Part shown: piece by piece, positions 1 through 36,070 of the stretch | Position numbering within the stretch: position 1 is the first letter of the stretch | Layout: each line of letters opens with the position of its first letter | Source of the DNA: a virus | DNA length: 36,070 nucleotides | Virus genome (UHGV): UHGV-1528002 | Reading direction: 5' to 3' (one strand) | The notes under the pieces: generated by a model | Databases searched by the model: none | What the model saw: the letters and a program-made list of their open reading frames with translations, nothing else | What the model was told of the DNA's origin: nothing | Translations under genes and position numbers: made by a program

Positions 1-48
1 TTAACAGCTAACTCATAGCAAATCATTCCTATTCAGATGCCAACTCAA

Positions 49-79
49 CCCTCTGTTTTTGCAGAGGGTTTTTGTTTTT
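49..79 (+). terminator. Rho-independent terminator-like hairpin at the left prophage boundary
   Basis: CCCTCTG-tttttg-CAGAGGG followed by TTTTTGTTTTT; lies just outside the integrase promoter region, probably in or next to attL. Confidence 0.5.
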
Positions 80-192
80 ATGTATTCATTTCTATTCACT
101 CTACGCCATATTTTTCGGCGGTACAGGTGACGGTATTACCTTAAAGGTATACTCTCATACCGTCATGAAAATGGTTTCTATACGGGTGAATT

Positions 193-1443
193 GTGCTTAC
201 CGATACAAAATTAAAAAACCTCAAGCCGCAGGACAAACTGTACAAGGTCTCCGATCGTGACGGGCTGTATGTCGCTGTGCTTACGTCAGGCACGGTCTCG
301 TTTCGTTATGACTACCGTATCAACGGTCGCCGCGAAACACTGGTAATCGGGCAGTATGGGCGTGACGGTATCAGCCTGGCAGAAGCGCGAGAAGAACTGA
401 TTGCTGCAAAGAAGCTGCTTAAAGCAGGCCAGTCGCCGGCTGCGGCTAAACGTGACGGTATCAAAAAGATTCGTGGTGCCGAGACGTTTGCGGTACATAC
501 CGCCAGTTATATGAAACACGTCATCCTGGCTGAAAGTACCCGCGCAATGAAGCAGGCAGTGATCGACCGTGAAATACTTCCTGTTCTTGGCAACAAAATG
601 ATGACTGAAATTACCACATCGATGGTTCGTGATTTGTGTGACAGGATTGTCGAACGCGGTGGTCGGGCAACAGCAGTACAGGCCAGGGAGATCATCAGCA
701 GCGTATACCGTCACGCCAATGACCGTGGTCATGGTTTGTTTAATCCTGCGGCTGACATTAAACCTTCGTCTATCGCCATATTTAAACCACGAGAGCGAAC
801 ACTGACACCAGAAGAAATTGGCCTGTTCTTCCGCACGCTGGATGCCATTGGTGCTATGGGCACTATGAAAATGGCTTTAAAGCTGGTGCTTATCACTATG
901 GTTCGTAAAGGCGAATTCACCAACGCAACGTGGGATGAAATAGATTTTAAAAAATGGACATGGACAATTCCTTCAGACCGCATGAAGGGAAGCCGGGCGC
1001 ACGTTATTTACCTGCCTAAACAGGCACAGGATATATTGGTCGGGCTGCAGATGTGCGCTGGTGGAAGTGAATATCTGGTTCCTGGTCGTTACAACTTCCG
1101 GAAGCCATTATCTAATGCCGCGCTGAACTCTCTGATCGACAGAACGGTGAAAATAATAAATGAAAATGGTGAGCATATTCAGGACTTCACCGTACACGAT
1201 ATGCGCCGTACAGCCAGTACGTTATTGCATGAGGCTGGTTATCCTTCAGACTGGATTGAAAAGGCTCTGGCACATGAGCAGAAAGGTGTGCGCGCCGTAT
1301 ATAACAAAGCGGAATACGCCAGACAGCGCGCCTACATGTTGCAGCAGTGGGCCGATATGATTGATTCCTGGATTGACGGGGAGCATACGGATCTGATTCC
1401 GTTCTCCCCGTCGAAGTTTGAGAAATGGATGGCGGGGGAATAA
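193..1443 (+). CDS. int: Tyrosine integrase, P4/CP4-57 type (GTG start)
   Basis: N-terminus LTDTKLKNLKP...YKVSDRDGLYVAVLTSGTVSFRYDYR is the arm-binding domain signature of P4-type integrases; C-terminal catalytic region HDMRRTASTLLHEAGY...ALAH; sits at the prophage end. Confidence 0.85.
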   Translation: MLTDTKLKNLKPQDKLYKVSDRDGLYVAVLTSGTVSFRYDYRINGRRETLVIGQYGRDGISLAEAREELIAAKKLLKAGQSPAAAKRDGIKKIRGAETFAVHTASYMKHVILAESTRAMKQAVIDREILPVLGNKMMTEITTSMVRDLCDRIVERGGRATAVQAREIISSVYRHANDRGHGLFNPAADIKPSSIAIFKPRERTLTPEEIGLFFRTLDAIGAMGTMKMALKLVLITMVRKGEFTNATWDEIDFKKWTWTIPSDRMKGSRAHVIYLPKQAQDILVGLQMCAGGSEYLVPGRYNFRKPLSNAALNSLIDRTVKIINENGEHIQDFTVHDMRRTASTLLHEAGYPSDWIEKALAHEQKGVRAVYNKAEYARQRAYMLQQWADMIDSWIDGEHTDLIPFSPSKFEKWMAGE

Positions 1444-1446
1444 CGT

Positions 1447-1641
1447 TTAATTATTCTGCTGATTTTCTTCCATCTCGGCTTCTGCTGCCAGTGATTCAAT
1501 TTTATCTGCGAATATTGCTGACAGTGTTGCAAATTCAGCATCAGTGACAGCGGGAATTGGAACAAACCTGATCCCGCTGTGTGCAAGCATGTTTGCAGTT
1601 TCAAGGCATTTCCTTAAATCTGCTGGTGATGCCCTGTTCAT
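1447..1641 (-). CDS. Hypothetical small acidic protein (64 aa), last gene of the leftward operon
   Basis: ORF with ATGA start/stop overlap to the upstream methyltransferase gene; protein-like composition. Confidence 0.35.
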   Translation of the reverse strand: MNRASPADLRKCLETANMLAHSGIRFVPIPAVTDAEFATLSAIFADKIESLAAEAEMEENQQNN

Positions 1642-2288
1642 GCTGCACGCTCCCGCCCCTGGTTGTCTGTTGGTGACAGCGGAGAATTGCTGAATGCATT
1701 TGTTAATCCGCCAATATCCAACGCGTATCCGGGGTGTAGTTGCACTGCCGGGTCTTCACACTGATTACCCCAAACATCGAAGCCATGAGACGTCTGGCGG
1801 GCGAACAGTTCAATGCGAGAAACATCGCCTAACAATTGCACAAGTTTTTCACGAACGATATCTGGTTTTCTTGAGTGCTCAAGCCGCGGTGCGGTAAATG
1901 ACTGAACGATCCCTGCATTAATGCGCGTAGGTAGTTTTCCCTTTACTGCAAACAGGCAATCTTCACTATTGGCGCGAGTCATGTGTCCCATACCCATAAC
2001 CAGTTTATCTGGTTGTCGACTACCACATTTTATCCACGTGAAGCCCTTCATGGTCATCAGACGGAATCCCCAGGCTTCAACAACTTTTAGTGCTTCGAGT
2101 GGTTGTGTTGGCACCCACCACATGGCCAACAGACAGTTTTCATCGGCCAAATCCCACACAGGAAGGCGGCAGATATCCAGCACACTCATAACCGGATATT
2201 TAAAACCGGCACCGCGATTACCATCTGCGGCTTTGTCCCGGTATACCCAGGGTGGATCTGCATAGATTAGTGTGTATTTCTTAGTCAT
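1638..2288 (-). CDS. DNA N6-adenine methyltransferase, MT-A70 family
   Basis: LIYADPPW motif (DPPW catalytic motif IV) near the N-terminus; ATG at 2288 preceded by GGGGTGG RBS (the track's longer ORF starts at GTG 2300). Confidence 0.8.
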   Translation of the reverse strand: MTKKYTLIYADPPWVYRDKAADGNRGAGFKYPVMSVLDICRLPVWDLADENCLLAMWWVPTQPLEALKVVEAWGFRLMTMKGFTWIKCGSRQPDKLVMGMGHMTRANSEDCLFAVKGKLPTRINAGIVQSFTAPRLEHSRKPDIVREKLVQLLGDVSRIELFARQTSHGFDVWGNQCEDPAVQLHPGYALDIGGLTNAFSNSPLSPTDNQGRERAA

Positions 2289-2580
2289 AAACCACCCCAC
2301 AACATCCTATGCCGCTATAGTCGCCACGGCGAAGGCCGTTACCTTTTGTGATACATTGGTCCCTGCGAACCGCGATCCTTGCACGCTCAACATCACCAGA
2401 AGCAACATCCATACACTGAAGCCAAAGGTGAGCGGCAATGCGGAACTGCCCTTTTTTCTCTCTTTCAATCGCGCGTTTTTCGATCTCTATCGCCGCAGGA
2501 GTAACGGCGACAATCTTTGACGGACTGCGCATTGAAACCTTGTTCATGTGATATTTTTCAAGTCGGCTTAACTTTCTCAC
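2281..2580 (-). CDS. Hypothetical protein (start uncertain: GTG 2580 or internal ATG)
   Basis: ORF between excisionase and methyltransferase in the same operon; weak coding signal; 3' end overlaps the methyltransferase start. Confidence 0.3.
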   Translation of the reverse strand: MRKLSRLEKYHMNKVSMRSPSKIVAVTPAAIEIEKRAIEREKKGQFRIAAHLWLQCMDVASGDVERARIAVRRDQCITKGNGLRRGDYSGIGCCGVVYD

Positions 2581-2689
2581 TTAATCCAACCCTCTCTGAA
2601 AATTAATGCCAGCAGATAAAGCCATGCTGAAACAGAGGCCAGGAATAAGTACCATCCTGACCATTTGCTCCAGTGCCTTAGAAGCACAC

Positions 2690-2938
2690 TCATGCAGCGT
2701 TGCTCACAGGACGATATACACGTTGCTGAACCGGAGGCTTTTTACCCTGGAACTCTGCCGGGCTTGCTGCCTGACGTTCATCAAGCCAACGCTCAACTTC
2801 GTCACGGTTCCATGCGCAGCGTTTGTCAGTGATATACCAGCGTTTAGGAAATTCACCTGCGCGCTCCATACGGTCGATAGTGCTCCATGACAGTGGCACC
2901 ACCGCCAGGAGTTCCTTCTTACCTAATGCACCTTTCAT
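2690..2938 (-). CDS. Excisionase / AlpA-family DNA-binding protein
   Basis: LSWSTIDRMERAGEFPKRWYITDKRCAWNRDEVERWLDER matches the AlpA/Xis winged-helix pattern; small, integrase-proximal. Confidence 0.7.
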   Translation of the reverse strand: MKGALGKKELLAVVPLSWSTIDRMERAGEFPKRWYITDKRCAWNRDEVERWLDERQAASPAEFQGKKPPVQQRVYRPVSNAA

Positions 2939-2987
2939 AAATACCTCTCTTGGTTGCAGTGCGGCGCGCGTGGCGCCGCGGTGGTGG

Positions 2988-3869
2988 TTACATAGATGTT
3001 TCGTTTAATTCTTCCCGACGAACGCTGTAAACGTCGGTGGCTTTTGCCAGCAGTTCGTCATCATCTGAAAGTTTTTGTGCAATGTATTTGTAAGCCTTAT
3101 CCAGTTCGGAGACAGTGCTGTAATTCATCGCTGCGCTGGTAAAGGCCATCAGCATTTCTTCTGGATCACGGCTATCCGCTTTACGCGTTTGCTCATCAGG
3201 CTTTTTCACTGGTTTAGCGTTGATCAGACTGTTCATTCCCGCAGCAGTAGTTGTTTGCGGAGTAATGTCTCGCTCAACGCGCGGTGCCGTTTCCTGTAAT
3301 TCGTCAGGGGTGTAAACACCAAGAAGTACATCAGGAGCGTGCAGGCGAGCCCATCGTTTCGTGCAAAGATAGGCAAGTTGCTGGCGCGGATCCTGTTCCC
3401 ACAATGGAGAGTTACGCACTCCGGCTTGCGCCATACTGATGGTAAGCTCACGTGGTTCTACTTCTCCTTTAAGAACTGCTGACACAGTTACCGTCAGATT
3501 CGGTGATTTATCTGTTTTGCCGTTAACATTCGACCAGTCACCGCTCCAGCGATAATTAAGGCGTGTCGCTAGCAGGCTGGAAGAGGATACGACCGCGTTT
3601 ACCAACTGTGCTTCGTAGCCTAACGTTCCGTTTACCACATGCGTTTTCTGCGCCACGGCGAAAGGGTTCATTCCCCACTGTGCCGCCTGCATGGTCACCG
3701 CCAGGCAATCGGCAGGTTTGCCTTCAAGATGTTTCGGTACAGTCGCTTTGCTTTGTGACATCAACTCCGCGAAACGCACCAGTTGATTCATGCCCTCGGG
3801 GCTGAAGATTGCCGCAGCAGTGCCTACAGTTGCGCCTGGTTGTGATGTGATTGCGATATCATTGCTCAT
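2988..3869 (-). CDS. Single-strand annealing recombinase, Red-beta/RecT superfamily
   Basis: Segments resembling lambda Bet (LAYLCTKRWARLHAPDVLLGVYTPDE, PRVERDITP); 4-nt overlap with the upstream exonuclease gene. Confidence 0.8.
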   Translation of the reverse strand: MSNDIAITSQPGATVGTAAAIFSPEGMNQLVRFAELMSQSKATVPKHLEGKPADCLAVTMQAAQWGMNPFAVAQKTHVVNGTLGYEAQLVNAVVSSSSLLATRLNYRWSGDWSNVNGKTDKSPNLTVTVSAVLKGEVEPRELTISMAQAGVRNSPLWEQDPRQQLAYLCTKRWARLHAPDVLLGVYTPDELQETAPRVERDITPQTTTAAGMNSLINAKPVKKPDEQTRKADSRDPEEMLMAFTSAAMNYSTVSELDKAYKYIAQKLSDDDELLAKATDVYSVRREELNETSM

Positions 3870-4687
3870 ACGTACATATCCTGTTTACGTGCCCAGTCAG
3901 GGCGTTTAATAATTTCCACTCCGCCCCATTCATCGTTGATGCGGCATTCGTGATAGGTATTCAGATCCCGGCGGAACAGAGCGTGCCCGGCATCGACATC
4001 TGGCGCATCCAGCTCGAACACGCGTACCGGATACCGACCACAATCAATGCTTTCGCTCACGGCAAGAAAGAAAAAACCATGCGGCTGACCAGTAACCCTC
4101 ATTGCGCCTTCGCGGTACATTGCGTCCTGCACGTGGTAGCGGAATTCCTCGATGTGGCGTGCAAAACGGTCCATATCTGCAACCTTTTTCACGTCGACGA
4201 TCACGTTGTGCTCGTTCAGCCATTTGTCTGGACGAATTCGGCACAACTCACCCGTCTCTTCATCGTTCCAGTACATTGATGCTTCGCAGTAACCAGGTGC
4301 TTCCAACATCCAGCGTGCCGCCGGATGAGCCATTGCGCTATCACGCATCAGCTCCAGTTTTCGCCACTGCTCGACATCAAGTACCGTAATACCCATATCC
4401 GCCACATCACGAAGAAATGCTTCTTCGTCAGCTTTACCTTGTTTTGTCCGACGATCGAATTTCGGTGAAACGATGAAGCGTTTGTCGAATTCTCCAGGTT
4501 CCAGAAGCAGGCAGTGCAATGCGGTTCCCATATCCAGTGCAGACTTTTTCTCTTCGTCTTCTGGTGCTGCCTGAACCCATTTAAGAAGCGCCGGATTCTT
4601 GGCAACCATGTCCAGTTGCGACTTACTCACGCCGTCACCTGCGTGGTAGTCTTCGTTGCTGATGTCGAAATAAATTCCCGGTTTCAT
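3866..4687 (-). CDS. Recombination exonuclease, PD-(D/E)XK family (RecE C-terminal-like)
   Basis: N-terminus MKPGIYFDISNEDYHAGDGVSKSQLD typical of the RecE-C-terminal-like nuclease fold; paired with the annealase gene as a RecET/Red-like module. Confidence 0.7.
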   Translation of the reverse strand: MKPGIYFDISNEDYHAGDGVSKSQLDMVAKNPALLKWVQAAPEDEEKKSALDMGTALHCLLLEPGEFDKRFIVSPKFDRRTKQGKADEEAFLRDVADMGITVLDVEQWRKLELMRDSAMAHPAARWMLEAPGYCEASMYWNDEETGELCRIRPDKWLNEHNVIVDVKKVADMDRFARHIEEFRYHVQDAMYREGAMRVTGQPHGFFFLAVSESIDCGRYPVRVFELDAPDVDAGHALFRRDLNTYHECRINDEWGGVEIIKRPDWARKQDMYV

Positions 4688-4984
4688 GCCGCGTCCCTCT
4701 GCCCATCAAGCTGATCCGCCAGATCCCAGCGCGCTATAATTGCCATTGCCTCGCGCCGGTAGGCATCCATCAGTTCTTCGAACTCAGGGCTGTCTTTAGC
4801 AGCCTCCAGCACTTCCTGACGAACGCCTTTGCCTGTTACAACGTCGAAAGTTGAGGACAGTTGATGAAGTCGGATGCTCTCAATCAGTTCAACTTGTCGG
4901 TCATATAGCTGTTCTGACAGGCGGTAGTCCTTGTCGAATGCCAGCATGATTTTTTGAAGATTTTTCTGCTGATTAACGTTCATT
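4684..4984 (-). CDS. Hypothetical protein, first gene of the leftward early operon
   Basis: ATG at 4984 preceded by GGGAGG RBS; ATGA overlap with the exonuclease gene. Confidence 0.5.
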
Positions 4985-5157
4985 ATCAGCCCTCCCATAT
5001 CTCGTTATCGTTGGCCACATCGCGAGCTTCTTTGCTGACGAAAGCCCACTTAATGCCTTCCTGTAAGGTGCGAAACTTCCAACTCATGAATCCGCATGCA
5101 GTAACGCAGTACCAACCGTTGATGATTTTCCACTGCATAACTTGTTACCTCGGTCTG

Positions 5158-5234
5158 TTACCGTTGAGGTAATAATTATGCGTATTTGGTTTGATGTCAA
5201 TAGATATGAGTTAAGAAAATTACCTATTAGGTAA
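5158..5234. promoter_or_regulatory. Left operator pair (OL-like): TTACCGTTGAGGTAA (5158-5172) and TTACCTATTAGGTAA (5220-5234)
   Basis: Two copies of the TTACCT-N3-AGGTAA palindrome flanking the leftward early promoter, immediately downstream of the repressor gene. Confidence 0.6.
5172..5200 (-). promoter_or_regulatory. Leftward early promoter (PL-like)
   Basis: Minus strand: TTGACA (plus 5195-5200), 17-bp spacer, AATTAT (plus 5172-5177); the last T of the -10 is the first base of operator 5158-5172. Confidence 0.5.
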
Positions 5235-5246
5235 CAGTATAGGCAA

Positions 5247-5272
5247 TAAAAAAGCCGCCAGAAGGCGGCTTA
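5247..5272 (-). terminator. Rho-independent terminator after the repressor gene
   Basis: Minus strand hairpin AAGCCGCC-ttct-GGCGGCTT followed by TTTTTTATT. Confidence 0.6.
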
Positions 5273-5291
5273 CTTACTGAAAAGTATGATT

Positions 5292-5876
5292 TTATTGTTT
5301 GTTTTTTTCGTTCTGGTTGATGACAAATTCAATGTAACTTTCGATCTTTGCTTTCTCGGTTTCGGGTAACAATGCGTAGCGCGAGCGGTCATAGTTGATG
5401 GTCGCAGGGTCGTGCGGGTGAATCAGTAATTCATAGCCGTGACGCCCGAATGCGGATGCAACATTCTCCAGGGTGGAAATGGAAACGCTGACCTCATTGT
5501 TTAACAGGCGGCTGATTGTCACCTGGGCGACGCCGGATGCGCGGTGAAGTTTTCCCTGAGTTGAAAGGTCGCGGCTTTCGCTCATCCAGCGTTCCAGGTT
5601 GTGAGCCGCCAGCTGACCAATGTCGCTTGGGCCGACAGGCTGAAAACCTTCCTGAGAAAGCGAGCGATCGATATCAAGCCAGTTACGTGGTTTATTGGCG
5701 GCAGCTTCAATTTTTCGCGCAACCTGGTCGCCGATAACCTTCTTGCCAAGAGCCCAGCGGTTTACCAGATTTGCCTGAGTTCCAAGTTTTTCTGCCATCC
5801 GCGTCTGAACACCATTGAATTCACGGTCGATCAAGTCGTTGAGATTTTGCCTGCGGACGTCCTGGATACTTTTCAT
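5292..5876 (-). CDS. Immunity repressor, tandem helix-turn-helix type, no recognisable autocleavage domain
   Basis: Two HTH-like segments (TRMAEKLGTQANLVNRWALGKK and HRASGVAQVTISRLLNNEVSVSISTLENVASAF); divergent from a Cro-like gene and flanked by palindromic operators; no Ala-Gly/Ser-Lys peptidase motif seen. Confidence 0.7.
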   Translation of the reverse strand: MKSIQDVRRQNLNDLIDREFNGVQTRMAEKLGTQANLVNRWALGKKVIGDQVARKIEAAANKPRNWLDIDRSLSQEGFQPVGPSDIGQLAAHNLERWMSESRDLSTQGKLHRASGVAQVTISRLLNNEVSVSISTLENVASAFGRHGYELLIHPHDPATINYDRSRYALLPETEKAKIESYIEFVINQNEKNKQ

Positions 5877-5931
5877 TTTCTGGAAAATCGCCTCATATAT
5901 GAATCAGTAGATGATTCAATTTAAAGCAATA

Positions 5932-5994
5932 TTACCCAACAGGTAAATGCACCTCATGGGTAACTATCCTTGATTTTTGTTACCTTATGGGTGA
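5932..5994. promoter_or_regulatory. Right operator region (OR-like): TTACCCAACAGGTAA (5932-5946) and degenerate TTACCTTATGGGTGA (5980-5994)
   Basis: Palindromes in the 154-bp divergent region between repressor and cro-like genes; TTGATT at 5970-5975 is a -35-like hexamer for the rightward promoter (-10 not cleanly assignable). Confidence 0.55.
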
Positions 5995-6030
5995 ATATTT
6001 ATTATCTGAAATAAATATCAGGCAATAGCT

Positions 6031-6261
6031 ATGAGCGATAACGGACATTTCGATTTCAAAAAGCACTGGCTTGCACTTACTCCGGATGAGCGTGAAGCCT
6101 TCGCACAGGAAGCCGGAACGACGAGTCACTATATCCAGACTCACTTAACAGGTAAGCGCAAAATGCCAGGTAATGTATTGATGGATGGGCTTTTTAAAGC
6201 CTGTAAATCAAGACAATGGCTGCGCTCAAAAGCAGAACTGGCATACTTCTTCTACTCATGA
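6031..6261 (+). CDS. Cro-like regulator, YdaS family
   Basis: 76 aa, divergent from the repressor; LTPDEREAFAQEAGTTSHYIQTHLTGKR resembles YdaS-type Cro-like HTH proteins. Confidence 0.6.
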   Translation: MSDNGHFDFKKHWLALTPDEREAFAQEAGTTSHYIQTHLTGKRKMPGNVLMDGLFKACKSRQWLRSKAELAYFFYS

Positions 6262-6283
6262 TATCCAGCCACAACCCTCTGTA

Positions 6284-6308
6284 GACCGCCATCCGGCGGT
6301 CTTTTCAT
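6284..6308 (+). terminator. Rho-independent terminator after the cro-like gene
   Basis: GACCGCC-atcc-GGCGGTC followed by TTTTCAT. Confidence 0.6.
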
Positions 6309-6316
6309 ATCTATTC

Positions 6317-6331
6317 GTACCTCAAAGGTAA
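6317..6331. promoter_or_regulatory. Operator-like palindrome GTACCTCAAAGGTAA
   Basis: One mismatch to the TTACCT-N3-AGGTAA consensus; lies between the cro terminator and the next gene. Confidence 0.4.
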
Positions 6332-6411
6332 TAAAAAACCAAATATGGTTGATCTTTTTTTTGTGTCAGCACAAAATAACCGTAATCCCAATACTAATAA
6401 CAGGGCTTACC

Positions 6412-6612
6412 ATGGAAATCATTACACGTATTGATGCCGCAAAGCGCGGACTTAAACGCTACTACACCGGAAAACCATGTAAGCACGGACATGACAGTGA
6501 ACGCTGGGTTTACAACGGACACTGTGTTGAGTGCACCATGGAATCAAACCGTCGCATCAGGGCAGAGATTAAGCAGATCATGATTAATTCCTCCCCACAA
6601 CACTCAAGCTGA
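6412..6612 (+). CDS. Small zinc-binding protein (C-x-H...H-C-x2-C), in the lambda cII position
   Basis: 66-aa ORF from ATG 6412 (the track's longer version starts at TTG); Cys/His cluster KPCKHGHDSERWVYNGHCVEC; function unknown. Confidence 0.45.
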   Translation: MEIITRIDAAKRGLKRYYTGKPCKHGHDSERWVYNGHCVECTMESNRRIRAEIKQIMINSSPQHSS

Positions 6613-6627
6613 TAGCGGAGATTAATC

Positions 6628-7443
6628 ATGAGCAGACATGCAACAGATTGGGCCTGGGAGACAGATCCAGGTAGCTCATCATTAAAGCTCATACTGCTCT
6701 CGATGGCTGACAGAGCCGATGAATATAACCTCTGCTACCCCAGCATAGAACGCCTCGTTAAAGACACTTGCCTGAATAAAAAAACCGTGCAGGCCGGGCT
6801 TATATCGCTCATGAAAATGGGGCTTATTTCAGATACCGGAGAGAGAAAGGGAGCGACAAAAAGAGTGCGGGTTTTCTCTCTTAATATAACCAAAAACGGG
6901 AACATTAAAGGCAACCGGGAAGGGGGTAATGAACCCGAAAACGGTAATTTTACCGAAAACGGGAATATACCCAAAAACGGGATGTTGAATGATCCCAAAA
7001 ACGGGATGTTGAATGATCCCAAAAACGGGATCCAGAACCAGTCATATAACCAGTCATTTAACCAAGAGAGGGAGAGCAGGACAAAAAACGGGGATTCTGT
7101 GTCTCATGACCCCGGCGCAAACAACGCCGTGATGAATAACTTTGTTCCTCCTGGTGGGCCAGGGCAATTAGGCAAATTTGTCATGCATGAACAATGGCAA
7201 CCATCAGATGACTTTCTTCGGAAAAGCTCATTGCAGGGGATCTACCTGGACAGTCTGCCAACGGCACAGGAACTTGCAGAGTTCAGAATTTACTGGATGG
7301 CTGAGGGTAAGGCATACCATCAGGCACAGTGGGAGCAGAAGCTGGCAAGGAGGCTGCAGATTAGCAGACAGAAGCAATCAACATTACCTGATAACAACGT
7401 TCCGCACTGGAACAGCCCTGAAGCATGGGAGGATTTCTTGTGA
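6628..7443 (+). CDS. Replication initiator (lambda O-like role) with N-terminal winged-helix domain and an iteron-encoding linker
   Basis: N-terminal HTH-like region (LKLILLSMADRADEYNLCYPSIERLVKDTCLNKKTVQAGLISL); repetitive Asn/Gly linker encoded by iterons; immediately upstream of a lambda P-like gene. Confidence 0.7.
   Translation: MSRHATDWAWETDPGSSSLKLILLSMADRADEYNLCYPSIERLVKDTCLNKKTVQAGLISLMKMGLISDTGERKGATKRVRVFSLNITKNGNIKGNREGGNEPENGNFTENGNIPKNGMLNDPKNGMLNDPKNGIQNQSYNQSFNQERESRTKNGDSVSHDPGANNAVMNNFVPPGGPGQLGKFVMHEQWQPSDDFLRKSSLQGIYLDSLPTAQELAEFRIYWMAEGKAYHQAQWEQKLARRLQISRQKQSTLPDNNVPHWNSPEAWEDFL
6889..7030 (+). repeat. Iteron array (candidate replication origin) inside the initiator gene
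   Basis: At least 6 direct repeats of (A/C)CC(A/G)AAAACGG(G/T)A at 6889, 6934, 6952, 6969, 6994, 7018; the last three are exactly 24 bp apart. Confidence 0.65.
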
Positions 7444-8225
7444 ACAACGTTTTTACCGCGATACAAAACCGTGACGGAGAAGCCCTTTCTCGCATGTCAG
7501 GTTATGAGCATCAGTACACCAACAATGACAACGTGGTGAACATGTCAGCAGAGAGGCTTGTTGATGCCCTTTTCAAACAGCTGAAACAACTGTTTCCGGC
7601 GGCAGTGGTAACCAACCTGAAGACGCCAGAGCAGGAAGTTGCTGCAAAACAGCAGTGGATTGCTGCGTTTGCCGAAGGGGGGATCCGAACCCGTGAACAG
7701 GTTTCTGCTGGTATGCGCCACGCCCGCGCCAGTGAGTCTCCGTTCTGGCCGTCGCCAGGGCAATTCATCAAGTGGTGTAAAGACAGCAAGATGGTTCTTG
7801 GCGTCACCATTGACGATGTGATGGCGGAGTTTCACCGGTACAGCAAGGAAAAAAGTTTATATCCTGGTGGTCCCGAAAGATTCCCGTGGCGACATCCGGT
7901 TATGTACTGGGTCGTATGTGATACCCGCCGTGCAATGTATCAGCGCCAGCTTAGCGAGATTGAGGTTGAGAAACACGCGCGCAGGCTGCTCGATGATTGG
8001 GCGAAAAAGGTAGCTTCCGGACAGCAGATACCCGATCCGGTGATCAGCATACAGGCAAAGCGAGAGCCCATGAGTACACCTCCGGACACAGGGAGAGACG
8101 TTTACCATCCACCAGGGCGAAGTTTCGGGTGCATGCCTAACGCCGCCACCCTTGGGGGAATAACACCGGCGCAGTGGCTGATGGAGGAATACAGGCGGGG
8201 AAAGGCGGCAGGATTTATCAAGTAA
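7425..8225 (+). CDS. Replication protein P-like helicase loader (start may be GTG 7440)
   Basis: Collinear similarity to lambda P (FPAAVVTNL...QQWIAAFAEGGIRTREQVSAGMRHARASESPFWPSPGQFIKWC...LYPGGPERFPW). Confidence 0.8.
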   Translation: MGGFLVNNVFTAIQNRDGEALSRMSGYEHQYTNNDNVVNMSAERLVDALFKQLKQLFPAAVVTNLKTPEQEVAAKQQWIAAFAEGGIRTREQVSAGMRHARASESPFWPSPGQFIKWCKDSKMVLGVTIDDVMAEFHRYSKEKSLYPGGPERFPWRHPVMYWVVCDTRRAMYQRQLSEIEVEKHARRLLDDWAKKVASGQQIPDPVISIQAKREPMSTPPDTGRDVYHPPGRSFGCMPNAATLGGITPAQWLMEEYRRGKAAGFIK

Positions 8226-8261
8226 TACCAGCGCGATAGCGCATTTTTTTACGCCTCAATG

Positions 8262-8276
8262 ATTACCTATCAGGTA
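8262..8276. promoter_or_regulatory. Operator palindrome TTACCTATCAGGTAA
   Basis: Exact consensus copy 48 bp upstream of the operator at 8324. Confidence 0.5.
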
Positions 8277-8295
8277 ACAAAATATTCTAAACTCT

Positions 8296-8338
8296 ATTGA
8301 TTTCGTGTCTTATGTGGTTTTTAATTACCTAAGAGGTA
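8296..8338 (+). promoter_or_regulatory. Promoter with overlapping operator for the DUF1064 gene
   Basis: TTGATT (8296-8301), 17 bp, TTTAAT (8319-8324), then TTACCTAAGAGGTAA (8324-8338) starting at the last T of the -10. Confidence 0.55.
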
Positions 8339-8342
8339 AATC

Positions 8343-8687
8343 ATGAGAAAACAGATACAGGCTCTTGGTCGACTCAAAACAGGCCAGATGAACAAAACAG
8401 AATCTGCGTATTGCCAGCACCTTGAGCTGCGTAAACGTGCAGGAGAAATCGTCTGGTATCGATTTGAGGGTATCAAGCTGCGGTTAGCTGACAACACGTT
8501 CTATACGCCCGATTTTGCTGTGATGCTCGCCACCGGCGAGATGGAACTGCACGAAGTGAAAGGTTTCTGGACCGACGACGCCAGGGTGAAAACCAAAGTC
8601 GCCGCAGATCAGTATCCGTTCCGAATCATCGGGGTAACGGTTAAACCAAAGAAAGCAGGTGGTGGCTGGAACATCGAAGAGTTCTGA
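8343..8687 (+). CDS. DUF1064-family phage protein (putative small nuclease/resolvase-like)
   Basis: 114 aa; pattern recalled as DUF1064 (GEIVWYRFEGIKLRLADNTFYTPDFAV...HEVKGFWTDDARVKTKV). Confidence 0.55.
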   Translation: MRKQIQALGRLKTGQMNKTESAYCQHLELRKRAGEIVWYRFEGIKLRLADNTFYTPDFAVMLATGEMELHEVKGFWTDDARVKTKVAADQYPFRIIGVTVKPKKAGGGWNIEEF

Positions 8688-8748
8688 ATCGACGATCTTT
8701 TTAGTTATCAATGTAATCAATAAGTTATGTGGATAAGCGAGGGTAAAG

Positions 8749-9249
8749 ATGGAAAGTAATATCAAAGGGTTAGTTTCCGCCGGGCATGAGATGGCTTCGG
8801 AACTGAAAGCAGAATGTGGTGCCGTTGATATGCGCAGTGTGGCAAAGCTGATCAGCGATTTGGCAACGCAACTGGAAGTGCAACTGGTGCGTGCTAATGC
8901 GCTGGCCGAAGACCACCAGAAAGCGATTGAGTCAATTAAGCAGGCTGATTCGGCTGTTAAGTTGGCACACGAGAAGTTTTCAGCGCTGGCGGCGGAGAAT
9001 GCTGGGCTGAAACATGCAATGGCTGTAACTCTTGAGCATGTGTCGGTCACGGATGCAGGGCAGGCTGGTGTTGCTGCAATGATTATCAACGATGCCCTAC
9101 ACCACAGCGAAACTCCAGCCACCGATGCTTTTCTGGCTGAAGTACGTGCGCAGGGCGTGGAGATGTTTGCGGAGTGTGCATACACACTTGAACATCATGA
9201 TCACGCAGTAGCTTTTGCCGCCGAGCTACGTGAAGGAGGCAACAAGTGA
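8749..9249 (+). CDS. Hypothetical phage protein (possibly Ea22-like)
   Basis: 166 aa, Ala/Glu-rich helical; GAGGG RBS. Confidence 0.5.
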   Translation: MESNIKGLVSAGHEMASELKAECGAVDMRSVAKLISDLATQLEVQLVRANALAEDHQKAIESIKQADSAVKLAHEKFSALAAENAGLKHAMAVTLEHVSVTDAGQAGVAAMIINDALHHSETPATDAFLAEVRAQGVEMFAECAYTLEHHDHAVAFAAELREGGNK

Positions 9250-9545
9250 CTGTATGTCTTATTGATAAACGTCGACGTGGGCAACAAATACCATCTGTTG
9301 AAATGCCGAATCACACATGGTTTTGCGTACTTGATATCGATGGTATGGATACGTTGATCGACACTCGTCATTACTGCGATACCGCAACAGCTACTCCTGC
9401 AAAAGCAAAGAAAATGGCTGCTCTGATAGAAAACTGGACTCCACCTGATGGTTGGTGCAATGGGAATGATCGAGATTGGCACGAAAAAATGAAGGGCTAT
9501 ATCTGCGATTTTTTACGTAAATGCAACGGATTCAGGGTGATGTGA
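9246..9545 (+). CDS. Hypothetical protein (GTG start overlapping the upstream stop)
   Basis: 99-aa ORF, GTGA overlap; no recognisable domain. Confidence 0.4.
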   Translation: MTVCLIDKRRRGQQIPSVEMPNHTWFCVLDIDGMDTLIDTRHYCDTATATPAKAKKMAALIENWTPPDGWCNGNDRDWHEKMKGYICDFLRKCNGFRVM

Positions 9546-9546
9546 T

Positions 9547-9945
9547 ATGACCAAAATTAACTATCAGGCACTGCGTGAGGCGGCAGAGCGTGCAATTCCG
9601 GCAATGGAACGCCTGTTAATGTTGCCAGTTGATGATGATCTGATAAGCGAGCAGGAACTTAAAGATAGCGGTGTTGATATTGATGCGCTCAATGCCTTCA
9701 AAATTCTGGCCGGACCAGAAAGCGTGCTGGCGCTACTGGATGAACTAGAAGCTAAAAACAAACGCATTACAGAACTGGAAGCGAGGGAAGTTCAATTACC
9801 GACTCGCTACGACCTTCGATATGGGCACCCAATAAATGCTAATAAGCGGCATGTCATGATACCTAAAGAAAATGGCAGTTGGCTTTGCCTGATTGACTTA
9901 GAACACGCACTACGCGTCGCTGGCATTCGCATCAAAGGAGAGTGA
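9547..9945 (+). CDS. Ead/Ea22-like protein
   Basis: N-terminus MTKINYQALREAAERA and PESVLALLDELEAKNKRITELE match the recalled Ea22-like pattern. Confidence 0.5.
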   Translation: MTKINYQALREAAERAIPAMERLLMLPVDDDLISEQELKDSGVDIDALNAFKILAGPESVLALLDELEAKNKRITELEAREVQLPTRYDLRYGHPINANKRHVMIPKENGSWLCLIDLEHALRVAGIRIKGE

Positions 9946-9946
9946 T

Positions 9947-10312
9947 ATGGCACTGACGAAAAAACAACGTGCAGAGCTGCGCATGAAGTTCGGCGGTCGC
10001 TGTGCTTATTGCGGCTGCGAACTTGGCGAAAAGTGGCATGCAGACCATGTAAAACCGGTCATTCGTTTTGCTGGAAATATGCTTCACCAGGAACGTGACG
10101 ATATATCCAACATGGTTCCGGCATGCCACCCATGCAATCTGCACAAGCATTGCAGCAGCCTGGAAGATTATCGGCGAATTATCAGTGATGGTCGTCGTGA
10201 ATTCCTTGCGTCCGGGAAAGGCAAAGCGCTGGTTCGTATGGGATTGGTTGAAATGAAATCTGACCCGATTGTGTTCTGGTTTGAAAAATATCAAGAAGGG
10301 GCTACGGCATGA
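9947..10312 (+). CDS. HNH endonuclease
   Basis: CAYCGC...HADHVKP...ACHPCNLHKH: paired Cys zinc ligands with His-Asp-His catalytic motif. Confidence 0.75.
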   Translation: MALTKKQRAELRMKFGGRCAYCGCELGEKWHADHVKPVIRFAGNMLHQERDDISNMVPACHPCNLHKHCSSLEDYRRIISDGRREFLASGKGKALVRMGLVEMKSDPIVFWFEKYQEGATA

Positions 10313-10698
10313 CCACTATTACCAGAGAAAACGCGGAAATTAAATCATTCATCACTGGTTTCCTGAGCGACCCGGCGCACGATAACCAATCTTCAAACAG
10401 CCTGCTTGCCAATGTGTTTCGTATTGCACTGGTATCGCTGGAAGCAAAACCAATAGGTGCATTTCACATTGCAGAACAGCAAGTTGACGGCACAAGTGAC
10501 TACATCAAGGATGGGGAGTGGCCTATTGATAATGGAATTATTGAGGTCTACGCCGCTCCACCCGTTCCAGTAGTACCGGAAGAAAAACCAATGCCTAATC
10601 CTCTTAGCATGTACGCGGTTGATGCTGTTGCTGCTATTGCAGAGGTGAGAGGCTGGAACGCCTGCCGTGCCGCTATGCTTCAGGGAAAAGGAGAGTGA
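10309..10698 (+). CDS. Hypothetical phage protein
   Basis: 129 aa; shares its first codons (ATGACCACTAT, MTTIT) with the next gene. Confidence 0.5.
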   Translation: MTTITRENAEIKSFITGFLSDPAHDNQSSNSLLANVFRIALVSLEAKPIGAFHIAEQQVDGTSDYIKDGEWPIDNGIIEVYAAPPVPVVPEEKPMPNPLSMYAVDAVAAIAEVRGWNACRAAMLQGKGE

Positions 10699-10699
10699 T

Positions 10700-11272
10700 A
10701 TGACCACTATAACCGATAAGAAACAGTATCCCAGCGATCAATATCTTAATGAGCTGATCACCAACATGGAGTTTGCTGCAAGGGCACCAGTTGAAGTCGT
10801 GAGAGTGATGGCAGCAGAGCTACAGAAGCGGCGCGAAGCTGATAGTGCAGAACCTGTAAGCCAAACTTACAACTTGCCACAAACGCACTTTGAACAGGTT
10901 GCTGACCTTTACGAAATGCAATTTGAGGATGGACGCACTTGTGCCTTTCATACTGATGCGAAAAAGGCTGCGCAATGGCTTCAGTCATGTGACGGAAACA
11001 GGGTTCAGGAATATGTGAAGCTGGAGCGGTTGCAGAACGCGCTGTCTGGCAACTCTCCGGTAACTCAGGATGGCTGGATAAGCTGTAGTGAGCGAATGCC
11101 AAACGAAGAAGATGTTTTGGTTTATTGCTCAGACACAAAAGAGCAGATGGTAGGGTTTCACAAAGGTAAAGGGTTATTTCAATTCTTTTACATGAATGGT
11201 GTTGAGGGGGTATGTGAGCCGTCACACTGGATGCCACTACCAGAACCGCCGCAGGAGGTTAACCGTGGCTAA
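10700..11272 (+). CDS. DUF551-domain phage protein
   Basis: C-terminal DGWISCSERMPNEEDVLVYC...HWMPLPEPP recalled as the DUF551 pattern; ATG 10700 behind GGAGAG RBS. Confidence 0.55.
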   Translation: MTTITDKKQYPSDQYLNELITNMEFAARAPVEVVRVMAAELQKRREADSAEPVSQTYNLPQTHFEQVADLYEMQFEDGRTCAFHTDAKKAAQWLQSCDGNRVQEYVKLERLQNALSGNSPVTQDGWISCSERMPNEEDVLVYCSDTKEQMVGFHKGKGLFQFFYMNGVEGVCEPSHWMPLPEPPQEVNRG

Positions 11273-11546
11273 CCTGCAACTTGCCGTCAAAGGTGAATAT
11301 TTCGACCAGATGAAGTCAGGCGAGAAAACGGAAGAGTATCGCCTGTGTAATGACTACTGGAATAAGCGAATTATGTTCCGGGAGTATGACCGCCTGATTA
11401 TCACAAAGGGATATCCGAAGCGCGACGATTCCTGCCGCAGAATTGACGTCCCGTATGACGGATATGAAATCAAGACAATCACACATCCGCACTTCGGTGA
11501 TAAACCGGTAAAGGTGTTCGCGATAAAGGTAAATATTGATGGCTAA
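11265..11546 (+). CDS. ASCH/DUF3850-like small protein (GTG start)
   Basis: GTG 11265 behind GGAGG RBS; LQLAVKGEYFDQMKSGEKTEEYR resembles the ASCH-fold N-terminus. Confidence 0.4.
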   Translation: MANLQLAVKGEYFDQMKSGEKTEEYRLCNDYWNKRIMFREYDRLIITKGYPKRDDSCRRIDVPYDGYEIKTITHPHFGDKPVKVFAIKVNIDG

Positions 11547-11877
11547 ATCAGCAGCAGAGCGCAAAGCCGCTCAGAGAGCCAGACAAGCTGCATCTGGTGT
11601 GCGTAAGCTGGAGATTGTGCTTGATGCTCAGGAAATTGAAATGCTGGAGCGTAACTGTGCCACACGTCGCCCCGGGCGTGCGCCTTACGAATTTGGTGAG
11701 TATATAGCGTTACTGATCCGCCAGGATGATGCACGCGTGCGCGGGCGTATAAAATCGATCAGCAGAAAACGTTGCGGTAAGTGCGGCGAGAGAGTTCCTG
11801 TGAATTCATGCCCGTGTAATGGTGACTCGCAATGCTGGGTGACTAAAGGCTGGCATGAAACGAAATTAATAGTGTGA
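11539..11877 (+). CDS. Hypothetical basic protein with C-terminal Cys4 zinc ribbon (candidate regulator)
   Basis: N-terminal basic helical segment (AERKAAQRARQAASGVRKLEIVLDAQEIEMLERN) and CGKCGERVPVNSCPC cluster; last gene before the late region. Confidence 0.45.
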   Translation: MAKSAAERKAAQRARQAASGVRKLEIVLDAQEIEMLERNCATRRPGRAPYEFGEYIALLIRQDDARVRGRIKSISRKRCGKCGERVPVNSCPCNGDSQCWVTKGWHETKLIV

Positions 11878-11885
11878 CATGTCAC
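11873..11885. repeat. Palindrome TGTGACATGTCAC, copy 1
   Basis: Perfect palindrome overlapping the stop codon of the upstream gene; same 13-mer at 14324 and 31845. Confidence 0.7.
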
Positions 11886-11894
11886 GAAGGTGTT

Positions 11895-12107
11895 ATGCCA
11901 AAAATACGCTACGACCTTGAAGATATGAGAGATAACTCAGCAAATTTTCCGAAAGAGGTTAAATTTCTCATGCATAAGTATGGTTGCGCCAGGAGGGATA
12001 TAGTTATCGACAGTCAGCACCCTTGCGGCGAGGATGTAATTTTCATTCGCGGTAAATGGGAAGGGTATCTTGACGAGAGTTTTTACGATGAATTTGATGG
12101 ACTTTGA
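11895..12107 (+). CDS. Hypothetical small protein in an AT-rich moron
   Basis: 70-aa ORF from ATG 11895 in a low-GC segment, preceded by the palindrome and followed by a terminator. Confidence 0.35.
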   Translation: MPKIRYDLEDMRDNSANFPKEVKFLMHKYGCARRDIVIDSQHPCGEDVIFIRGKWEGYLDESFYDEFDGL

Positions 12108-12112
12108 ATACT

Positions 12113-12139
12113 GCCGCCAACTATGGCGGCTTTATTTTG
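12113..12139 (+). terminator. Rho-independent terminator just upstream of the terminase genes
   Basis: GCCGCC-aactat-GGCGGC followed by TTTATTTTG. Confidence 0.6.
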
Positions 12140-12181
12140 CATGGTACTATTACCACAACGGTAACTATTACCAAGGTGGTT

Positions 12182-12778
12182 ATGATGCCTGCTGAACCTA
12201 AAACCTATAAACGCAAATCAACGCAATTTAAGCCACTAACAGCAATGCAGGAGGCTTATTGCCAGTCATACATCAAAACGCCTGAAAACCAGACTCAGGC
12301 AGCGATTAACGCAGGATTCTCCCCAAATACAGCGGCAGTTAAAGCCAGTGTCATGATGCGCGATGAACGCATTCAAAAACGGATTGCCGAGTTGATGGAG
12401 GAGCGCAACAAACGAATGCGCGTCAGTGCTGATTACGTTCTCATGCGCCTGGTGGAGATCGACCAGATGGACGTGATCGACATCCTCAACGACGATGGGA
12501 GCCTTAAACCAATCCGTGAGTGGCCGAAAATCTGGCGCACTACGCTTAGTGGCTTTGATCTGTCATCGACCATCATGAACATGAACGAGGATTCGATAGA
12601 GACAATCCTCAAAAAAATTAAATGGCCTGACAAGGTGAAGAACCTTGAGCTGATTGGTAAGCATGTTGATGTCAACGCGTTCAAAGAACGTCTGGATGTT
12701 AATGTGAATGTGACAATTGCTGATCGCATAGCAGCAGCCAGGAAGCGACTCAAAGAACGTCAGGATGGTAATCAGTGA
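12182..12778 (+). CDS. Terminase small subunit
   Basis: ATG 12182 behind AAGGTGG RBS (the track's longer ORF spans the terminator); AYCQSYIKTPENQTQAAINAGFSPNTAAVKAS matches the small-terminase pattern; overlaps the large subunit gene. Confidence 0.75.
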   Translation: MMPAEPKTYKRKSTQFKPLTAMQEAYCQSYIKTPENQTQAAINAGFSPNTAAVKASVMMRDERIQKRIAELMEERNKRMRVSADYVLMRLVEIDQMDVIDILNDDGSLKPIREWPKIWRTTLSGFDLSSTIMNMNEDSIETILKKIKWPDKVKNLELIGKHVDVNAFKERLDVNVNVTIADRIAAARKRLKERQDGNQ

Positions 12779-14250
12779 CAGATACAGCGTTATCTCCTGA
12801 AGAGCAGTTGATCGAGGATATTGCAGGGTTCACTCACGATCCGCTTGGTTATGCCCTCTATGCGTTCCCGTGGGGGGAAGAGGGGACTGAACTGGCACAT
12901 GCCACCGGTCCACGTCAGTGGCAGGCCGATGCGTTCCGAGAGATACGTGATCACCTGCAGAATCCAGAGACGCGCTATCAGCCGCTTATGCTGGCACGCG
13001 CTTCTGGTCACGGTATTGGTAAATCCGCATTCATCTCAATGCTGATCAACTGGGGCATGTCCACTTGCGAGGATTGTAAGGTCGTGGTGACCGCCAACAC
13101 CGACAACCAGCTACGAACGAAGACTTGGCCGGAAATTATCAAGTGGTCGAACCTTGCTATCACGAAAGACTGGTTTACCTGTACCGCTACCGCGATGTAC
13201 AGCAATGATCCTGGGCACGACAAGCGGTGGCGAGCTGACGCAATCCCCTGGTCTGAGCACAACACTGAGGCATTCGCCGGACTACACAACGAGCGCAAAC
13301 GCATCATCGTGGTATTCGATGAAGCGTCGAACATTGCGGATCTGGTGTGGGAAGTTGCCGAGGGTGCGCTAACGGACGAAGACACTGAGATTATCTGGGT
13401 GGCGTTCGGAAACCCGACGCGTAATACCGGACGTTTCCGCGAATGTTTCCGCAAATATAAACACCGCTGGAAAACTGCGCAGATTGACAGCCGGACGGTG
13501 GAAGGCACTAACAAACAGCAGTTGCAGAAATGGGTTGATGACTACGGGGAAGACAGCGACTTCGTTAAAATCCGTGTGCGCGGCATATTCCCGGATGCAT
13601 CTGAATTGCAGTTTATCCCTACCGGACTTACTGACGAGGCAATGAAACGGGTGGTCACCGCTGCGCAGGTTGCACATGCTCCGGTGATAATCGGCGTTGA
13701 CCCGGCATACTCAGGCGTTGATGATGCGGTGATATACCTGCGGCAGGGGCTGCACAGTAAGGTGCTGTGGACCGGCAACAAGACCACTGACGATCTGATT
13801 ATGGCAAAGCGTATCGCTGACTTTGAAGACCAGTATCAGGCTGACGCGGTGTTCATCGACTTCGGTTACGGAACTGGTCTGAAGTCAATCGGTGACGGCT
13901 GGGGTCGTACATGGCAACTTGTTCCGTTCGGTGGCGCGTCTACTGACCCGCAGATGCTCAATAAGCGCGGGGAGATGTTCAACTCATGCAAGACGTGGCT
14001 GAGGCTGGGCGGCATGCTTGATGACCAGGAAACAGCGGACGACCTGTCGGCGGCAGAGTACAAAGTTCGAGTGGACGGTAAAATCGTTATCGAACCGAAG
14101 GAAGATATCAAGGAGCGGCTTGGGCGTTCTCCTGGTAAAGGCGATGCGCTACTGCTGACGTTTGCGTTCCCTGTGTCGAAGCGTCTGCGAATTCCCGGGC
14201 AGCAGAACCAGCAAGGCAAGGCCATCACAGATTACGATCCATATGCTTAA
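12775..14250 (+). CDS. Terminase large subunit
   Basis: 491 aa; ATPase region (ARASGHGIGKS, VVFDEASN) and C-terminal nuclease region; position next to the small subunit. Confidence 0.85.
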   Translation: MTDTALSPEEQLIEDIAGFTHDPLGYALYAFPWGEEGTELAHATGPRQWQADAFREIRDHLQNPETRYQPLMLARASGHGIGKSAFISMLINWGMSTCEDCKVVVTANTDNQLRTKTWPEIIKWSNLAITKDWFTCTATAMYSNDPGHDKRWRADAIPWSEHNTEAFAGLHNERKRIIVVFDEASNIADLVWEVAEGALTDEDTEIIWVAFGNPTRNTGRFRECFRKYKHRWKTAQIDSRTVEGTNKQQLQKWVDDYGEDSDFVKIRVRGIFPDASELQFIPTGLTDEAMKRVVTAAQVAHAPVIIGVDPAYSGVDDAVIYLRQGLHSKVLWTGNKTTDDLIMAKRIADFEDQYQADAVFIDFGYGTGLKSIGDGWGRTWQLVPFGGASTDPQMLNKRGEMFNSCKTWLRLGGMLDDQETADDLSAAEYKVRVDGKIVIEPKEDIKERLGRSPGKGDALLLTFAFPVSKRLRIPGQQNQQGKAITDYDPYA

Positions 14251-14300
14251 TCCGCTGGTGGGGATAATGTCGTTGATATCCTCTGATGAGGATAAAACAA

Positions 14301-14323
14301 AGCCAGCTCATCGGCTGGCTGTT
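14301..14323. terminator. Bidirectional terminator-like hairpin between convergent genes
   Basis: AGCCAGC-tcatcg-GCTGGCT; T-rich tract on the minus strand (TTTGTTTTAT) and GTTTG on the plus strand. Confidence 0.5.
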
Positions 14324-14336
14324 TGTGACATGTCAC
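14324..14336. repeat. Palindrome TGTGACATGTCAC, copy 2
   Basis: Identical 13-mer; shares the extended flank ...GTCACG-GTGTTA with copy 1. Confidence 0.7.
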
Positions 14337-14340
14337 GGTG

Positions 14341-14760
14341 TTACTTAATGGCATTAAATCCAGCGTTGATGGCTTCCGCAATATTGATGGCACTTGTTTT
14401 ATCGAAGTGCCCATTCTGAATAAGCGCCGCATGCAGGCATTGTAACTTCATGTTGTATAAGTGTTCGCTCATGTAATCATGATCACTTTTTGCTTTAGCG
14501 TAAACAGCGCGAGAAATATCAAACATATCGCCTTTTTCCATTTCAGAACGTTGTGCTGTTATCCAGTCATGGAACGTAACGCTAGTACCATGGTCTTCGC
14601 TAAGAGTTAACCCGGCCAGTCCCTCACTCTGAATTACTTCGTAATGCATTTCATTACCAGCAAAAACGCCATAAAAAACGCAGTCTTCAGCCTGAACGAT
14701 ACGAGAATATTTTAATGGCCATTCATTTAGATACTTAGCCAACATATCAATTGTCTTCAT
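14341..14760 (-). CDS. Hypothetical protein (inverted moron between terminase and portal)
   Basis: 139-aa ORF opposite to the flanking late genes; AAGGTGAG RBS directly after a terminator hairpin. Confidence 0.5.
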   Translation of the reverse strand: MKTIDMLAKYLNEWPLKYSRIVQAEDCVFYGVFAGNEMHYEVIQSEGLAGLTLSEDHGTSVTFHDWITAQRSEMEKGDMFDISRAVYAKAKSDHDYMSEHLYNMKLQCLHAALIQNGHFDKTSAINIAEAINAGFNAIK

Positions 14761-14770
14761 AATCTCACCT

Positions 14771-14797
14771 TAAAAAAATGCCCGGACGAACCGGGCG
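14771..14797 (-). terminator. Rho-independent terminator between the tRNA and the moron gene
   Basis: Minus strand GCCCGG-ttcgt-CCGGGC followed by TTTTTTT. Confidence 0.6.
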
Positions 14798-14870
14798 AAC
14801 TGGAAGCAATGAGTTCTGCCTTCCGTGGCTGTACTGGTTTACAGCATGAAGTCATCGCAATGGCGTCCTG

Positions 14871-14916
14871 CTGTAAAAAGGGCGGTGATAGTCCTTCAAG
14901 GGAAACCATCACCGCC
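14871..14916 (-). terminator. Terminator-like long hairpin downstream of the tRNA
   Basis: Minus strand 9-bp stem GGCGGTGAT...ATCACCGCC with 18-nt loop followed by CTTTTT. Confidence 0.4.
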
Positions 14917-14959
14917 AAGCACCTGGAACTTCTGGCATCACGGTCCTTAGGCGTGATTC

Positions 14960-15036
14960 TGGCGTGGCATGCAGGATTCGAACCTGCGACCAACCGCTTA
15001 GAAGGCGGTTGCTCTGTCCAACTGAGCTAATGCCAC
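14960..15036 (-). tRNA. tRNA-Arg, anticodon UCU, CCA encoded
   Basis: Minus strand folds as a cloverleaf: acceptor GTGGCAT/ATGCCAC, D-stem GCTC/GAGC, anticodon stem ACCGC/GCGGT with loop CTTCTAA, T-arm GCAGG-TTCGAATC-CTGC, discriminator G plus CCA. Confidence 0.85.
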
Positions 15037-15358
15037 AACGCTGAGAGCACTTAGCCTGTTAAGGCGCCACACTTTGTCGCGGCTCCATAAATGCTCTCAT
15101 CGTTGTACCCTCGTCTCTTCCGAGGCGTCACACCGAATCGCCGGGATGGTGAATCCCCGTGCGCGGAATAAAACCGCTCGACTTGCACATTCCGGCTACC
15201 TGGTTCGTTTGCCCGAGCAAGGGAGGGTGCCCCTTAAACGTATCCAGACCGCTATCGGCGCATGTGCCATACGCCGTACTGCTCAAAATAAAAGCTCACT
15301 CCACCTGTTCAATTTAACGACAAGCCAGTCATGTTAGTAACCGGAATGAACTCTTTGG

Positions 15359-15373
15359 TTACCTCAAAGGTAA
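15359..15373. promoter_or_regulatory. Operator palindrome TTACCTCAAAGGTAA
   Basis: Exact consensus copy in the 427-bp non-coding region between the tRNA and the gp6.7-like gene; minus-strand flank AATTAT-TACCT as at PL. Confidence 0.45.
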
Positions 15374-15463
15374 TAATTCGCGCATTAAATGTCAACTGCC
15401 TACGATAAATAAATCATATGTGGTTAAATTGGTAATAATTTAATTGCGTACGGAGTCATTGAT

Positions 15464-15670
15464 ATGTGCATGGGTAGCTCACCATCAGTGCCTGCAACAC
15501 CAGAAGTTCAGGCAGCACCACAGGAGCAGGATGCCGCCGTTGTTGATGCCCGCGACGAAGAAACTCGTCGCCGTCGCGCTGCTGCTGGTCGTAGTTCTAC
15601 GCTGCTTACCGGTTCTCAGGGCGACACATCAACCGCTAAGACCAGCGGTAAAACGCTGCTTGGTCAGTAA
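15464..15670 (+). CDS. Small virion protein resembling T7 gp6.7
   Basis: 68 aa starting MC, Ser/Thr/Ala-rich with basic C-terminus; sits directly upstream of the portal gene as in T7. Confidence 0.5.
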   Translation: MCMGSSPSVPATPEVQAAPQEQDAAVVDARDEETRRRRAAAGRSSTLLTGSQGDTSTAKTSGKTLLGQ

Positions 15671-15684
15671 CCGGAGTCATTGAA

Positions 15685-17364
15685 ATGGCGGAAACAACTA
15701 AAGAGCGATTGAACAAACAGTTCGCACAACTTGAAAGCGAGCGTCAGTCGTTCGAGCCGCACTGGCGCGAGTTGAGTGATTACATCAACCCACGTGGTTC
15801 CCGCTTTCTGACTTCTGAGGTCAACCGTAACGATCGACGCAATACACGCATTATTGATTCGACCGGGACTATGGCGGCGCGCACTCTCGCCAGCGGCATG
15901 ATGTCAGGCATCACAAGCCCCGCGCGTCCGTGGTTTCGCCTGGCTACGCCAGATCCTGAAATGATGGATTATGGCCCTGTTAAGTTGTGGCTTGAGGCGG
16001 TGCAGAACCGCATGAACGATATGTTCAATAAGTCGAATCTCTACCAGTCTCTTCCGCAGTTATACGGAAGCCTCGGCACATACAGCACCGGTGCAATGGC
16101 GGTACTGGAGGATGACGAGGACATCATTCGCACAATGCCATTCCCGATAGGCAGTTACTACCTGGCTAACTCACCTCGTGGCAGTGTGGACACCTGTTTT
16201 CGCAAGTTCTCTATGACCGTTCGTCAGCTTGTTCAGGAGTTCGGGCTAAATAACGTCAGCGAATCCGTAAAAAGCATGTGGGAAAGCGGCACCTACGAGA
16301 AGTGGATTGAAGTGATGCATTCGGTTTACCCGAACATTGACCGCGATACATCGAAGCTGGATAGCAAGAACAAGCCATTCAAATCGGTTTATTACGAGGT
16401 TGGCGGTGATAACGACAAGTTGTTGCGTGAGTCCGGATTCGATGAGTTTCCAATTATGGCTCCGCGCTGGGAAGTTAATGGCGAAGATGTTTATGGATCA
16501 TCATGCCCGGGTATGCTGGCGCTTGGACCTGTTAAGGCATTGCAGCTTCTCCAGAAGCGCAAGTCGCAGTTGATTGATAAAGCCACCAATCCGCCGATGG
16601 TTGCTCCGACTTCCCTCAAGAATCAGCGCGCCTCCCTTCTTCCTGGCGACATCACGTATATCGATCAGATTACTGGTCAGGATGGATTCAGGCCTGCTTA
16701 TCTGGTTAACCCCAGTACAGCAGATTTGGTGGCAGACATTCAGGACACTCGTCAAATCATTAACAGCGCCTACTTTGTCGATCTGTTCATGATGTTGCAG
16801 AACATCAATACCCGCTCGATGCCTGTTGAAGCGGTGATCGAAATGAAAGAAGAAAAACTTCTGATGTTGGGGCCGGTTCTGGAGCGTCTGAACGACGAAT
16901 GTCTTAATCCTCTCATTGACCGCGCTTTCTCGATGATGGTGCGTAAAAACATGCTGCCGCCACCGCCTGACGCGATGGAAGGCATGCCCCTGAAGGTCGA
17001 ATACATTTCCGTCATGGCTCAGGCGCAGAAGTCTATCGGCCTGTCCAGTCTGGCGTCCACGGTTAACTTCATTGGTCAACTTGCGCAAGCGAAACCAGAA
17101 GCTCTCGACAAACTCAACGTTGATCAGGCGATCGATGCATTCGCTGATATGTCCGGAGTGTCTCCAACCGTCATTGTTCCGCAGGAACAGGTTGAGCAGG
17201 CTCGCCAGCAACGGGCACAGCAGCAACAGCAGCAACAAATGATGGCGATGGGGATGGCGGCGGCACAGGGTGTCAAGACGCTAAGTGAAGCTAAAACTTC
17301 GGATCCGAGTGTGTTGTCAGCTATGGCGAATGCAGTTAGTGGTCAGGGTGGGCAATCACAATGA
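15685..17364 (+). CDS. Portal (head-to-tail connector) protein, T7 gp8-like
   Basis: 559 aa; Gln-rich C-terminus QQRAQQQQQQQMMAMGMAAAQG parallels the T7 gp8 C-terminus; followed by scaffold and capsid genes. Confidence 0.8.
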   Translation: MAETTKERLNKQFAQLESERQSFEPHWRELSDYINPRGSRFLTSEVNRNDRRNTRIIDSTGTMAARTLASGMMSGITSPARPWFRLATPDPEMMDYGPVKLWLEAVQNRMNDMFNKSNLYQSLPQLYGSLGTYSTGAMAVLEDDEDIIRTMPFPIGSYYLANSPRGSVDTCFRKFSMTVRQLVQEFGLNNVSESVKSMWESGTYEKWIEVMHSVYPNIDRDTSKLDSKNKPFKSVYYEVGGDNDKLLRESGFDEFPIMAPRWEVNGEDVYGSSCPGMLALGPVKALQLLQKRKSQLIDKATNPPMVAPTSLKNQRASLLPGDITYIDQITGQDGFRPAYLVNPSTADLVADIQDTRQIINSAYFVDLFMMLQNINTRSMPVEAVIEMKEEKLLMLGPVLERLNDECLNPLIDRAFSMMVRKNMLPPPPDAMEGMPLKVEYISVMAQAQKSIGLSSLASTVNFIGQLAQAKPEALDKLNVDQAIDAFADMSGVSPTVIVPQEQVEQARQQRAQQQQQQQMMAMGMAAAQGVKTLSEAKTSDPSVLSAMANAVSGQGGQSQ

Positions 17365-17657
17365 CAGATTACGAAGACGATCAACTGAAAGAAGAAAACG
17401 CCCGTAAGCAACGTGACATGGCACAGCGTGAAATTGATGACATTCGCTTTGTCATGAGCAGTGAACAGGGGCGTCGCGTTGTCTGGTCGGTGCTGGAGAA
17501 AGGCCGTGTGTTTTCCGCTATCTCTCCGATGGATGCTATGGCAATGGCATTTAATGAGGGGCAACGCAATCTGGCGCTGGAACTGTTTCAGCGCGTTATG
17601 GCGCATTGCCCTGAACAGTATTTGAAGATGGCCAAAGAGGCCAGTGAACAGGAGTGA
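17361..17657 (+). CDS. Hypothetical head-module protein
   Basis: 98-aa ORF with ATGA overlap to portal; no recognised domain. Confidence 0.45.
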   Translation: MTDYEDDQLKEENARKQRDMAQREIDDIRFVMSSEQGRRVVWSVLEKGRVFSAISPMDAMAMAFNEGQRNLALELFQRVMAHCPEQYLKMAKEASEQE

Positions 17658-17659
17658 TC

Positions 17660-18355
17660 ATGAATTTATTTGAGCGTTTGCTGTATCGCCGTCTTTGCAA
17701 TGAGCAGCCAGTCGATGGTGGAGCAGCTCCGGCTGCGTCAGAACCGTCAGCGCCTGCAGGTGATACCCCTGCTCCAGTTGGTGATCCATCACAACAGGAA
17801 GGTGATAAGCCACAACCTGTTGCTGATGGCGATAAACCTGCTGATGACAAAAAGCCTGAAAACGATAAGCAGGATGAAAAAAAGGGTGGCGATAAACCAG
17901 AGGGTGCGCCTGAGAAGTACGAGTTTCAGGCTGCCGAAGGCGTAGAGCTGGATACAGAAGCGTTGAAGGAATTCGAGCCGGTGGCGCGAGAACTTAACCT
18001 GACCAACGAGCAAGCGCAAAAGCTGGTTGATGCTTATCCGAAGATTCTGGCAGGTGTTCAGCAGCGCCAGGCAGAAGCCTGGCAGAAAACAACCGAGCAG
18101 TGGGCTGCGGATGTAAAAGCTGACAAAGAAATCGGTGGCGACAAGTTGATTTCTAACCTTAGCGCCGCACAGCGTGCGCTTGACCAGTTCGGGACACCTG
18201 AACTCAAAGAATATCTGAACACCACCGGGCTGGGTAATCACCCTGATCTGGTCAAAACGTTCGTGAAAATCGGAAAGGCGATGTCTGAAGATGGCATGGT
18301 CACCGGTGGTAATGAAGGCCAGCGTAGTGCGGCCGAAGTGCTCTATGGCAAATAA
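17660..18355 (+). CDS. Scaffolding protein (T7 gp9-like position)
   Basis: Acidic Pro/Ala/Asp/Lys-rich N-terminal half, helical C-terminal half; ATG 17660 behind GGAG; between portal and major capsid. Confidence 0.55.
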   Translation: MNLFERLLYRRLCNEQPVDGGAAPAASEPSAPAGDTPAPVGDPSQQEGDKPQPVADGDKPADDKKPENDKQDEKKGGDKPEGAPEKYEFQAAEGVELDTEALKEFEPVARELNLTNEQAQKLVDAYPKILAGVQQRQAEAWQKTTEQWAADVKADKEIGGDKLISNLSAAQRALDQFGTPELKEYLNTTGLGNHPDLVKTFVKIGKAMSEDGMVTGGNEGQRSAAEVLYGK

Positions 18356-18363
18356 GAGAGGAA

Positions 18364-19356
18364 ATGACAATGTCTGTTAAAGGCTTAACTGCGCTAACGC
18401 TGGCTGACTGGGGTAAGCGCGTCGATCCAAACGGGAAAGTCGATAAGATTATCGAGCTTCTCGGTCAAACTAACCCGATCCTTCAGGATATGCCTTTTGT
18501 CGAAGGGAACCTTCCTACCGGACACCGAACCACCATTCGTTCTGGTTTACCTTCAGCTACCTGGCGTTTGCTGAACTATGGCGTACAGCCAAGCAAATCA
18601 ACCACAGTGCAGGTAACCGATTCCGTTGGCATGCTGGAAACCTATGCGGAAGTCGATAAGTCACTGGCTGATCTGAACGGCAATACCGCCGAATTCCGCC
18701 TGTCTGAAGACCGCGCATTTATTGAAGCGATGAATCAGCAGATGGCGCAGACGCTGTTTTATGGTGATTCCAGCGTTAACCCTCAGCAGTTTATGGGACT
18801 GTCCTCCCGCTATTCCAGCCTGTCTGCGGGTAATGCTCAGAACATCATTGATGCTGGTGGCACGGGTACAGATAACACCTCAATCTGGTTAGTGGTGTGG
18901 GGCGAAAACACCGTGCATGGCATCTTCCCGAAAGGGCAGAAGGCTGGCATCCAGATGGAAGATAAAGGCCAGGTGACACTGGAAGATGCTAATGGCGGCA
19001 AGTACGAAGGCTATCGCACCCATTACAAATGGGATAACGGACTTGCTCTGCGTGACTGGCGTTATGTTGTTCGCATTGCAAACATCGATGTCAGCAATCT
19101 TTCAGAACCTTCCTCTGCCGCAAATATTGCGAAGTTGATGGTTAAAGCACTGCATCGCATTCCAAACCGTGGCATGGGCCGCCCGGTGTTCTACATGAAC
19201 CGCACTGTAGGCCAGGCTCTTGATCTGCAGTCTCTGGAGAAAACATCTCTGGCGATTAGCGTAAAAGAGACTGAAGGCGAGTGGTGGACGTCATTCCGTG
19301 GTGTACCAATCCGTGAAACTGATGCGCTTCTGGAAACAGAAGCCCGCGTGGTGTAA
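18364..19356 (+). CDS. Major capsid protein, T7 gp10-like
   Basis: 330 aa; position after scaffold; resemblance to T7-type capsid proteins by recollection. Confidence 0.75.
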   Translation: MTMSVKGLTALTLADWGKRVDPNGKVDKIIELLGQTNPILQDMPFVEGNLPTGHRTTIRSGLPSATWRLLNYGVQPSKSTTVQVTDSVGMLETYAEVDKSLADLNGNTAEFRLSEDRAFIEAMNQQMAQTLFYGDSSVNPQQFMGLSSRYSSLSAGNAQNIIDAGGTGTDNTSIWLVVWGENTVHGIFPKGQKAGIQMEDKGQVTLEDANGGKYEGYRTHYKWDNGLALRDWRYVVRIANIDVSNLSEPSSAANIAKLMVKALHRIPNRGMGRPVFYMNRTVGQALDLQSLEKTSLAISVKETEGEWWTSFRGVPIRETDALLETEARVV

Positions 19357-19407
19357 CGCCTGTTATTAACCTGTGGGTCGTAACAGACCCACTAATGGAG
19401 AAAGAAG

Positions 19408-19845
19408 ATGATCACCGACAAACTGTTGATGTTCTCCGAAGCTCAGGCGGTTACGAATACCGCGGCTTCTACTGACGTAATCGATCTCGGTCCAATTGAC
19501 GGAAAACGTCGTGATATCGGCGTGGGTTACCCGCTTGAGTTTTGGGCGCTGGTTAACACAGCCGCCGCGGCAAGCGGTGATGCAACTGTAAACATCCAGT
19601 TGCAGACGAGTGAGAATAACAGCTCATGGACCACTATTTATGATAGTGGCGCACTGGCAAAGACCGCCCTGACAGCAGGTAAACGAGTTGTTTCTGCAAA
19701 GGTGCCTGCCGGTGTTCAGCGATATCTGCGTGTTAACTACTCCGTCGCAACTGGCCCACTAACGGCTGGCGAATTCACTGCTGGTATCAGTCTTGATGTT
19801 GATGCCAATACGCCGTATCCGATCCGCTCAAAAGTAACTGGTTAA
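19408..19845 (+). CDS. Hypothetical structural protein (possible capsid decoration/minor capsid)
   Basis: 145-aa ORF with good RBS directly after the major capsid gene. Confidence 0.45.
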   Translation: MITDKLLMFSEAQAVTNTAASTDVIDLGPIDGKRRDIGVGYPLEFWALVNTAAAASGDATVNIQLQTSENNSSWTTIYDSGALAKTALTAGKRVVSAKVPAGVQRYLRVNYSVATGPLTAGEFTAGISLDVDANTPYPIRSKVTG

Positions 19846-19846
19846 G

Positions 19847-20191
19847 GTGATATCGATGTCAGGTGAGAAACCAAGATACCGCGTTCTGCGCCTCTCTCAT
19901 ATCCATAACACACTGTGGCCGGAGGGGGCAGAAATCGAATACGAAGGTGAGCCTGGTAGCGCACTGGAACCTGTTAACGATGCAGCCAGACAGGCAAAAG
20001 CAAAAGTTGCAGGAAAGGTGTCAATGGCAGCAACCAGCACCAAAATCATCAACGATGTGTCAGATGATGGTGAACTGGATAAGCTCCGTGAAGAGTACGA
20101 ATTGCTCTTTAACGAGAAGCCACACCATAACGCCAAAGCTGAAACGCTCCGCGAGAAGATCGCAGATAAGCGTAAAGAACTGGGCGTGTAA
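19847..20191 (+). CDS. Hypothetical protein
   Basis: 114-aa ORF in the late operon, followed by a terminator. Confidence 0.45.
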   Translation: MISMSGEKPRYRVLRLSHIHNTLWPEGAEIEYEGEPGSALEPVNDAARQAKAKVAGKVSMAATSTKIINDVSDDGELDKLREEYELLFNEKPHHNAKAETLREKIADKRKELGV

Positions 20192-20208
20192 GCCTCGCGA
20201 ATCAGACA

Positions 20209-20229
20209 AGGGGCTTCGGCCCCTTTATT
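20209..20229 (+). terminator. Rho-independent terminator after the capsid gene block
   Basis: AGGGGC-ttcg-GCCCCT followed by TTATT; same position as the terminator after gene 10 in T7. Confidence 0.65.
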
Positions 20230-20235
20230 GCAGGA

Positions 20236-20565
20236 GTGTATATGGAACTCGTAAACCTCAAAACCGGCACTGACAGCTACCAGGATGAGAGCGGAGAAAC
20301 CAGAACTCGCGATGAATACCCGTGGGGGCTGTGCATCACGCTGAATAACGACACATTGAATAAGCTGAAGGCGCAACCTCAGGGCGTCGGAACAGAAGTG
20401 ATGATAACTGCGAAGGCTGTTATTCGAGGCCTGTCTGCCAGAGAAACTGACGATGGTGTTAATCGCAGCGCCGATCTGCAGATCACTGATATGGCAATCG
20501 CTCCTGTTTCCGGTGATGTAGAAAAATCAGCGGCTGAAACCCTCTACGGTAACGGGGGTGAGTGA
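20236..20565 (+). CDS. Hypothetical structural protein
   Basis: 109-aa ORF, ATGA overlap with the downstream tail gene. Confidence 0.45.
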   Translation: MYMELVNLKTGTDSYQDESGETRTRDEYPWGLCITLNNDTLNKLKAQPQGVGTEVMITAKAVIRGLSARETDDGVNRSADLQITDMAIAPVSGDVEKSAAETLYGNGGE

Positions 20566-21170
20566 TGGCCTCTGTAGTAGAGATCTGTAATCGTGCGCTG
20601 TCCAATATTGGCAACAGCCGCAGCATTAACAGCCTGACGGAAGCCAGCAAGGAAGCGGGGGAATGTTCGCTGCATTTTGAGGCCTGTCGTGATGCTGTGC
20701 TTTCTGATTTTGACTGGAACTTTGCTACAAAACGCGTGGCGCTTGCAGATACGAGCAATCCACCGCCTGACTGGGAATATGCGTACCAGTACCCTTCCGA
20801 TTGTCTGCGCATTACTGAAATTATGCTTCCTGGTGTACGCAATCCAACAGCAGCAATGCGTGTTCAGTACGAAGTTGGTGCAGACACCAACGGAACAGGA
20901 AAATTGATCTACACAGACCAGCCGCAGGCATGGCTTAAGTATGTCTCTCGCGTTACAGATGTGAACATGTTTGATGCCATTTTTATGGAGGCGCTGGCCT
21001 GGCGTCTTGCGGCAGCTATTAACATGGCGCTGACTGGGAATGCAGACCTCGGTACGTTTGCCCTCAATATGTACAATCGCGTGATTCTTAGTGCTGGCTC
21101 GCATAGCCAGAATGAATCACAGGAACCACAGCCACCGGTTGATGAGTTTACCATTGCGAGGTTGTCCTGA
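20562..21170 (+). CDS. Tail tubular protein A (T7 gp11-like)
   Basis: 202 aa; N-terminal EICNRALSNIGNSRSINSLTEAS parallels T7 gp11 (VNDILASIGEPPVSTLEG); position before a roughly 820-aa tail protein. Confidence 0.5.
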   Translation: MMASVVEICNRALSNIGNSRSINSLTEASKEAGECSLHFEACRDAVLSDFDWNFATKRVALADTSNPPPDWEYAYQYPSDCLRITEIMLPGVRNPTAAMRVQYEVGADTNGTGKLIYTDQPQAWLKYVSRVTDVNMFDAIFMEALAWRLAAAINMALTGNADLGTFALNMYNRVILSAGSHSQNESQEPQPPVDEFTIARLS

Positions 21171-23641
21171 TGGCTATCAGTTGGATCCAGCCCAGCTTTG
21201 CCGGTGGTGAGATTGGACCGTCGTTGTACGGTCGTATCGACATGGCGAAGTACCAGGTGGCATTGCGCAAGTGCGATAACTTTATCGTGCGGCAGTATGG
21301 CGGCGTTGAGAATCGACCTGGTACGCGTTTTGTCGGTGCCGCCAAATACCCAAATCGGAAATGCCGCCTGATCCCGTTCCAGTTCTCGACGGTTCAGACC
21401 TATGCTCTGGAGTTCGGGCACCAGTACATGCGCGTTATCAAAGATGGTGCGTTGGTGCTGAACAGCAGCAATGTTATTTATGAAATTGCCACGCCATATA
21501 CTGAAGCCGATCTGTTCCGAATTAAATTTACGCAAAGCGCCGACGTGCTTACGCTGGTTCACCCGGCATACCCGCCGAAAGAGTTGCGCCGCTATGCGCA
21601 TGACAACTGGCAACTGGTTGATGTGGTAACGAAGAACGGGCCATTTGAAGATATCAATATTGACGAGTCAGTGACGGTTTATGCCAGCGCCAGCACCGGG
21701 ACAATTACGTTAACAGCAAGCGCCTCTATTTTTGGCGCGGAGCAGGTAGGCAAATTGTTCTATCTGGAACAGCCTGCAGTGGATTCAGTGCCGGTATGGG
21801 AAACCAGTAAGAGTACGTCGATTGGCGATATTCGCCGTGCAGACAGTAACTACTATCGCGCCGTTACAGCAGGCAAAACAGGCACTTTGCGCCCTTCGCA
21901 TACAGAAGGCACATCATGGGATGGCTGGGGCGGATCCGGTGATGATGATACTGGCATTGAGTGGGAATATCTGCACAGTGGTTTTGGCATTGCCCGTATC
22001 ACTGCTGCAAATGGAACTACTGCAACTGCCGAGGTGATTTCCTATATCCCTTCGCAGGTCGTTGGCGAGGATAATGCCAGCTATAAATGGGCTAAATATG
22101 CCTGGAACAGTGTTAATGGTTATCCTGGCACTGTTGTTTATTATCAACAACGTCTTTACTTCGCCGCATCGACTGCGTTCCCTCAGACTATCTGGGCCAG
22201 CCGTACCGGGGATTATAAGGATTTTGGCAAAAGCAATCCTACGCAGGATGACGACAGAATTATCTACACCTATGCCGGGCGTCAGGTTAATGAGATCCGC
22301 CACCTGATTGATGTCGGTTCGCTGGTGGCACTGACTTCCGGAGGTGAGTACGTCATCACCGGCGACCAGAACAAAGTGTTAACCCCATCATCATTTGCAT
22401 TCAGCTCTCAGGGATCAAATGGCTCGAGCAATGTCCCACCAATTGCTGTGGCGAATATTGCTCTGTTCGTCCAGGAGAAAGGCAGCGTTGTCCGTGATCT
22501 GGCCTACTCATTCGATGTTGACGGCTATCAGGGGAACGACCTGACCATCCTTGCCAATCATCTTTTTCAGAAGCACAGCATTGTTGACTGGTGCTTCTCG
22601 ATTGTCCCTTACTCCAGCGCCTTCTGCATTCGTGATGACGGTAAATTACTGGTGATGACCTATTTGCGTGATCAGCAGGTTTTTGCATGGGCACCACAGT
22701 CCAGTACCGGAAAATATGAAAGCACATGCAGTATCAGCGAAGGCAATGAAGATGCGGTGTATTTCGTCGTTAACCGAACCGTTAACGGGCAAGCAGTGAG
22801 ATACATCGAGAGACTGTCCAGCCGTTTATTTACCAGCGATGAAGACGCTTTCTTTGTTGATTCTGGCCTTAGCTATGATGGAAGAAATACGTCTGACAGA
22901 ACGATGATCATCACTGGTGGTTCTGGTGAATGGGATTACCGCGCGGAATATACAATCAGTGTTTCTGGTGGTGCGTACTTCACCAGTAGTGATGTCGGTG
23001 CGCAACTACAGTTCCCTTATGCCGGAACTGATCCTGATACTGGCGATGAAGTGTCAAAAGAATTACGTTGCGACATTATTTCTGTAACCAGCAATACCGC
23101 TGTAGTGGTTCGTCCTAACAGGAACGTCCCGCCATCCCTCAGGAATGTGGCCACCACGAACTGGCAGATGGCGCGCCGGGCATTTGGCGGCTTGTCTCAT
23201 CTTGAAGGTCAGACCGTAAACATTCTCTCTGATGCGAACGTGGAACCACAGAAAGTGGTTTCCGGAGGTGCCGTCACGCTGGAATCTCCGGGGGCTGTAG
23301 TGCACATCGGCCTGCCAATAACTGCTGAATTCGAAACACTGGATATCAACATTAACGGACAGGAAACGCTGCTGGACAAAAAACAGGTGATCCCCTCCGT
23401 TACTCTGGTTGTGAATGCCAGTCGCGGCATCTGGGCGACTACGCCCGGCGGTAAATGGTACGAATATCCACAGCGTGAATTCGAGTTCTACGATGATCCT
23501 GTTGATGATGCTACCGGAAAAGTAGAAGTGAAACTGGACAGTAACTGGGGCAAAAACGGACGTGTAAAAATCCGTCAGCTTGACCCGTTGCCGCTGTCTG
23601 TTCTTGCCGTTATTCCTCGCCTTACTGTTGGGGGATTCTGA
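21170..23641 (+). CDS. Tail tubular protein B (T7 gp12-like)
   Basis: 823 aa, size and position as T7 gp12; weak N-terminal resemblance. Confidence 0.55.
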   Translation: MAISWIQPSFAGGEIGPSLYGRIDMAKYQVALRKCDNFIVRQYGGVENRPGTRFVGAAKYPNRKCRLIPFQFSTVQTYALEFGHQYMRVIKDGALVLNSSNVIYEIATPYTEADLFRIKFTQSADVLTLVHPAYPPKELRRYAHDNWQLVDVVTKNGPFEDINIDESVTVYASASTGTITLTASASIFGAEQVGKLFYLEQPAVDSVPVWETSKSTSIGDIRRADSNYYRAVTAGKTGTLRPSHTEGTSWDGWGGSGDDDTGIEWEYLHSGFGIARITAANGTTATAEVISYIPSQVVGEDNASYKWAKYAWNSVNGYPGTVVYYQQRLYFAASTAFPQTIWASRTGDYKDFGKSNPTQDDDRIIYTYAGRQVNEIRHLIDVGSLVALTSGGEYVITGDQNKVLTPSSFAFSSQGSNGSSNVPPIAVANIALFVQEKGSVVRDLAYSFDVDGYQGNDLTILANHLFQKHSIVDWCFSIVPYSSAFCIRDDGKLLVMTYLRDQQVFAWAPQSSTGKYESTCSISEGNEDAVYFVVNRTVNGQAVRYIERLSSRLFTSDEDAFFVDSGLSYDGRNTSDRTMIITGGSGEWDYRAEYTISVSGGAYFTSSDVGAQLQFPYAGTDPDTGDEVSKELRCDIISVTSNTAVVVRPNRNVPPSLRNVATTNWQMARRAFGGLSHLEGQTVNILSDANVEPQKVVSGGAVTLESPGAVVHIGLPITAEFETLDININGQETLLDKKQVIPSVTLVVNASRGIWATTPGGKWYEYPQREFEFYDDPVDDATGKVEVKLDSNWGKNGRVKIRQLDPLPLSVLAVIPRLTVGGF

Positions 23642-24105
23642 TGATTGACGTTCAAATTATTCCCGCTACCGAAGAGCATCTTCAGATGATTTTGCCGGAT
23701 GTTCGTCAGGCTGATATTGACGAACTGTATGCGGTATCGCTGATGACTACCGAAGATGCGCTGCGTGTTGGTCTTCGCACTGCGACTATGGCCTGGTCAG
23801 GATTTGCGAACGGAGAACTGGTAACCATGTTTGGCGTATCTCCGGCGTCAATGATCGGTGGCAATGGTACGCCCTGGCTGGTAGGAACCAGCCGTATTGA
23901 AAAATATCAGAAGACATTTCTTCGCCACTGCCGCCCTGTATTGCAGCAGATGCTGGCAGTTTATCCGCGCCTGGAAAACTACGTCGACGAGCGAAACCAT
24001 GTTGCCAAAGCATGGCTGCACTGGCTTGGATTCAGGCTTGAAGAAGCCGCGCCTTATGGTGCTCTTGGTCTTAATTTCCACAGATTTCACATGGAGAGAA
24101 AATAA
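23641..24105 (+). CDS. Putative internal virion protein (T7 gp13-like position)
   Basis: 154 aa between tail tube B and a gp14-like gene; assignment by position only. Confidence 0.4.
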   Translation: MIDVQIIPATEEHLQMILPDVRQADIDELYAVSLMTTEDALRVGLRTATMAWSGFANGELVTMFGVSPASMIGGNGTPWLVGTSRIEKYQKTFLRHCRPVLQQMLAVYPRLENYVDERNHVAKAWLHWLGFRLEEAAPYGALGLNFHRFHMERK

Positions 24106-24671
24106 TGTGTAACCCAGCCATCGCTTTGGTTGCCGTCACAGTGGCATCCACAGCCGCGTCAATGTACAGCCAGAGCAAGCAGGCAAAATACCAGTCAGCC
24201 ATAGCTGATCGGAATGCTGAAATTGCTGAAGCTCAGGCACAGGATTCAATCAATCGTGGGAATATTGAAGCGGATCAGCGTCGTCGTGAAATGCGTCAAC
24301 GCTCAGGTACTGCGGCGGCCACTATGGGGGCTACCGGTGCGGAATTAAGTAGCGGAACAGCTCTTGACGTTTTTGCGGATAATGCTCAGTTCGGCACTCT
24401 TGATGCGTTAACGACAGTGAATAATGCTCAGCGTGAGGCATATGGGTATCAGGTTCAGGGAATGAATGCTCAGGCACAGGGGGCTGCTGCTCAGTCGGCT
24501 GCTAAATCATCGATGACCAGCACTTTGTTAACGGCACCACTAAAAGCGTACGGTGCATATAAGTTGGGTGGCGGAAGTATCAATCCGATTAGTAAGCAAG
24601 GAAACACGCCAATGTTATCTAACTCAGGTTTTATGAATTCTGACTCCCGATTCAAAATAGGAGGTTACTGA
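24105..24671 (+). CDS. Internal virion protein B-like (T7 gp14-like)
   Basis: 188 aa starting MC, Ala/Gln/Ser-rich like T7 gp14. Confidence 0.5.
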   Translation: MCNPAIALVAVTVASTAASMYSQSKQAKYQSAIADRNAEIAEAQAQDSINRGNIEADQRRREMRQRSGTAAATMGATGAELSSGTALDVFADNAQFGTLDALTTVNNAQREAYGYQVQGMNAQAQGAAAQSAAKSSMTSTLLTAPLKAYGAYKLGGGSINPISKQGNTPMLSNSGFMNSDSRFKIGGY

Positions 24672-27292
24672 TGCCTGTTGTTCCTACTACATCCGGCCGC
24701 CAGGTGCAAAGTCGTGGTGTGCAAACCGGTGGTTTTCAGACCTTCGATGTTCCTCAAGCAGGTCAGGTGCTGGCGAATGTCGCAGATCAGTATGCGGTGG
24801 CATATGGTGAAGCCAGGCAGAAAGAGAATGTTGCTATGGTTCAGGAGGCATCCCTTAAACTCAGTCAGACAGGCAGCGATCTGCTGAATAACCCTGAAAC
24901 AGGTTTGCTTAACCTGAAAGGGAAAAATGCTATTGGAAAAGGTCAGGAGTATACGCAGCAGTTTGATGCTCAGGTCGAACAACTGGCTATGTCGCTGCCG
25001 GATGAACAGGCTCGTAATGCTTTCATGCAGCAGGCGCAGCAGCAGCGCATTCAGTTCACTACGCAGGCCGGGAGGTACGAAATAGGACAGGTTCGCCAGT
25101 ATGAGGCGGATATGCAGGATGCGACACTAAAAAACCTATCGATGCAGTTCCGTAACCCGACAATGGCAAACCAGGCAGGATTGAAGGCATATCATAGCAT
25201 CATCGCTTACGGCGAAGCCCACGGCCAGAGTCAGGAAGAGATTGAACAGAACTGGGTTTCGTGGCGCGAGAATGCCGCGAACGGTGCGGCGGAGGCGTGG
25301 TATGTGCCGATGTATCAACAGATGATGGGTCCGAACGGCAAGATTGAGGTAACCGATACACCGAGTGAGGCGCAGTTATTCTCTGCAATAATCTGGCAGG
25401 AGAGTGGCGGAAATCAGTACGGAAAGGACGGAACACCTCTGGTGTCGCCAAAAGGCGCTGTTGGCGTAGCGCAGGTGACGGAAGATACTGGCCCCGAAGC
25501 TGCCCGCCTTGCTGGCGTGCCGTGGGACCGAGATAAATGGTTGAATGACCCGCGCTATAATGCCCGCTTGGGGCAAGCTTATTTCGGCGCGCAGATGAAG
25601 AAATACGACAATAACCCGGTTCTGGCAGTAGCTGCCTATAACGCTGGCCCAGGAAAGGTTGACGGCTGGATTAAACAGATTGGCGATCCGCGCACAGGCG
25701 AAGTCAGTAACGCCCAGTTTGCCGCAGCTATCCCATACGACGAGACGCGCAATTATGTGGCAAAAGTAACTGGCAGTGCTGGAGCTATTCCTGGATCTGC
25801 GACGATGGAAAACCTCATCGCACAGCCATTCTGGAACGCCATGAGTCCGGACAAAAAGTCGCAGATGATGAGCAAGGTTGCTGGCATGTACGACATGCAG
25901 GCTTCAGCCGGTCGCGTTGCGCTACAGAGTCGAATGCAGGACGACCTATCCAAAATTGAGGCCGGTAAGCAGGTGACGCCTATTTCAGCGCACGAATGGG
26001 CCGCCGTTATGCCGCTTCAGGCAGCGCCTGCCGAGCGCCTGCAGATGGAAAAAACCTTCCAGCAATACCAGCAGGCAATGACGCTACAACCTGTTTATCA
26101 GACCATTATGCAGGGCAACGTCCAGCAAGGTACCGCCGCCGTGCAGGCAATGGCACCGCAGGAAAACGACTCTGACTTTAAATACAAAGCAGAGCTTTAT
26201 GCATCGGCAAAGGTCAAGCTTGGGCAGGTACTGAAGGCGCGGGAAGCGGATCCGGGGGCATGGCTGCAACAAAACTCTCCGGTTGTGCAGGCTGCATTCC
26301 AGCAGTACCTGAATGACCCTTCATCTGGTGAATACCTAGTTTCCCGCATACAGTCTGAAAAAGACCGCCTGGGGATAATGAGCAAAAAAGTTTTACCGGA
26401 GTCCATGGTCAACGACGTACTGCAGCGTATTGACAACACGCAGGAATCTAGCGTAAAGGCCATTCAGTCGGTGGCGCAGTCGTTCGGCAAATACTCGGAT
26501 CAGGTGATGCGGCAGGTGCAAAATAAAGCATTCCCAGCTTTAAAGGTTGTAATGTCTACAGAAAACCAACGGGCAGCAGATGCGTTGTGGCAAATACGGA
26601 ATGTACCTACTTCTGATTTGAGATCTGGTTTGGATAAAAACCAGGCAGACAGTGCAGACTCATCGTGGACAGATCAATTTAAAGATTTTTCTTCAACTCT
26701 TATTCCTCAGAGAAATGGTGCTGAAAACTGGACTATTTATAACGAGCAGGGAAAACGCTTGACCTACAACTACATGCAGCGCGGAATGTCGGCGTCTGAT
26801 GCAGCAAAACAGGCGTATCAGGACCTTCTCGGCGAGCAGTACCAGACCAATGGCACTTGGCGGCTACCTAATCGTGCAGGGGTAGATATTCGTGACGTTA
26901 ACGATGGTGCCAATGCGTATCTGAAAAACCTGTCAGCAGATCAGATTATGCCGCTTATTGGTGACCCAAGGCTACCTGATGAGGTCAACCGTGAGCAGAG
27001 TATCTCCCGCATTCGTGATAATGCGCAGTGGGTTACCAACAGCGACGAAACAGGACTTACCCTGATGCTCAACGGGCTGATCGTCAACGGTGCCGACGGC
27101 AACCCGATTACGGTGCCGTTCAACGATCTGGCGAAACTGGGAACAACCAACCGATCAGTATGGAACCGCATTACCAAGTTCATTGATACTCCGGTGAAAT
27201 ATACTCCCGGACAGTCTAAGGAATACAGCGCAGAAAGTCAGCGCGACAACCTGATTAACATTTTCCAGAACGGCCAGCAATCAGGACGATAA
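24671..27292 (+). CDS. Internal virion/ejection protein with lytic transglycosylase domain
   Basis: 873 aa; central IIWQESGGNQ...GAVGVAQV...AVAAYNAGPGKV is the SLT catalytic-domain pattern. Confidence 0.75.
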   Translation: MPVVPTTSGRQVQSRGVQTGGFQTFDVPQAGQVLANVADQYAVAYGEARQKENVAMVQEASLKLSQTGSDLLNNPETGLLNLKGKNAIGKGQEYTQQFDAQVEQLAMSLPDEQARNAFMQQAQQQRIQFTTQAGRYEIGQVRQYEADMQDATLKNLSMQFRNPTMANQAGLKAYHSIIAYGEAHGQSQEEIEQNWVSWRENAANGAAEAWYVPMYQQMMGPNGKIEVTDTPSEAQLFSAIIWQESGGNQYGKDGTPLVSPKGAVGVAQVTEDTGPEAARLAGVPWDRDKWLNDPRYNARLGQAYFGAQMKKYDNNPVLAVAAYNAGPGKVDGWIKQIGDPRTGEVSNAQFAAAIPYDETRNYVAKVTGSAGAIPGSATMENLIAQPFWNAMSPDKKSQMMSKVAGMYDMQASAGRVALQSRMQDDLSKIEAGKQVTPISAHEWAAVMPLQAAPAERLQMEKTFQQYQQAMTLQPVYQTIMQGNVQQGTAAVQAMAPQENDSDFKYKAELYASAKVKLGQVLKAREADPGAWLQQNSPVVQAAFQQYLNDPSSGEYLVSRIQSEKDRLGIMSKKVLPESMVNDVLQRIDNTQESSVKAIQSVAQSFGKYSDQVMRQVQNKAFPALKVVMSTENQRAADALWQIRNVPTSDLRSGLDKNQADSADSSWTDQFKDFSSTLIPQRNGAENWTIYNEQGKRLTYNYMQRGMSASDAAKQAYQDLLGEQYQTNGTWRLPNRAGVDIRDVNDGANAYLKNLSADQIMPLIGDPRLPDEVNREQSISRIRDNAQWVTNSDETGLTLMLNGLIVNGADGNPITVPFNDLAKLGTTNRSVWNRITKFIDTPVKYTPGQSKEYSAESQRDNLINIFQNGQQSGR

Positions 27293-27293
27293 C

Positions 27294-28991
27294 ATGCCAA
27301 TTTACACAGATGATCCGGGACAGGGCATTAACCAGCCAATTGGCAACGCGCCAGCAGGGCTTGGCGAATCGCTGCTTTCTTCCCTTAAGCAGGGATTTGA
27401 AGAGGGGCCGGTCATGTCCGGCTACCGCTTTGCGCAGGCCGACTCGCTGGCGAATGACCCAAACTCTACAGTTATCAGTAAGCAGGACGCAGATGAGCTC
27501 CTGAAGCAGTACGGCGTAAAGAGCATAAACGTGCCAGATTCTGGCGTTACGCAGGCTTTTCTCGATCATGTTATTGCCGAACGCAAAGATTCTCTGGCAC
27601 GCCAGCAGATTGCGATGTCGGCACCGAGCGGGTGGGTAGCCACGCCGCTTAATTTCGCAGCCAGCCTAGCTGGTTCAATGGCAGATCCTGGTAACGTGGC
27701 GCTGGCGCTGGTTCCGTTCGCTGGAGAAGCAAAGGCAGCTTCTGTGCTTGGCCGATTTGGCGAGCGATTTGTTGCTGGTGCACGCATGGGGGCAGCGCAG
27801 GCGGTGGTGACCGTGCCGCTTACCGGGCTGGCAGCGGCGGCGGAAGGTGACGACTTCACCTATAGCAACGCGTTGGAAAGTACTTTCTTTAACACGATGG
27901 CTGGCGGTCTAATGCATGCCGGCGGCGGCCTTATCGCCGATATCGTGCGACCGCGTCGCGTTCCCGATGCTGCAACGGGAGAGTCCCCGGCGTTTTCTGG
28001 CGATGCGCAGCCAACCCCGGTGATAACGCCTGACAACATTCCGGCGGGCGTGAATATCCCTGAGGTTGGCGCTAACGCAGATCTGGCGGCGGCCATTTCC
28101 AGTGAAGCGGAGAGCTACGCATACAGCCGGGCTTATGACGACGTGGTTCCTGACTATATGGCGCGCCAGCAGGAGTTACAGAGCGGGCAGATCGGTAACG
28201 TTGCCGACCTGCGTGCCGAGCTTGCGGCTAATCAACGTCATGCTGACTCGCTTGATGCGACGCTGCAACAGCGCACCAAAAAGTATCAGGGGAAGCGGAT
28301 GAAGTTTAAGGATGCGCGCTCTAGGGCACTGAAAGAGATTCAGGCCGAGAAAGACGCCATCGCTGCACGCAATCAGGAGATCAATACATCGCTGGAGCAG
28401 AACGCGACAGCAGAGCAGGCGCGCTGGCGCCAGTCTCAGATTTCCCGCGGCGAGATCCCCGACGACCTGAAAGTCACCATTTCCGAGCGTGCGCAGCAGA
28501 TCCTGGACGGCATGCAGATGTCGCCGGTCGCTGGCGCAGTTCGCACTGCCGCAAGCGCCATCAGGGATGCTGACTGGAACGTGAACCAGCAGGCGTATCG
28601 CGCTGCGCTGGCACACATGATGGAAGGACGTAGCCCAGATGTTGAGCCCTTCTATGAACTGCACAAACCAGCACTGCGTGAACGCGCCATCCATCGCATA
28701 CAGAACCCGGCACGGCAGGTTGATGAAACGGCTCGCCCAGCAAGCGAAACAGCCGATCGGGTTTATCAAGAAACGCAAAAGGCAGATCATGAAATTACCG
28801 CTGCCGCTGCAGACCTTGATAACGAGCTCAACCTGAGTAACGCCCTGCTTGACGATATCGCTGTCGATAACCCTGATCTTGCGACCACGTTGCGCCAGAA
28901 ACTCAATGATATTCGTGCCGACGCCAGCGACAATAGCATGAGCAACGCTTTCCGGGCATTTGCCGCCTGTATGATTAACCGGGGGATGTGA
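27294..28991 (+). CDS. Internal virion/ejection protein
   Basis: 565 aa, Ala-rich with a hydrophobic segment; position within the ejection-protein block. Confidence 0.5.
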   Translation: MPIYTDDPGQGINQPIGNAPAGLGESLLSSLKQGFEEGPVMSGYRFAQADSLANDPNSTVISKQDADELLKQYGVKSINVPDSGVTQAFLDHVIAERKDSLARQQIAMSAPSGWVATPLNFAASLAGSMADPGNVALALVPFAGEAKAASVLGRFGERFVAGARMGAAQAVVTVPLTGLAAAAEGDDFTYSNALESTFFNTMAGGLMHAGGGLIADIVRPRRVPDAATGESPAFSGDAQPTPVITPDNIPAGVNIPEVGANADLAAAISSEAESYAYSRAYDDVVPDYMARQQELQSGQIGNVADLRAELAANQRHADSLDATLQQRTKKYQGKRMKFKDARSRALKEIQAEKDAIAARNQEINTSLEQNATAEQARWRQSQISRGEIPDDLKVTISERAQQILDGMQMSPVAGAVRTAASAIRDADWNVNQQAYRAALAHMMEGRSPDVEPFYELHKPALRERAIHRIQNPARQVDETARPASETADRVYQETQKADHEITAAAADLDNELNLSNALLDDIAVDNPDLATTLRQKLNDIRADASDNSMSNAFRAFAACMINRGM

Positions 28992-31171
28992 TGGCAGCAA
29001 ACGAATTTTTGACGCAGTGCGAGCGCAGTGTAAATGCTGCCGCTGGTCGCGAGCTTTCTTCCGATGAGATGGAGTCGCTGGTGCGTGACATGAACGACAC
29101 CACTAGGCGAATTCTGGCGACCAATGAGGCGCTGTCTCTGGAAGAGGCCGCGATGCGCGCAGCGGAAGAACTGAGCAATGCCGATATGCTGGCAAAACAG
29201 ATTGAGGCTCGCAATAAGGCAATCAACGCCCGTATTGCCGCACAACGACTTAGAGAGCTTCGTACTATCTGGAAAGACCGCCCGGATATCGGGCTTGAAG
29301 CAATGCTGGTTGGCCGCAACGATGCGCGTATCGGCGCCCGCCGGTCGGTATCTTCGGAGGTGGCGCAACTGCGCGGCAAGTATCATTCCGGTATCAACTA
29401 CGATTTTGACCGTGCCGGGCTGGTGCAATTCATCGCCAGCGGCAGCAATGACCGGGAAATTGCCGATGCAATGTGGCGCATAGGGCGCGGGCAGTCAACT
29501 GACGGTATGACAAAGCAATCCGTAAGCGCTGCACAAATCATCATGAAATGGCAGGAAACTGCGCGTATTGATGAGAACCGCGCCGGGGCATGGATACGCA
29601 AAGAGCCGGGCTATATAGTGCGCCAGTCACACGACATCATGAAGATCCGCGCCGCAGGTTATGAAGCATGGCGAAATGCTATTCTCCCGCGCCTTGATGA
29701 GCGCACTTTTGACGGCGTGGCTGACCGCGAGCAGTTCATGCGTAACATTTATAACGGGCTGGCTTCCGGCGTGCATCTTACATCTGAAAAGCCCGATTGG
29801 ATGAATGGCTTTAAGGGATCGGCGAACGCAGCTAAACGCGCCAGCCAAGAGCGAATTTTGCACTTCAAAGATGGTATCTCGTGGCACGAGTACAACCAGC
29901 AATTCGGCACCGGCAGCCTGCGAGAAGCGCTGTTTGGTGGCTTAAACAGCGCTGCCCGCACAACGGGCATGATGCGCGTACTGGGCACTAACCCACAGAA
30001 CATGTTTAAGTACCTGACGGACACCATTGCTGAAGATATCAGCAAATCCGGAAGACCGGCAGCGTTGGCTGACTACATGACGAAGGTGCGTCGCATTAAC
30101 CGTACCGTAATGCCGCAGGTTGACGGCTCGCTAAATATTCCTGGCAGCGTAGGCTGGGCCAATGCGTCGGCGGCTGTACGCGGCTGGTTGCGTATGAGCC
30201 AGCTTGGTGGCGCGGTAATCTCATCGTTTAACGACGTGCCTATCGCCGCTACCGAGATGCGCTACCAAGGGCAGAATTTTATGCAGGCGTTGCTTGGTGC
30301 TATGAGAGGCCGCTTCACGCGTTACAACAGCGCGGAGCAGAAAGAGATCCTTTCCTCTAAGGGGATCAAGCCAACGCAGCGCGCTATCGCTGACGCACGC
30401 GATCAATTGGAAGGGCAGTTGCGCGGCTACATCCTTGACCGCCTGAATATCGCCATGTCAGAGCCTGGCGATCGCACGCAGGCGTTTATGAAGATGGGTA
30501 CGGTGCCAGGAACGGTGGCTGGGGAAGCAATACGATTCGCTGGTCAGTACAAATCGTTCACTGCAAGCTTCATGCAGAACGTGCTAGGACGCGAAGTATT
30601 CGGGCGTGGTTATATTCCTGCTGGGCTTGGTGAGTCGAAAACCGGATCGCTGACGAATGCGCTGCTACGTAACGGGAAGGGGGCTTTCCTTGGCGCTGCA
30701 AACCTCTTTGTCTGGGCGACTATGTTTGGTTATATCTCCATGCAGTCAAAACTCATGCTGAAAGGGCAAACACCACGCCCGGCAGATGCCAAGACGTTTC
30801 TCGCAGCCGCATCTCAGGGGGGCGGTCTTGGCATCTTGGGTGACTTCATGTTTGGCGAAGTCAATCGCATGGGGGCCGGGCCGGTTACGTCGCTAATGGG
30901 GCCGGCAGCATCGAACGCTGACAGCATTATCACGCTGCTCCAGCAGACCACGAGAGGGGATGCAGATTTGGGTGACTGGTATCGCACGGCACTTGACAAT
31001 ACGCCATTCCTCAACGTGTTCTGGCTTCGTACGGCGATGAATGGTTTAATATTGAACCGGATACAAGATGCCCTTGACCCAGGCTCTCTTGAGCGTTATC
31101 AGCGCCGTGTTGAGCGTGAGCAGGGTAACGAATTTCTGATCCCACCATCGCAGTTCATGCTAGGGAAGTAA
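28988..31171 (+). CDS. Internal virion/ejection protein (large)
   Basis: 727 aa, last large gene before the accessory island; ATGA overlap with the upstream gene. Confidence 0.5.
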   Translation: MMAANEFLTQCERSVNAAAGRELSSDEMESLVRDMNDTTRRILATNEALSLEEAAMRAAEELSNADMLAKQIEARNKAINARIAAQRLRELRTIWKDRPDIGLEAMLVGRNDARIGARRSVSSEVAQLRGKYHSGINYDFDRAGLVQFIASGSNDREIADAMWRIGRGQSTDGMTKQSVSAAQIIMKWQETARIDENRAGAWIRKEPGYIVRQSHDIMKIRAAGYEAWRNAILPRLDERTFDGVADREQFMRNIYNGLASGVHLTSEKPDWMNGFKGSANAAKRASQERILHFKDGISWHEYNQQFGTGSLREALFGGLNSAARTTGMMRVLGTNPQNMFKYLTDTIAEDISKSGRPAALADYMTKVRRINRTVMPQVDGSLNIPGSVGWANASAAVRGWLRMSQLGGAVISSFNDVPIAATEMRYQGQNFMQALLGAMRGRFTRYNSAEQKEILSSKGIKPTQRAIADARDQLEGQLRGYILDRLNIAMSEPGDRTQAFMKMGTVPGTVAGEAIRFAGQYKSFTASFMQNVLGREVFGRGYIPAGLGESKTGSLTNALLRNGKGAFLGAANLFVWATMFGYISMQSKLMLKGQTPRPADAKTFLAAASQGGGLGILGDFMFGEVNRMGAGPVTSLMGPAASNADSIITLLQQTTRGDADLGDWYRTALDNTPFLNVFWLRTAMNGLILNRIQDALDPGSLERYQRRVEREQGNEFLIPPSQFMLGK

Positions 31172-31172
31172 T

Positions 31173-31544
31173 ATGAACAGAATTATATTAATGATTATTC
31201 TTATGCTTTTAGTTGTAAAATCTTTTGCAGATACTACCTCACCGTTAATGATTCAGCCTAAAAATGGGGAAACACTGGAGGATTCTAAAAAGCATACAAT
31301 GGAATATTTTGGATGTATAAAAGGGCAGGCCGTAAAATACGCTAAGACAGGAGAAAGTGTTGATTCTATATCCAAAGCTTCGGTTGTGTCATGCGAGTCG
31401 TACATACAAAAGATTGCTGAATCAAATATATACTATTTAAATTCCTCTCAAGACGGTAAGCGGAAATTTATTGGAAGGCTTAAATCAGATGGTGAAAATT
31501 TAGCAACAAAATTTGCTATGGATGAAAAGCTAAAAAATAAATAG
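31173..31544 (+). CDS. Small secreted protein (signal peptide, 2 Cys), AT-rich moron
   Basis: N-terminal hydrophobic signal MNRIILMIILMLLVVKSFA then polar mature region; very AT-rich codon usage; starts 1 nt after the ejection-protein stop. Confidence 0.5.
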   Translation: MNRIILMIILMLLVVKSFADTTSPLMIQPKNGETLEDSKKHTMEYFGCIKGQAVKYAKTGESVDSISKASVVSCESYIQKIAESNIYYLNSSQDGKRKFIGRLKSDGENLATKFAMDEKLKNK

Positions 31545-31552
31545 GTGACTAC

Positions 31553-31849
31553 ATGCAAGCGATAGGATTCATTGTTTATATCGTCGTTGGTCTTTTTCAG
31601 TTGGCAGCAATTATGGCTGGGCTTGAATCATGGTGGGGATTGCACTGGATAATTGCAGCCCCCATTGCTTTCATCGTGAGCTATATTCCATTTGTTGGAG
31701 CGATTGTTGGTATGGTTGGCGCTGTGGATGTATGGCGGTGGGAGTGGTGGCAGGCTGGCCTTCTCTTCTTTGGTGGGATCATCTTTGCTATTGTCTGCGG
31801 TGGAATGTCATCATTTTTCGAATGGCTATCATTCAGAAAAAGAGTGTGA
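31553..31849 (+). CDS. Small integral membrane protein (3 predicted TM helices)
   Basis: 98 aa with three hydrophobic stretches and a basic C-terminus (FRKRV); AGGTGA RBS. Confidence 0.5.
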   Translation: MQAIGFIVYIVVGLFQLAAIMAGLESWWGLHWIIAAPIAFIVSYIPFVGAIVGMVGAVDVWRWEWWQAGLLFFGGIIFAIVCGGMSSFFEWLSFRKRV

Positions 31850-31858
31850 CATGTCACA
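31845..31858. repeat. Palindrome TGTGACATGTCACA, copy 3
   Basis: Perfect 14-bp palindrome overlapping the stop codon of the membrane-protein gene. Confidence 0.7.
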
Positions 31859-31883
31859 GGCCGCTTTCGCGGCCTTGTTTTTT
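31859..31883 (+). terminator. Rho-independent terminator ending the rightward late/accessory operon
   Basis: GGCCGC-tttc-GCGGCC followed by TTGTTTTTT. Confidence 0.65.
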
Positions 31884-32043
31884 AACGAATGCCACCGCCG
31901 CCCGGGCGGGAATCCGCAGAACGCCCACCGCAGCGGGAGCCGTCAGCGGCAGTATCGCTGTCGTGCTGACAACGACCGGCAAAGGCCTGAGTTGAAGCTA
32001 CCAGAGACAACAAAACGAACAGTGCAGCAAATGCTTTTTTCAT
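31882..32043 (-). CDS. Small secreted peptide (53 aa precursor)
   Basis: MKKAFAALFVLLSLVASTQAFA signal peptide with AxA site, about 31-aa mature part with 2 Cys; own TTGACG-16-TATAGA promoter-like region at 32050-32080. Confidence 0.4.
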   Translation of the reverse strand: MKKAFAALFVLLSLVASTQAFAGRCQHDSDTAADGSRCGGRSADSRPGGGGIR

Positions 32044-32112
32044 TGTGAAATTTCCATCTATAAGCCACCTCAATGTGGCGTCAATGAGTGTAGCACTGAC
32101 TTTTGTTTCGTC

Positions 32113-32138
32113 CACAAAAAAGCCCGCGCTGCGGGCTT
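32113..32138 (-). terminator. Rho-independent terminator after the 210-aa gene
   Basis: Minus strand AAGCCCGC-agc-GCGGGCTT followed by TTTTTTG. Confidence 0.65.
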
Positions 32139-32141
32139 CTA

Positions 32142-32774
32142 TTAATGCAGTTTATCTTTGCTTATAACCAGTAGTCTGTGGGTATGCACATCTTTATCAC
32201 TGCCCCAACAGAAATCAGCCCACTGGCTATAGAAATCATCCCATGATGTCATGAAGCTAAGAGGTCTATCTTCTTCAGAGCCATCTGAAACGTATACATT
32301 ATATCCCGGGGTGTTTATAGCCCAAGAAATCATTCTTTCCCAGAATCTTCTCCCATCGATTGTTTGTTGCTCATCAGATACAACGATCGCATATTGCTCT
32401 AGGAAGAACTGAAAAAAAATCTGAGGCAAACCATGAACAGCACGGTCATGAATAACATTAGGCGTACGCCATACCATGATCTGCGTACATGTTCTTTTGG
32501 CTTCGACGATATCTTCCCGAAAGATTAACTTAACCGCATACACCGTTTCTGGAGTATCGCTGGTAGTAATCATTCTGTAATGATCGCCATTACAAGATTT
32601 TACAAGGCGATAACCATAAGGTGTTGTGAATCCCGGAAGAACGAAATCAACCACACCTTTCGCTAAGTAGCTTTCGGTGTGACTAGTGTTCTTCTCAGAC
32701 ATGTTCAGTTTTCTATCGAAATCTGCTTCTGGGATAATGTATGGCATCGCTTTTCTTGTTGTATTTGTTCTCAT
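32142..32774 (-). CDS. Hypothetical protein (210 aa) under an operator-controlled promoter
   Basis: Strong GGGAGGA RBS; AT-rich; no recognised domain; promoter with overlapping operator immediately upstream. Confidence 0.6.
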   Translation of the reverse strand: MRTNTTRKAMPYIIPEADFDRKLNMSEKNTSHTESYLAKGVVDFVLPGFTTPYGYRLVKSCNGDHYRMITTSDTPETVYAVKLIFREDIVEAKRTCTQIMVWRTPNVIHDRAVHGLPQIFFQFFLEQYAIVVSDEQQTIDGRRFWERMISWAINTPGYNVYVSDGSEEDRPLSFMTSWDDFYSQWADFCWGSDKDVHTHRLLVISKDKLH

Positions 32775-32833
32775 TTCGTCCTCCCATGTTTGGCTACAGG
32801 ACGCGTTTTGAAGGGAAGATTAAAAATGCTTTC

Positions 32834-32876
32834 TTACCCTTGAGGTAATAGTACGCTATTCACCCCCAGTCTGCAA
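32834..32876 (-). promoter_or_regulatory. Promoter with overlapping operator for the 210-aa gene
   Basis: Minus strand TTGCAG (plus 32871-32876), 17 bp, TACTAT (plus 32848-32853), then TTACCTCAAGGGTAA (plus 32834-32848) starting at the last T of the -10. Confidence 0.55.
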
Positions 32877-32919
32877 TCTGTACAGAATTATTTAAAGGCA
32901 CGTCCCTGTGCCGCCGCCG

Positions 32920-33606
32920 TCAGAAGAACCCTGCCTTGTCGTTGATGTACTCCGCGTGGGTCTGGATATCACGCAGGCATTTACTCACACCGACGATGTA
33001 GCAGAACATGGTGGTCAGTTCCGCCGCCGCGCCCGATACGTCATGCCCGTCTTCCTGTAACTGGTTCAGCAAATTCATCAGCAGTGAGTTCTCCGTCAGG
33101 CCGAGAACACCAGACGGCGAATGAATCAGGCTGCGGTAGCCGGGCTTCAGCGGGGCACTGTAGGTTTTGTTCTCTATCTTCATCGCCTGCATCACTGCTG
33201 ATGCTGTGGCGTTTGCAACCTGGTCGGCAACCATCTTTATGCGTTCTTCCTGCGGGAGCGAGTTTTTAATGTAACTTCCGGTGCGGCGGATCTGAGGAAG
33301 AACCTCACCTGTAACCCATTTACGAAAGCGGTAGGGGATAGTGCCTGGTGTCACCGCATCGCGGCAGCGGAGGATCAGTGTGTAGAGGCCTGACTCGCTG
33401 ATAATATTGGTTTCGCCTTGACGACCTAAGTTAAATTTAGCCCTTTCATCATCATCAAGAGATTTGATTGACATGGTGGGGTTTGTCAGTTGAAGAGCTT
33501 TAATAACGTCTTTGGCAACAAACCAAGGATTTCCATCAATAACAATGGCTCGAATGGTTGCTTCTGATTCAAAATGAAAAACAGATGGGGTTACGTTAGC
33601 AGTCAT
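32920..33606 (-). CDS. Antirepressor, BRO-N domain with KilAC-like C-terminal domain
   Basis: N-terminal FHFESEATIRAIVIDGNPWFVAKDVIKALQL...IISESGLYTLILRC is the BRO-N pattern; ATG 33606 behind AAGGTGA RBS; C-terminal 75 aa are paralogous to the small gene at 34757-35014. Confidence 0.8.
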   Translation of the reverse strand: MTANVTPSVFHFESEATIRAIVIDGNPWFVAKDVIKALQLTNPTMSIKSLDDDERAKFNLGRQGETNIISESGLYTLILRCRDAVTPGTIPYRFRKWVTGEVLPQIRRTGSYIKNSLPQEERIKMVADQVANATASAVMQAMKIENKTYSAPLKPGYRSLIHSPSGVLGLTENSLLMNLLNQLQEDGHDVSGAAAELTTMFCYIVGVSKCLRDIQTHAEYINDKAGFF

Positions 33607-33762
33607 GGCAATCACCTTTTAGTATGGTTAATCACCACCTGAGGTGCAAATCTCGTTGGTGGTGAGACGTACAGGGTTTGCACTACCGGCTAAAAGGACC
33701 CGGCGCACCTTTCGGTGCCCCTGCACGTCCCACCATAATTCTGGCATGACTGTGCTATACGC

Positions 33763-33784
33763 ATAAAAAAACCACGTCTGGCGT
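33763..33784 (-). terminator. Terminator-like hairpin inside the antirepressor 5' leader
   Basis: Minus strand CCACG-ccaga-CGTGG followed by TTTTTTT, about 160 nt upstream of the antirepressor start. Confidence 0.45.
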
Positions 33785-33877
33785 GGTATGCGCCTTTTAG
33801 TAATCCGGGGTGCAAATCCCGGCACTGGATTTTGCCAGTGCTCAATTACTATGGCACAAGAGGAGTGCGATGTAAAT

Positions 33878-33921
33878 TTACCGCAAAGGTAATGATAAAC
33901 GCTGATAAATATAAAAATCAA
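33878..33921 (-). promoter_or_regulatory. Leftward promoter with overlapping operator driving the antirepressor leader
   Basis: Minus strand TTGATT (plus 33916-33921), 18 bp, TATCAT (plus 33892-33897), then TTACCTTTGCGGTAA (plus 33878-33892) starting at the last T of the -10. Confidence 0.5.
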
Positions 33922-33970
33922 CCGTATTTGGTTGATTGCGTTTAACGCTTGATCACCTGAAAGCAAGATA

Positions 33971-33985
33971 TTACCTTTAAGGTAA
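33971..33985. promoter_or_regulatory. Operator palindrome TTACCTTTAAGGTAA
   Basis: Exact consensus copy 21 bp upstream of the ATG of the membrane zinc-ribbon gene. Confidence 0.5.
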
Positions 33986-34005
33986 TGTTATTGTGAGGAA
34001 AAGCA

Positions 34006-34734
34006 ATGGAAGTTTTCTGGATAGTTGTTGGTGTGGTTGCGGTGATTATTTACGTTATCAACCAGAACAAGACTAAGATCTCTGATCGTACGGTCGTTAA
34101 TCATAACAAAACGATAAAGACCGAAGATGGGGAGATAACGATTAATCGTACACAGGTGATAGAACACACCTCTACTCAGTTTCAAAAAACTGGAGGTAAT
34201 GCGCCTAATATTTCCGCACCTCCTGCTTATGATAGTGCGGTAATCCAGACATATTATAAACAGCAGGAGTTAGCAAAAGAGAGGCAACTGATTCAGCCAA
34301 AGCCGTTTACAGCTGAGCTTCCACCTGGAGTGTCAACGCGTCCGGCATATCATGGAAGATTCCCTGGTGATGACATATCGTCTCAGTCATCTAAAAAAGC
34401 ACCTCAGGCAGTATCAGAGCCAGCAAGAATACCTTCTGTATCGCCGCCAAAAGAAGAATCAGCTAACAGAGTTTCAAGTGGTAGCAAGCAGTGCTTGCGA
34501 TGCAGAATAAACCTTCCATATGAAAAATTCAGGAAATCGTCAAAAAATCCAGATGGATTGACTAAGTGGTGTGCAAGGTGTCTCGATGGCCCAAAGAATA
34601 CACGCCATATGAAGTGGTGCCCAATTTGTAATGTCCGCAGAAAACGAACCAGCTTTTACCCTAATAATCAAAATGCGGACGGCTTAATGGCATGGTGCAA
34701 AACGTGCTGGGATGAGCACAAAGCGAAACGATAG
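34006..34734 (+). CDS. Membrane-anchored protein with tandem C-terminal zinc ribbons
   Basis: N-terminal TM helix (VFWIVVGVVAVIIYVI), low-complexity linker, two repeats of CxxC...NPDGL..WCxxC; GAGGAAAA RBS. Confidence 0.55.
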   Translation: MEVFWIVVGVVAVIIYVINQNKTKISDRTVVNHNKTIKTEDGEITINRTQVIEHTSTQFQKTGGNAPNISAPPAYDSAVIQTYYKQQELAKERQLIQPKPFTAELPPGVSTRPAYHGRFPGDDISSQSSKKAPQAVSEPARIPSVSPPKEESANRVSSGSKQCLRCRINLPYEKFRKSSKNPDGLTKWCARCLDGPKNTRHMKWCPICNVRRKRTSFYPNNQNADGLMAWCKTCWDEHKAKR

Positions 34735-34756
34735 GCCGCTCTTGCGGCCTTTAAAT

Positions 34757-35014
34757 TTACCGGGTTTGTTTTCGTAATTGTTCGGCACAATAGTCGAGAT
34801 GTGTTTGCAGATCCTGCATAGACATCTGTGAGCTGGTGACGTAGTTAATCAGTGCAGTCAGTTCGGCAAGTGGGCCATCGACATTAAATCCATCCTTATC
34901 GAGATCCCGGAGTAATTTCATCAAGTGCGATCCCTCCACCAGTGATCTGACGCCTCCCGGCGTGTGAATCCTTTCGGTAAATCCGTCTTCCAGTGGATAG
35001 TGATACTGCTGCAT
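34757..35014 (-). CDS. Small KilAC-like protein (stand-alone antirepressor C-domain paralog), candidate SOS-induced antirepressor
   Basis: ATG 35014 behind GGAGAAG RBS (the track's longer ORF begins at TTG 35032); about 40% identity to the C-terminus of the BRO-N antirepressor (e.g. IHTPGGV / IHSPSGV, AELT, DLQTH / DIQTH); LexA box 22 bp upstream. Confidence 0.55.
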   Translation of the reverse strand: MQQYHYPLEDGFTERIHTPGGVRSLVEGSHLMKLLRDLDKDGFNVDGPLAELTALINYVTSSQMSMQDLQTHLDYCAEQLRKQTR

Positions 35015-35033
35015 CTTATCTTCTCCATGCAAT

Positions 35034-35053
35034 AACTGTATAAATATACAGTA
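35034..35053. promoter_or_regulatory. LexA (SOS) box
   Basis: AACTGTATAAATATACAGTA: CTGT-N8-ACAG with AT-rich spacer, 18 of 20 matches to TACTGTATATATATACAGTA. Confidence 0.75.
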
Positions 35054-35090
35054 TCAAATAATTTGTTTGCTATCCAGCACGTTTTGCAAA

Positions 35091-35105
35091 TTACCTGAAA
35101 GGTAA
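35091..35105. promoter_or_regulatory. Operator palindrome TTACCTGAAAGGTAA
   Basis: Exact consensus copy in the divergent region between the small KilAC-like gene and the tail-fibre gene. Confidence 0.5.
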
Positions 35106-35209
35106 TATCTATTCATATTCACAGTCTTTCTATCCATATGTGGTTTTTCAGGTAATAGAATAACCAGATATGCGGCGCAACGGGTGCTGCGACTATCTGG
35201 AGATTTAAC

Positions 35210-36070
35210 ATGACGGTCTCAACCGAAGTTGACCACAACGAATACACAGGTAACGGCGCTACGACATCATTTCCGTATACCTTCCGTATTTTCAAAAAAT
35301 CCGACCTGGTTGTTCAGGTGTCTGACCTGAACGGGAACGTAACAGAATTGGTTCTGGATACCGGTTATACGGTAACTGGGGCGGGCACTTATAGTGGCGG
35401 TTCTGTGGTTCTTCCGTCGCCGCTTGCTGCTGGCTGGCGAATTACGATAGATCGTGTGCTTGATGTGGTGCAGGAGACAGACCTTCGCAATCAGGGAAAG
35501 TTTTTCCCCGAAGTGCATGAGGATGCCTTTGACTATCTGACGATGCTGATCCAGCAATGTTTTGGGTGGTTCAGACGTGCATTGATGAAGCCCTCTCTGC
35601 TTGCAAAATATTACGATGCAAAGCAAAACAGAATTTCTAACCTTGCAGATCCATCACTTGAGCAGGATGCTGTAAATAATCGCTCAATGCGTAATTATGT
35701 CGATGCTGCAATCGCCGGGGTTGTTGGTGGTTTTGGTTGGTTTATTCAGTATGGTTCTGGAGCAGTATACCGAACGTTCCAGGATAAGATGAGAGATATC
35801 GTCAGTGTTAGCGATTTTGGTGCAAAGGGAGATGGAATAACTGATTCTACGGAGGCGTTCTCTAATGCAGGCCACAGAGCGTTTGTTCCTAATGGCGATT
35901 TTGCAGTAAATACTCTCGAAGTTGATGTATCTTCTGTTCAAGGTATTGGGAGGATTGTTGCTGATAATGGATCTCTTATTTCAGTTTCTCGTCTACTTGA
36001 AACTGACAAACTTGTGCAGAGAAAAATGATGGAACCTTTTTTTGGTTTTCAGGGAGAAACAAACACAGAA
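35210..36070 (+). CDS. Tail fibre/tailspike, N-terminal part (CDS continues beyond the window)
   Basis: Open frame from ATG 35210 (GGAG RBS) to the window end with no stop; N-terminus MTVSTEVDHNEYTGNGATTSFPYTFRIFKKSDLVV resembles the conserved tail-attachment domain of T7-like fibres; DFGAKGDGITDST suggests the start of a beta-helix enzymatic domain. Confidence 0.7.
   Translation, partial: MTVSTEVDHNEYTGNGATTSFPYTFRIFKKSDLVVQVSDLNGNVTELVLDTGYTVTGAGTYSGGSVVLPSPLAAGWRITIDRVLDVVQETDLRNQGKFFPEVHEDAFDYLTMLIQQCFGWFRRALMKPSLLAKYYDAKQNRISNLADPSLEQDAVNNRSMRNYVDAAIAGVVGGFGWFIQYGSGAVYRTFQDKMRDIVSVSDFGAKGDGITDSTEAFSNAGHRAFVPNGDFAVNTLEVDVSSVQGIGRIVADNGSLISVSRLLETDKLVQRKMMEPFFGFQGETNTE

Follow-up and report, generated by a model that had tools for sequence, protein, structure and literature searches.

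The closest described systems are the ribbon-helix-helix (RHH) repressors Arc and Mnt of P22, CopG, MetJ and the antitoxins MazE and ParD, which resemble the protein described below in its small size and in the beta-alpha-alpha core predicted for it. Known members of this fold bind DNA as obligate dimers that read a repeat through paired beta-strands in its major groove. Their operators are short inverted repeats with conserved half-sites and a free centre, and in this they resemble the palindrome reported here. A second parallel is provided by the 'bsq' boundary sequences of phage Sf6, short conserved sequences that lie exactly between conserved and exchangeable modules. Dispersed operators are also described within the epsilon15 group itself, as sites of the form TTACC-N5-GGTAA are annotated as 'repressor' binding sites in the epsilon15 record AY150271, and this phage group uses such multi-copy operators spread along the chromosome.

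The DNA analysed here, referred to as the window, was the whole 36,070-nt stretch of the UHGV virus genome UHGV-1528002, an epsilon15/phiV10-like (Uetakevirus) E. coli prophage. It contains a palindrome of the general form GTGAC-N2-GTCAC, which is probably the operator of an uncharacterised phage regulator encoded beside its first copy (11539-11877) and placed at operon boundaries. In comparison to the RHH repressors, the protein adds a basic helix at the N-terminus and, at the C-terminus, a predicted Cys-rich zinc ribbon, and the site overlaps the stop codon of the protein's own gene, with the other copies at operon 3' ends rather than at promoters. In comparison to the 'bsq' sequences, one palindrome is found at three junctions and is tied to the gene of a specific predicted DNA-binding protein, and it also occurs inside genes and in phages of unrelated architecture. 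TTACC-N5-GGTAA is a second dispersed palindrome, with 11 copies in the window; in transcription units its sites lie at the 5' end with the promoter, the GTGAC sites at the 3' end. Identity of the GTGAC site with the epsilon15 'repressor' site was rejected, the latter being a different palindrome (ATTACC-N4-5-GGTAAT). The GTGAC sites carry no annotation in the epsilon15 or phiV10 records, full-text literature searches for the 12-mers and their variants gave nothing relevant on the palindrome, and the ZX5 Uetakevirus paper covers the repressor, anti-repressor and integrase only.

The palindrome in the window

The features of the window to which the text refers are the following.

11539-11877, plus strand: candidate cognate regulator of 112 aa, predicted to have a ribbon-helix-helix domain followed by a C-terminal zinc ribbon; PHROG 536
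11873-11886, no strand: copy 1, TGTGACATGTCACG; holds the TGA stop of the regulator gene
11895-12107, plus strand: 70-aa accessory ORF, PHROG 1541; variable-side neighbour of copy 1
12113-12130, plus strand: intrinsic terminator downstream of copy 1, with the 70-aa moron in between
14301-14320, minus strand: intrinsic terminator hairpin, 3 nt from copy 2, T-tract on the minus-strand side
14324-14337, no strand: copy 2, TGTGACATGTCACG; between the terL-downstream terminator hairpin and the TAA of the inverted 139-aa gene
14341-14760, minus strand: inverted 139-aa gene, PHROG 4846; variable-side neighbour of copy 2
17413-17424, no strand: one-mismatch copy GTGACATGGCAC inside the coding ORF 17361-17657; status uncertain
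31553-31849, plus strand: 98-aa membrane-protein ORF, PHROG 3075; variable-side neighbour of copy 3
31845-31858, no strand: copy 3, TGTGACATGTCACA, a perfect 14-mer; the 98-aa membrane-protein ORF ends at a TGA within it, and a terminator adjoins it
31858-31875, plus strand: intrinsic terminator of the structural operon; begins at the final base of copy 3

Three exact copies of TGTGACATGTCAC were found in the whole window (11873-11885, 14324-14336 and 31845-31857), and no match was found in any of 100 dinucleotide-preserving shuffles, in agreement with the original prediction that the threefold occurrence is not due to chance. Copy 3 is longer, the full 14-mer at 31845-31858 being palindromic, and the core is GTGACATGTCAC. 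When all 5-mer inverted repeats with a spacer of 0-8 were counted, GTGAC/GTCAC pairs occurred in the window at spacer 2 only (n=3). Two copies had been described as overlapping the stop codon of the upstream gene, and the TGA within GTGAC is indeed the stop of the ORF 11536-11877 at copy 1 and of the ORF 31553-31849 at copy 3. The extended flank ascribed to copies 1 and 2 was likewise found in both (GTCACG..GGTGTTA). Directly 3' of copy 1 come the ribosome-binding site GAAGG and then the ATG of the 70-aa accessory ORF. Typing phage 9, phiV10 and PAS61 share the one-mismatch copy GTGACATGGCAC at 17413, which was not found in epsilon15.

Conservation among epsilon15-like phages

The core GTGACATGTCAC occupies the same three places in epsilon15, phiV10, PAS61 and Tyrion, and the motif is invariant in typing phage 9 as well. 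These places are the stop codon of the last early-right gene (epsilon15 39611, PAS61 12342 and Tyrion, where it is split over the record ends), the position just 3' of the large-terminase gene (phiV10 2261, epsilon15 2141, PAS61 14607, Tyrion 2702) and the end of the structural operon (phiV10 19492, epsilon15 19516, PAS61 32673, Tyrion 20377). The palindrome itself is invariant and the flanks have diverged, with the conservation profile collapsing at the palindrome edge. The copies had been predicted to lie at junctions of conserved and accessory DNA, and this was borne out by the flanks, which fall into 13 unrelated families at site 1, 8 at site 2 and 10 at site 3. The palindrome thereby has the property by which a phage module boundary (linker) is recognised, that of a short sequence conserved exactly where homology ends.

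The accessory ORF at 11895 (the "moron") is absent or present as a remnant in PAS61, phiV10, epsilon15 and Tyrion, and copy 1 is still present in phages without it. The place of the inverted 139-aa gene is taken in relatives by unrelated genes, all with the same terminal TAA, and that of the 98-aa membrane-protein ORF by other small genes. The neighbouring terminators are shared too: one matching 12113-12130 lies about 20 nt from the palindrome in epsilon15, and the hairpin stem at 14301-14320 shows compensatory changes among relatives.

Co-occurrence of the palindrome with one phage gene

The motif co-occurs with homologues of one window ORF only, that at 11539-11877, whose homologues include epsilon15 gp49, phiV10 p55 and N15 gene 46. 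No ORF of the window other than this gp49-like one has homologues in all four of ZF40, YenM 42.18, N15 and Vibrio K233, and apart from it the window has no genes in common with ZF40, a P2-like Yersinia phage, N15 and Vibrio phages. Three exact copies of the motif were found in each of ZF40, N15 and K233, and YenM 42.18 has one exact copy and one with a single mismatch. The spacer was 2 in every copy in every phage examined. P2 and Sf6, used as controls because they are familiar temperate phages and independently of whether they carry a homologue, had no copies.

In 80 loci picked by the protein alone, GTGAC-N2-GTCAC was found 125 times in 1.29 Mb against 1.2 expected. As these loci are for the most part close relatives of the window, the count mainly reflects conservation within the genus. 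The first half-site often takes in the TGA stop of the gene: the homologue ends within the site in N15, in Vibrio 10N and in four of eight blindly sampled distant lineages (L212, L215, L218, L219). At three of the eight distant homologue loci the site was absent from the DNA available, and for several motif-bearing viral contig families no homologue was seen within the partial loci. A 14-mer scan with one genome per species gave mostly chance matches over all phyla, with a homologue nearby in 3 of 120 loci, and was uninformative on a host role.

The contexts of the motif differ between phages. It lies inside coding genes in ZF40 and N15, and just upstream of ribosome-binding sites in an Aeromonas phage and K233. 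The central dinucleotide varies even inside one genome and the orientation relative to transcription is mixed, as is predicted for a symmetric dimer on duplex DNA.

The candidate regulator

The gp49-like protein gave no significant sequence match in Pfam or PDB and has no detectable sequence homology to any solved RHH protein; NF008671 was weakly matched by 19 of 63 family members. An initial AF2 model, built on a shallow alignment, was of poor quality (pLDDT 64) and gave meaningless Foldseek matches. The later AF2 model of the monomer (pLDDT 93) predicts a ribbon-helix-helix fold with a C-terminal zinc ribbon, and its best structural matches are RHH DNA binders. The palindromic target would fit a dimeric RHH protein, and we infer that the 11539-11877 protein binds the palindrome. 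The original prediction had listed a site for a dimeric regulator among its candidate roles, and this is now the best-supported reading, with a candidate that can be named. The family comprises about 200 clusters at 50% identity, currently called 'hypothetical', and ranges over podo-, myo- and siphoviruses of enterobacteria, Vibrio and Aeromonas.

The GTGAC-N2-GTCAC copies would be double-stranded DNA operators for a homodimer or higher oligomer of the 112-aa protein. Gene and site form a conserved cassette, with the TGA stop in the first half-site and one or two more copies elsewhere in the genome. In the window the three copies mark the 3' boundaries of the early-right operon, of the terminase operon with its convergent inverted gene, and of the structural operon, and an intrinsic terminator lies beside each. 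Binding would most likely control passage across these boundaries, either as a roadblock or by insulating the next or convergent unit from read-through; this role is speculative. As the site and the adjacent terminators are conserved among otherwise diverged phages, they may also serve as fixed points beside which accessory genes are swapped. An operator at operon 3' ends is unusual for a repressor or activator, and since the contexts also differ among phages, the downstream mechanism is not fixed by the data.

If confirmed, this would give a DNA target and a fold to a 'hypothetical' family that includes epsilon15 gp49 and N15 gene 46, and it would explain the exchange of accessory genes at three fixed points in Uetakeviruses. 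The arrangement itself, an operator within the stop codon of its regulator with further copies at operon ends, is unusual.

Several known types of element were considered and rejected. A LexA site was rejected on sequence inspection. A CRP site has the form TGTGA-N6-TCACA and the palindrome reads TGTGA-N4-TCACA, so that the half-site spacing is wrong, as had been noted. An integron attC-type site, a long and imperfect palindrome acted on by a linked integrase, with each cassette made of an ORF and its site, did not agree with a perfect palindrome of only 12-14 bp and no co-occurring recombinase across lineages. Nor did a nut/boxB-type antitermination site, an orientation-dependent RNA hairpin whose loop is conserved and which works with an N-like protein, agree with a weak hairpin, no covariation and mixed orientation. 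A late-promoter activator was rejected as ZF40 and N15 own Q-like regulators and copies 2 and 3 have no downstream promoter; YenM 42.18, too, encodes a small regulator, located where P2 has ogr. A terminator helper was rejected by inference from geometry, as a roadblock 3 nt past the hairpin would stall the polymerase before the hairpin is transcribed.

Alternative explanations

That the palindrome is mainly a recombination element, either a linker/boundary sequence or a site-specific target for accessory-gene swaps, is unlikely. The abrupt end of conservation at its edge and the many unrelated flank families at all three sites would be expected of such an element, equivalent ORFs in phiV10 and PAS61 are annotated as RecE/RecT-type recombination genes, and 'boundary sequences' are annotated at module junctions of lambdoid phages such as Sf6. 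However, the palindrome positions are fixed whatever cargo adjoins them, copies lie inside conserved coding genes of ZF40 and N15, no recombinase co-occurs with the motif, and 12-14 bp is short for homologous exchange. In PAS61-type phages the 11895 ORF was lost through an internal in-frame deletion that left both ORF ends, and thus not by excision at the palindrome. The suggestion that the palindrome is a signature of moron insertion was not upheld, as epsilon15, PAS61 and Tyrion, all without the 11895 moron, have it at the three corresponding positions. The original prediction held that moron-less relatives keeping the palindrome with unchanged flanks would contradict it; the palindrome was indeed retained in such relatives, but the flanks differed.

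It is a little less probable still that the palindrome is bound by a host protein, most obviously MatP, which organises the Ter macrodomain in E. coli. The half-sites are the same as those of matS, GTGAC[AG]N[TC]GTCAC, and the phage site equals the E. coli consensus matS (GTGACATTGTCAC) minus one central base. The hosts of all motif-bearing phages probably belong to groups with MatP and may all have the protein, so that host range alone does not speak against a host binder. The invariable spacer of 2 instead of 3 does, as a change of half-site spacing by 1 bp normally abolishes dimer binding. In the window no GTGAC/GTCAC pair at spacer 3 (the 13-bp matS form GTGAC-RNY-GTCAC) was found, and prophages have been reported to avoid matS. 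A host factor also leaves unexplained why, in lineages with only about 30% identity, the site remains physically joined to the end of one particular phage gene at its stop codon.

An RNA hairpin at cistron or operon ends, which would stabilise 3' ends, aid terminators or mask ribosome-binding sites, is improbable and slightly more so than a host binder. Terminator hairpins do lie 0-3 nt from copies 2 and 3, and a Shine-Dalgarno sequence directly follows the site in many phages, as in window copy 1, at N15 gene 47, in the L196 family and in the Aeromonas phage. However, the palindrome has no T-tract of its own, as an intrinsic terminator would, and the hairpin is weak, folding at only -4 kcal/mol (z = -0.4). 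Its stem never covaries, unlike the adjoining terminator stems, the Aeromonas variant GTGACCGGACAC is unable to pair, and asymmetric centres are mixed in orientation relative to transcription. The RNA role suggested originally therefore lost ground.

We consider it equally improbable that protein and sites are a phage counterpart of MatP/matS, either bridging or looping 'matS-minus-one' sites or interfering with MatP/MukBEF on phage or prophage DNA, with a role in the physical organisation of the genome and not in classical promoter regulation. Homology of the 11539-11877 protein to MatP was rejected (hhalign probability 0.1%). MatP consists of a four-helix bundle, RHH and a coiled coil, whereas the AF2 model has a single N-terminal helix, a short C-terminal helix and a predicted zinc ribbon. 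The near-identity to matS gives a concrete lead to cross-talk that may exist between the phage and the organisation of the host chromosome.

Least probable is a pac-like packaging signal that terminase would recognise or cut. In Uetakeviruses terS does follow closely downstream of copy 1, one K233 copy lies 31 nt upstream of terS, and the Tyrion GenBank record starts and ends exactly at the dyad centre (GTGACA|TGTCAC), but the ends of such records are often arbitrary, each genome has three copies with one mid-genome, the copies of ZF40 and N15 (whose record annotates 12-base sticky ends) are far from the terminase genes, and the motif follows the RHH gene over different phage types and not any common packaging gene.

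Copies of the palindrome and their genomic setting

The window is an E. coli prophage of the genus Uetakevirus (epsilon15/phiV10-like), and its genes were identified with the help of the phiV10 and epsilon15 records, together with PHROG matches. The palindrome TGTGACATGTCAC was found at 11873, 14324 and 31845, the last copy being a perfect 14-mer palindrome, and none of 100 dinucleotide-preserving shuffles of the window contained a match. The original prediction had described the three-fold palindrome accurately. In a census of all 5-mer inverted repeats in the window with spacers of 0-8, GTGAC/GTCAC repeats numbered three and had a spacer of 2 only. Copies 1 and 2 have the flank GTCACG..GGTGTTA in common, and the TGA stops of the ORFs 11536-11877 and 31553-31849 fall inside copies 1 and 3. 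The setting of each copy was as follows.

11873: copy 1, where the last early-right gene ends (a homologue of epsilon15 gp49 and phiV10 p55), followed by a 70-aa accessory ORF (11895 ORF), terminator 12113-12130 and terS
14324: copy 2, with a hairpin after terL (14301-14320, T-tract on the minus-strand side) on one flank and the stop codon of a 139-aa inverted gene on the other
31845: copy 3, closing the structural operon and adjoining its terminator (31858-31875)

All three copies lie at 3' borders of transcription units beside terminators, two of them between convergent units. The terminators 31858-31875 and 34733-34750 have a near-identical stem (AGGCCGC....GCGGCCT), and the palindrome adjoins the first only. 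The inverted accessory block that separates terL from the portal operon contains a tRNA-Arg (anticodon TCT, 14960-15036, minus strand). A one-mismatch copy, GTGACATGGCAC, was seen at 17413-17424 within the small ORF that follows the portal gene; phiV10, PAS61 and typing phage 9 retain this copy, but it was not found in epsilon15.

Conservation among Uetakevirus relatives

The core GTGACATGTCAC occupies the corresponding three positions in phiV10, epsilon15, PAS61, typing phage 9 and Tyrion, and the epsilon15 and phiV10 records both leave it without annotation. Epsilon15 shares only ~80% identity with the window even where genes are conserved. Among related viral contigs the palindrome stands out as an island of 100% conservation, which breaks down directly after it at site 1, 7 nt downstream at site 2 (where the TAA of the inverted gene lies, whichever gene that is) and directly before it at site 3. 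The variable side carries 13, 8 and 10 unrelated flank families at the three sites, respectively, and with these drops the predicted location at the edge of accessory genes was borne out. Because copy 1 is kept in phages without the 11895 ORF, and because in PAS61-type phages this ORF was lost through an in-frame deletion inside it, both of its ends remaining, the palindrome is, on this evidence, a fixed landmark and not the insertion scar that had been proposed.

It is unlikely that the palindrome serves mainly as a recombination linker at module junctions. The mosaic junctions at the palindrome are real and consistent with this, but its position is fixed, copies also occur within genes and there is no linked recombinase; linker behaviour is more likely a by-product of conservation.

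Association with the gp49-like gene

Several viral contigs that carry the motif but are not related to the window encoded a gp49 homologue beside it. Phages were then picked solely for encoding a gp49 homologue.

Motif copies in phages encoding a gp49 homologue
ZF40: myovirus, homologue with 67% identity; 3 exact copies of GTGACATGTCAC, one lying 3 nt past the gene
YenM 42.18: P2-like Yersinia phage; one exact and one one-mismatch copy, 33 bp apart
N15: homologue with 35% identity; 3 copies of GTGAC(TG/CA)GTCAC, one holding the gene 46 stop codon
Vibrio K233: 3 copies
Vibrio 10N: 2 copies, one holding the stop codon of the homologue
Aeromonas phage 85AhydR10PP: asymmetric variant GTGTCCGGTCAC at 19904, 44302 and 46954

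In the Aeromonas phage all copies point the same way, and a Shine-Dalgarno sequence with an ATG follows every one of them at 1-4 nt; the gene immediately downstream of one copy is the regulator homologue. P2 and Sf6, controls picked as well-known temperate phages and themselves not searched for the homologue, had 0 copies.

The gp49-like ORF was alone among window ORFs in having homologues in all of ZF40, YenM, N15 and K233. Eight distant family members were sampled blind from the protein library: the TGA stop lay inside GTGAC-N2-GTCAC in four, one had two motif copies elsewhere in the locus, and three had no motif in the locus DNA examined. Loci collected by protein similarity, mostly close relatives of the window, contained 125 motif copies in 1.29 Mb against 1.2 expected. 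The general motif is GTGAC-N2-GTCAC; its centre is free, even inside one genome, and mixed in orientation relative to transcription. A putative cognate gene-plus-operator cassette, consisting of the gp49-like gene and the palindrome, is well supported by these comparisons.

The Bro-N anti-repressor gene (32920-33615, minus strand) and the ORF upstream of it (33628-33966, minus strand) have homologues in N15 at 27064-28482, around genes 30-32, anti-repressor gene included. The N15 motif copy at 28550 lies just upstream of that region, and copy 3 of the window at the 3' end of the matching region.

The candidate regulator and its proposed role

The gp49-like protein had no significant Pfam match and no sequence match to any solved structure; its PHROG (536) carries the label 'transcriptional regulator'. 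With 212 clusters at 50% identity the family is small. Aligned, its members are basic at the N-terminus and have a conserved core and invariant cysteines (CxxC and two more). NF008671, 'LexA regulated protein', matched 19 of 63 family members weakly. The AlphaFold model from the 63-sequence alignment (pLDDT 92.8) has helix 5-19, an extended stretch 21-29, helices 30-42 and 52-75, a Cys-rich loop 78-99, read as a putative zinc ribbon, and helix 100-108. A predicted ribbon-helix-helix (RHH) dimer would be a natural reader of a short palindrome, and we infer that the gp49-like protein binds duplex DNA at these sites. Since all three window copies lie at 3' unit borders with adjacent terminators, two of them between convergent units, our tentative best guess is that binding might create a roadblock or insulator at operon boundaries. 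In other phages the copies lie within genes or just ahead of ribosome-binding sites, and for this reason the role of the site may be independent of position.

Binding by host MatP instead is quite improbable. The half-sites are identical to those of matS, the E. coli MatP site, and the phage site equals the consensus GTGACATTGTCAC less one central T, but every phage copy has a spacer of 2, the linkage is to a phage gene, and no homology between the gp49-like protein and MatP was found by hhalign. Action as an RNA hairpin, suggested earlier, is very unlikely given a weak fold (-4 kcal/mol, z = -0.4) and absent covariation. A packaging site is the most remote reading: the dyad is precisely where the Tyrion record breaks, but each genome has three copies and those of N15 and ZF40 are far from terminase genes. 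The record of Enterobacter phage Tyrion (NC_031077) ends in ...GTGTGACA and starts with TGTCACG..., a cut at the dyad centre of copy 1, and that of phiV10 is cut at GTGTGA|CATGTTAC; these ends could be arbitrary or reflect a physical end.

The palindrome sequences were not mentioned in the literature searched and public records do not annotate them. As modelled, the arrangement is of a familiar kind, a small RHH regulator paired with a palindromic operator. New are the protein family, the added predicted zinc ribbon, the operator inside the gene's own stop codon, its position at the 3' ends of operons and a sequence one base short of matS. We consider the finding of moderate interest.

Related half-sites and a second palindrome

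Tandem or clustered GTGAC/GTCACG half-sites were also seen in unrelated sequences, namely a Candidatus Jettenia contig (L257, 200-247) and viral contigs L023, L042, L052, L057, L071 and L109; one example has three GTGACATGTCAC copies with an 18-bp period. They probably represent different binding-site arrays in which this half-site is reused.

TTACC-N5-GGTAA is more abundant in the window than the GTGAC palindrome, with 11 copies (5158, 5220, 5932, 8263, 8325, 12150, 15359, 32834, 33878, 33971 and 35091) at promoter (5') ends of early, terminase, structural, anti-repressor and tailspike units. The epsilon15 GenBank record annotates the equivalent sites as 'repressor' binding sites. At terS (12104-12184) the longest ORF, which is the phiV10 annotation, begins at a TTG within the terminator hairpin; the epsilon15 and typing phage 9 annotations suggest that the true start is an ATG near 12185, past the TTACC operator.

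What the first reader, a model, noticed from the sequence alone, without database searches (positions are those of the whole stretch)
14251..15036. Inverted moron between terminase and portal: tRNA-Arg(UCU), two terminators, and a 139-aa gene of unknown function
A minus-strand cassette interrupts the rightward packaging/head operon. The argU-like tRNA (rare codon AGA decoder) has a divergent acceptor stem, so it is phage-specific rather than a host copy. It is followed by two terminator hairpins, and the 139-aa ORF has its RBS immediately after the second terminator T-tract, so its expression would require read-through. Phage tRNAs usually sit near lysis or Q regions, so this placement is unusual.
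Basis: partly seen in the sequence, partly recalled or inferred. Interest (0 to 1): 0.55.

Follow-up and report, generated by a model that had tools for sequence, protein, structure and literature searches.

The report
Phage tRNA cassette with unannotated leader RNA
The leftward tRNA-Arg plus 139-aa gene cassette is real and is standard in epsilon15/phiV10-like phages, but directly upstream of the tRNA lies a large, strongly conserved, unannotated structured RNA that also occurs in phage P1, Shiga-toxin phages and a third of complete E. coli genomes, and may be what carries transcription past the two terminators.

Summary
In detail: tRNA-Arg(UCU) at 14960-15036(-), two terminator hairpins, and a 139-aa ORF whose RBS abuts the second U-tract. 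The placement is not unusual. It is the normal layout of Uetakevirus (epsilon15/phiV10) phages, and GenBank records already annotate the tRNA. The tRNA looks functional. AGA and AGG are 5-6 fold enriched in the window's ORFs over a K-12 gene sample.

The 139-aa ORF is one of at least seven unrelated cargo genes swapped exactly from start to stop codon. Its function is unknown.

It is a covariation-supported structured RNA with a pseudoknot and a 19-nt invariant motif. It matches no Rfam family and is unannotated in every record inspected. It lies:
- behind repressor-controlled early promoters in Uetakeviruses;
- at the nutL/putL position of N-less lambdoid phages;
- between trnI and ban in P1/P7.

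It is present in 1829 of 5426 complete E. coli genomes.

Best guess, inferred and about 40% likely: a put-like cis-acting leader that lets RNA polymerase read through the terminators. The main rival is a stable RNA released by tRNA processing.

The parts
15367..15395 (-). Candidate sigma-70 promoter of the unit: -35 TTGACA (15395-15390), 17-nt spacer, -10 TACCTT (15372-15367)
   Evidence: Read from the sequence. TTGACA and the 17-nt distance to TACCTT/TACCCT are kept in Klebsiella, Tyrion and L104/L085 relatives while the spacer diverges. The -10 is too weak for the promoter scan to report it. Inferred, not shown.
15359..15373 (.). Operator-like palindrome TTACCTTTGAGGTAA overlapping the -10
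   Evidence: TTACC-N5-GGTAA has 15 sites in the window against 0.6 expected. Four of them flank the HTH repressor gene 5292-5876(-). The orthologous protein acts as the repressor in phage ZX5 (PMC9782041).
15106..15282 (-). Leader RNA core: hairpin P1 (CGGCGUAUG-GCA-CAUGCGCCG), P2, variable P3, P4 with a loop-to-3' pseudoknot (CACC/GGUG), P5 (CCUCG-GAAGAGA-CGAGG), and the invariant GGUAGCCGGAAUGUGCAAG
   Evidence: Covariance model R1 scores 148.6 bits, E=1.6e-45, and finds a single copy in the window. Covariation: 93% of cells paired against 22-52% in slid controls; 156 compensatory cells against 48 in shuffles. No Rfam match at E<=5.
15037..15105 (-). P6 domain: long stem CAACGAUGAGAGCA / UGCUCUCAGCGUUG closing a variable insert, ending at the tRNA 5' end
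   Evidence: Duplex dG <= -12 kcal/mol in 88 of 96 distinct homologues, with many compensatory variants. The stem is always followed by UGG.
14960..15036 (-). tRNA-Arg(UCU), CCA encoded
   Evidence: It occupies the position of a GUGGUG...CACCAC helix found in tRNA-less variants of the leader.
14937..14957 (-). Conserved hairpin P8, AUCACG-CCUAAGGAC-CGUGAU
   Evidence: Present in 22 of 24 tRNA-Arg loci and 29 of 88 other loci, against 0 of 260 background windows (sequences).
14871..14916 (-). Terminator-like hairpin T1 (GGCGGUGAUGG...CUAUCACCGCC) with tail CUUUUUACAG
   Evidence: The stem base and U-tract are conserved and the distal stem covaries. The tail motif is also present in 49 of 88 non-tRNA loci, including lambdoid leaders.
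14838..14878 (-). Hairpin UUUACAGCA...UGCUGUAAA, which reuses part of the T1 tail
   Evidence: Read from the sequence and predicted in the fold of the whole leader, z = -5.0. An analogous stem exists in cdtI and ST64B.
14772..14796 (-). Intrinsic terminator T2: GCCCGGUUCGUCCGGGC + AUUUUUUU
   Evidence: The same GCCCG..CGGGC + U7 element follows the leader in Klebsiella, Enterobacter and Stenotrophomonas phage copies. It is present in 20 of 24 tRNA-Arg loci.
14341..14771 (-). RBS AAGGUGAG (14764-14771) and the 139-aa cargo ORF (14341-14760)
   Evidence: The ORF matches phrog_4846 (unknown function), with no Pfam, PADLOC, NCBIfam or PDB match. Compared with phiV10 the swap runs exactly from start to stop codon.
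14301..14320 (-). Terminator closing the unit, between the cargo ORF and the convergent terL
   Evidence: It is invariant between the window, phiV10 and PAS61.

Best explanation
The cassette is one leftward transcription unit that is standard equipment of Uetakevirus (epsilon15/phiV10-like) phages.

Its parts, in order of transcription:
1. An operator-overlapped sigma-70 promoter at about 15395-15367.
2. An RNA of about 250 nt with a conserved multi-helix, pseudoknotted fold (15282-15037).
3. A functional tRNA-Arg(UCU).
4. A conserved structured spacer holding two terminator hairpins.
5. A single cargo ORF that is exchanged between phages exactly from start to stop codon.
6. A closing terminator.

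How it probably works: the tRNA supplements decoding of AGA (and AGG), which the phage uses 5-6 times more often than the host. The cargo ORF has no promoter of its own. I propose that the leader RNA acts in cis on the RNA polymerase that made it, as HK022 put RNA does. That would make the polymerase terminator-resistant, so that only transcripts started at this repressor-controlled promoter pass T1 and T2 and express the cargo.

The same RNA would do this job at the start of the early-left operon of lambdoid phages that lack N, and ahead of ban in P1/P7.

Shown: the parts, the RNA's structure and strand, its distribution and contexts, the codon bias and the cassette swapping.
Inferred: the promoter and operator function, transcription as one unit, and above all the antitermination activity.
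For: The parts exist.

The layout is conserved in the genus.

The RNA is real.
- There are 104 distinct cores in more than 120 viral contigs.
- 93.2% of pair cells are paired, against 22-52% when partners are slid.
- 13 of 26 pairs show compensatory changes, in 156 cells against 48 in shuffles (0/500 shuffles reach this). The pseudoknot switches from CACC/GGUG to AACC/GGUU.
- The P6 stem covaries.
- The fold z-score is -5.0.

The strand is the minus strand. Near-invariant U.G and G.U pairs would be C.A on the other strand. Every neighbouring tRNA and marker gene is co-oriented with the RNA.

The contexts fit a cis-acting leader.
- In lambdoid phages it follows the cI terminator and PL, and in L037/L117 it starts within a few nt of the predicted transcription start. 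It precedes yfdP-yfdQ-yfdR, with no N gene annotated.
- Terminator modules follow the RNA far above background: the T1 tail in 22/24 and 49/88 loci against 1/260.
- No promoter is found between the tRNA and the cargo.
- An embedded tRNA is compatible with this model, because put does not need to stay tethered through the transcript (PMC9378689).

The tRNA has a plausible role. AGA is 5.4 against 1.09 per 1000 codons and AGG 3.8 against 0.61 (Fisher p=5e-10 and 2e-8).
Against: - There are no transcript data. The promoter's -10 (TACCTT) is weak and the scan did not call it.
- There is no sequence or structural similarity to HK022 put: no motif or model hit in HK022. The RNA is also 2.5-7 times larger than put.
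- In P1/P7 the RNA lies about 2.3 kb from Pban, directly after trnI, and none of the terminator-module motifs scanned for follows it (0 of 13 loci).
- In L089, L046 and L122 a bidirectional terminator follows P5 immediately, as expected for a stand-alone RNA.
- tRNAs or T-arm-like hairpins abut the RNA in several contexts, which suggests release by tRNA-processing enzymes.
- A canonical boxA is present in only 2 of 140 variants, so Nus-factor involvement is unsupported.
- ST64B, a close relative of the N-less phage LLS, lacks the core by the covariance model.
- The element-bearing lambdoid phages have no second copy in the rightward operon.
Confidence: 0.4

Rival explanations
1. The conserved RNA is a stable, trans-acting non-coding RNA. 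It is cut out of early transcripts by tRNA-processing enzymes (RNase P at the tRNA-Arg 5' end here; 3' processing of trnI in P1) or ended by the terminators. It would bind a conserved host component, for example as a decoy or inhibitor in host takeover or anti-defence. The cargo gene is then expressed only by leaky read-through of T1/T2.
For: - The RNA abuts a tRNA on its 3' side in Uetakeviruses and on its 5' side in P1/P7.
- T-arm-like hairpins occur in the P6 insert of other variants.
- In L089, L046 and L122 a strong bidirectional terminator follows P5 directly.
- In P1 it lies mid-operon with none of the terminator modules after it.
- Long invariant stretches outside the covarying helices, conserved across phages of Escherichia, Klebsiella, Enterobacter and Stenotrophomonas, fit binding to a conserved partner.
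Against: - The RNA is always co-oriented with, and upstream of, protein genes.
- It sits at the very 5' end of PL transcripts in phages without N.
- This model does not explain why promoter-less cargo genes are placed behind two terminators.
- No partner is identified.
Confidence: 0.28
2. The leader is a sensor, either riboswitch-like or protein-binding, that sets the termination frequency at T1/T2 in response to a cellular signal. It would be a conditional attenuator, not a constitutive antiterminator.
For: - The RNA has aptamer-like architecture: invariant junction nucleotides, covarying stems and a pseudoknot.
- Conserved terminator hairpins lie downstream, and the base and U-tract of T1 are conserved even in lambdoid leaders.
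- A hairpin reuses part of the T1 tail.
Against: - T1 lies about 190 nt from the core with a whole tRNA in between, so there is no overlap between 'aptamer' and terminator of the kind transcriptional riboswitches need.
- P1-type copies have none of the terminator modules.
- No candidate ligand emerges from the gene context.
Confidence: 0.12
3. One reading: a simple moron, meaning a phage tRNA plus an accessory gene inserted between terL and portal. The surrounding non-coding DNA would be only promoter and spacer, and the cargo is expressed by incidental terminator leakage.
For: The tRNA, terminators and ORF are as described. The cargo slot is hypervariable, as moron sites are.
Against: - The 'spacer' is more conserved than the flanking genes and carries strong covariation.
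- It recurs in unrelated phage types without the tRNA or the cargo.
- The promoter overlaps a repeated operator, which argues against autonomous lysogenic expression.
Confidence: 0.05
4. The conserved block is a DNA-level element, such as a packaging site, a recombination hot spot or a protein-binding array, and not an RNA.
For: It lies next to the terminase genes in this phage. It also marks a recombination boundary for cargo swapping.
Against: - The pairs are strand-specific: U.G in 65 of 67 sequences at one position, and frequent G.U elsewhere.
- The helices keep pairing through compensatory changes.
- In lambdoid phages and P1 it is far from the packaging genes.
Confidence: 0.03

Closest known systems
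HK022 putL/putR antiterminator RNAs
   Same: Both are nascent phage RNAs placed just downstream of an early, repressor-controlled promoter in phages that lack N. Put suppresses intrinsic and Rho-dependent terminators without a phage protein and does not need to stay tethered (PMC9378689). That is the behaviour needed here to pass T1/T2 with a tRNA in between.
   Different: Put is about 70 nt with two stem-loops. Only ten put sequences were aligned in that paper. HK022 has two copies, L and R. This RNA has a core of 150-180 nt plus a P6 domain, a pseudoknot and one copy per phage. It shows no sequence or model match to HK022. It also occurs mid-operon in P1. Its activity is untested.
Lambda N / nut and rrn boxA antitermination
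   Same: In lambdoid phages it occupies the nutL position. P5 is a small GAAGAG-loop hairpin that superficially resembles boxB. A few variants carry a perfect boxA (L089).
   Different: No N-like gene is annotated in the carriers. A canonical boxA occurs in only 2 of 140 variants. The conserved part is far larger than a nut site.
Phage-borne tRNA-Arg(UCU) genes (argU-like; for example argN/argO of Stx phages)
   Same: Same anticodon, with a T-arm and anticodon loop identical to argU. The phage genes are rich in AGA/AGG. The BLAST search matches many phage tRNA-Arg genes.
   Different: Here the tRNA is embedded in a structured leader. Its acceptor stem takes the place of a GUGGUG/CACCAC helix found in tRNA-less variants. 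It lies between terL and portal, not near Q or the lysis genes.
Morons of lambdoid and HK97-like phages
   Same: A reverse-oriented accessory gene flanked by terminators inside a late operon, at a hypervariable slot.
   Different: The cargo has no promoter of its own and the only upstream promoter is operator-overlapped. The exchange unit is the bare ORF between a shared RBS and a shared terminator.
Large phage-associated structured RNAs found next to tRNAs (GOLLD, ROOL), from my own knowledge
   Same: A large, intricately folded RNA of unknown function, carried by phages or prophages and often adjacent to tRNA genes.
   Different: Neither these nor any other Rfam family matches. They are reported mainly from other bacterial groups and are not leader-positioned. 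No homology is claimed.
P1/P7 C1-controlled tRNA-ban operon
   Same: P1 and P7 carry the same RNA (137 and 135 bits) between trnI and ban, in an operon controlled by dispersed repressor operators. The window phage also has dispersed operators and a C4 RNA / antirepressor region.
   Different: In P1 the tRNA is upstream of the RNA, the P6, T1 and T2 modules are absent, and the downstream gene is a DnaB-type helicase rather than a swappable cargo ORF.

Membership tests
tRNA (Rfam RF00005), isoacceptor Arg-UCU | Cloverleaf scoring above the family threshold under a covariance model | tested here: met
   73.3 bits against a gathering score of 29, E=2e-14. ARAGORN calls tRNA-Arg (tct).
tRNA (Rfam RF00005), isoacceptor Arg-UCU | Stems kept by compensatory change relative to host argU, with the anticodon loop, T-arm, A20 and G73 retained | tested here: met
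   Alignment with K-12 argU gives 64/77 identity. The acceptor and anticodon stem differences are paired. The T-arm and anticodon loop are identical. The role of A20/C35/G73 as ArgRS identity elements is from my own knowledge.
tRNA (Rfam RF00005), isoacceptor Arg-UCU | Aminoacylation and use in translation | not testable with these tools
   Only indirect support: AGA/AGG enrichment in the phage ORFs.
Moron (autonomous accessory gene unit) | Own promoter directly upstream of the gene | tested here: not met
   No promoter-like site on the minus strand between 14797 and 14960. The RBS abuts the T2 U-tract.
Moron (autonomous accessory gene unit) | Terminator after the gene, and variable presence or content between related phages | tested here: met
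   Terminator at 14320-14301. At least seven unrelated cargo families occupy the slot.
Moron (autonomous accessory gene unit) | Expression from the repressed prophage | tested here: inconclusive
   The candidate promoter overlaps a palindrome repeated 15 times that flanks the repressor gene, which suggests repression. There are no expression data.
HK022 put antiterminator RNA | Sequence and structure homology to put (about 70 nt, two stem-loops) | tested here: not met
   No motif match and no R1 hit in the HK022 immunity region. The architecture differs.
HK022 put antiterminator RNA | Location downstream of an early promoter in a phage lacking N | tested here: met
   Lambdoid carriers have cI, a terminator, PL, the RNA and then yfdPQR, with no N annotated. 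PMC12315714 reports the absence of N in this phage class.
HK022 put antiterminator RNA | Protein-independent suppression of terminators through binding to the RNA polymerase beta' zinc-binding domain | not testable with these tools
   Needs in vitro transcription or rpoC mutants.
Lambda-type nut site | boxA (GCUCUUUA) plus a boxB hairpin, with a cognate N protein | tested here: not met
   boxA occurs in 2 of 140 variants. No N gene is present in the carriers.
Any Rfam 15 family, for the leader RNA | Covariance-model match | tested here: not met
   No match at the gathering threshold in the window except tRNA, C4 and isrK elsewhere. Nothing at E<=5 on 15037-15290.
PF13876 (N4 gp49 / Sf6 gp66), the cargo family of phiV10 | Profile match of the 139-aa protein | tested here: not met
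   No Pfam hit for the window protein, whereas phiV10p03 scores 120 bits. BLASTP between the two gives only 8/19 identities.

The most novel reading that the evidence does not exclude
The 15282-15037 RNA founds a new, very widespread class of phage leader RNAs. It occurs in P1/P7, Stx2c and other N-less lambdoid phages, Uetakeviruses and Stenotrophomonas phages, and in about a third of complete E. coli genomes. On this reading it acts as a protein-independent processive antiterminator: a much larger functional analogue of HK022 put, unrelated in structure, that can carry an embedded tRNA. It would explain how N-less lambdoid phages express their early-left operons and how promoter-less cargo genes behind terminators are expressed.
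Probability: 0.3. Interest if true: 0.85.

Novelty: new variant of a known kind. Interest (0 to 1): 0.68.

Why it matters
The tRNA-plus-cargo cassette itself is ordinary for this genus. The RNA in front of it is not.

It is a covariation-supported fold of about 180-250 nt with a pseudoknot. It matches no Rfam family and is unannotated in every record inspected, including the 535-feature P1 record. Yet it is present in 34% of complete E. coli genomes, in Shiga-toxin phages and in phage-plasmids.

It sits where lambda has nutL and HK022 has putL, in a class of lambdoid phages that a 2025 paper notes has no N protein and an unknown antitermination mechanism. If it is an antiterminator, it gives that open question a concrete, testable candidate. 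It would also provide a portable read-through module for synthetic biology.

If it is instead a processed trans-acting RNA, it is a new abundant phage RNA with an unknown host target, made at the very start of infection or induction. Either way it is worth an experiment.

It also corrects several probably spurious CDS annotations.

Tried and rejected
- Function of the 139-aa protein. Pfam, PADLOC, NCBIfam and PDB profile searches gave no hit; PHROGs gave only phrog_4846, of unknown function. A search of 5.8 billion proteins found only 'hypothetical' relatives from Enterobacterales. An exhaustive profile search of 1.84 billion representatives gave 28 hits. The AlphaFold2 model has pLDDT 66 and pTM 0.36, and only the C-terminal helical hairpin is confident. 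Foldseek against viral structures returned only its own family. A 2042-aa hit (P0121) is an Ig-repeat artefact. No function is assigned.
- boxA/Nus idea. It looked attractive from three variants, but the count was 2 of 140, so I dropped it as general evidence.
- Homology to HK022 put: rejected.
- Second copy in the window (a 'putR' analogue): none with filters off.
- ST64B as a carrier: the core is absent by the covariance model, though downstream modules and a possibly divergent core are present.
- Literature. Searches by motif sequence, put-like RNAs, yfdP plus RNA, and Uetakevirus tRNA found no description of this RNA. The P1 genome paper was not in the library.
- Ungapped scoring of the P6 stem failed on bulged variants and was replaced by duplex folding.
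- Pfam on five other cargo proteins: nothing.
Full report
1. What the window is. The window is a temperate podovirus of the genus Uetakevirus (the epsilon15/phiV10 group). The region 14200-15700 is 95% identical to phage HEMP4. It is 92-98% identical, over part of its length, to PAS61, phiV10, O157 typing phages 9 and 10, ZX5 and TL-2011b. The window encodes an integrase (193-1443), RecT, an HTH repressor (5292-5876, minus strand), a Bro-N antirepressor, small and large terminase, and portal. It also carries a C4 antisense RNA and an isrK-like RNA.

2. The observation.
- ARAGORN and Rfam both call tRNA-Arg(UCU) at 14960-15036(-), at 73.3 bits and E=2e-14.
- Two minus-strand terminator-like hairpins follow it: T1 at 14916-14881 with tail CUUUUUACAG, and T2 at 14796-14780 with AUUUUUUU.
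- The 139-aa ORF (14341-14760, minus strand) begins 11 nt after the T2 U-tract, and its RBS AAGGUGAG touches that tract.
- A third terminator at 14320-14301 closes the unit against the convergent terL.
- The scan finds no promoter between the tRNA and the ORF.

3. The tRNA. Against K-12 argU, fetched from NC_000913, it is 64/77 identical. The differences in the acceptor and anticodon stems are all compensatory. The T-arm and anticodon loop are identical and CCA is encoded. So it is a phage-lineage tRNA under selection. The Klebsiella relative carries the same type.

Over 40 window ORFs, AGA is 5.4 and AGG 3.8 per 1000 codons. In 37 annotated K-12 genes the figures are 1.09 and 0.61 (Fisher p=5e-10 and 2e-8). 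AGA is concentrated in a few early or accessory ORFs: 10 of 14 Arg codons in 32142-32774(-), 6 in 6628-7443 and 5 in 34006-34734. The 139-aa gene has none.

4. The placement is not unusual. The same order recurs in phiV10, typing phage 9 (tRNA annotated), PAS61, Klebsiella ST512-KPC3phi13.3 and the SPN1S/SPC32 Salmonella phages. That order is terL, reverse cargo gene, tRNA-Arg, a gap of about 430 bp, a 68-aa ORF (phrog_831), then portal. Among the fetched loci, 35 have tRNA-Arg(UCU) at a fixed distance from the upstream element.

5. The cargo slot. Aligning the window with phiV10 and PAS61 shows near-identity on both sides. Similarity is lost abruptly and exactly between the stop codon (14341-14343) and the start/RBS (about 14760-14771). 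phiV10 has a 123-aa PF13876 (N4 gp49 / Sf6 gp66) protein there.

Other relatives carry DUF2829, DUF551, a 306-aa membrane or coiled-coil protein, a 146-aa Cys-rich protein and others. That makes at least seven unrelated families.

The 139-aa family (phrog_4846) is itself modular. Its C-terminal ~50 residues are shared with 123-aa proteins that have a different N-domain, and 201-204-aa versions add a further domain. Two members I traced, including a 123-aa variant, always sit in this same slot.

Its function remains unknown. The database searches, the low-confidence AlphaFold2 model and the fold search are listed under tried-and-rejected. By inference only, a hypervariable single-gene slot of this kind usually holds host-interaction, defence or anti-defence genes.

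6. The 'spacer' is a structured RNA. The non-coding stretch upstream of the tRNA (15037-15460) is 98-100% identical among E. coli Uetakeviruses, more conserved than the flanking coding DNA. Unexpectedly, 15040-15277 also matches phages of quite different types at 70-82% identity, nearly always with nothing annotated. These include cdtI, mEp460, Ayreon, 2H10, 12 Stx2c-converting and 3 Stx2-converting phages, P7 and other P1-like phages, Klebsiella and Salmonella phages, and Stenotrophomonas phage BUCT708.

The alignment shows long invariant motifs separated by helices that change by compensatory substitutions. The motifs are UAUGGCACAUG, AGCGGUC, GGUAGCCGGAAUGUGCAAG, UCACCA...GGCG...GGUGUGAC and GGAAGAG.

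On a 23-sequence MAFFT alignment, five helices (P1, the P2 base, P4, a pseudoknot between the P4 loop and the 3' strand, and P5) are 93.1% paired, against 24-52% when partners are slid. Eleven of 26 pairs carry compensatory changes. On 67 distinct sequences aligned with the covariance model R1, the figures are 93.2% paired against 22-52%, and 156 compensatory cells against 48 in shuffles, with 0 of 500 shuffles reaching that. That second alignment is fitted to the model and so leans towards it; the independent MAFFT result agrees.

A further long stem, P6 (CAACGAUGAGAGCA / UGCUCUCAGCGUUG in the window), closes a variable insert. It has duplex dG <= -12 kcal/mol in 88 of 96 distinct homologues, with many compensatory versions. 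The whole 531-nt leader folds with z = -5.0.

The strand is fixed in two ways. Near-invariant U.G and G.U pairs exist only on the minus strand. Every neighbouring tRNA and marker gene is co-oriented with it.

R1 finds one copy in the window, at 15282-15106, with 148.6 bits. Rfam 15 has nothing for it even at E<=5.

7. Distribution. The core is present in 1829 of 5426 complete E. coli genomes, at 2457 places, 548 of them on plasmids. Every row shown reads 'none' for annotated features. The 19-mer occurs in 24 species-representative genomes. R1 confirms copies (105 bits or more) in 23 of these loci: 22 in Enterobacterales (Escherichia, Klebsiella, Citrobacter, Kosakonia, Phytobacter, Enterobacter, Buttiauxella, Erwinia and others) and one on a probably mis-binned Bacillota MAG contig. 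The 24th locus (L140, Oscillospiraceae) gave no R1 hit.

Phage P1 itself has it (137 bits) between trnI and ban, in a record with 535 annotated features and none at this position.

8. Contexts.
(i) Uetakeviruses. The order is portal, the 68-aa ORF, a divergent control region, the RNA, tRNA-Arg or a tRNA-less helix, P8, T1, T2, the cargo, and then the convergent terL.
(ii) Lambdoid phages. The order is the cI-like repressor, its terminator, a PL-type promoter, the RNA, and then yfdP-yfdQ-yfdR. In L037 and L117 the RNA starts within a few nt of the predicted start site. No N gene is present.
(iii) P1/P7. The order is tRNA-Ile(CAU), about 15 nt of spacer, the RNA core only, and then ban.

[quoted passage not shown] The question is therefore open in the literature.

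9. Downstream modules. The P8 hairpin, the T1 tail and the T2-type terminator follow the core in 22, 22 and 20 of 24 distinct tRNA-Arg loci. They follow it in 29, 49 and 14 of 88 other loci, and in 0 of 13 P1-type loci. Background is 0, 1 and 0 of 260 windows. A near-identical T2 (GCCCGG..CCGGGC + U7) follows the RNA even in the Stenotrophomonas phage.

In tRNA-less variants a GUGGUG...CACCAC helix occupies the place of the tRNA acceptor stem (GUGGCAU...AUGCCAC), and P8 follows it in the same way. One variant, L085, keeps a degenerate D-arm. So the tRNA is a domain of the leader, which may explain its unusual GUGG start.

10. Control. The minus strand reads TTGACA (15395-15390), then 17 nt, then TACCTT (15372-15367). 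The -35 box and the spacing are conserved in diverged relatives. The -10 overlaps TTACCTTTGAGGTAA.

That palindrome, TTACC-N5-GGTAA, occurs 15 times in the window against 0.6 expected. Two copies lie on each side of the repressor gene, where they overlap predicted PL- and PR-like promoters. In ZX5 the orthologous HTH protein was shown to act as the repressor (PMC9782041).

I therefore infer that the unit is an early, repressor-controlled transcript rather than a lysogen-expressed moron. In effect it is a miniature PL-type operon transplanted between terL and portal.

11. Mechanism. The cargo has no promoter and lies behind two terminators. The RNA occupies the nutL/putL position in N-less phages. 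Terminator modules travel with it. Put RNA works without a tether (PMC9378689), so an intervening tRNA is no obstacle.

On this basis I favour a put-like cis-acting antiterminator, at about 0.4. Nothing here demonstrates it, and the RNA is not a put homologue.

The main rival, at about 0.28, is a stable RNA released by tRNA processing or terminators and acting in trans. It is supported by the tRNA adjacency on either side, by the mid-operon and terminator-free position in P1, and by variants where a bidirectional terminator follows P5 directly. A sensor or attenuator (0.12), a plain moron (0.05) and a DNA element (0.03) are less likely, for the reasons given in their entries.

12. Verdict. The first-stage finding is real but, as described, ordinary for the genus. 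Its tRNA is already annotated in public records. What raises the interest is the unrecognised leader RNA, which is widespread, structurally well supported, absent from Rfam and from the literature I could search, and directly relevant to an acknowledged gap: antitermination in N-less lambdoid phages. My literature access is incomplete, so a prior description cannot be excluded.

Noticed in passing
window 33655-33740(-) and 33765-33841(-): A C4 antisense RNA (77.8 bits) and an isrK-like Hfq-binding RNA (67.4 bits) lie next to the Bro-N antirepressor gene 32920-33615(-). This is a P1/P7-type immI region in a podovirus.
   Followed up: partly
window 136, 5158, 5220, 5932, 5980, 6317, 8263, 8325, 12150, 12168, 15359, 32834, 33878, 33971, 35091: The palindrome TTACC-N5-GGTAA occurs 15 times against 0.6 expected. 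It looks like a dispersed operator network resembling the P1 C1 operators, including sites at the PL- and PR-like promoters that flank the repressor gene.
   Followed up: partly
window 32142-32774(-): A 210-aa ORF with no Pfam match uses AGA for 10 of its 14 arginines. It is the most obvious client of the phage tRNA.
   Followed up: no
L168 7019-7201 (phage P1 record 71018-71200): Phage P1 carries the leader RNA core (137 bits) between trnI and ban. Nothing is annotated there, although the record has 535 features, including a 'dicF-like region'.
   Followed up: yes
L027 3997-4158 and 4804-4963: Two tandem copies of the RNA core (118 and 160 bits) lie about 800 nt apart, with a reverse-oriented 166-aa gene between them. 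L089, L046 and L122 have a similar reverse gene plus a bidirectional terminator inserted right after P5.
   Followed up: partly
L167 5230-6060 (Salmonella phage ST64B, gap between cI and the yfdP-like gene): The P1-P5 core is not detected by the covariance model. The P6-like stem, the GUGGUG..CACCAC helix, a T1-like hairpin with CUUUUUACAC and a CUGUAGCCAGUGCAAGC motif are all present. This may be a divergent member, so the family may be wider than R1 detects.
   Followed up: partly
L009, L013, L104, L077 (P6 insert region, about +120 to +230 from the 18-mer): T-arm-like hairpins (GGUUCGAUUCC / GGUUCAAUUCC) sit inside the variable insert of the P6 domain, although ARAGORN calls no tRNA there.
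   Followed up: no
L002 2672-2923 (phiV10p04); L004 3093-3302 (PhiR63_1 XSB43258); L006 2911-3072 (Tyrion gp54): Annotated hypothetical CDSs overlap the tRNA or the structured RNA and are probably spurious gene calls.
   Followed up: partly
L152 1153-1312: A 1.7-kb contig binned as a Bacillota MAG carries a 163-bit copy of the RNA. It is probably mis-binned enterobacterial phage DNA.
   Followed up: no
window 14797-14829 compared with L001 (PAS61): PAS61 lacks 33 nt immediately upstream of T2, which shortens the T2 stem, yet it keeps the homologous cargo gene (annotated at 140 aa). This is a natural variant useful for testing T2 function.
   Followed up: no
window 15464-15670(+): The conserved 68-aa ORF before portal (phrog_831) contains an arginine-rich stretch (EETRRRRAAAGR) that resembles N-type ARM peptides. 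No evidence links it to the RNA.
   Followed up: no

Follow-up and report, generated by a model that had tools for sequence, protein, structure and literature searches.

The closest described counterpart of the RNA reported here is the put element of phage HK022, whose RNA binds the zinc-binding domain of the RNA polymerase β′ subunit and suppresses termination in cis. The put RNA is a phage structured RNA located directly after a repressor-controlled early promoter and followed by terminators. Each put element measures about 70 nt and comprises two stem-loops, and two copies are present in the phage, one at PL (putL) and one at PR (putR). A position in the early-left leader is also characteristic of the lambda nut site and of leaders with an rrn-type boxA. 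Other systems with points in common are the RfaH ops (JUMPStart) element, an invariant element that horizontally acquired operons carry in their untranslated leaders; the ROOL and GOLLD RNAs, which are structured, borne by phages and prophages and often adjoin tRNA genes; and the C4 and isrK RNAs of P1/P7-type immunity regions, which are regulatory RNAs of phages, small and structured. C4 pairs in antisense with the ant/icd leaders.

The RNA described here, to which we refer as the core, is likewise promoter-proximal in an early operon and lies upstream of terminators, and no N protein is recognisable among the first PL-operon genes of those of its lambdoid carriers that were checked. It differs from put in its size (149–181 nt among members of the family), in its architecture of four helices and a pseudoknot, in having a single copy in each phage, placed leftward or at PL, and in its occurrence in non-lambdoid phages.

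The DNA analysed (36,070 nt, hereafter the window) belongs to a phage of the phiV10/epsilon15-like group (Uetakevirus). The gap under study, at positions 14761–15463 (703 bp), shows 98% identity to Escherichia phage phiV10 and to many E. coli prophages, and it is flanked by the plus-strand terminase genes on one side and by the plus-strand head genes on the other. A tRNA-Arg(UCU) gene was located with ARAGORN at 14960–15036 on the minus strand (73.3 bits with the Rfam tRNA model), as cargo co-transcribed with the leftward unit. Its 5′ end adjoins position 15037, in agreement with the boundary given in the original prediction, which had been made from the letters of this stretch. The same prediction held that no credible ORF lies in 15037–15463, and this was confirmed: the longest ORF is one of 87 amino acids starting with TTG, and the homologues of the region share no open frame.

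An exact operator copy had been placed at 15359–15373. This sequence reads TTACCTCAAAGGTAA and is one of 11 exact copies of the palindrome TTACC-N5-GGTAA in the window (0.60 expected; none of 100 shuffles attains the observed number), or one of 15 when up to one mismatch is accepted, so that the palindrome can be considered a dispersed operator. In the epsilon15 record, the positions equivalent to this operator are annotated as repressor-binding sites. Direct reading of the minus strand revealed a −35 hexamer, TTGACA, at 15395–15390 and a −10 hexamer, TACCTT, at 15372–15367, with a spacer of 17 nt counted from the sequence. The operator covers the −10 hexamer and also the predicted transcription start, which we infer to be near 15360 on the minus strand. 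As far as the sequence goes, the arrangement is that of a sigma-70 promoter with hexamers 16–18 nt apart and an operator overlapping the −10 region and the start. The TTGACA-17-TACCTT-operator layout is common to phage SPN1S (L011) and to two unrelated prophage contigs (L092 and L111). Generic promoter scanning misses this promoter because its −10 hexamer fits the consensus at just three of the six positions. These data support the presence of a predicted leftward promoter under repressor control that would drive the tRNA cassette, which was one of the options considered in the original prediction. The PL-like AATTAT flank noted there on the minus strand falls within the spacer, TTGACA and TACCTT being the preferred hexamers.

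A second, degenerate promoter-operator module had been proposed at 15417–15436, upstream of the leftward −35 hexamer. This AT-rich element, conserved in SPN1S, does hold an operator half-site, but only one (TTACCAATTTAACCA on the minus strand). Since the epsilon15 annotation includes an IHF site overlapping the operator and just downstream of it, the element may be IHF-like, and by analogy we regard it as a candidate IHF or UP-type site rather than as a second promoter-operator module. The option of a late promoter for the head genes was not borne out. No convincing match to a rightward sigma-70 promoter was obtained in the gap either by promoter scan or by direct reading, and in the epsilon15 annotation the gap is internal to a plus-strand unit that spans the terminase through to the head genes, and no promoter is annotated there.

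The option of a structured RNA received strong support, and what was found exceeds the original proposal. Covariance analysis of the region revealed a conserved, pseudoknotted RNA of 175 nt at 15278–15104 on the minus strand (148.5 bits and E = 9e-39 with covariance model R1), and this model finds exactly one copy in the window (15104–15278, minus strand). In 5′ to 3′ order, the core consists of helix P1 (15276–15269 with 15263–15256), with the loop GGCAC; helix P2 (15248–15244 with 15203–15199), which encloses a variable P3 whose loop motif CCUU is kept; helix P5 (15157–15154 with 15146–15143), with a 7-nt loop, YUCACCA; and helix P6 (15125–15121 with 15113–15109), with the loop GAAGAGA. Part of the P5 loop (15151–15148) pairs downstream with 15134–15131, resulting in an H-type pseudoknot. 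A near-invariant 19-mer, GGUAGCCGGAAUGUGCAAG, is found at 15200–15182 and is unpaired in the supported structure; about 5 of 125 copies gathered through an independent 5′ motif differ from it, by one base each. In the alignments, invariant blocks alternate with variable, compensating segments.

Covariation was examined with 27 sequences below 93% identity, over 28 pairs in five helices (the four helices and the pseudoknot). The pairing in the core model was 96.4%, in comparison with 29–48% in slid controls, and changes on both sides were observed in 11 pairs (7.7 ± 1.0 in shuffles, with none of 500 shuffles reaching this value). The core thus shows compensatory changes beyond both shuffled and slid controls, the behaviour by which structured RNAs are generally recognised. 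The pseudoknot is formed either by CACC/GGUG or by AACC/GGUU, with no mixed case among about 160 copies, and the switch between the two forms is seen in at least three different P5 backgrounds. Several additional elements were considered. P4 was not retained as a conserved hairpin, this segment being a variable linker of 18–28 nt without structure in some members, and an extension of P2 by the pairs G27-C92 and C28-G91 found no support, the G91A variants being uncompensated. RNAalifold suggested a long-range helix, GCACAU/AUGUGC, that competes with P1; P1 covaries, whereas GCACAU/AUGUGC never varies and is therefore devoid of covariation support. No helix closing the 5′ flank to the 3′ flank was found in a consistent register among 48 flank pairs, and the 3′ flanks of the core are unrelated between contexts.

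Two lines of evidence indicate that the core is an RNA of the minus strand. The G-U pairs U31-G88 (27 of 27 sequences) and U8-G18 (26 of 27) are fixed or nearly so and would become A-C on the plus strand, and the predicted fold is more stable on the minus strand (z = −3.9) than on the plus strand (z = −2.4). Furthermore, no frame is open in all 27 members and the steps in length are not multiples of three, which indicates that the core is not protein-coding. Altogether, we consider it very probable that the core is a structured RNA transcribed from the operator-covered leftward promoter.

A BLAST search with 15037–15360 showed that window positions 15090–15277 are conserved at 70–83% identity in unrelated temperate phages, with unconserved flanks. 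Matches were obtained in the lambdoid phages cdtI, mEp460, mEp390 and 2H10 and in Stx2c/Stx2a phages, and also in P1, P7, D6 and SJ46, in Klebsiella and Enterobacter phages, and in a phage recorded on Stenotrophomonas. The family spans epsilon15-like podoviruses, lambdoid siphoviruses, P1-like phage-plasmids and a Lastavirus, all of them temperate phages of Enterobacterales, and model R1 identifies one core copy in each carrier phage. The core is present in 1840 of 5426 complete E. coli genomes (2471 places, up to four per genome), and no annotated feature lies beneath it among the E. coli genome matches listed. It is also found in 591 plasmid records from Escherichia, Salmonella, Klebsiella and Shigella, mostly non-mobilizable plasmids of about 90–100 kb, as is typical of P1-like phage-plasmids. 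A survey across species was carried out by scanning one genome per species for a 17-mer and checking the hits with the covariance model, and 23 of the 54 hits were true copies. All but one of these correspond to Enterobacterales (22 copies; Citrobacter, Kosakonia, Klebsiella, Kluyvera, Enterobacter, Erwinia, Phytobacter, Buttiauxella and other genera), and the lone copy from elsewhere, on a 1.7-kb contig binned as Bacillota, is probably due to contamination. The other 31 hits (Bacteroidales, Chloroflexota and others) were unconfirmed by the model and are attributed to chance. No core copy was found in the K-12 prophage CPS-53, which shares the downstream genes yfdP-yfdR.

The order of the unit in the window, on the minus strand, is promoter/operator, hairpin A, core, hairpin B, tRNA-Arg and two terminators, T1 and T2, and the predicted product of the leftward promoter is a modular untranslated RNA of about 480–590 nt. 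Hairpin A, in the 5′ leader (15360–15279; −22.6 kcal/mol, z = −2.05), is Y-shaped with a long basal stem. Homologous modules with the motif GUCGUUAAAU are found in Tyrion, PAT1, a Klebsiella phage and epsilon15, and the record of the latter has this region annotated, on the plus strand, as an RNase III "mRNA processing" site. Hairpin B (15106–15037; −31.6 kcal/mol, z = −4.55) is also Y-shaped, with a basal stem of about 16 bp (CAACGAUGAGAGCAUU / AGUGCUCUCAGCGUUG), and abuts the 5′ end of the tRNA exactly, at its RNase P site. It is conserved in cdtI and mEp460, and compensating variants of it follow the core at many loci. Beyond the tRNA, the intrinsic terminator T1 (14916–14873, stem-loop 14916–14881; −22.8 kcal/mol, z = −5.0) has a 14-bp stem followed by CUUUUU; its loop motif, UUCCCUUGA, is the same as in P3, and its ends (GGCGGU...ACCGCCCUUUUUACA) resemble the terminator of the cdtI leader. 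The intrinsic terminator T2, identified by terminator scan and folding (14796–14773, stem-loop 14796–14780), is formed by GCCCGG-UUCGU-CCGGGC and seven U residues. Only 3 nt separate the end of T2 from the ribosome-binding site, followed by the ATG, of a conserved gene located 3′ of it on the minus strand (14760–14341; 139 aa, phrog_4846), and expression of this gene would therefore need read-through of T2. The same arrangement of T2 and gene is present in the epsilon15 annotation.

The position of the core relative to promoters and terminators was compared across contexts. Almost without exception, the core is found a short way past an early promoter under repressor control. In lambdoid phages it opens the early-left operon, immediately preceded by the cI terminator and by a PL-like promoter with operators, and no recognisable N protein was found in the first PL-operon genes of the lambdoid carriers checked. 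In SopranoGao the core has its own promoter, after a terminator. In P1, SJ46 and D6 it lies 3′ of tRNA-Ile(CAU), in P1 inside the ban operon and with no strong terminator between the core and ban, and both P1 and locus L077 have it right in the 5′ UTR of a protein gene, without hairpin B. A stringent promoter motif was found within 170 nt upstream of the core in 50 of 93 distinct contexts (54%, in comparison with 1.7% of control windows), and in 32 of 76 contexts (42%, in comparison with 6% of controls) an intrinsic terminator follows on the same strand within 500 nt, the contexts being phylogenetically non-independent in these enrichment tests. The median leader from promoter motif to core is 48 nt and the median distance from core to terminator is 285 nt, with the first terminator 95–462 nt past P6. 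The core has no terminator of its own and is always co-oriented with what follows it (tRNA, ban in P1, or small ORFs), at a variable distance. Regarding tRNA genes, tRNA-Arg is found downstream of the core at 29 loci (Uetakevirus) and tRNA-Ile upstream at 19 loci (P1 group), out of 136; adjacency to a tRNA is not constant, as 88 of the 136 copies have none within 450 nt. In P1-like phages, the core stays with the tRNA block while the gene downstream differs.

Some leaders lack the core. Epsilon15 lacks the sequence that extends from the P3 loop as far as the T1 loop, and with it most of the core and the tRNA; from the sequence, this deletion apparently arose between two copies of the loop motif UUCCCUUGAUGCU. 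SfIV and Lys8385Vzw have homologous PL leaders with the same terminator and the same downstream genes and no core, and the core-less SfIV leader contains an rrn-type boxA. At some other loci, the core and an rrn-type boxA are present together. As the terminator is kept in the core-less SfIV and Lys8385Vzw leaders, it must be passed there without the core, or by another module. This presence/absence polymorphism, along with the viability of epsilon15 without most of the core, indicates that the core is accessory.

Homology to the described antitermination elements was not supported. Model R1 gave no match at E ≤ 10 in HK022 positions 20000–32000, the immunity region containing putL and putR, and on this basis homology to put was rejected. 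A lambda-type nut site was also rejected, because no boxA is present in the window leader (the search for nut boxA, CGCTCTTA or TGCTCTTTAACAA, showed GCTCTTWA to be absent from 14761–15463) and no N-like protein family was found in the ORFs downstream of the core. Helix P6, a 5-bp hairpin with the purine-rich loop GAAGAGA, recalls boxB.

Among the roles considered for the core, we favour, at a probability of roughly 40%, that of a leader RNA which would act in cis and render RNA polymerase resistant to termination, put-like in function and not in ancestry. According to this proposal, 15037–15463 would constitute the head of a repressor-controlled leftward early transcription unit, the nascent core would fold behind RNA polymerase and act in cis on the elongation complex, either directly or through a conserved host factor, and the polymerase so modified would pass the long untranslated leader and the terminators beyond. 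The promoter-proximal position of the core (median leader of 48 nt) is consistent with such a role, as are its co-orientation with variable cargo, the lack of a terminator or closing stem within it, the location of T2 against the ribosome-binding site of ORF 14760–14341, and the enrichment of terminators downstream (42% vs 6%), which is tempered by the phylogenetic non-independence of the contexts. Since the helices are local and sequential and no stem closes the molecule, co-transcriptional action fits better than an autonomous stable RNA. In addition, no N is recognisable in the first PL-operon genes of the lambdoid carriers checked, and N-less lambdoid phages with unexplained early antitermination have been reported, a put-like mechanism having been merely guessed for one of them (PMC12315714). 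Other observations weaken antitermination in cis: the core occurs once per phage in one operon, whereas HK022 has both putL and putR; it is polymorphic, SfIV and Lys8385Vzw keeping the terminator and the downstream genes without it; epsilon15 remains viable although a deletion has removed the tRNA and most of the core; in P1, ban follows the core without a strong terminator in between; some loci combine the core with an rrn-type boxA; and the tandem strong terminators after the tRNA could just end an RNA-only unit. If the core does modify RNA polymerase, the passage of early terminators by N-less lambdoid phages would have an explanation, and RNA-only antitermination would gain its second natural case, after put. 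A stronger version is put forward only tentatively, in which the core would be a second, independently evolved class of protein-free RNA making E. coli RNA polymerase or a conserved elongation factor ignore terminators, would be common to P1, Stx2c-converting, cdtI-type lambdoid and epsilon15-like phages, and would form part of a mobile "RNA cassette" (core, processing hairpins, RNA cargo and terminator) placed behind early promoters. The principal alternative is an early RNA acting in trans (an "RNA moron"), which we consider possible and somewhat less probable. Here the core would be released from the leader by RNase III, cutting at the two hairpins, and by RNase P or RNase E, cutting at the adjacent tRNA, and would bind or sequester a conserved host protein or a defence factor in the course of lytic growth. 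In line with a trans-acting RNA, the core moves among unrelated phages as a self-contained module, and homologous leaders may carry or lack it; it is linked to RNA cargo (tRNA-Arg at 29 loci, tRNA-Ile at 19, and the tRNA block of P1-like phages); the long flanking hairpins resemble those that the epsilon15 record lists as RNase III sites, and the RNase P site of the tRNA is exactly where hairpin B stops; the ends of the closing terminator are conserved between the window and cdtI; and the single-stranded 19-mer is invariant even in independently collected copies, which suggests contact with a conserved partner. Against it, the core itself comprises neither a terminator nor a closing stem, its flanks vary across contexts, and in P1 (ban) and L077 it sits in plain 5′ UTRs of protein genes with no flanking hairpin B. 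If it did work in trans, the core would be a candidate host-takeover or anti-defence RNA. As the first sequence transcribed from repressor-controlled early promoters, it is suggested to have a role at the lysis-lysogeny switch.

The remaining explanations account for less of the evidence and are given lower weight. The core could act on the RNA that carries it, as a 5′ stabiliser or processing scaffold setting the half-life or the maturation of the tRNA or mRNA; its location near transcript 5′ ends, the tRNA neighbours in two phage groups and the resemblance of the flanking hairpins to RNase III substrates point in this direction, but a pseudoknotted RNA of 150–180 nt with a near-invariant 19-mer is far more elaborate than known 5′ stabilisers and 88 of 136 copies have no tRNA inside 450 nt, which makes such a function unlikely. 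Somewhat less probable still is a riboswitch, or an attenuator of the early-left operon sensing a ligand or temperature. A switch of this kind would suit a pseudoknotted fold that is conserved, lies in a 5′ leader and has terminators after it, and also the possible alternation of P1 with the long-range helix GCACAU/AUGUGC; however, no expression platform adjoins the core, the nearest terminator being 95–462 nt away with unrelated modules between, the 3′ flanks differ between contexts and the alternative helix lacks covariation. A plus-strand role, in which the structure would serve RNase III processing of the late mRNA that runs from the terminase to the head genes, is suggested by the plus-strand "mRNA processing" site annotated here in epsilon15 and by the fact that late plus-strand transcription has to traverse the gap. 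We find this role highly improbable: the G-U pairs would turn into A-C mismatches, the minus-strand fold is the stronger one (z = −3.9 vs −2.4), the neighbours and promoters in lambdoid phages, P1-like phages and the Lastavirus are all co-oriented with the minus-strand reading, and the epsilon15 annotation covers hairpin A and not the core, which is largely missing there. Finally, hypothetical CDSs are annotated over the core in a few records (mEp460_037, and mEp390 gp36, which overlaps its 3′ part) and an 87-aa ORF exists in the window, as would be expected if the region were a small protein-coding gene, or else plain spacer or a tRNA leader. Hardly any weight is left to these views by the 70–83% conservation across unrelated phages next to unconserved flanks, the compensatory covariation, and lengths of 149–181 nt with steps that are not multiples of three and no universal open frame. 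Conservation and covariation together exclude that the region is simply spacer, the outcome that would have emptied the original prediction of its content. The family gives annotators grounds to drop several spurious "hypothetical protein" calls.

To place the core among catalogued RNAs, Rfam 15 was run over 14700–15500, and only the tRNA matched credibly, both at the gathering score and at E ≤ 10. A hit of the nematode snoRNA family ceN46 over the core, on the opposite strand, is at chance level (12.7 bits in comparison with a gathering score of 50, E = 8.3), and no Rfam 15 family covers the element in 20 other loci. Regarding the RfaH system, the GGTAGC motif of the core also occurs in the ops consensus GGCGGTAGnnTG; an ops element was rejected, as GGCGGTAGnnTG has no match with up to two mismatches at 15182–15210. 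The bases 5′ of GGUAG covary within P2, which indicates selection on this region at the RNA level. In comparison with ROOL and GOLLD, the core is much smaller, is confined to Enterobacterales as far as found, is usually without a nearby tRNA, and has no Rfam match. The Pas sRNAs were also discarded as an identity for the core, being located elsewhere, in the late region. Neither the 19-mer nor an RNA of this type is described in the full-text literature searched, a body that leaves out most subscription journals. From these sequence comparisons, the core appears to be a member of an RNA family uncatalogued so far and apart from put in ancestry. If the family is truly undescribed, an elaborate RNA would have gone unannotated in one third of sequenced E. 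coli genomes, and also in model phages such as P1 and in the medically relevant Stx2c prophages.

The C4 and isrK RNAs differ from the core in their loci and in their folds. Matches to both of these regulatory RNAs were found elsewhere in the window, at 33655–33841, and they are also present in cdtI and mEp460.

Besides the core, the conserved pseudoknotted RNA on the minus strand of the window, a second RNA module was found to recur in these leaders, consisting of Y-shaped hairpins with a basal stem of approximately 16 bp (CAAC..GAGAGC / GCUCUC..GUUG) and variable tips. These hairpins flank the core on both sides (window positions 15037-15106 and 15279-15360) and are also located elsewhere in core-type leaders, as in locus L077, where the module lies 3′ of the terminator. 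Compensating variants of the basal stem exist, for example GAAAGCGCAC / GUGCGCUUUC, and the hairpins may represent RNase III sites. The leaders of lambdoid phages contain a third RNA module, closed by GUUGUGGUG...CACCACAAC, at the position occupied by tRNA-Arg in the window (L002, 2400-2520, minus strand; L204, 1870-2005; SfIV locus L203, 1874-1997). This module is followed on its 3′ side by a conserved terminator and then by another hairpin of ca. 20 bp placed immediately before a yfdP-like gene.

In the epsilon15 leader (L005, 1432-1560), the core's P3 loop is fused to the T1 terminator loop by a deletion in which the remainder of the core and tRNA-Arg were lost. The motif UUCCCUUGAUGCU is common to both loops, in which the ends of the epsilon15 deletion are located. 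The intrinsic terminator T2 (window 14773-14796) is strong and has a tract of seven U residues; only 3 nt separate its end from the ribosome-binding site of the conserved phrog_4846 gene (14760), encoded on the same strand. Given this position of T2 directly before the ribosome-binding site, the phrog_4846 gene requires read-through. The same arrangement is kept in epsilon15.

In the PL leader of SfIV (L203, 1040-1075), from which the core is absent, a hairpin is followed by a boxA of rrn type (GCTCTTTAACAA). Core and boxA occur together in loci L040, L053, and L096, and the core of L053 looks degenerate, with mutations in the P5 loop and in P6.

Copies of the operator palindrome TTACC-N5-GGTAA are scattered through the early and late regions of the window (positions 136, 5158, 5220, 5932, 5980, 6317, 8263, 8325, 12150, 12168, 32834, 33878, 33971, and 35091), a distribution that resembles P1-style multi-site repressor control. 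Seven sites of this type are annotated in epsilon15. Rfam matches to C4 antisense RNA (33655-33740, 77.8 bits) and isrK (33765-33841, 67.4 bits), antirepressor control RNAs of P1/P7 type, were obtained on the minus strand of the window, and the pair was also found in cdtI and mEp460. A further Rfam match, to the int-alpA RNA (44 bits), lies in Enterobacter phage Tyrion (L006, 450-514), close to the terminase end of the gap equivalent to that bearing the core in the window.

In public records, CDSs for hypothetical proteins overlap the RNA core or the tRNA (L001, 2434-2802; L010, 1842-2084; L003, 2517-2768). The core is fully covered by mEp460_037 and in its 3′ part by mEp390 gp36, and phiV10 p04 overlaps the tRNA; these three CDSs are probably spurious. 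A full-scoring copy of the enterobacterial core element (156 bits) was detected in L187, a 1753-bp contig assigned to a Bacillota MAG, and on this basis the contig has probably been mis-binned.

What the first reader, a model, noticed from the sequence alone, without database searches (positions are those of the whole stretch)
31173..31883. AT-rich secreted-protein plus 3-TM membrane-protein pair translationally coupled to the ejection-protein operon
The 123-aa gene starts 1 nt after the stop of the last ejection protein and has markedly lower GC than the structural genes, indicating recent acquisition. It encodes a signal-peptide protein with two Cys. The next gene encodes a 98-aa three-helix membrane protein with a basic tail. 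The pair ends at a strong terminator. Candidate functions are superinfection exclusion or injection blocking, a holin-like lysis component (no endolysin is nearby, so this is weak), or a lysogenic-conversion envelope factor.
Basis: inference. Interest (0 to 1): 0.6.

Follow-up and report, generated by a model that had tools for sequence, protein, structure and literature searches.

The report
Envelope-protein cargo slot after phage ejection genes
Two small, real but uncharacterised phage genes (one exported to the periplasm, one in the inner membrane) sit in a swap-in slot at the end of the DNA-ejection gene operon of an epsilon15/phiV10-type E. coli prophage, where related phages carry a dozen other envelope proteins; they most likely block entry of rival phages, but this is untested.

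Summary
A 123-aa gene (31173-31544, here S) starts 1 nt after the stop of the last internal-virion (ejection) gene. It has a signal peptide and two Cys that are invariant across the family, with GC 0.33 against 0.55 upstream. A 98-aa three-helix membrane protein with a basic tail (31553-31849, here M) follows, then a strong terminator (31858-31883). Both are real genes: dN/dS is 0.02-0.14, AlphaFold2 pLDDT is 88-91, and homologues occur in several enterobacterial genera.

The interpretation needs three corrections.
- **Not an obligate pair.** In 5,426 complete E. coli genomes, M occurs in 216, S in 7, and both together in 5.
- **Not a recent acquisition.** S homologues down to about 27% identity sit in this same position behind very different ejection genes.
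- **Part of a variable slot.** In related prophages the position holds at least 12 unrelated families, nearly all secreted or membrane proteins, including a Rap1a-family peptidoglycan-hydrolase immunity protein. All are promoterless and use the Shine-Dalgarno sequence in the last codons of the ejection gene.

Neither protein matches SieA, PADLOC defence models, Rap1a or any solved fold; the only holin hit is below Pfam's threshold. Superinfection exclusion aimed at the ejection machinery is the best-supported function, by inference only (about 0.4).

The parts
24105..24671 (+). T7 gp14-family internal virion protein (context: start of the ejection-protein block)
   Evidence: Pfam PF24072 at 32.9 bits (cut-off 27). 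phrog_418 'internal virion protein'.
24671..27292 (+). E1: 873-aa internal virion protein with an SLT lytic-transglycosylase domain
   Evidence: Pfam PF01464 SLT, E = 1.6e-17. phrog_1044.
27294..28991 (+). E2: 565-aa internal virion protein
   Evidence: phrog_3003 over its full length, plus a weak match to phrog_342 'internal virion protein'.
28988..31171 (+). E3: last ejection or internal-virion gene, 727 aa here. It carries an in-frame 369-nt deletion near 30359 compared with the 847-849-aa relatives.
   Evidence: phrog_684 'virion structural protein'. Deletion shown by blastn and blastp against L002. All 68 IMG/VR relatives have the long form.
31162..31172 (+). Docking junction. The last codons of E3 (AGGGAAG TAA) supply the Shine-Dalgarno sequence for whichever cargo gene follows. 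Homology between loci with different cargo ends exactly at this stop codon.
   Evidence: Alignment A4 of nine loci carrying seven different cargo genes. The gap to the first cargo gene is between -4 and +4 nt in nearly all type-A loci.
31173..31544 (+). S: 123-aa precursor of a periplasmic helical protein of about 104 aa with two invariant Cys. The signal peptide is encoded by 31173-31229.
31543..31552 (+). S-M junction. The Shine-Dalgarno sequence AGGTGA overlaps the S stop codon, leaving an 8-nt spacer. The same junction precedes M behind other upstream genes.
   Evidence: L005: TAAATAGGTGACTACATG. Searches show the same 8-nt spacing in L058 and L091.
31553..31849 (+). M: 98-aa inner-membrane protein, a member of phrog_3075. 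It has three TM segments and a W-rich loop DVWRWEWWQ. The inferred topology is N-terminus outside and basic C-terminus in the cytoplasm.
31858..31883 (+). Intrinsic terminator closing the late operon and the slot. It is conserved in E. coli loci that carry different cargo, and in phiV10.

Best explanation
The window is an epsilon15/phiV10-type (Uetakevirus) prophage of E. coli.

**Shown.**
- S and M are two separable, promoterless cargo cassettes in a hypervariable slot.
- The slot lies between the stop codon of the last internal-virion (ejection) gene and the operon terminator.
- The slot almost only holds envelope-targeted proteins.
- S is exported by Sec to the periplasm and is probably stapled by a C48-C74 disulfide.
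- M is a 3-TM inner-membrane protein.

**Inferred.**
- Both are superinfection-exclusion-type factors acting where incoming podovirus ejection proteins build the trans-envelope DNA conduit.
- S would act in the periplasm and M at the inner membrane.
- Each would interfere independently with conduit assembly or DNA entry by related phages.
- This resembles P22 SieA (an inner-membrane protein encoded next to gene 16) and the T4 Sp/Imm duo in concept.

They are transcribed and translated as the tail of the late operon. Whether they are also expressed from the prophage is unknown.
For: **Phage type.** Uetakevirus relatives appear.

**The slot.**
- Across about 78 loci, the genes starting within a few nt of the E3 stop fall into at least 12 unrelated families. 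Nearly all have a signal peptide or TM segments.
- Homology between loci breaks exactly at the E3 stop codon.
- The same terminator closes the slot on the right.
- phiV10 has a 46-aa 2-TM protein in this position.
- One allele is a Pfam Rap1a immunity protein at 48 bits against a cut-off of 27.7. That family neutralises a peptidoglycan hydrolase in the periplasm.

**S family.**
- It is tiny: 17 clusters among 1.8 billion representative proteins.
- In all six prophage contexts examined it sits directly after E3. This holds even behind E3 proteins only 25-50% identical.
- Its alleles are far apart (27-45% identity), while each subfamily is under strong purifying selection. This pattern is common for specificity or arms-race genes.

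**M family.**
- It is 91-100% identical behind E3 types that are only 25% identical, with dS saturated and dN/dS 0.02-0.05.
- This fits a conserved target.

**Precedent.** P22 SieA is a 3-TM inner-membrane protein encoded between gene 16 and the tailspike gene. It blocks DNA injection, and escape mutations map to the ejection proteins gp16 and gp20 (PMC10883804).

**Dispensability.** Absence from most related phages shows the genes are accessory.
Against: - No functional data of any kind exist for either family.
- No sequence or fold similarity was found to SieA, Rap1a or PADLOC models. No PHROG annotated as an exclusion function matched, and there was no PDB or BFVD fold match.
- No sigma-70-like promoter lies upstream. 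Every cargo gene is coupled to the late operon. Expression in a lysogen, which classical exclusion requires, is therefore not supported by the sequence. P22 sieA, by contrast, is convergent and has its own promoter.
- The Rap1a allele suggests the slot may carry host-protective cargo that has nothing to do with phage entry.
Confidence: 0.4

Rival explanations
1. S and M are host-protective envelope cargo unrelated to phage entry. They could be orphan immunity or shielding proteins against periplasm-acting toxins such as T6SS or bacteriocin peptidoglycan hydrolases and membrane-targeting effectors. They could also be other lysogenic-conversion factors.
For: - A true Rap1a-family immunity protein occupies the same slot in L069 and L070.
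- S is a small periplasmic helical protein with two invariant Cys, the general format of many T6SS immunity proteins.
- The neighbouring minus-strand slot carries toxin-antitoxin or defence-type cargo: YafO, HicAB and DUF4760.
- A distant M homologue stands behind a divergent intergenic region near an integrase, so it must be expressed on its own there.
Against: - S is not detectably related to Rap1a (hhalign probability 0.3%) or to any solved immunity protein.
- The S family has been seen almost only directly behind E3. It is not next to effectors or in bacterial immunity islands.
- No promoter for lysogen expression is visible.
Confidence: 0.2
2. S and M act late in the lytic cycle. They would tune lysis timing (holin, antiholin or pinholin-like M; a T4 RI-like periplasmic sensor S), or protect the producing cell from lysis-from-without by sibling virions.
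For: - The genes are strictly coupled to the late operon, with no promoter of their own.
- M has a weak hit to Phage_holin_5_2 (E = 0.027).
- T4 RI is a precedent for a small secreted periplasmic regulator (established knowledge, not tested here).
Against: - The holin hit is well below Pfam's threshold (15.2 against 29.2 bits).
- Relatives already carry a full lysis cassette elsewhere.
- The genes are absent from most relatives.
- BFVD fold matches to holins are non-significant, with E about 10.
Confidence: 0.12
3. S and/or M are structural or assembly components of the ejection apparatus or virion.
For: - They hold a conserved position at the end of the internal-virion gene block and are translationally coupled to E3.
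Against: - A Sec signal peptide with invariant Cys (S) and a very hydrophobic 3-TM protein (M) do not fit packaging into a cytoplasmically assembled capsid.
- Both are missing from phiV10 and most relatives, and are replaced by unrelated genes.
Confidence: 0.05

Closest known systems
P22 SieA (superinfection exclusion A; Leavitt et al. 2024, PMC10883804)
   Same: - A small 3-TM inner-membrane protein of a temperate podovirus.
- Encoded directly after the last ejection-protein gene and before the antirepressor region and tailspike gene.
- Accessory: only 22 of 66 P22-like phages carry it.
- Exists as several very divergent types.
   Different: - No sequence relationship to M (hhalign probability 0.2%).
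- The SieA motif FxRYPxEAxxFNK is absent from M.
- SieA is 162-164 aa against 98 aa for M.
- sieA is on the opposite strand with its own promoter, whereas S and M are co-directional, promoterless and coupled to the late operon.
- Exclusion is demonstrated for SieA and untested here.
T4 Sp and Imm (established knowledge: Lu & Henning 1994, listed in the reference lists seen)
   Same: In concept, two independent small envelope proteins, one acting on the periplasmic side and one in the inner membrane. Together they stop peptidoglycan penetration and DNA entry by superinfecting phage. The upstream operon here includes an SLT-domain ejection protein.
   Different: - No PHROG or Pfam match links S or M to Sp or Imm.
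- Sp and Imm are early genes of a virulent myovirus.
- The resemblance is by analogy only.
Morons of lambdoid phages (Hendrix-type: promoter + ORF + terminator, atypical GC), for example HK97 gp15
   Same: - Accessory genes of atypical GC inserted between conserved late genes.
- They end at a terminator, vary between relatives and often encode envelope proteins.
   Different: - No promoter of their own.
- Cassettes are docked within a few nt of the E3 stop and reuse the Shine-Dalgarno sequence in E3's last codons.
- The S family has diverged in place over a long time rather than arriving recently.
Rap1a / Tai4-type periplasmic T6SS immunity proteins (Pfam PF18602)
   Same: - A small Sec-exported protein.
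- A true Rap1a-family gene is an alternative occupant of the same slot.

Membership tests
phrog_3075 (uncharacterised phage membrane protein family) | Full-length profile match | tested here: met
   M matches residues 1-97 of the 98-position profile, E = 2.7e-54.
P22 SieA family | Sequence homology to SieA types A-C, including the cytoplasmic motif FxRYPxEAxxFNK | tested here: not met
   hhalign of A2 against P22 SieA gives probability 0.2%. The motif, described, is absent from M on inspection.
P22 SieA family | Inner-membrane protein with about 3 TM segments, encoded between the last ejection gene and the tailspike gene | tested here: met
   Three hydrophobic segments and the AlphaFold2 helices. 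Position shown. Membrane localisation is predicted, not measured.
P22 SieA family | Own promoter and expression from the prophage | tested here: inconclusive
   No sigma-70-like site on the + strand lies upstream of S or M, and the gaps are 1 nt and 8 nt. Consensus scans cannot exclude weak or internal promoters.
P22 SieA family | Blocks DNA injection by related phages, with escape mutations in ejection proteins | not testable with these tools
   This needs plating, K+ efflux and escape-mutant experiments.
Holins (Pfam Phage_holin_5_2 and others) | Profile match above the gathering threshold, and location in a lysis cassette | tested here: not met
   15.2 bits against a cut-off of 29.2. In relatives the lysis cassette lies after the tailspike gene. 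BFVD holin matches have E about 10.
Rap1a immunity proteins (PF18602) | Profile match or fold similarity | tested here: not met
Sec-exported periplasmic protein | An n-h-c signal peptide with small residues at -3 and -1. The leader varies but stays hydrophobic across homologues. Conserved Cys for periplasmic disulfide formation. | tested here: met
   - The window has KSFA|D and homologues have ASA|D.
- One remote homologue has a lipobox (LSAC).
- Both Cys are invariant in 18 sequences down to 23% identity.
- In the two window comparisons with the closest relatives (L006, L058), leader dN (0.16-0.19) exceeds leader dS (about 0.09), while mature dN/dS is about 0.05.
- This rests on inspection and conservation. 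No dedicated signal-peptide predictor was available.
Classical moron (promoter + ORF + terminator, atypical GC) | Autonomous transcription unit | tested here: not met
   Atypical GC and a terminator are present. There is no promoter, and the genes are translationally coupled to E3.
Known anti-phage defence systems (PADLOC-DB) | Any profile match | tested here: not met
   No family matches S or M at E <= 1.

The most novel reading that the evidence does not exclude
The slot behind the last ejectosome gene of epsilon15/phiV10-type podoviruses could be a dedicated diversity hotspot for 'anti-ejectosome' factors.
- Promoterless cassettes dock at the E3 stop codon, borrow its Shine-Dalgarno sequence and are produced with the ejection proteins.
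- S would define a new family of periplasmic disulfide-stapled proteins that bind incoming ejection proteins in an allele-specific way.
- M would be a highly constrained inner-membrane blocker of a conserved entry step.
- Together they would form a two-layer exclusion system with no homology to SieA, Imm, Sp, Cor or Llp.
Probability: 0.3. Interest if true: 0.7.

Novelty: new variant of a known kind. Interest (0 to 1): 0.45.

Why it matters
Very few mechanisms that stop podovirus genome delivery after adsorption are understood; P22 SieA is essentially the only one studied in detail. If S and M are exclusion factors, they add two unrelated protein families. One of them is periplasmic, a location where no SieA-like blocker is known.

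The finding also identifies a compact, easily recognised locus: the E3 stop codon, then cargo, then a terminator. At least a dozen further candidate families can be mined from it.
- M is present in about 4% of complete E. coli genomes, so it could affect phage-therapy host range.
- A Rap1a-type immunity gene in the same slot links prophage cargo to interbacterial (T6SS) competition.

If the genes prove to have no exclusion phenotype, the slot is still a clear example of promoterless cassette exchange inside a virion operon.

Tried and rejected
**Searches that found nothing.**
- Pfam, NCBIfam and PADLOC give nothing significant for S or M.
- PHROGs gives only an unannotated family for M and nothing for S.
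- A PDB sequence search with the S profile gives nothing below E = 0.8.
- Foldseek against BFVD gives no match at E <= 0.001 for either model.
- The AlphaFold database libraries were not available.
- Rfam found no RNA in 31173-31883.
- Literature searches found no paper on these families or on exclusion in Uetakevirus. The epsilon15 genome paper was not held.

**Ideas rejected.**
- **M is a SieA homologue.** Rejected.
- **S is a Rap1a relative.** Rejected.
- **The secreted protein downstream of a distant M homologue (L018) is related to S or Rap1a.** Rejected.
- **S simply co-diverges with E3.** Only weakly true. Spearman correlation is 0.39 on non-independent pairs. L091 and L100 have E3 86% identical but S only 32% identical. 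S alleles are therefore shuffled relative to E3 types.
- **A regulatory element is embedded in the E3 3' end.** Third codon positions vary freely there and no promoter-like site was found.

Full report
**1. What the window is**

The window's slot region (30900-32200) matches Uetakevirus phages (phiv142-3, HEMP4, and the phiV10 terminator) and E. coli prophages. Upstream of the finding lies a block of internal-virion (ejection) genes:
- a phrog_308 internal virion protein (23641-24105);
- a T7_gp14-family protein (24105-24671);
- E1, an 873-aa protein with an SLT domain (24671-27292);
- E2, 565 aa (27294-28991);
- E3, 727 aa, phrog_684 'virion structural protein' (28988-31171).

**2.

- S (31173-31544) starts 1 nt after the E3 stop. 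The Shine-Dalgarno sequence AGGGAAG lies in E3's last codons.
- M (31553-31849) starts 8 nt after the S stop, with AGGTGA overlapping that stop codon.
- S has GC 0.328 and GC3 0.28. E3 has GC 0.554 and GC3 0.61. M has GC 0.46.
- A 7-bp stem with 6 GC pairs and a T-run at 31858-31883 is the only strong terminator-like site in 24000-31900.
- S begins with a canonical Sec leader (MNRIILMIILMLLVVKSFA|D) and has two Cys.
- M has three hydrophobic segments and a C-terminal RKR. By the positive-inside rule this gives N-terminus outside and C-terminus inside.

**3. Both are real, constrained genes**

*S*
- The word-indexed search finds 22 homologues in E. coli, Klebsiella, Salmonella, Enterobacter, Phytobacter and Sodalis.
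- The leader varies but stays hydrophobic, while 53 mature-region columns are invariant.
- dN/dS is 0.04-0.10 for the mature part, with dS 0.4-1.2.
- AlphaFold2 gives a confident helical model with pLDDT 87.6.

*M*
- It is a full-length member of phrog_3075 and has 52 homologues down to 44% identity.
- dN/dS is 0.02-0.05, with dS up to saturation.
- pLDDT is 90.7. The four model helices read as three TM segments, the middle one kinked at prolines.

**4. They are not an obligate pair**

- Loci exist with S only: L003, L006-9, L029, L054 and others.
- Loci exist with M only: L012-14 and L035-37, where M is directly coupled to E3.
- M also follows other genes, and some loci have both S and M.
- In 5,426 complete E. 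coli genomes, S occurs in 7 and M in 216.
- S and M occur together in 5.
- In 205 genomes M is preceded by a 195-nt segment holding an unannotated 58-aa 2-TM ORF. The junction TAAATAGGTGACTACATG is the same as in the window.

**5. The position is a hypervariable cargo slot**

I fetched 68 IMG/VR loci with an E3 relative and combined them with the other loci. I then followed the + strand ORFs after the E3 stop. The first gene starts within a few nt of the stop (-4 to +4) in nearly all loci and falls into at least 12 unrelated families:

| Cargo | Loci | Features |
|---|---|---|
| S, 123 aa | 22 | signal peptide |
| 186-188 aa, phrog_11983 | 17 | signal peptide |
| M-type, 99 aa | 9 | 3 TM |
| 66 aa and 68 aa | 9 + 8 | 2 TM |
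| 51 aa | 3 | small TM proteins |
| 118 aa | 2 | signal peptide; Pfam Rap1a at 48.1 bits against a 27.7 cut-off |
| 160 aa | 1 | lipoprotein |
| 131, 111, 110 and 108 aa | 1 each | TM proteins |

- These loci are not independent samples.
- Alignment of nine loci carrying seven cargo types shows homology running to the E3 stop codon and ending there.
- In E. coli loci, different cargo is closed by the same terminator, which phiV10 also has.
- In phiV10-type (type-B E3) loci the docking gap is 9 nt, and phiV10 itself carries a 46-aa 2-TM protein there.
- No cargo gene has room for its own promoter, and none is predicted.

**6. S is an old resident of the slot, not a recent arrival**

- An exhaustive profile search of 1.8 billion representative proteins finds only 17 clusters.
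- These are small proteins that share C-x25-C and a C-terminal helix (A.K..MD.+L). Most have signal peptides and one has a lipobox.
- Every prophage context examined places them directly after E3, even behind quite different E3 proteins:
  - the 102-aa form in Klebsiella and E. coli sits behind a type-B E3 that is 25-27% identical to the window's;
  - the 110-aa form in K. oxytoca sits behind an E3 that is 50% identical;
  - a form of about 145 aa, whose start codon was miscalled, also follows E3.
- The one exception is a Sodalis copy at a contig end, after a Rep3 gene.
- GC is low in all subfamilies checked, 0.33-0.40.
- S divergence follows E3 divergence only loosely. L091 and L100 have E3 86% identical but S 32% identical, so S alleles are exchanged between backbones.
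- The 102-aa S also pairs with M using the same 8-nt spacer.

**7. M behaves differently**

- It is 91-100% identical behind E3 types that are only 25% identical. Yet dS between these copies is saturated. Extreme purifying selection therefore explains the conservation, not only recent transfer.
- More distant members sit 35 nt after the E3 of another Salmonella podovirus lineage.
- In a high-GC metagenomic prophage, M follows a divergent intergenic region near Bro-N and integrase genes. It must have its own promoter there, and it is followed by another small protein that looks secreted.

**8. Comparison with known systems**

- P22 SieA is the closest functional analogue. It is a 3-TM inner-membrane protein encoded between gene 16 and the tailspike gene, it blocks injection, and escape mutations map to gp16 and gp20 (PMC10883804).
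- M is not homologous to it. P22 sieA is also convergent with its own promoter.
- Nothing links S or M to PADLOC models, holins above threshold, Rap1a, or any PDB or BFVD fold.
- Related prophages have a complete lysis cassette after the tailspike gene. M is therefore not needed as the holin.

**9. Interpretation**

*Shown*
- The slot architecture.
- The separability of S and M.
- Their envelope targeting.
- Strong constraint on both genes.
- The accessory status of both genes.

*Inferred*
- Cargo in this slot is almost always periplasmic or membrane-located, and it is genetically tied to the proteins that cross the envelope at infection.
- On that basis the most economical function is interference with ejectosome assembly or DNA entry by related phages. 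S would act in the periplasm and M at the inner membrane.
- The main weakness is expression. The sequence says 'late operon', not 'prophage-expressed'.
- The Rap1a allele argues that the slot must be useful to a lysogen, or that such proteins are repurposed against phage peptidoglycan hydrolases such as E1.
- I put exclusion at about 0.4, other host-protective envelope roles at about 0.2, lysis-timing roles at about 0.12, and structural roles at about 0.05.

**10. Verdict**

This is a correct observation of two uncharacterised accessory genes. The 'pair' and 'recent acquisition' readings need correction. The more interesting result is the cargo slot itself. Novelty is a new variant of a known kind: accessory envelope or exclusion genes next to ejection genes. 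Interest is moderate.

Noticed in passing
window 28988-31171 (junction near 30358-30359): The last ejection gene, E3, carries an in-frame 369-nt (123-codon) deletion compared with L002 and all 68 IMG/VR relatives, which are 2541-2550 nt long. This prophage may make defective virions while keeping S and M intact.
   Followed up: partly
window 31882-32049 (- strand): A 55-aa ORF encodes a signal peptide plus a short Cys- and Gly-rich peptide (MKKAFAALFVLLSLVASTQAFA|GRCQHDS...). It matches phrog_14503 'membrane associated protein' and lies between the slot terminator and the terminator of the 210-aa gene. The 31850-32140 segment seems the most widespread part of the region: 542 E. coli genomes match some part of 30900-32200, against 216 for M.
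   Followed up: partly
window 32142-32774 (- strand) and the same position in L003, L008, L010, L012: A second variable slot lies on the opposite strand. The window's 210-aa protein (phrog_1349, unknown function) is replaced in relatives by a YafO toxin, HicA/HicB, DUF4760 or DUF2335 genes. This is typical toxin-antitoxin or defence-type cargo.
   Followed up: partly
window 33655-33740 and 33765-33841 (- strand): Rfam finds a C4 antisense RNA (77.8 bits) and isrK (67.4 bits) just upstream of the Bro-N antirepressor gene (32920-33615, - strand). This suggests P1/P7-style RNA control of an antirepressor (immI-like region).
   Followed up: no
L069 6547-6903 and L070 6556-6912: In two related prophages the slot after E3 holds a signal-peptide protein that passes Pfam's threshold for Rap1a, the T6SS peptidoglycan-amidase immunity family. 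A T6SS-type immunity gene is thus translationally coupled to a phage virion operon.
   Followed up: partly
L005 3830-4006 (and 205 complete E. coli genomes): An unannotated 58-aa 2-TM ORF with a GTG start and good Shine-Dalgarno sequence lies between the type-B E3 gene and M. RefSeq lists no feature there. No BLASTP similarity was found to the 46-aa 2-TM phiV10 p21, which occupies the same position.
   Followed up: partly
window 34006-34734 (+ strand): A 242-aa protein (phrog_6762) has an N-terminal TM segment and C-terminal Cys-rich zinc-ribbon repeats. The repeats resemble Stc1, endonuclease VII and Lar-like families (weak hits). It lies between the antirepressor region and the tailspike side.
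   Followed up: no
window 14960-15036 (- strand): A tRNA-Arg (anticodon TCT) is encoded inside the prophage.
   Followed up: no
L018 5378-5698: In a high-GC metagenomic prophage, the distant M homologue is followed by a 106-aa protein whose N-terminus looks like a (possibly twin-arginine) signal peptide. It is unrelated to S or Rap1a. This is another case of M adjacent to a small exported protein.
   Followed up: partly

Follow-up and report, generated by a model that had tools for sequence, protein, structure and literature searches.

The window analysed here, a stretch of 36,070 nt, is an E. coli prophage of the Uetakevirus group (epsilon15/phiV10-like). In the region under study, an antirepressor operon on the minus strand is followed by a gene for a 210-aa protein and a gene for a 53-aa precursor of a secreted peptide (Table 1). 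The operon begins with an isrK-like small RNA, followed by a C4-type antisense RNA element and by the antirepressor gene ant, which encodes a Bro-N protein; both RNAs score above the Rfam gathering score, and the C4 element matches its family over the full length (1–87). Thus the region is immI-like, in the sense that a C4 and/or isrK RNA lies 5′ of an antirepressor gene. In P1, the repressor operators are numerous and scattered, as the putative ones are here, and the repressor-controlled kilA-repL operon lies directly after ant. The present operon resembles the immI operon of P1/P7 (c4-icd-ant) and that of Gifsy-1 (isrK-orf45-anrP-isrJ), for which the order isrK-orf45-anrP was known (PMC4825925), both in the isrK-like and C4-type RNAs 5′ of the antirepressor gene and in having this operon under a promoter that is probably operator-controlled. 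What follows ant here is not isrJ or kilA-repL but a slot with variable cargo and then the gene for a secreted peptide; the operator sequence and repressor are unrelated to C1 of P1. The candidate phage repressor, an HTH protein of 194 aa (5292-5876), has no domain for self-cleavage, which agrees with induction through an antirepressor. Overexpression tests of a Uetakevirus antirepressor and repressor have been published (PMC9782041).

Table 1. Features of the antirepressor operon, the cargo slot and the peptide gene (positions in the window)
Feature	Position	Strand	Details
Ant-operon promoter	33892..33921	-	TTGATT-18-TATCAT; promoter scan; −10 abuts operator copy 33878-33892
isrK-like small RNA	33765..33841	-	First element of ant operon; Rfam RF01394, 67.4 bits vs gathering score 50
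Terminator hairpin of isrK-like RNA	33787-33771	-	Terminator scan
C4-type antisense RNA element	33655..33740	-	5′ of ant; Rfam RF01695, 77.8 bits vs gathering score 45
Antirepressor gene ant	32920..33615	-	Bro-N, 231 aa; Pfam Bro-N E = 1.5e-19; PHROG anti-repressor Ant families
Weak hairpin	32897..32912	-	GGCAC-N6-GTGCC then TTTAAAT; between ant stop and slot promoter
Slot promoter	32848..32876	-	TTGCAG (32876-32871), 17-nt spacer, TACTAT (32853-32848)
Operator palindrome	32834..32848		TTACCTCAAGGGTAA; left boundary of slot; overlaps last −10 base, covers expected +1
210-aa cargo gene	32774..32142	-	phrog_1349, predicted divergent GNAT-like fold; SD GGGAGGA 32785-32779, 4 nt before ATG
Intrinsic terminator	32113..32140	-	AGAAGCCCGC-AGC-GCGGGCUUCU-type stem, 10 bp + U6; right boundary of slot
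Peptide promoter-like region	32056..32084	-	TTGACG, 16-17 nt, TATAGA/ATAGAT; inverted repeat CCACATTGAGGTGG at 32078-32065 in spacer
53-aa precursor gene	31882..32043	-	phrog_14503; signal peptide codons 1-22 (32043-31978)
Mature 31-aa peptide	31977-31885	-	GRCQHDSDTAADGSRCGGRSADSRPGGGGIR; 2 Cys
GC-rich hairpin	31858..31875		Between convergent peptide gene and 98-aa membrane-protein gene; terminator scan

With at most one mismatch allowed, the window has 15 copies of the palindrome TTACC-N5-GGTAA where 0.6 would be expected by chance (none of 100 shuffles reached 15), and these copies sit in nearly all of its intergenic regions. These operators were reportedly proposed for the epsilon15 genome by Kropinski and colleagues in 2007. 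The copy at the slot runs across the −10 element and the expected start site of the promoter of the 210-aa gene; the first-pass annotation of this DNA had placed the operator at +1. The same annotation called this promoter near-consensus, which did not hold, because only 7 of 12 positions match the sigma-70 consensus and the promoter was absent from the output of a scan at 9/12. The promoter is nonetheless credible, because the same overlap of −10 element and operator recurs at three stronger phage promoters (5158−, early-left; 8325+; 33878−, ant) and because it is kept before four different cargo types in related prophages. The weak hairpin 5′ of it has a folding energy of −8.5 kcal/mol, no different from that of shuffles, and is kept alongside the promoter in relatives. 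We infer from this arrangement that the repressor binds the putative operator, and that the cargo would stay off in the lysogen and be derepressed at the same time as ant.

Homology between E. coli prophages ends directly after GGTAA of this operator and restarts at the terminator that follows the stop codon of the 210-aa gene. The terminator folds at −15 to −17 kcal/mol (z = −2.6) and is kept behind different cargos, including those of Klebsiella. The flanks of the slot are common to about 490 of the 5426 complete E. coli genomes, and the 210-aa gene is present in 93; in other prophages its place is taken by a YafO-like toxin pair, DUF2335, DUF4760 or hypothetical genes, and these alternative cargos gave no match in PADLOC-DB 2.0. 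The 210-aa gene has a GC content of 0.41–0.43, whereas its neighbours, ant and the ejection-protein genes, are at about 0.55. The gene thus has the anatomy of a moron, with a promoter and a terminator of its own and a deviant composition, and its earlier description as a discrete, AT-rich unit with a strong RBS and its own terminator was borne out. The slot is similar to morons and prophage hot spots such as lambda bor/lom, the immI/sieA region of P22 and those of P2, which are also promoter-gene-terminator cassettes with deviating GC, placed between conserved modules and with alleles that are swapped among related prophages. However, a classical moron is active while its prophage is repressed, whereas the slot promoter has the phage operator across its −10/+1 region.

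The 210-aa protein had been reported to match no family. This is correct for Pfam, NCBIfam, PADLOC-DB 2.0 and PDB sequences, the last searched with two profiles, but not for PHROG, in which the protein belongs to phrog_1349 and the 53-aa precursor to phrog_14503. A Pfam scan of 135 phrog_1349 members matched only fusion partners, the 210-aa and 53-aa genes and their neighbours matched no PADLOC-DB 2.0 defence model, and literature searches turned up no experimental work on either gene. The phrog_1349 family comprises 63 close clusters, with 893 representative clusters at 50% identity, and its members come from phages and from the chromosomes of numerous Enterobacterales, among them Yersinia, Proteus and Enterobacter. 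The gene stands alone in five phage architectures, namely Uetakevirus, a Serratia siphovirus (where it adjoins P22-type Ant and Arc), a P1-like phage, the lambdoid phage LLS and a prophage end. Moreover, it occupies fixed sites on the chromosomes of five genus groups (Enterobacter-like genera, Photorhabdus, Proteus, Providencia and Morganella), and the homologues at chromosomal sites have dN/dS values of 0.03–0.11, that is, strong purifying selection. An antitoxin gene beside the 210-aa gene was found neither in the window nor at 68 genomic loci. Because the homologues are solitary, are retained for long on chromosomes and are under strong purifying selection, the protein is unlikely to be a simple toxin; judged by its sequence and distribution, it is a conserved, enzyme-like protein and not an unconditional toxin. 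Two further searches were negative: no convincing LexA box lies 5′ of the chromosomal homologues, and an MqsR partner is absent for a relative fused to MqsA-N. Phage LLS, whose copy is 84% identical to the 210-aa gene of the window, grows on E. coli K-12 and offers a convenient test system for this gene.

Profile and structure searches of the 210-aa protein, which the first-pass annotation had recommended, gave no characterised family, and the predicted fold is GNAT-like. The AF2 model (pLDDT 89.9, pTM 0.83) shows the mixed alpha/beta core of GNAT proteins in a distant, divergent form, to which a helical segment at the N terminus and further strands are added. Residues conserved in the family form a polar cluster (Y79, Q98, W102-R103, S133-D134, Q137-T138, G141, F144-W145, Y161 and D164) on the central strands of the model and the helix that follows, as in the GNAT superfamily, to which sequence identity is 5–12%. 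The Acetyltransf profiles of Pfam matched neither the 210-aa protein nor 134 relatives, and when the family was compared with RimI, as a single sequence or as a profile, hhalign gave nothing significant; the RimI profile was shallow, because the homologue search gave only close relatives (≥82% identity). Motif A, the pyrophosphate-binding loop Q/R-x-x-G-x-G/A, could not be placed in the protein; in its stead there is a loose G115-x-A/P117, conserved in about 55% of members, and the position equivalent to the usual GNAT catalytic Tyr region is F144-W145. Foldseek found no significant match in the PDB, the best sub-threshold ones being the GNAT toxins KacT, AtaT and TacT3. The protein shares its fold class with these type II TA toxins (TacT/AtaT/KacT), and one distant relative of it likewise follows an antitoxin gene, of the Phd/YefM type. 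It differs from them in lacking a bicistronic RHH/DUF1778 antitoxin and an Acetyltransf Pfam match and in having stable solitary chromosomal copies; nor is a basic tRNA-binding surface indicated by the pI of 5.97, which is a proxy only.

The 210-aa cargo is most likely an acyl-transfer-type enzyme that acts on a protein or a small molecule and not on nucleic acid, probably with a role in phage-host or phage-phage conflict. It would most likely be made only when the repressor is absent or inactivated, i.e. upon infection or Ant-driven induction, and its expression would accompany that of ant and the lytic genes. Three other readings of the protein have to be weighed against this. The strongest takes it for an effector of anti-phage defence or abortive infection, encoded by a single gene, which would protect the lysogen either through weak expression in spite of the operator or by being switched on once an invading phage disturbs the resident repressor. 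The moron-like anatomy and foreign GC content would suit such a gene, as would the YafO-like toxin pair among the other slot alleles. Of the distant relatives, some share an island with genes of the HipA, TacA and reverse-transcriptase types, and the Phd/YefM-associated one is fused to an SRA (modified-DNA-binding) domain and occupies the toxin position. The solitary, strongly selected chromosomal copies also suggest a benefit to the cell, and their long retention fits such a role better than a lytic-cycle phage function. However, neither the 210-aa protein nor the other slot cargos match PADLOC models, and the LLS copy lies behind the lysis genes, in the position of a late lytic transcript. 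The operator, moreover, covers −10/+1 as it does at ant and the early promoters, which must stay silent in the lysogen; it argues for a 210-aa gene that is off in the lysogen and hence a poor fit to a classical prophage-expressed defence gene. We regard the defence reading as rather unlikely.

According to the second reading, the protein is not an enzyme but a GNAT-like module for binding a ligand or a protein, for example a regulator or inhibitor of a host or phage protein, or an acyl-CoA sensor. A canonical acetyl-CoA motif is lacking, Trp occupies the region of the catalytic Tyr of many GNATs, and the gene recurs beside antirepressor genes, all of which would agree with a binding function; but most of the residues conserved family-wide are polar, and they cluster on the strands of the core (Q98, R103, D134, Q137, T138, Y161 and D164), a pattern typical of an active site, and we consider this reading improbable.

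The third reading takes the protein for a GNAT directed at nucleic acid, either through DNA hypermodification against restriction, as by Mom of phage Mu, or through acetylation of charged tRNA with arrest of translation, as by TacT/AtaT. Mom, a very divergent phage accessory enzyme of GNAT fold, carries out Gly-tRNA-dependent hypermodification of DNA adenine (PMC13219725), a precedent showing that such proteins need not use acetyl-CoA. The 210-aa protein may be likened to it in its divergent GNAT fold, in its size range (about 210–240 aa), in being encoded by a solitary accessory gene of a temperate phage and, if the operator acts as supposed, in being expressed only during lytic development, when DNA could be modified before packaging; the SRA fusion and the sub-threshold Foldseek matches point in the same direction. 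On the other hand, the Pfam Mom profile (PF25680) finds Mu Mom at 2.4e-75 and neither the 210-aa protein nor 134 relatives, and hhalign of the family against Mom gave a probability of 0.15%. Mom is strongly basic (pI 10.0) and has an HTH-like insertion, whereas phrog_1349 is acidic to neutral (family median 6.1), and the key Mom residues R111, S124, D149 and R151 have no counterpart of matching spacing in the 210-aa protein. The missing antitoxin and the stable solitary chromosomal copies also speak against this reading, and action on nucleic acid is, in our estimate, highly improbable.

The 53-aa precursor had been described as having a textbook signal peptide and a Cys-containing mature peptide, and this description stands. 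Read from the sequence, the signal peptide has the n-h-c order MKK / AFAALFVLLSLVAS / TQAFA|G, with the features of a substrate of Sec and signal peptidase I and cleavage after AFA, and its pattern is kept in 27 homologues though the residues vary. The peptide has 57 homologue clusters; its mature part is nearly invariant across Enterobacterales prophages, in contrast to the variable signal peptide, and codon changes in three comparisons were 14/2, 16/1 and 11/5 (synonymous/non-synonymous). This codon bias marks the ORF as a real, genuinely translated gene for a secreted peptide, as far as the sequence can tell. A 77-aa version of the ORF with a GTG start was rejected, because the upstream extension is unconserved and would bury the signal peptide. 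The peptide is no lipoprotein, as it has no L-x-x-C lipobox, and it does not mimic a protein of the window, since its mature form had no tblastn match in the window other than itself. The promoter-like region of the gene is kept in E. coli relatives and only poorly in Klebsiella and Cronobacter, and no operator copy was seen at it. The inverted repeat noted there earlier is present but is at chance level (z = −1.55) and is broken in one relative. At the 3′ side, the GC-rich hairpin folds at −15.7 kcal/mol (z = −3.4) and has a T-tract on the plus strand only.

The two accessory genes are independent and do not form a pair. The peptide gene is found in about 490 of the 5426 complete E. coli genomes (about 9%), so that it is about five times as widespread as the 210-aa gene, which only 93 of these genomes carry; elsewhere it stands beside at least four other cargos or none, and in Cronobacter it occurs without any cargo and without ant. 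That the two genes, which are neighbours on one strand of an AT-rich accessory region, form a single two-gene toxin or defence module, as the first-pass annotation proposed, is extremely improbable, being contradicted by this distribution, by the >60 species and five types of phage that have the 210-aa family but not the peptide gene, and by the strong terminator, followed by a separate promoter-like region, that lies between them. What can be retained of that proposal is that the region is accessory and that TA/defence islands contain distant relatives of the 210-aa protein; no known defence family matches, however, and a simple toxin is unlikely.

With moderate confidence, we therefore favour the explanation that the immI-like region holds two unrelated accessory genes, a repressor-gated cargo slot with a GNAT-like cargo and a secreted-peptide gene. 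Recombination would swap cargo genes between the operator-bearing promoter and the terminator, directly 3′ of isrK-C4-ant. From its separate gene with its own promoter-like region, the peptide of about 31 aa with two Cys would be exported through Sec, and would most likely be a periplasmic factor for lysogenic conversion or exclusion, with a conserved binding partner. A bolder version, to which we give little credence, is that phrog_1349 is a new class of conflict enzymes with the GNAT fold, in which, as in Mom, the donor or acceptor would differ from that of classical acetyltransferases, and that the slot is a general ‘derepression-triggered effector port’ from which the cargos (GNAT-like, YafO-like pair, DUF4760 and DUF2335) would be released only on loss of the resident repressor. 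If this were true, such release may serve the phage’s own take-over of the host; alternatively, it may be a guard-type abortive response, set off once the repressor has been put out of action by a foreign antirepressor or by a phage that invades the cell.

The architecture of the slot departs from the usual picture of morons as genes expressed in the lysogen. The phrog_1349 family is large and strongly selected, yet Pfam, NCBIfam and the defence databases have no entry for it, and the predicted GNAT-like fold gives a concrete biochemical hypothesis for this common protein. The nearly invariant peptide is a candidate for a periplasmic lysogenic-conversion or exclusion factor. Moreover, the conserved promoter/operator and terminator beside an RNA-regulated ant provide a simple handle for finding more cargos that may be expressed at the time of derepression.

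In a megablast search, positions 31500-33700 were matched by phiV10, TL-2011b, phiv142-3 (classified as Uetakevirus), vB_EcoP_ZX5 and related records, and the modules run from the integrase through RecT/exonuclease genes, a 194-aa HTH regulator, O/P-like replication genes and the virion and ejection-protein genes to the region of the 210-aa and peptide genes. Thus, the window is a nearly complete E. coli prophage or phage of epsilon15/phiV10-like type. A 1041-bp query covering the 210-aa gene and the adjoining 53-aa secreted-peptide precursor gene matched 490 of 5426 complete E. coli genomes and was at least 80% covered in only 93; in the remaining genomes both query ends matched and the middle was replaced by other cargo (a 108-aa protein with a YafO-like toxin, DUF2335 with small ORFs, DUF4760, or 55-aa and 146-aa hypothetical proteins). 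Read side by side, the left homology extends from the stop codon of the antirepressor gene ant through a hairpin, the promoter and the operator and stops right after ...GGTAA, and homology restarts at the terminator AGCCCGC-NNN-GCGGGCTTTTTT and runs on into the peptide promoter and gene, so that promoter-operator and terminator frame an exchangeable cargo position. All the elements listed in the first-pass annotation are present. It had given the 210-aa gene its own terminator, a strong RBS and an AT-rich composition, and all three were borne out (hairpin plus U6, -15 to -17 kcal/mol, z = -2.6; GGGAGGA, 4 nt before ATG; GC 0.41-0.43 versus ~0.55 in the flanks). The evidence does not support its proposal of a defence or toxin module, the one gene being solitary and the peptide gene independent. 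PADLOC defence models matched neither of these genes nor the alternative cargos.

Features of the window and their coordinates
Feature	Position	Strand	Remark
Integrase gene	193-1443		start of module order
194-aa HTH regulator gene	5292-5876	-	candidate repressor
tRNA-Arg gene	14960-15036	-	anticodon TCT
SLT-domain protein gene	24671-27292		among virion and ejection-protein genes
Small AT-rich gene, first	31173-31544	+	3' of ejection-protein operon
Small AT-rich gene, second	31553-31849	+	3' of ejection-protein operon
53-aa peptide gene	32043..31882	-	
210-aa gene	32774..32142	-	slot cargo
Slot operator TTACCTCAAGGGTAA	32848-32834		first T common to -10 hexamer
Slot promoter -10, TACTAT	32853-32848		17-nt spacer
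Slot promoter -35, TTGCAG	32876-32871		
ant	32920-33615	-	Bro-N antirepressor
C4 antisense RNA	33740-33655	-	77.8 bits
isrK-like RNA	33841-33765	-	67.4 bits
Promoter of isrK/C4/ant unit	33921-33892		operator-bearing
Operator-bearing promoter	33971-33985		precedes 242-aa gene
242-aa gene	34006-34734	+	phrog_6762
TTGACA-17-AATTAT	5158	-	early-left promoter, slot geometry
TTGATT-17-TTTAAT	8325	+	slot geometry
TTGATT-18-TATCAT	33878	-	ant promoter, slot geometry
Operator copies	136, 5158, 5220, 5932, 5980, 6317, 8263, 8325, 12150, 12168, 15359, 32834, 33878, 33971, 35091		

An operator at the slot promoter had been noted previously, and the palindrome does cover -10/+1; with at most 1 mismatch allowed, TTACC-N5-GGTAA occurs 15 times in the window against 0.6 expected, a statistically strong enrichment that no shuffle attained. 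Nearly every intergenic region holds copies, including those that precede packaging and virion genes, and several copies overlap the last -10 base. The promoter itself had been called near-consensus, a description that does not stand, as it matches the sigma-70 consensus at only 7/12 positions and was missed by a 9/12 scan; it is nevertheless believable because its geometry, in which the last -10 base is the first operator base, recurs at three further promoters and because it is conserved before different genes in other prophages. The distribution and position of the palindrome point to it as the operator of the candidate repressor, and the epsilon15 genome paper reportedly proposed this role. 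The copies would form an operator network that spans the genome, much like the C1 operators dispersed over P1. At the slot promoter the operator lies over -10/+1 in just the way seen at the ant and early-left promoters, both of which a lysogen has to keep off. Therefore, expression of the 210-aa gene is most likely during infection and once repression is lifted, rather than in the resting prophage; this predicted need for derepression sets it apart from classical morons and typical prophage defence genes. In the DUF4760-bearing prophage of E. coli BE311 (NZ_CP097213.1), the spacer of the slot promoter is 7 bp shorter (TTGCAG-10-TACTAT) and the adjacent ant is frameshifted; its immI region appears to be decaying.

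Directly upstream of the 210-aa gene and on the same strand lies ant, preceded by an isrK-like RNA and a C4 antisense RNA that both score above the Rfam gathering score, and one operator-bearing promoter drives the whole unit. This region resembles immI of P1, which is c4-icd-ant. The two RNAs indicate that here the ant of a Uetakevirus is under RNA control of the Gifsy-1 isrK-anrP/P1 immI type, the same arrangement having been described for Gifsy-1 isrK-orf45-anrP (PMC4825925). The candidate repressor carries HTH_3 and no peptidase S24 domain was found in it, which fits antirepressor-driven induction; in a sister phage, overexpression showed that repressor and antirepressor control the lytic switch (PMC9782041).

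Elsewhere in the window, the tRNA-Arg gene is located between the terminase and portal regions. The two small AT-rich genes encode a 123-aa protein that carries a signal peptide and belongs to no family and, in second place, a 98-aa multi-pass membrane protein (phrog_3075); a Klebsiella relative carries a Rap1a-type (T6SS immunity-like) protein at the equivalent position, and this is a further variable accessory spot. The 242-aa protein combines a transmembrane helix at its N-terminus with Cys-rich zinc-ribbon repeats at its C-terminus and gives weak matches to endonuclease VII, Lar-like and Stc1; near its position, relatives carry an 85-aa gene and a tailspike.

An independent, widely conserved secreted-peptide gene adjoins the slot. 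The textbook signal peptide reported for the 53-aa ORF was confirmed (MKK, hydrophobic core, AFA|G), and the ORF matches phrog_14503 ('membrane associated protein') and 57 homologue clusters named 'transmembrane anchored protein' from Escherichia, Shigella, Klebsiella, Citrobacter, Cronobacter, Franconibacter, Salmonella, Pectobacterium and Dickeya. Across the aligned homologues the signal peptide changes in sequence but keeps its hydrophobic character, and C-x-H-D-x-D-T-A-A-D-G-S-R-C-G-G-R-S-A-D-S-R-P-G-G is nearly invariant in the mature peptide. Codon changes in the mature part were mostly synonymous (synonymous to non-synonymous, 14 to 2 versus Pectobacterium, 16 to 1 versus Cronobacter and 11 to 5 versus Klebsiella), so the ORF is translated, and its protein sequence is under strong constraint. 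In Uetakevirus-like prophages of E. coli, Klebsiella and Cronobacter, the gene closes the leftward accessory arm and converges with the ejection-protein operon; the Cronobacter copy is present without ant or cargo, and the Pectobacterium copy belongs to another type of phage. The ORF lacks a lipobox and a Pfam family, and nothing else in the window is similar to the peptide. Of the promoter-like region described before it, the promoter was retained (TTGACG, 16-17 nt, TATAGA/ATAGAT, with CCACATTGAGGTGG in the spacer), but the inverted repeat is at chance level (z = -1.55). The phage operator was not found in this promoter, which suggests that the peptide gene may be expressed in the lysogen. 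Most economically, the peptide would be periplasmic, disulfide-looped and possibly metal-binding, and would act on a conserved partner, perhaps an envelope protein of the host or the ejection machinery of an incoming phage.

The first-pass annotation could match the 210-aa protein to no family, which holds for Pfam, NCBIfam, PADLOC and PDB sequences but not for PHROG (phrog_1349, function not assigned). A word-indexed search gave 63 homologue clusters, all from Enterobacterales and all named 'hypothetical' or 'phage protein', and an exhaustive profile search gave 893 representative clusters at E <= 1e-3, mostly single-domain and ~200 aa; a Pfam scan of 135 diverse members found no Pfam family except rare fusion partners (MqsA N-terminal domain, DUF5397, SRA domain). 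The family gene is always solitary and occupies five phage locations: the Uetakevirus slot; between tail-assembly genes and tape measure in Serratia siphovirus-type prophages, where an antirepressor (P22_AR_N) and an Arc-like gene adjoin it; between baseplate operon and SLT gene in P1-like elements; in the lambdoid phage LLS, directly downstream of its lysis cassette (PQ299149.1, 4001-4633; 84% identity); and at a prophage end, after the tailspike gene. Among 68 loci from a scan with one genome per species, neighbour clustering showed that several groups keep the gene at a fixed chromosomal site flanked by housekeeping genes, namely between an HTH regulator and nfsB (Enterobacter, Leclercia, Lelliottia, Silvania), PTS genes and hda-arsC-bepA (Photorhabdus), thiD and pagP (Proteus), or dapA-bamC and purC (Providencia), and in Morganella after an hpmA-like gene. 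Purifying selection on the chromosomal copies is strong (dN/dS 0.03-0.11), and because such unpartnered copies have been kept for long, the protein cannot be an unconditional toxin. In the Enterobacter, Leclercia, Lelliottia and Silvania copies (L051-L079), a palindrome ~60-90 bp upstream, between -35 and -10, covaries between species (ATCGA-N7-TCGAT or ATCTA-N7-TAGAT), suggesting that these too are under a dedicated DNA-binding regulator. The wider family keeps company with conflict genes: a 270-aa DUF5397 fusion that is common in E. coli and also found in E. fergusonii (L087, 2526-3338) is flanked by a HipA-type kinase, a TacA-type antitoxin pair and a reverse transcriptase, and a metagenomic SRA_ScoMcrA fusion (L088, 5823-7080) comes after a Phd/YefM antitoxin gene and overlaps it; near the MqsA N-terminal zinc-ribbon fusion (L091, 1519-2262) no MqsR gene was found. 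With these chromosomal copies and conflict-island contexts, a defence role is the main rival reading of the 210-aa gene, although the operator over -10/+1 predicts silence in a resting prophage. We regard the slot, which lies beside an RNA-regulated antirepressor operon, as an unusual variant of the phage moron that is under operator control; slot and peptide gene are not a new kind of system.

Profile and structure searches, which had been suggested at first pass, assigned a GNAT-like fold class but gave no sequence-profile match to GNATs, as hhalign of the family against RimI, a shallow RimI profile and Mu Mom returned nothing. The AF2 model shows a GNAT-like fold, its structural matches (~116 residues aligned, 5-12% identity) including HAT1, DfoC and AAC(2')-Ia; Foldseek gave nothing significant, in a list made up entirely of GNATs with the toxins KacT and AtaT on top. 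The canonical Q/R-x-x-G-x-G/A motif could not be placed. Positions conserved family-wide (Y79, Q98, W102, R103, F121, L124, S133, D134, Q137, T138, G141, F144, W145, A152, Y161, D164, W190, G191 and I204) form a polar cluster on central strands and a hydrophobic core, which looks like an active site, and we infer a putative acyl-transfer chemistry. A non-catalytic ligand- or protein-binding role is possible, given that the best structural match is the GNAT-like domain of ICL2/Rv1916. Mu Mom (2026, PMC13219725) is a phage accessory enzyme with a very divergent GNAT fold, and it modifies DNA with the help of Gly-tRNA. It has its own Pfam family and PDB entry, neither of which is matched by the 210-aa family, and a Mom-like identity also fails on charge, Mom being strongly basic (pI 10.0) and the 210-aa protein acidic to neutral (pI 5.97; family median 6.1). 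A tRNA-acetylating toxin (TacT/AtaT-like) is disfavoured by the low pI and the missing antitoxin. Therefore, a protein or small-molecule target is more likely than nucleic acid. Phage LLS was isolated on E. coli K-12, grows on it and is a convenient experimental model. Slot and cargo together offer a well-defined, testable handle on this large, common and unannotated GNAT-like family and on the operator-controlled moron variant.

Follow-up and report, generated by a model that had tools for sequence, protein, structure and literature searches.

The leader of the antirepressor gene ant is, judging from its sequence, made up of two catalogued small RNAs, IsrK and the C4 antisense RNA, in the arrangement of P1 and Gifsy-1. 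The locus is an ordinary, well-formed example of a known composite RNA regulator rather than an uncharacterized attenuator. Within the window (the whole 36,070-nucleotide stretch that was analyzed), the region is very probably a P1 immI-type RNA immunity module joined directly to a BRO-N antirepressor gene. RNA identities, structures, complementarities, and covariation were computed here, as was the absence of an intervening ORF. The leader elements, the tandem promoters, and ant all lie on the minus strand, and their coordinates are given from high to low.

A covariance-model search of the leader against RNA families, which the first-pass annotation of this DNA had recommended, returned two minus-strand matches above the Rfam gathering scores: isrK at 33841-33765 (RF01394; 67.4 bits versus a gathering score of 50) and C4 at 33740-33655 (RF01695; 77.8 bits versus 45, a full-length match to model positions 1-87). 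That annotation had suggested attenuation, antitermination, or a separate small RNA; with the IsrK and C4 matches, the small RNA stands and the generic attenuator falls. The leader features that it listed are real but are parts of a known regulator. No Rfam cis-regulatory family was matched in the leader in Rfam scans that included sub-threshold hits. Two other matches in the leader at E ≤ 1, lysM-TM7 and CRISPR-DR57, were far under their gathering scores and fell on the operator palindromes; they were discarded as chance.

The IsrK-type small RNA (33841-33765), equivalent to the P1 a1b1 unit, comprises two hairpins, the second holding box a1 in its loop, then box b1 and an intrinsic terminator. 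Hairpins 1 and 2 were 95 to 98% paired in an alignment of 40 sequences, with covariation, and 17 of the 20 loci scanned had isrK immediately before C4. A consensus match to a sigma-70 promoter of its own would place the IsrK start at hairpin 1. The IsrK bases also matched RF03163 (c4-a1b1) over its full length (E = 5.8e-7), at 34.3 bits, under the gathering score of 46.7; as isrK, they pass. The terminator (33787-33765) has a 6-bp stem, ACCACG/CGTGGT (33787-33771), a 5-nt loop, and a U7 tract (33771-33765). Its hairpin is worth about −7.6 kcal/mol, so partial read-through would be expected. A hairpin and T run occurred at this position in 97 of 101 related loci. A hairpin with a T7 tract had earlier been placed at 33763-33784, which is right to within a few bases, but its function is that of a small RNA terminator and not that of a generic attenuator. 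A helix around the terminator (GCGCAU, 33792-33787, with AUGCGU, 33764-33759) is predicted in most loci; it was rejected as a candidate, since tails exchanged between loci paired at 82% versus 94% for own tails, and the MAFFT columns there were poorly aligned, with 63% of cells paired.

C4, the actual proposed repressor, was overlooked in the first-pass annotation. Its fold is a long closing stem enclosing two hairpins; across the 40 sequences the 17-bp closing stem was 95.5% paired and had 12 base pairs in which both partners had changed, and the hairpins were 99% and 98.5% paired. Alignment to the 77-nt C4 of P1 predicts a mature 77-mer at 33734-33658. Two exposed segments of C4 have complements in the leader. 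Segment b′ (CCUUUUAG, 33697-33690), in the loop of hairpin 2, is a predicted anti-Shine-Dalgarno (anti-SD) sequence, and segment a′ (GUGCAAA, 33683-33677) lies in the single-stranded junction. Within IsrK, box a1 (GATTTGCAC, 33818-33810) has the core UUUGCAC, complementary to a′, and box b1 (ACTAAAAGG, 33801-33793) has the core CUAAAAGG, complementary to the b′ loop. Box a2 (GATTTGCAC, 33652-33644) sits in a small hairpin loop 5 nt past the predicted C4 3′ end, and box b2 (ACTAAAAGG, 33623-33615) contains the ant SD (AAGG), 8 nt before the ATG. Pairing of a2 with a′ and of b2 with b′ gives short duplexes, of 7 and 8 bp, respectively.

The twice-repeated GTGCAAATC noted previously reads GATTTGCAC on the minus strand, and its copies at 33818-33810 and 33652-33644 are the sole two in the 36 kb. 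A second repeat, ACTAAAAGG, had escaped notice; it too has two copies only in the 36 kb, at 33801-33793 and 33623-33615, where 0.19 were expected and no shuffle reached two. The repeats had not been connected with the complementary C4 loops. The inverted repeat CACCTGAGGTG is present as well, at 33636-33646, one base from its earlier placement. The C4 3′ arm (CACCACC, 33665-33659) has an alternative partner in GGUGGUG (33640-33634), with 85% of cells paired versus 31 to 68% when the partner was slid; this pairing may give the read-through transcript a second conformation.

Across 97 related, non-identical viral loci, changes in the C4 segments go together with changes in all four boxes. Perfect complements, 7 nt or longer, to the C4 segments of the same locus were present for a1 in 86%, for b1 in 60%, and for a2 and b2 in 91% each; when C4 segments were swapped between loci, complements were found in 4 to 7% (5 to 6% for a2 and b2). 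Two or three non-C4 loci that were false positives of the pattern scan (e.g., L063 and L089) were left out of the alignments. In the structure alignment of 40 sequences, 87.2% of cells were paired versus 74.8% in shuffles, with 272 double-change cells versus 102; none of 500 shuffles reached the observed values. Duplex energies favored the partner from the same locus, at −35.0 versus −27.3 kcal/mol for IsrK and −32.7 versus −22.4 kcal/mol for the ant translation initiation region (TIR). The C4 segment of the window pairs much more strongly with IsrK (−31.6 kcal/mol) than with the TIR (−19.4 kcal/mol), in line with a decoy role. For the window alone, however, the unconstrained C4-TIR duplex energy lacked significance, since 170 of 500 shuffles did equally well, so it was dropped as evidence for the ant target, and the case for that target rests on the family-wide covariation. 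The gap between the b2 3′ end and the ATG is 8 to 12 nt throughout the family. Genes downstream of 94 loci were nearly all of antirepressor type (Rha, 35; ORF6N, 25; Bro-N, 19; P22_AR_C, 7; KilA-N, 2; AntA, 1).

Two tandem promoters are predicted, as in P1. The upstream candidate, TTGATT-18-TATCAT (33921-33892; 9/12 matches in a consensus scan), had been proposed before together with its operator overlap and is plausible; it would be the counterpart of P1 P2c4/P51a. The overlap of −10 element and operator recurs in the same phage at 5157(−) and 8324(+), and relative to phage TL-2011b the hexamers are conserved, with five changes in the spacer. The downstream promoter, TTTACA-17-(TG)CATAGT (33876-33848), is a consensus match with an upstream TG, and its predicted start, 33841, is IsrK nucleotide 1. 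Its −10 element is 6 nt from G33841, and its spacing to the first hairpin matches that of Gifsy-1 TTGACA-17-TATATT; it appears to correspond to P1 P1c4/P51b and to the Gifsy-1 isrK promoter. This second promoter, which sets the IsrK 5′ end, was missing from the first-pass annotation. The operator motif ATTACC-N5-GGTAAT has 16 copies in the window versus 0.72 expected. The proximal operator (ATTACCTTTGCGGTAAA, 33877-33893) is a palindrome that overlaps the −10/+1 region of the upstream promoter and abuts the downstream −35 element; its half-sites are conserved and its center varies in related loci L001, L007, and L019. It is centered near −44 of the downstream promoter, a position compatible with repression or activation. 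The distal operator palindrome (ATTACCTTTAAGGTAAT, 33970-33986), a perfect match, is 93 bp from the proximal site and sits in the region common to the divergent plus-strand gene at 34006-34734.

The ant gene (33606-32920) encodes 228 amino acids, with a BRO-N domain and a C-terminal domain of ~80 residues. Residues 18 to 104 matched Pfam Bro-N (PF02498; E = 1.5e-19; 70.8 bits versus a threshold of 25.6), and the protein matched PHROG 130, "anti-repressor Ant" (1.6e-56). The earlier call of a BRO-N antirepressor starting at ATG 33606 agrees with these matches and with RefSeq, which uses the same start in a 98.9% identical Escherichia coli locus. GTG 33615 was rejected as a start: it lies inside box b2, and relatives and RefSeq use ATG 33606. 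There is no ORF between b2/SD and ATG 33606, and icd is absent. The C-terminal domain of Ant is homologous to an 85-aa protein at 34757-35014 (40% identity over 78 residues), whose gene is preceded by a LexA box. This homology and the annotation suggest that Ant binds and inactivates the prophage repressor. A candidate for that repressor, a 194-aa protein encoded at 5292-5876 (−), has an HTH_3 match and a second, weak N-terminal match of helix-turn-helix type; a domain search found no peptidase domain in it. The prophage would then have two antirepressor inputs with one C-terminal domain in common, one apparently under SOS control and the other under RNA control. A feed-forward loop with the LexA-controlled small protein had been proposed; such a loop is plausible, but positive feedback describes it better.

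P1 and Gifsy-1 are the models here for RNA processing, for occlusion of the SD in vivo, for IsrK as a decoy, and for Ant as an antirepressor. The tandem promoters would drive the module, the upstream one overlapped by the prophage-repressor operator and the downstream one starting at 33841. Most transcripts would end at the hairpin and U7 tract as a 77-nt IsrK-type small RNA, and the remainder would read through into C4 and ant. C4 would presumably be excised as a stable ~77-nt RNA, as in P1, and its a′ and b′ segments would pair with a2 and b2 on the read-through mRNA. Because b2 contains the ant SD, we propose that ribosomes are excluded and that the lysogen makes no Ant; as in P1, the SD block may lead to Rho-dependent polarity. 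Boxes a1 and b1 of IsrK are duplicates with more extended complementarity to C4, through which IsrK could tie up the C4 sequence either in cis, with the read-through RNA adopting a different fold, or as a decoy acting in trans. Only 3.5 kcal/mol is predicted to separate the two alternative leader folds. Once repressor control is lifted, IsrK would rise, C4 would be titrated, and Ant would be translated and would then inactivate a repressor that has no self-cleavage domain. Inactivation of the processed downstream RNA by IsrK was tested in Gifsy-1, where coexpression strengthened the phenotype instead of weakening it (PMC4825925), which makes the decoy step uncertain.

A broader reading is possible, although we hold it only tentatively and consider it somewhat short of an even chance: in P1-like and Gifsy-like loci and here, the function that the IsrK-type unit has conserved would be that of a C4 target mimic, sequestering C4 in cis through a fold that prevents its maturation and in trans as a decoy. 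This would make the module a leader-peptide-free, three-RNA bistable switch, with orf45 coupling as a lineage-specific add-on. As a′ and b′ reassort independently between phages, it would also be a combinatorial immunity barcode, separable from repressor/operator specificity.

Operation of the Gifsy-1 mechanism proper, in which IsrK acting in trans opens the orf45 ribosome-binding site (overlapping C4) and translation is coupled into the antirepressor gene, appears distinctly unlikely at this locus. It has in its favor RNA modules that are identical in kind to those of Gifsy-1, an AUG in the C4 5′ arm (AUUAUGGUGGG, 33736), and the experimental demonstration of orf45-antirepressor coupling in Gifsy-1 (PMC4825925). 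However, the orf45-equivalent frame here ends at a UAG inside C4 after 17 codons, unlike in Gifsy-1, and the end of this stop is 67 nt short of the ant region, counted to GTG 33615. The frame of the other leader AUG (33747) ends at 33628, 22 nt before the ant ATG, and has no SD, and a stop abutting the downstream start in the Gifsy-1 manner was found in only 9 of 89 loci. Since icd is lacking and the orf45 frame is only 17 codons long, C4 has to target the ribosome-binding site of ant itself. A small protein encoded by the leader, either as the 112-aa mechanical ORF at 33966-33628 or as its 39-aa ATG version, is barely conceivable. The frame is open, but it overlies the promoter, the terminator, and both structured RNAs; it is not conserved, its fate varying between lineages, and substitutions are compensatory for the RNA stems, in agreement with the earlier view that the leader carries no credible ORF. 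In Gifsy-1, orf45 itself has conserved nucleotides and variable amino acids (PMC4825925).

Plain transcription attenuation, in which a protein antiterminator or the transcription rate governs read-through of the hairpin and U7 tract and the structure further downstream is incidental, is also very unlikely. A site like an intrinsic terminator does exist, and partial read-through belongs to the accepted Gifsy-1 model (PMC4825925). Attenuation would nevertheless leave unexplained why the C4 fold is conserved and covaries, why the boxes are duplicated and covary with the C4 loops, and why the SD is located inside b2, and the Rfam scans of the leader gave no cis-regulatory family for it. We regard as similarly improbable that IsrK, C4, or both have host mRNAs or other phage mRNAs as their main targets in trans, with the ant link secondary. 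In favor of this, Rfam names isrK "Hfq binding RNA." The APSE study reported a′/b′ segments matching a distant phage gene (PMC7313666), but within the 36-kb window both boxes are confined to the leader, and the boxes covary locally in 97 loci.

The locus was found at ≥80% coverage in 84 of 5,426 complete genomes. In the one RefSeq E. coli locus examined (98.9% identical), no noncoding RNA features are annotated in the leader; this blank can now be labeled with confidence as IsrK and C4. The gain for biology is modest: a clean case of C4 targeting the SD of the antirepressor itself, with no icd or orf45 intermediary.

Likenesses to P22 and P1 had both been suggested, and the one to P1 holds, with the same layout. 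In P22 sar/ant, a small RNA likewise controls ant translation. The P22 sar RNA, however, comes from the strand opposite to ant and crosses its ribosome-binding site, whereas the regulators here lie on the ant strand and are proposed to act in trans; the Rfam scan of the leader gave no sar match at the gathering score. The CI RNA of satellite phage P4, with seqA, seqB, and seqC, is a processed leader RNA that pairs with target copies upstream and downstream, as proposed here. In P4, the effect is to end transcription of replication genes prematurely and not to occlude an antirepressor SD. The authors of the Gifsy-1 work named the P4 CI RNA system as a structural analogue of IsrK (PMC4825925). 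In the APSE phages of Hamiltonella, an isrK family small RNA and a c4 antisense small RNA are annotated along with a′/b′ (Rouïl et al. 2020, PMC7313666). These RNAs lie upstream of a BRO-N protein, as here, and the leader DNA is 72 to 75% identical; APSE differs in host and phage, and its elements are known from annotation.

In Gifsy-1 of Salmonella (the isrK-orf45-anrP locus; Hershko-Shalev et al. 2016, PMC4825925), isrK and C4 (there STnc1160, within "orf45") precede an antirepressor-like gene, as here, and IsrK supplied in trans raised anrP translation more than 100-fold (PMC4825925). Hfq binding and activation of the downstream gene in trans are IsrK properties that the literature describes for Gifsy-1. 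The two loci share the spacing from promoter to hairpin and alternative folds that pair the central part of IsrK with the C4 a′/b′ region. The predicted minimum-energy fold is the C4 cloverleaf here versus the cis-paired "structure A" in Gifsy-1. AnrP is a different protein from Ant (19% identical in alignment A2), and unlike in Gifsy-1, there is no AntQ gene upstream. The comparison indicates that leader-ORF coupling is not conserved in the system and that the a1/b1 mimic is, which bears on generalizing the Gifsy-1 results.

The P1 mechanism is taken here from GenBank annotation, secondary citations, and general background. The annotation of P1 itself lists Oc4, P2c4, P1c4, a1, b1, c4, a2, and b2, and the element order of P1/P7 immI (Oc4/Op51, P51a, P51b, a1 b1, c4, a2 b2, icd, ant1/2) is identical to that found here: operator, tandem promoters, a1b1 with a terminator-like hairpin, C4, a2, and b2 at the SD. 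The C4 of P1 scores 68.8 bits with RF01695 and is 77 nt long, as is the predicted mature C4 of the window. In P1, a stable C4 RNA of ~77 nt is cut out of the leader, with RNase P acting at the 5′ end. P1 differs in having icd between C4 and ant, translationally coupled to ant, whereas here b2 lies at the SD of ant itself; in Ant1/2 versus a BRO-N protein; in an asymmetric C1 site versus a 17-bp palindromic operator; and in being a plasmid myovirus, whereas the locus here belongs to an integrated prophage whose closest phage match over the region is TL-2011b. Reportedly, in work by Citron and Schuster from 1990, a′ and b′ set the immunity specificity between P1 and P7. The window and TL-2011b, nearly identical in promoter and operator and differing together in a1, a′, and a2, present a likeness to that P1/P7 difference.

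The leader upstream of the antirepressor gene ant is a well-preserved member of the P1 c4/Gifsy-1 IsrK family. A covariance-model search of the leader had been proposed in the first-pass annotation, and when the whole window was searched against Rfam with gathering thresholds applied, three matches came back, two of which fill the leader: isrK (RF01394; 33841-33765; 67.4 bits, gathering score 50) and C4 antisense RNA (RF01695; 33740-33655; 77.8 bits, gathering score 45). A second family, RF03163 ("a1, b1 targets of C4 antisense RNA"), fits the isrK bases with 34.3 bits, below the gathering score (E = 5.8e-7). By alignment with the P1 77-mer, mature C4 is predicted to span 33734-33658 (77 nt). 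The ant gene itself (33606-32920; 228 aa) encodes a Pfam Bro-N domain (E = 1.5e-19) and matches the PHROG "anti-repressor Ant"; gene and leader features all lie on the minus strand. The third Rfam match, outside the leader, is a tRNA-Arg (anticodon UCU; 14960-15036, minus strand); in Gifsy-1, too, the isrK locus has a tRNA-Arg a few hundred bases away.

The first-pass observation as a whole is confirmed, including a hairpin with a T tract (6-bp stem at 33787-33771, then U7), two copies of GATTTGCAC, and a small inverted repeat (palindrome at 33646-33636). Its interpretation holds in part: separate small RNAs and a likeness to P1 are supported, but the "terminator-like hairpin" is the 3' hairpin of IsrK. 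Overlooked were a second promoter and a second exact repeat, ACTAAAAGG (33801-33793 and 33623-33615), present in just two copies in 36 kb versus 0.19 expected. With names following the P1 GenBank record, the exposed C4 segments are b' (CCUUUUAG; 33697-33690), in the loop of C4 hairpin 2, and a' (GUGCAAA; 33683-33677), at the C4 junction. Their reverse complements occur in two copies each, in the order a then b. Box a1 (33818-33810) occupies the loop of IsrK hairpin 2 and is followed by b1 (33801-33793), the reverse complement of b', while a2 (33652-33644) sits in a small hairpin loop 5 nt past the predicted C4 3' end and is followed by b2 (33623-33615). The last bases of b2, AAGG, lie 8 nt ahead of the ATG of ant, which places the Shine-Dalgarno sequence inside this box. 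By complementarity, the leader repeats are C4 target boxes.

The C4 segment pairings in the window are duplexes of 7 and 8 bp only, and the unconstrained energy of the duplex between the C4 segment and the ant translation initiation region (TIR) was, in the window alone, no better than in shuffles. The window alone therefore cannot settle whether the boxes arose by chance, and related loci were collected by scanning IMG/VR viral contigs with a loop-agnostic C4 core pattern, which gave about 55 different loop and junction combinations among about 120 loci. Across 97 non-identical loci, a perfect complement (≥7 nt) of the locus's own C4 segments was found for a1 in 86%, b1 in 60%, a2 in 91%, and b2 in 91%, versus 7%, 4%, 5%, and 6%, respectively, when segments were swapped between loci (some loop/junction, box, and frame tallies used labels reversed from P1, with "a" for the loop and "b" for the junction). 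Box distances from C4 are fixed across the family, the 3' end of b2 falls 8 to 12 nt from the start codon throughout (typically ending in GGA, GGAG, or AGG), and duplex energies favor the own-locus partner by 8 to 10 kcal/mol. The clearest single comparison for box covariation is phage TL-2011b, in which promoter and operator are almost identical to those of the window, a1, a', and a2 have switched jointly (UUUGCAC/GUGCAAA in the window to UUGGCGU/ACGCCAA), and the terminator and C4 stems differ by compensatory changes. Among the IMG/VR loci (L002 to L121), a' and b' reassort independently, the loop GTCCTTTTAG being combined with three distinct junctions and the junction AGTGCAAAC with five distinct loops; this reassortment suggests a combinatorial specificity code.

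The proposed structure is likewise conserved. In an alignment of 40 sequences that included P1 and Gifsy-1 (alignment A1), 87.2% of cells were paired, versus 74.8% in shuffles and 36 to 47% with a slid partner, and 272 cells had changed on both sides, versus 102 in shuffles (0 of 500 shuffles reached the observed values). Pairing in the same 40 sequences reached 95.5% in the C4 closing stem, with changes on both sides in 12 of 17 pairs, and 95 to 98% in IsrK hairpins 1 and 2. The terminator hairpin and T-run, scored per locus because terminator columns were poorly aligned, were found in 97 of 101 loci, at a distance of ~43 nt upstream of the C4 core. In 17 of 20 loci scanned, an isrK match above the gathering score directly preceded C4; of the three exceptions, one is a truncated locus. 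Some viral contigs carry two isrK-C4 cassettes or tandem C4 copies (L045, at 2422-2605 and 3565-3753; L022, at two sites; and L105), and sRNA-Xcc1 occurs near the cassettes in L045 and L073.

The same boxes could also pair in cis. Forcing a1:a' and b1:b' together costs a predicted 3.5 kcal/mol in the window (-100.6 versus -104.1 kcal/mol for the minimum-energy C4 cloverleaf). In Gifsy-1, in contrast, the cis-paired fold is the predicted minimum, in agreement with the published "structure A." A GGUGGUG farther downstream takes up the C4 3' arm in the cis-paired fold; family-wide, this helix is 85% paired, with some covariation. In the window, the C4 segment is predicted to form a much stronger duplex with IsrK (-31.6 kcal/mol) than that formed with the ant TIR (-19.4 kcal/mol), as would be required of a target mimic. 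One co-expression experiment in Gifsy-1 did not fit the inferred decoy step (PMC4825925). In read-through RNA, GCGCAU before the IsrK terminator can also pair with AUGCGU after the U-run (33759-33792, minus strand), enclosing the terminator; predictions for P1-like and Gifsy-like loci show a comparable pairing, but the swap control did not discriminate.

The window has no icd gene, unlike P1, and its orf45 equivalent, which would begin at the AUG at 33736 in the 5' arm of C4, reaches a stop within C4 after 17 codons. In this phage, the predicted C4 therefore has to target the ant ribosome-binding site directly. Read this way, the locus is the mechanistically simplest version of the system, one without a leader ORF. 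Over 89 loci, the frame of the conserved C4 5'-arm AUG was open into the downstream gene, in frame, in 42, stopped within C4 in 18, between C4 and the downstream start in 14, and abutting that start (Gifsy-1 type) in 9, with other fates in 6. This fate is lineage dependent; therefore, coupling to a leader ORF is not a conserved part of the system. Most of the 42 loci with an open frame share a few related loop types and so may represent few lineages. Downstream genes in 94 loci were nearly all of antirepressor type (35 Rha, 25 ORF6N, 19 Bro-N, 7 P22_AR_C, 2 KilA-N, and 1 AntA), and the RNA cassette evidently serves genes of this kind as a transferable upstream module.

Upstream of the cassette, the promoter (TTGATT-18-TATCAT; 33921-33892) and palindromic operator (33893-33877) of the first-pass annotation were both found. 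A search of the whole window for the operator motif, the 17-bp palindrome ATTACC-N5-GGTAAT with up to 2 mismatches, gave 16 sites versus 0.72 expected (135, 5157, 5219, 5931, 6316, 8262, 8324, 12149, 12167, 15358, 32833, 33877, 33970, and 35090, with weaker sites at 30095 and 31233). A total of 14 of the 16 are intergenic, including sites on both flanks of the candidate repressor gene, a pattern suggestive of a single repressor acting at many scattered operators, much as for P1 C1. Operators precede most operons (int, early left, early right, replication, terminase, tail region, ant, and the small antirepressor). The sites at 5157 (minus strand) and 8324 (plus strand) overlap the -10 of a good -35/-10 pair, each with a second operator 62 bp upstream, so that two operator pairs bracket a promoter. 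The upstream ant promoter shares this -10/operator overlap (TATCAT|TACC) and, relative to TL-2011b, keeps its hexamers around a spacer with five substitutions; it is therefore accepted as a plausibly repressor-controlled analogue of P1 P51a. The overlooked downstream promoter (TTTACA-17-(TG)CATAGT; 33876-33848) has its predicted +1 at IsrK nucleotide 1, is spaced as in Gifsy-1, and corresponds to P51b; because its -35 is abutted by the operator, this promoter too may be regulated. An 8-bp hairpin with a T-rich run (AATCAACC/GGTTGATT; 33916-33937, minus strand), flagged by the terminator scan, overlaps the upstream promoter -35, yet no co-directional gene lies upstream for it to terminate.

The candidate repressor (5292-5876, minus strand; 194 aa) matches HTH_3 at residues 106 to 147, with a weak second helix-turn-helix-type match at residues 21 to 61. 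No S24 peptidase domain was among its domain matches, and induction through antirepressors is therefore expected. Upstream of an 85-aa ORF (35014-34757, minus strand; ATG at 35014) lie a near-consensus LexA box (TACTGTATATTTATACAGTT; 35053-35034) and a perfect operator (35106-35090). The ORF product, in PHROG 450 ("unknown function"), shares 40% identity with the last ~80 residues of Ant (E = 1e-19) and is probably a Tum/GfoA-style SOS-controlled antirepressor sharing its working domain with Ant. The arrangement fits the first-pass idea of an SOS-triggered small antirepressor that would lift repression of the ant operon, which would amount to positive feedback. The divergent neighbor of that operon (34006-34734, plus strand; 242 aa), which has the distal operator (33970) 20 bp before its ATG, encodes a hydrophobic N-terminal stretch and two C-terminal segments matching endonuclease VII/Lar-like PHROG families; over its whole length the protein falls in PHROG 6762 ("unknown function").

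Among 5,426 complete E. coli genomes, 84 carry the ant locus at ≥80% coverage and 532 carry part of it. In the one locus inspected in RefSeq (E. coli NZ_CP178656; 98.9% identical), the leader has no ncRNA annotation; a neighboring gene there encodes an endosialidase-domain protein. Records of APSE phages already carry annotations of isrK, c4, and a'/b' ahead of a BRO-N gene. The GenBank annotation of P1 immI lists the Oc4 operator, P2c4 (P51a), P1c4 (P51b), a1, b1, C4 (77 nt), a2, b2, icd, and ant1/2, which the window matches element for element, icd excepted, with a predicted C4 likewise of 77 nt; in Rfam, P1 immI scores 51 bits for c4-a1b1, 35 bits for isrK (sub-threshold), and 68.8 bits for C4. 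Gifsy-1 has isrK, C4, and anrP arranged as in the window. There, anrP is driven by the isrK promoter, the read-through mRNA is translationally silent, and IsrK in trans activates it >100-fold, which the authors credited to "orf45" coupled to anrP; they also described a processed RNA, STnc1160, downstream of IsrK and drew an analogy to P4 CI/seqA (Hershko-Shalev et al., PMC4825925).
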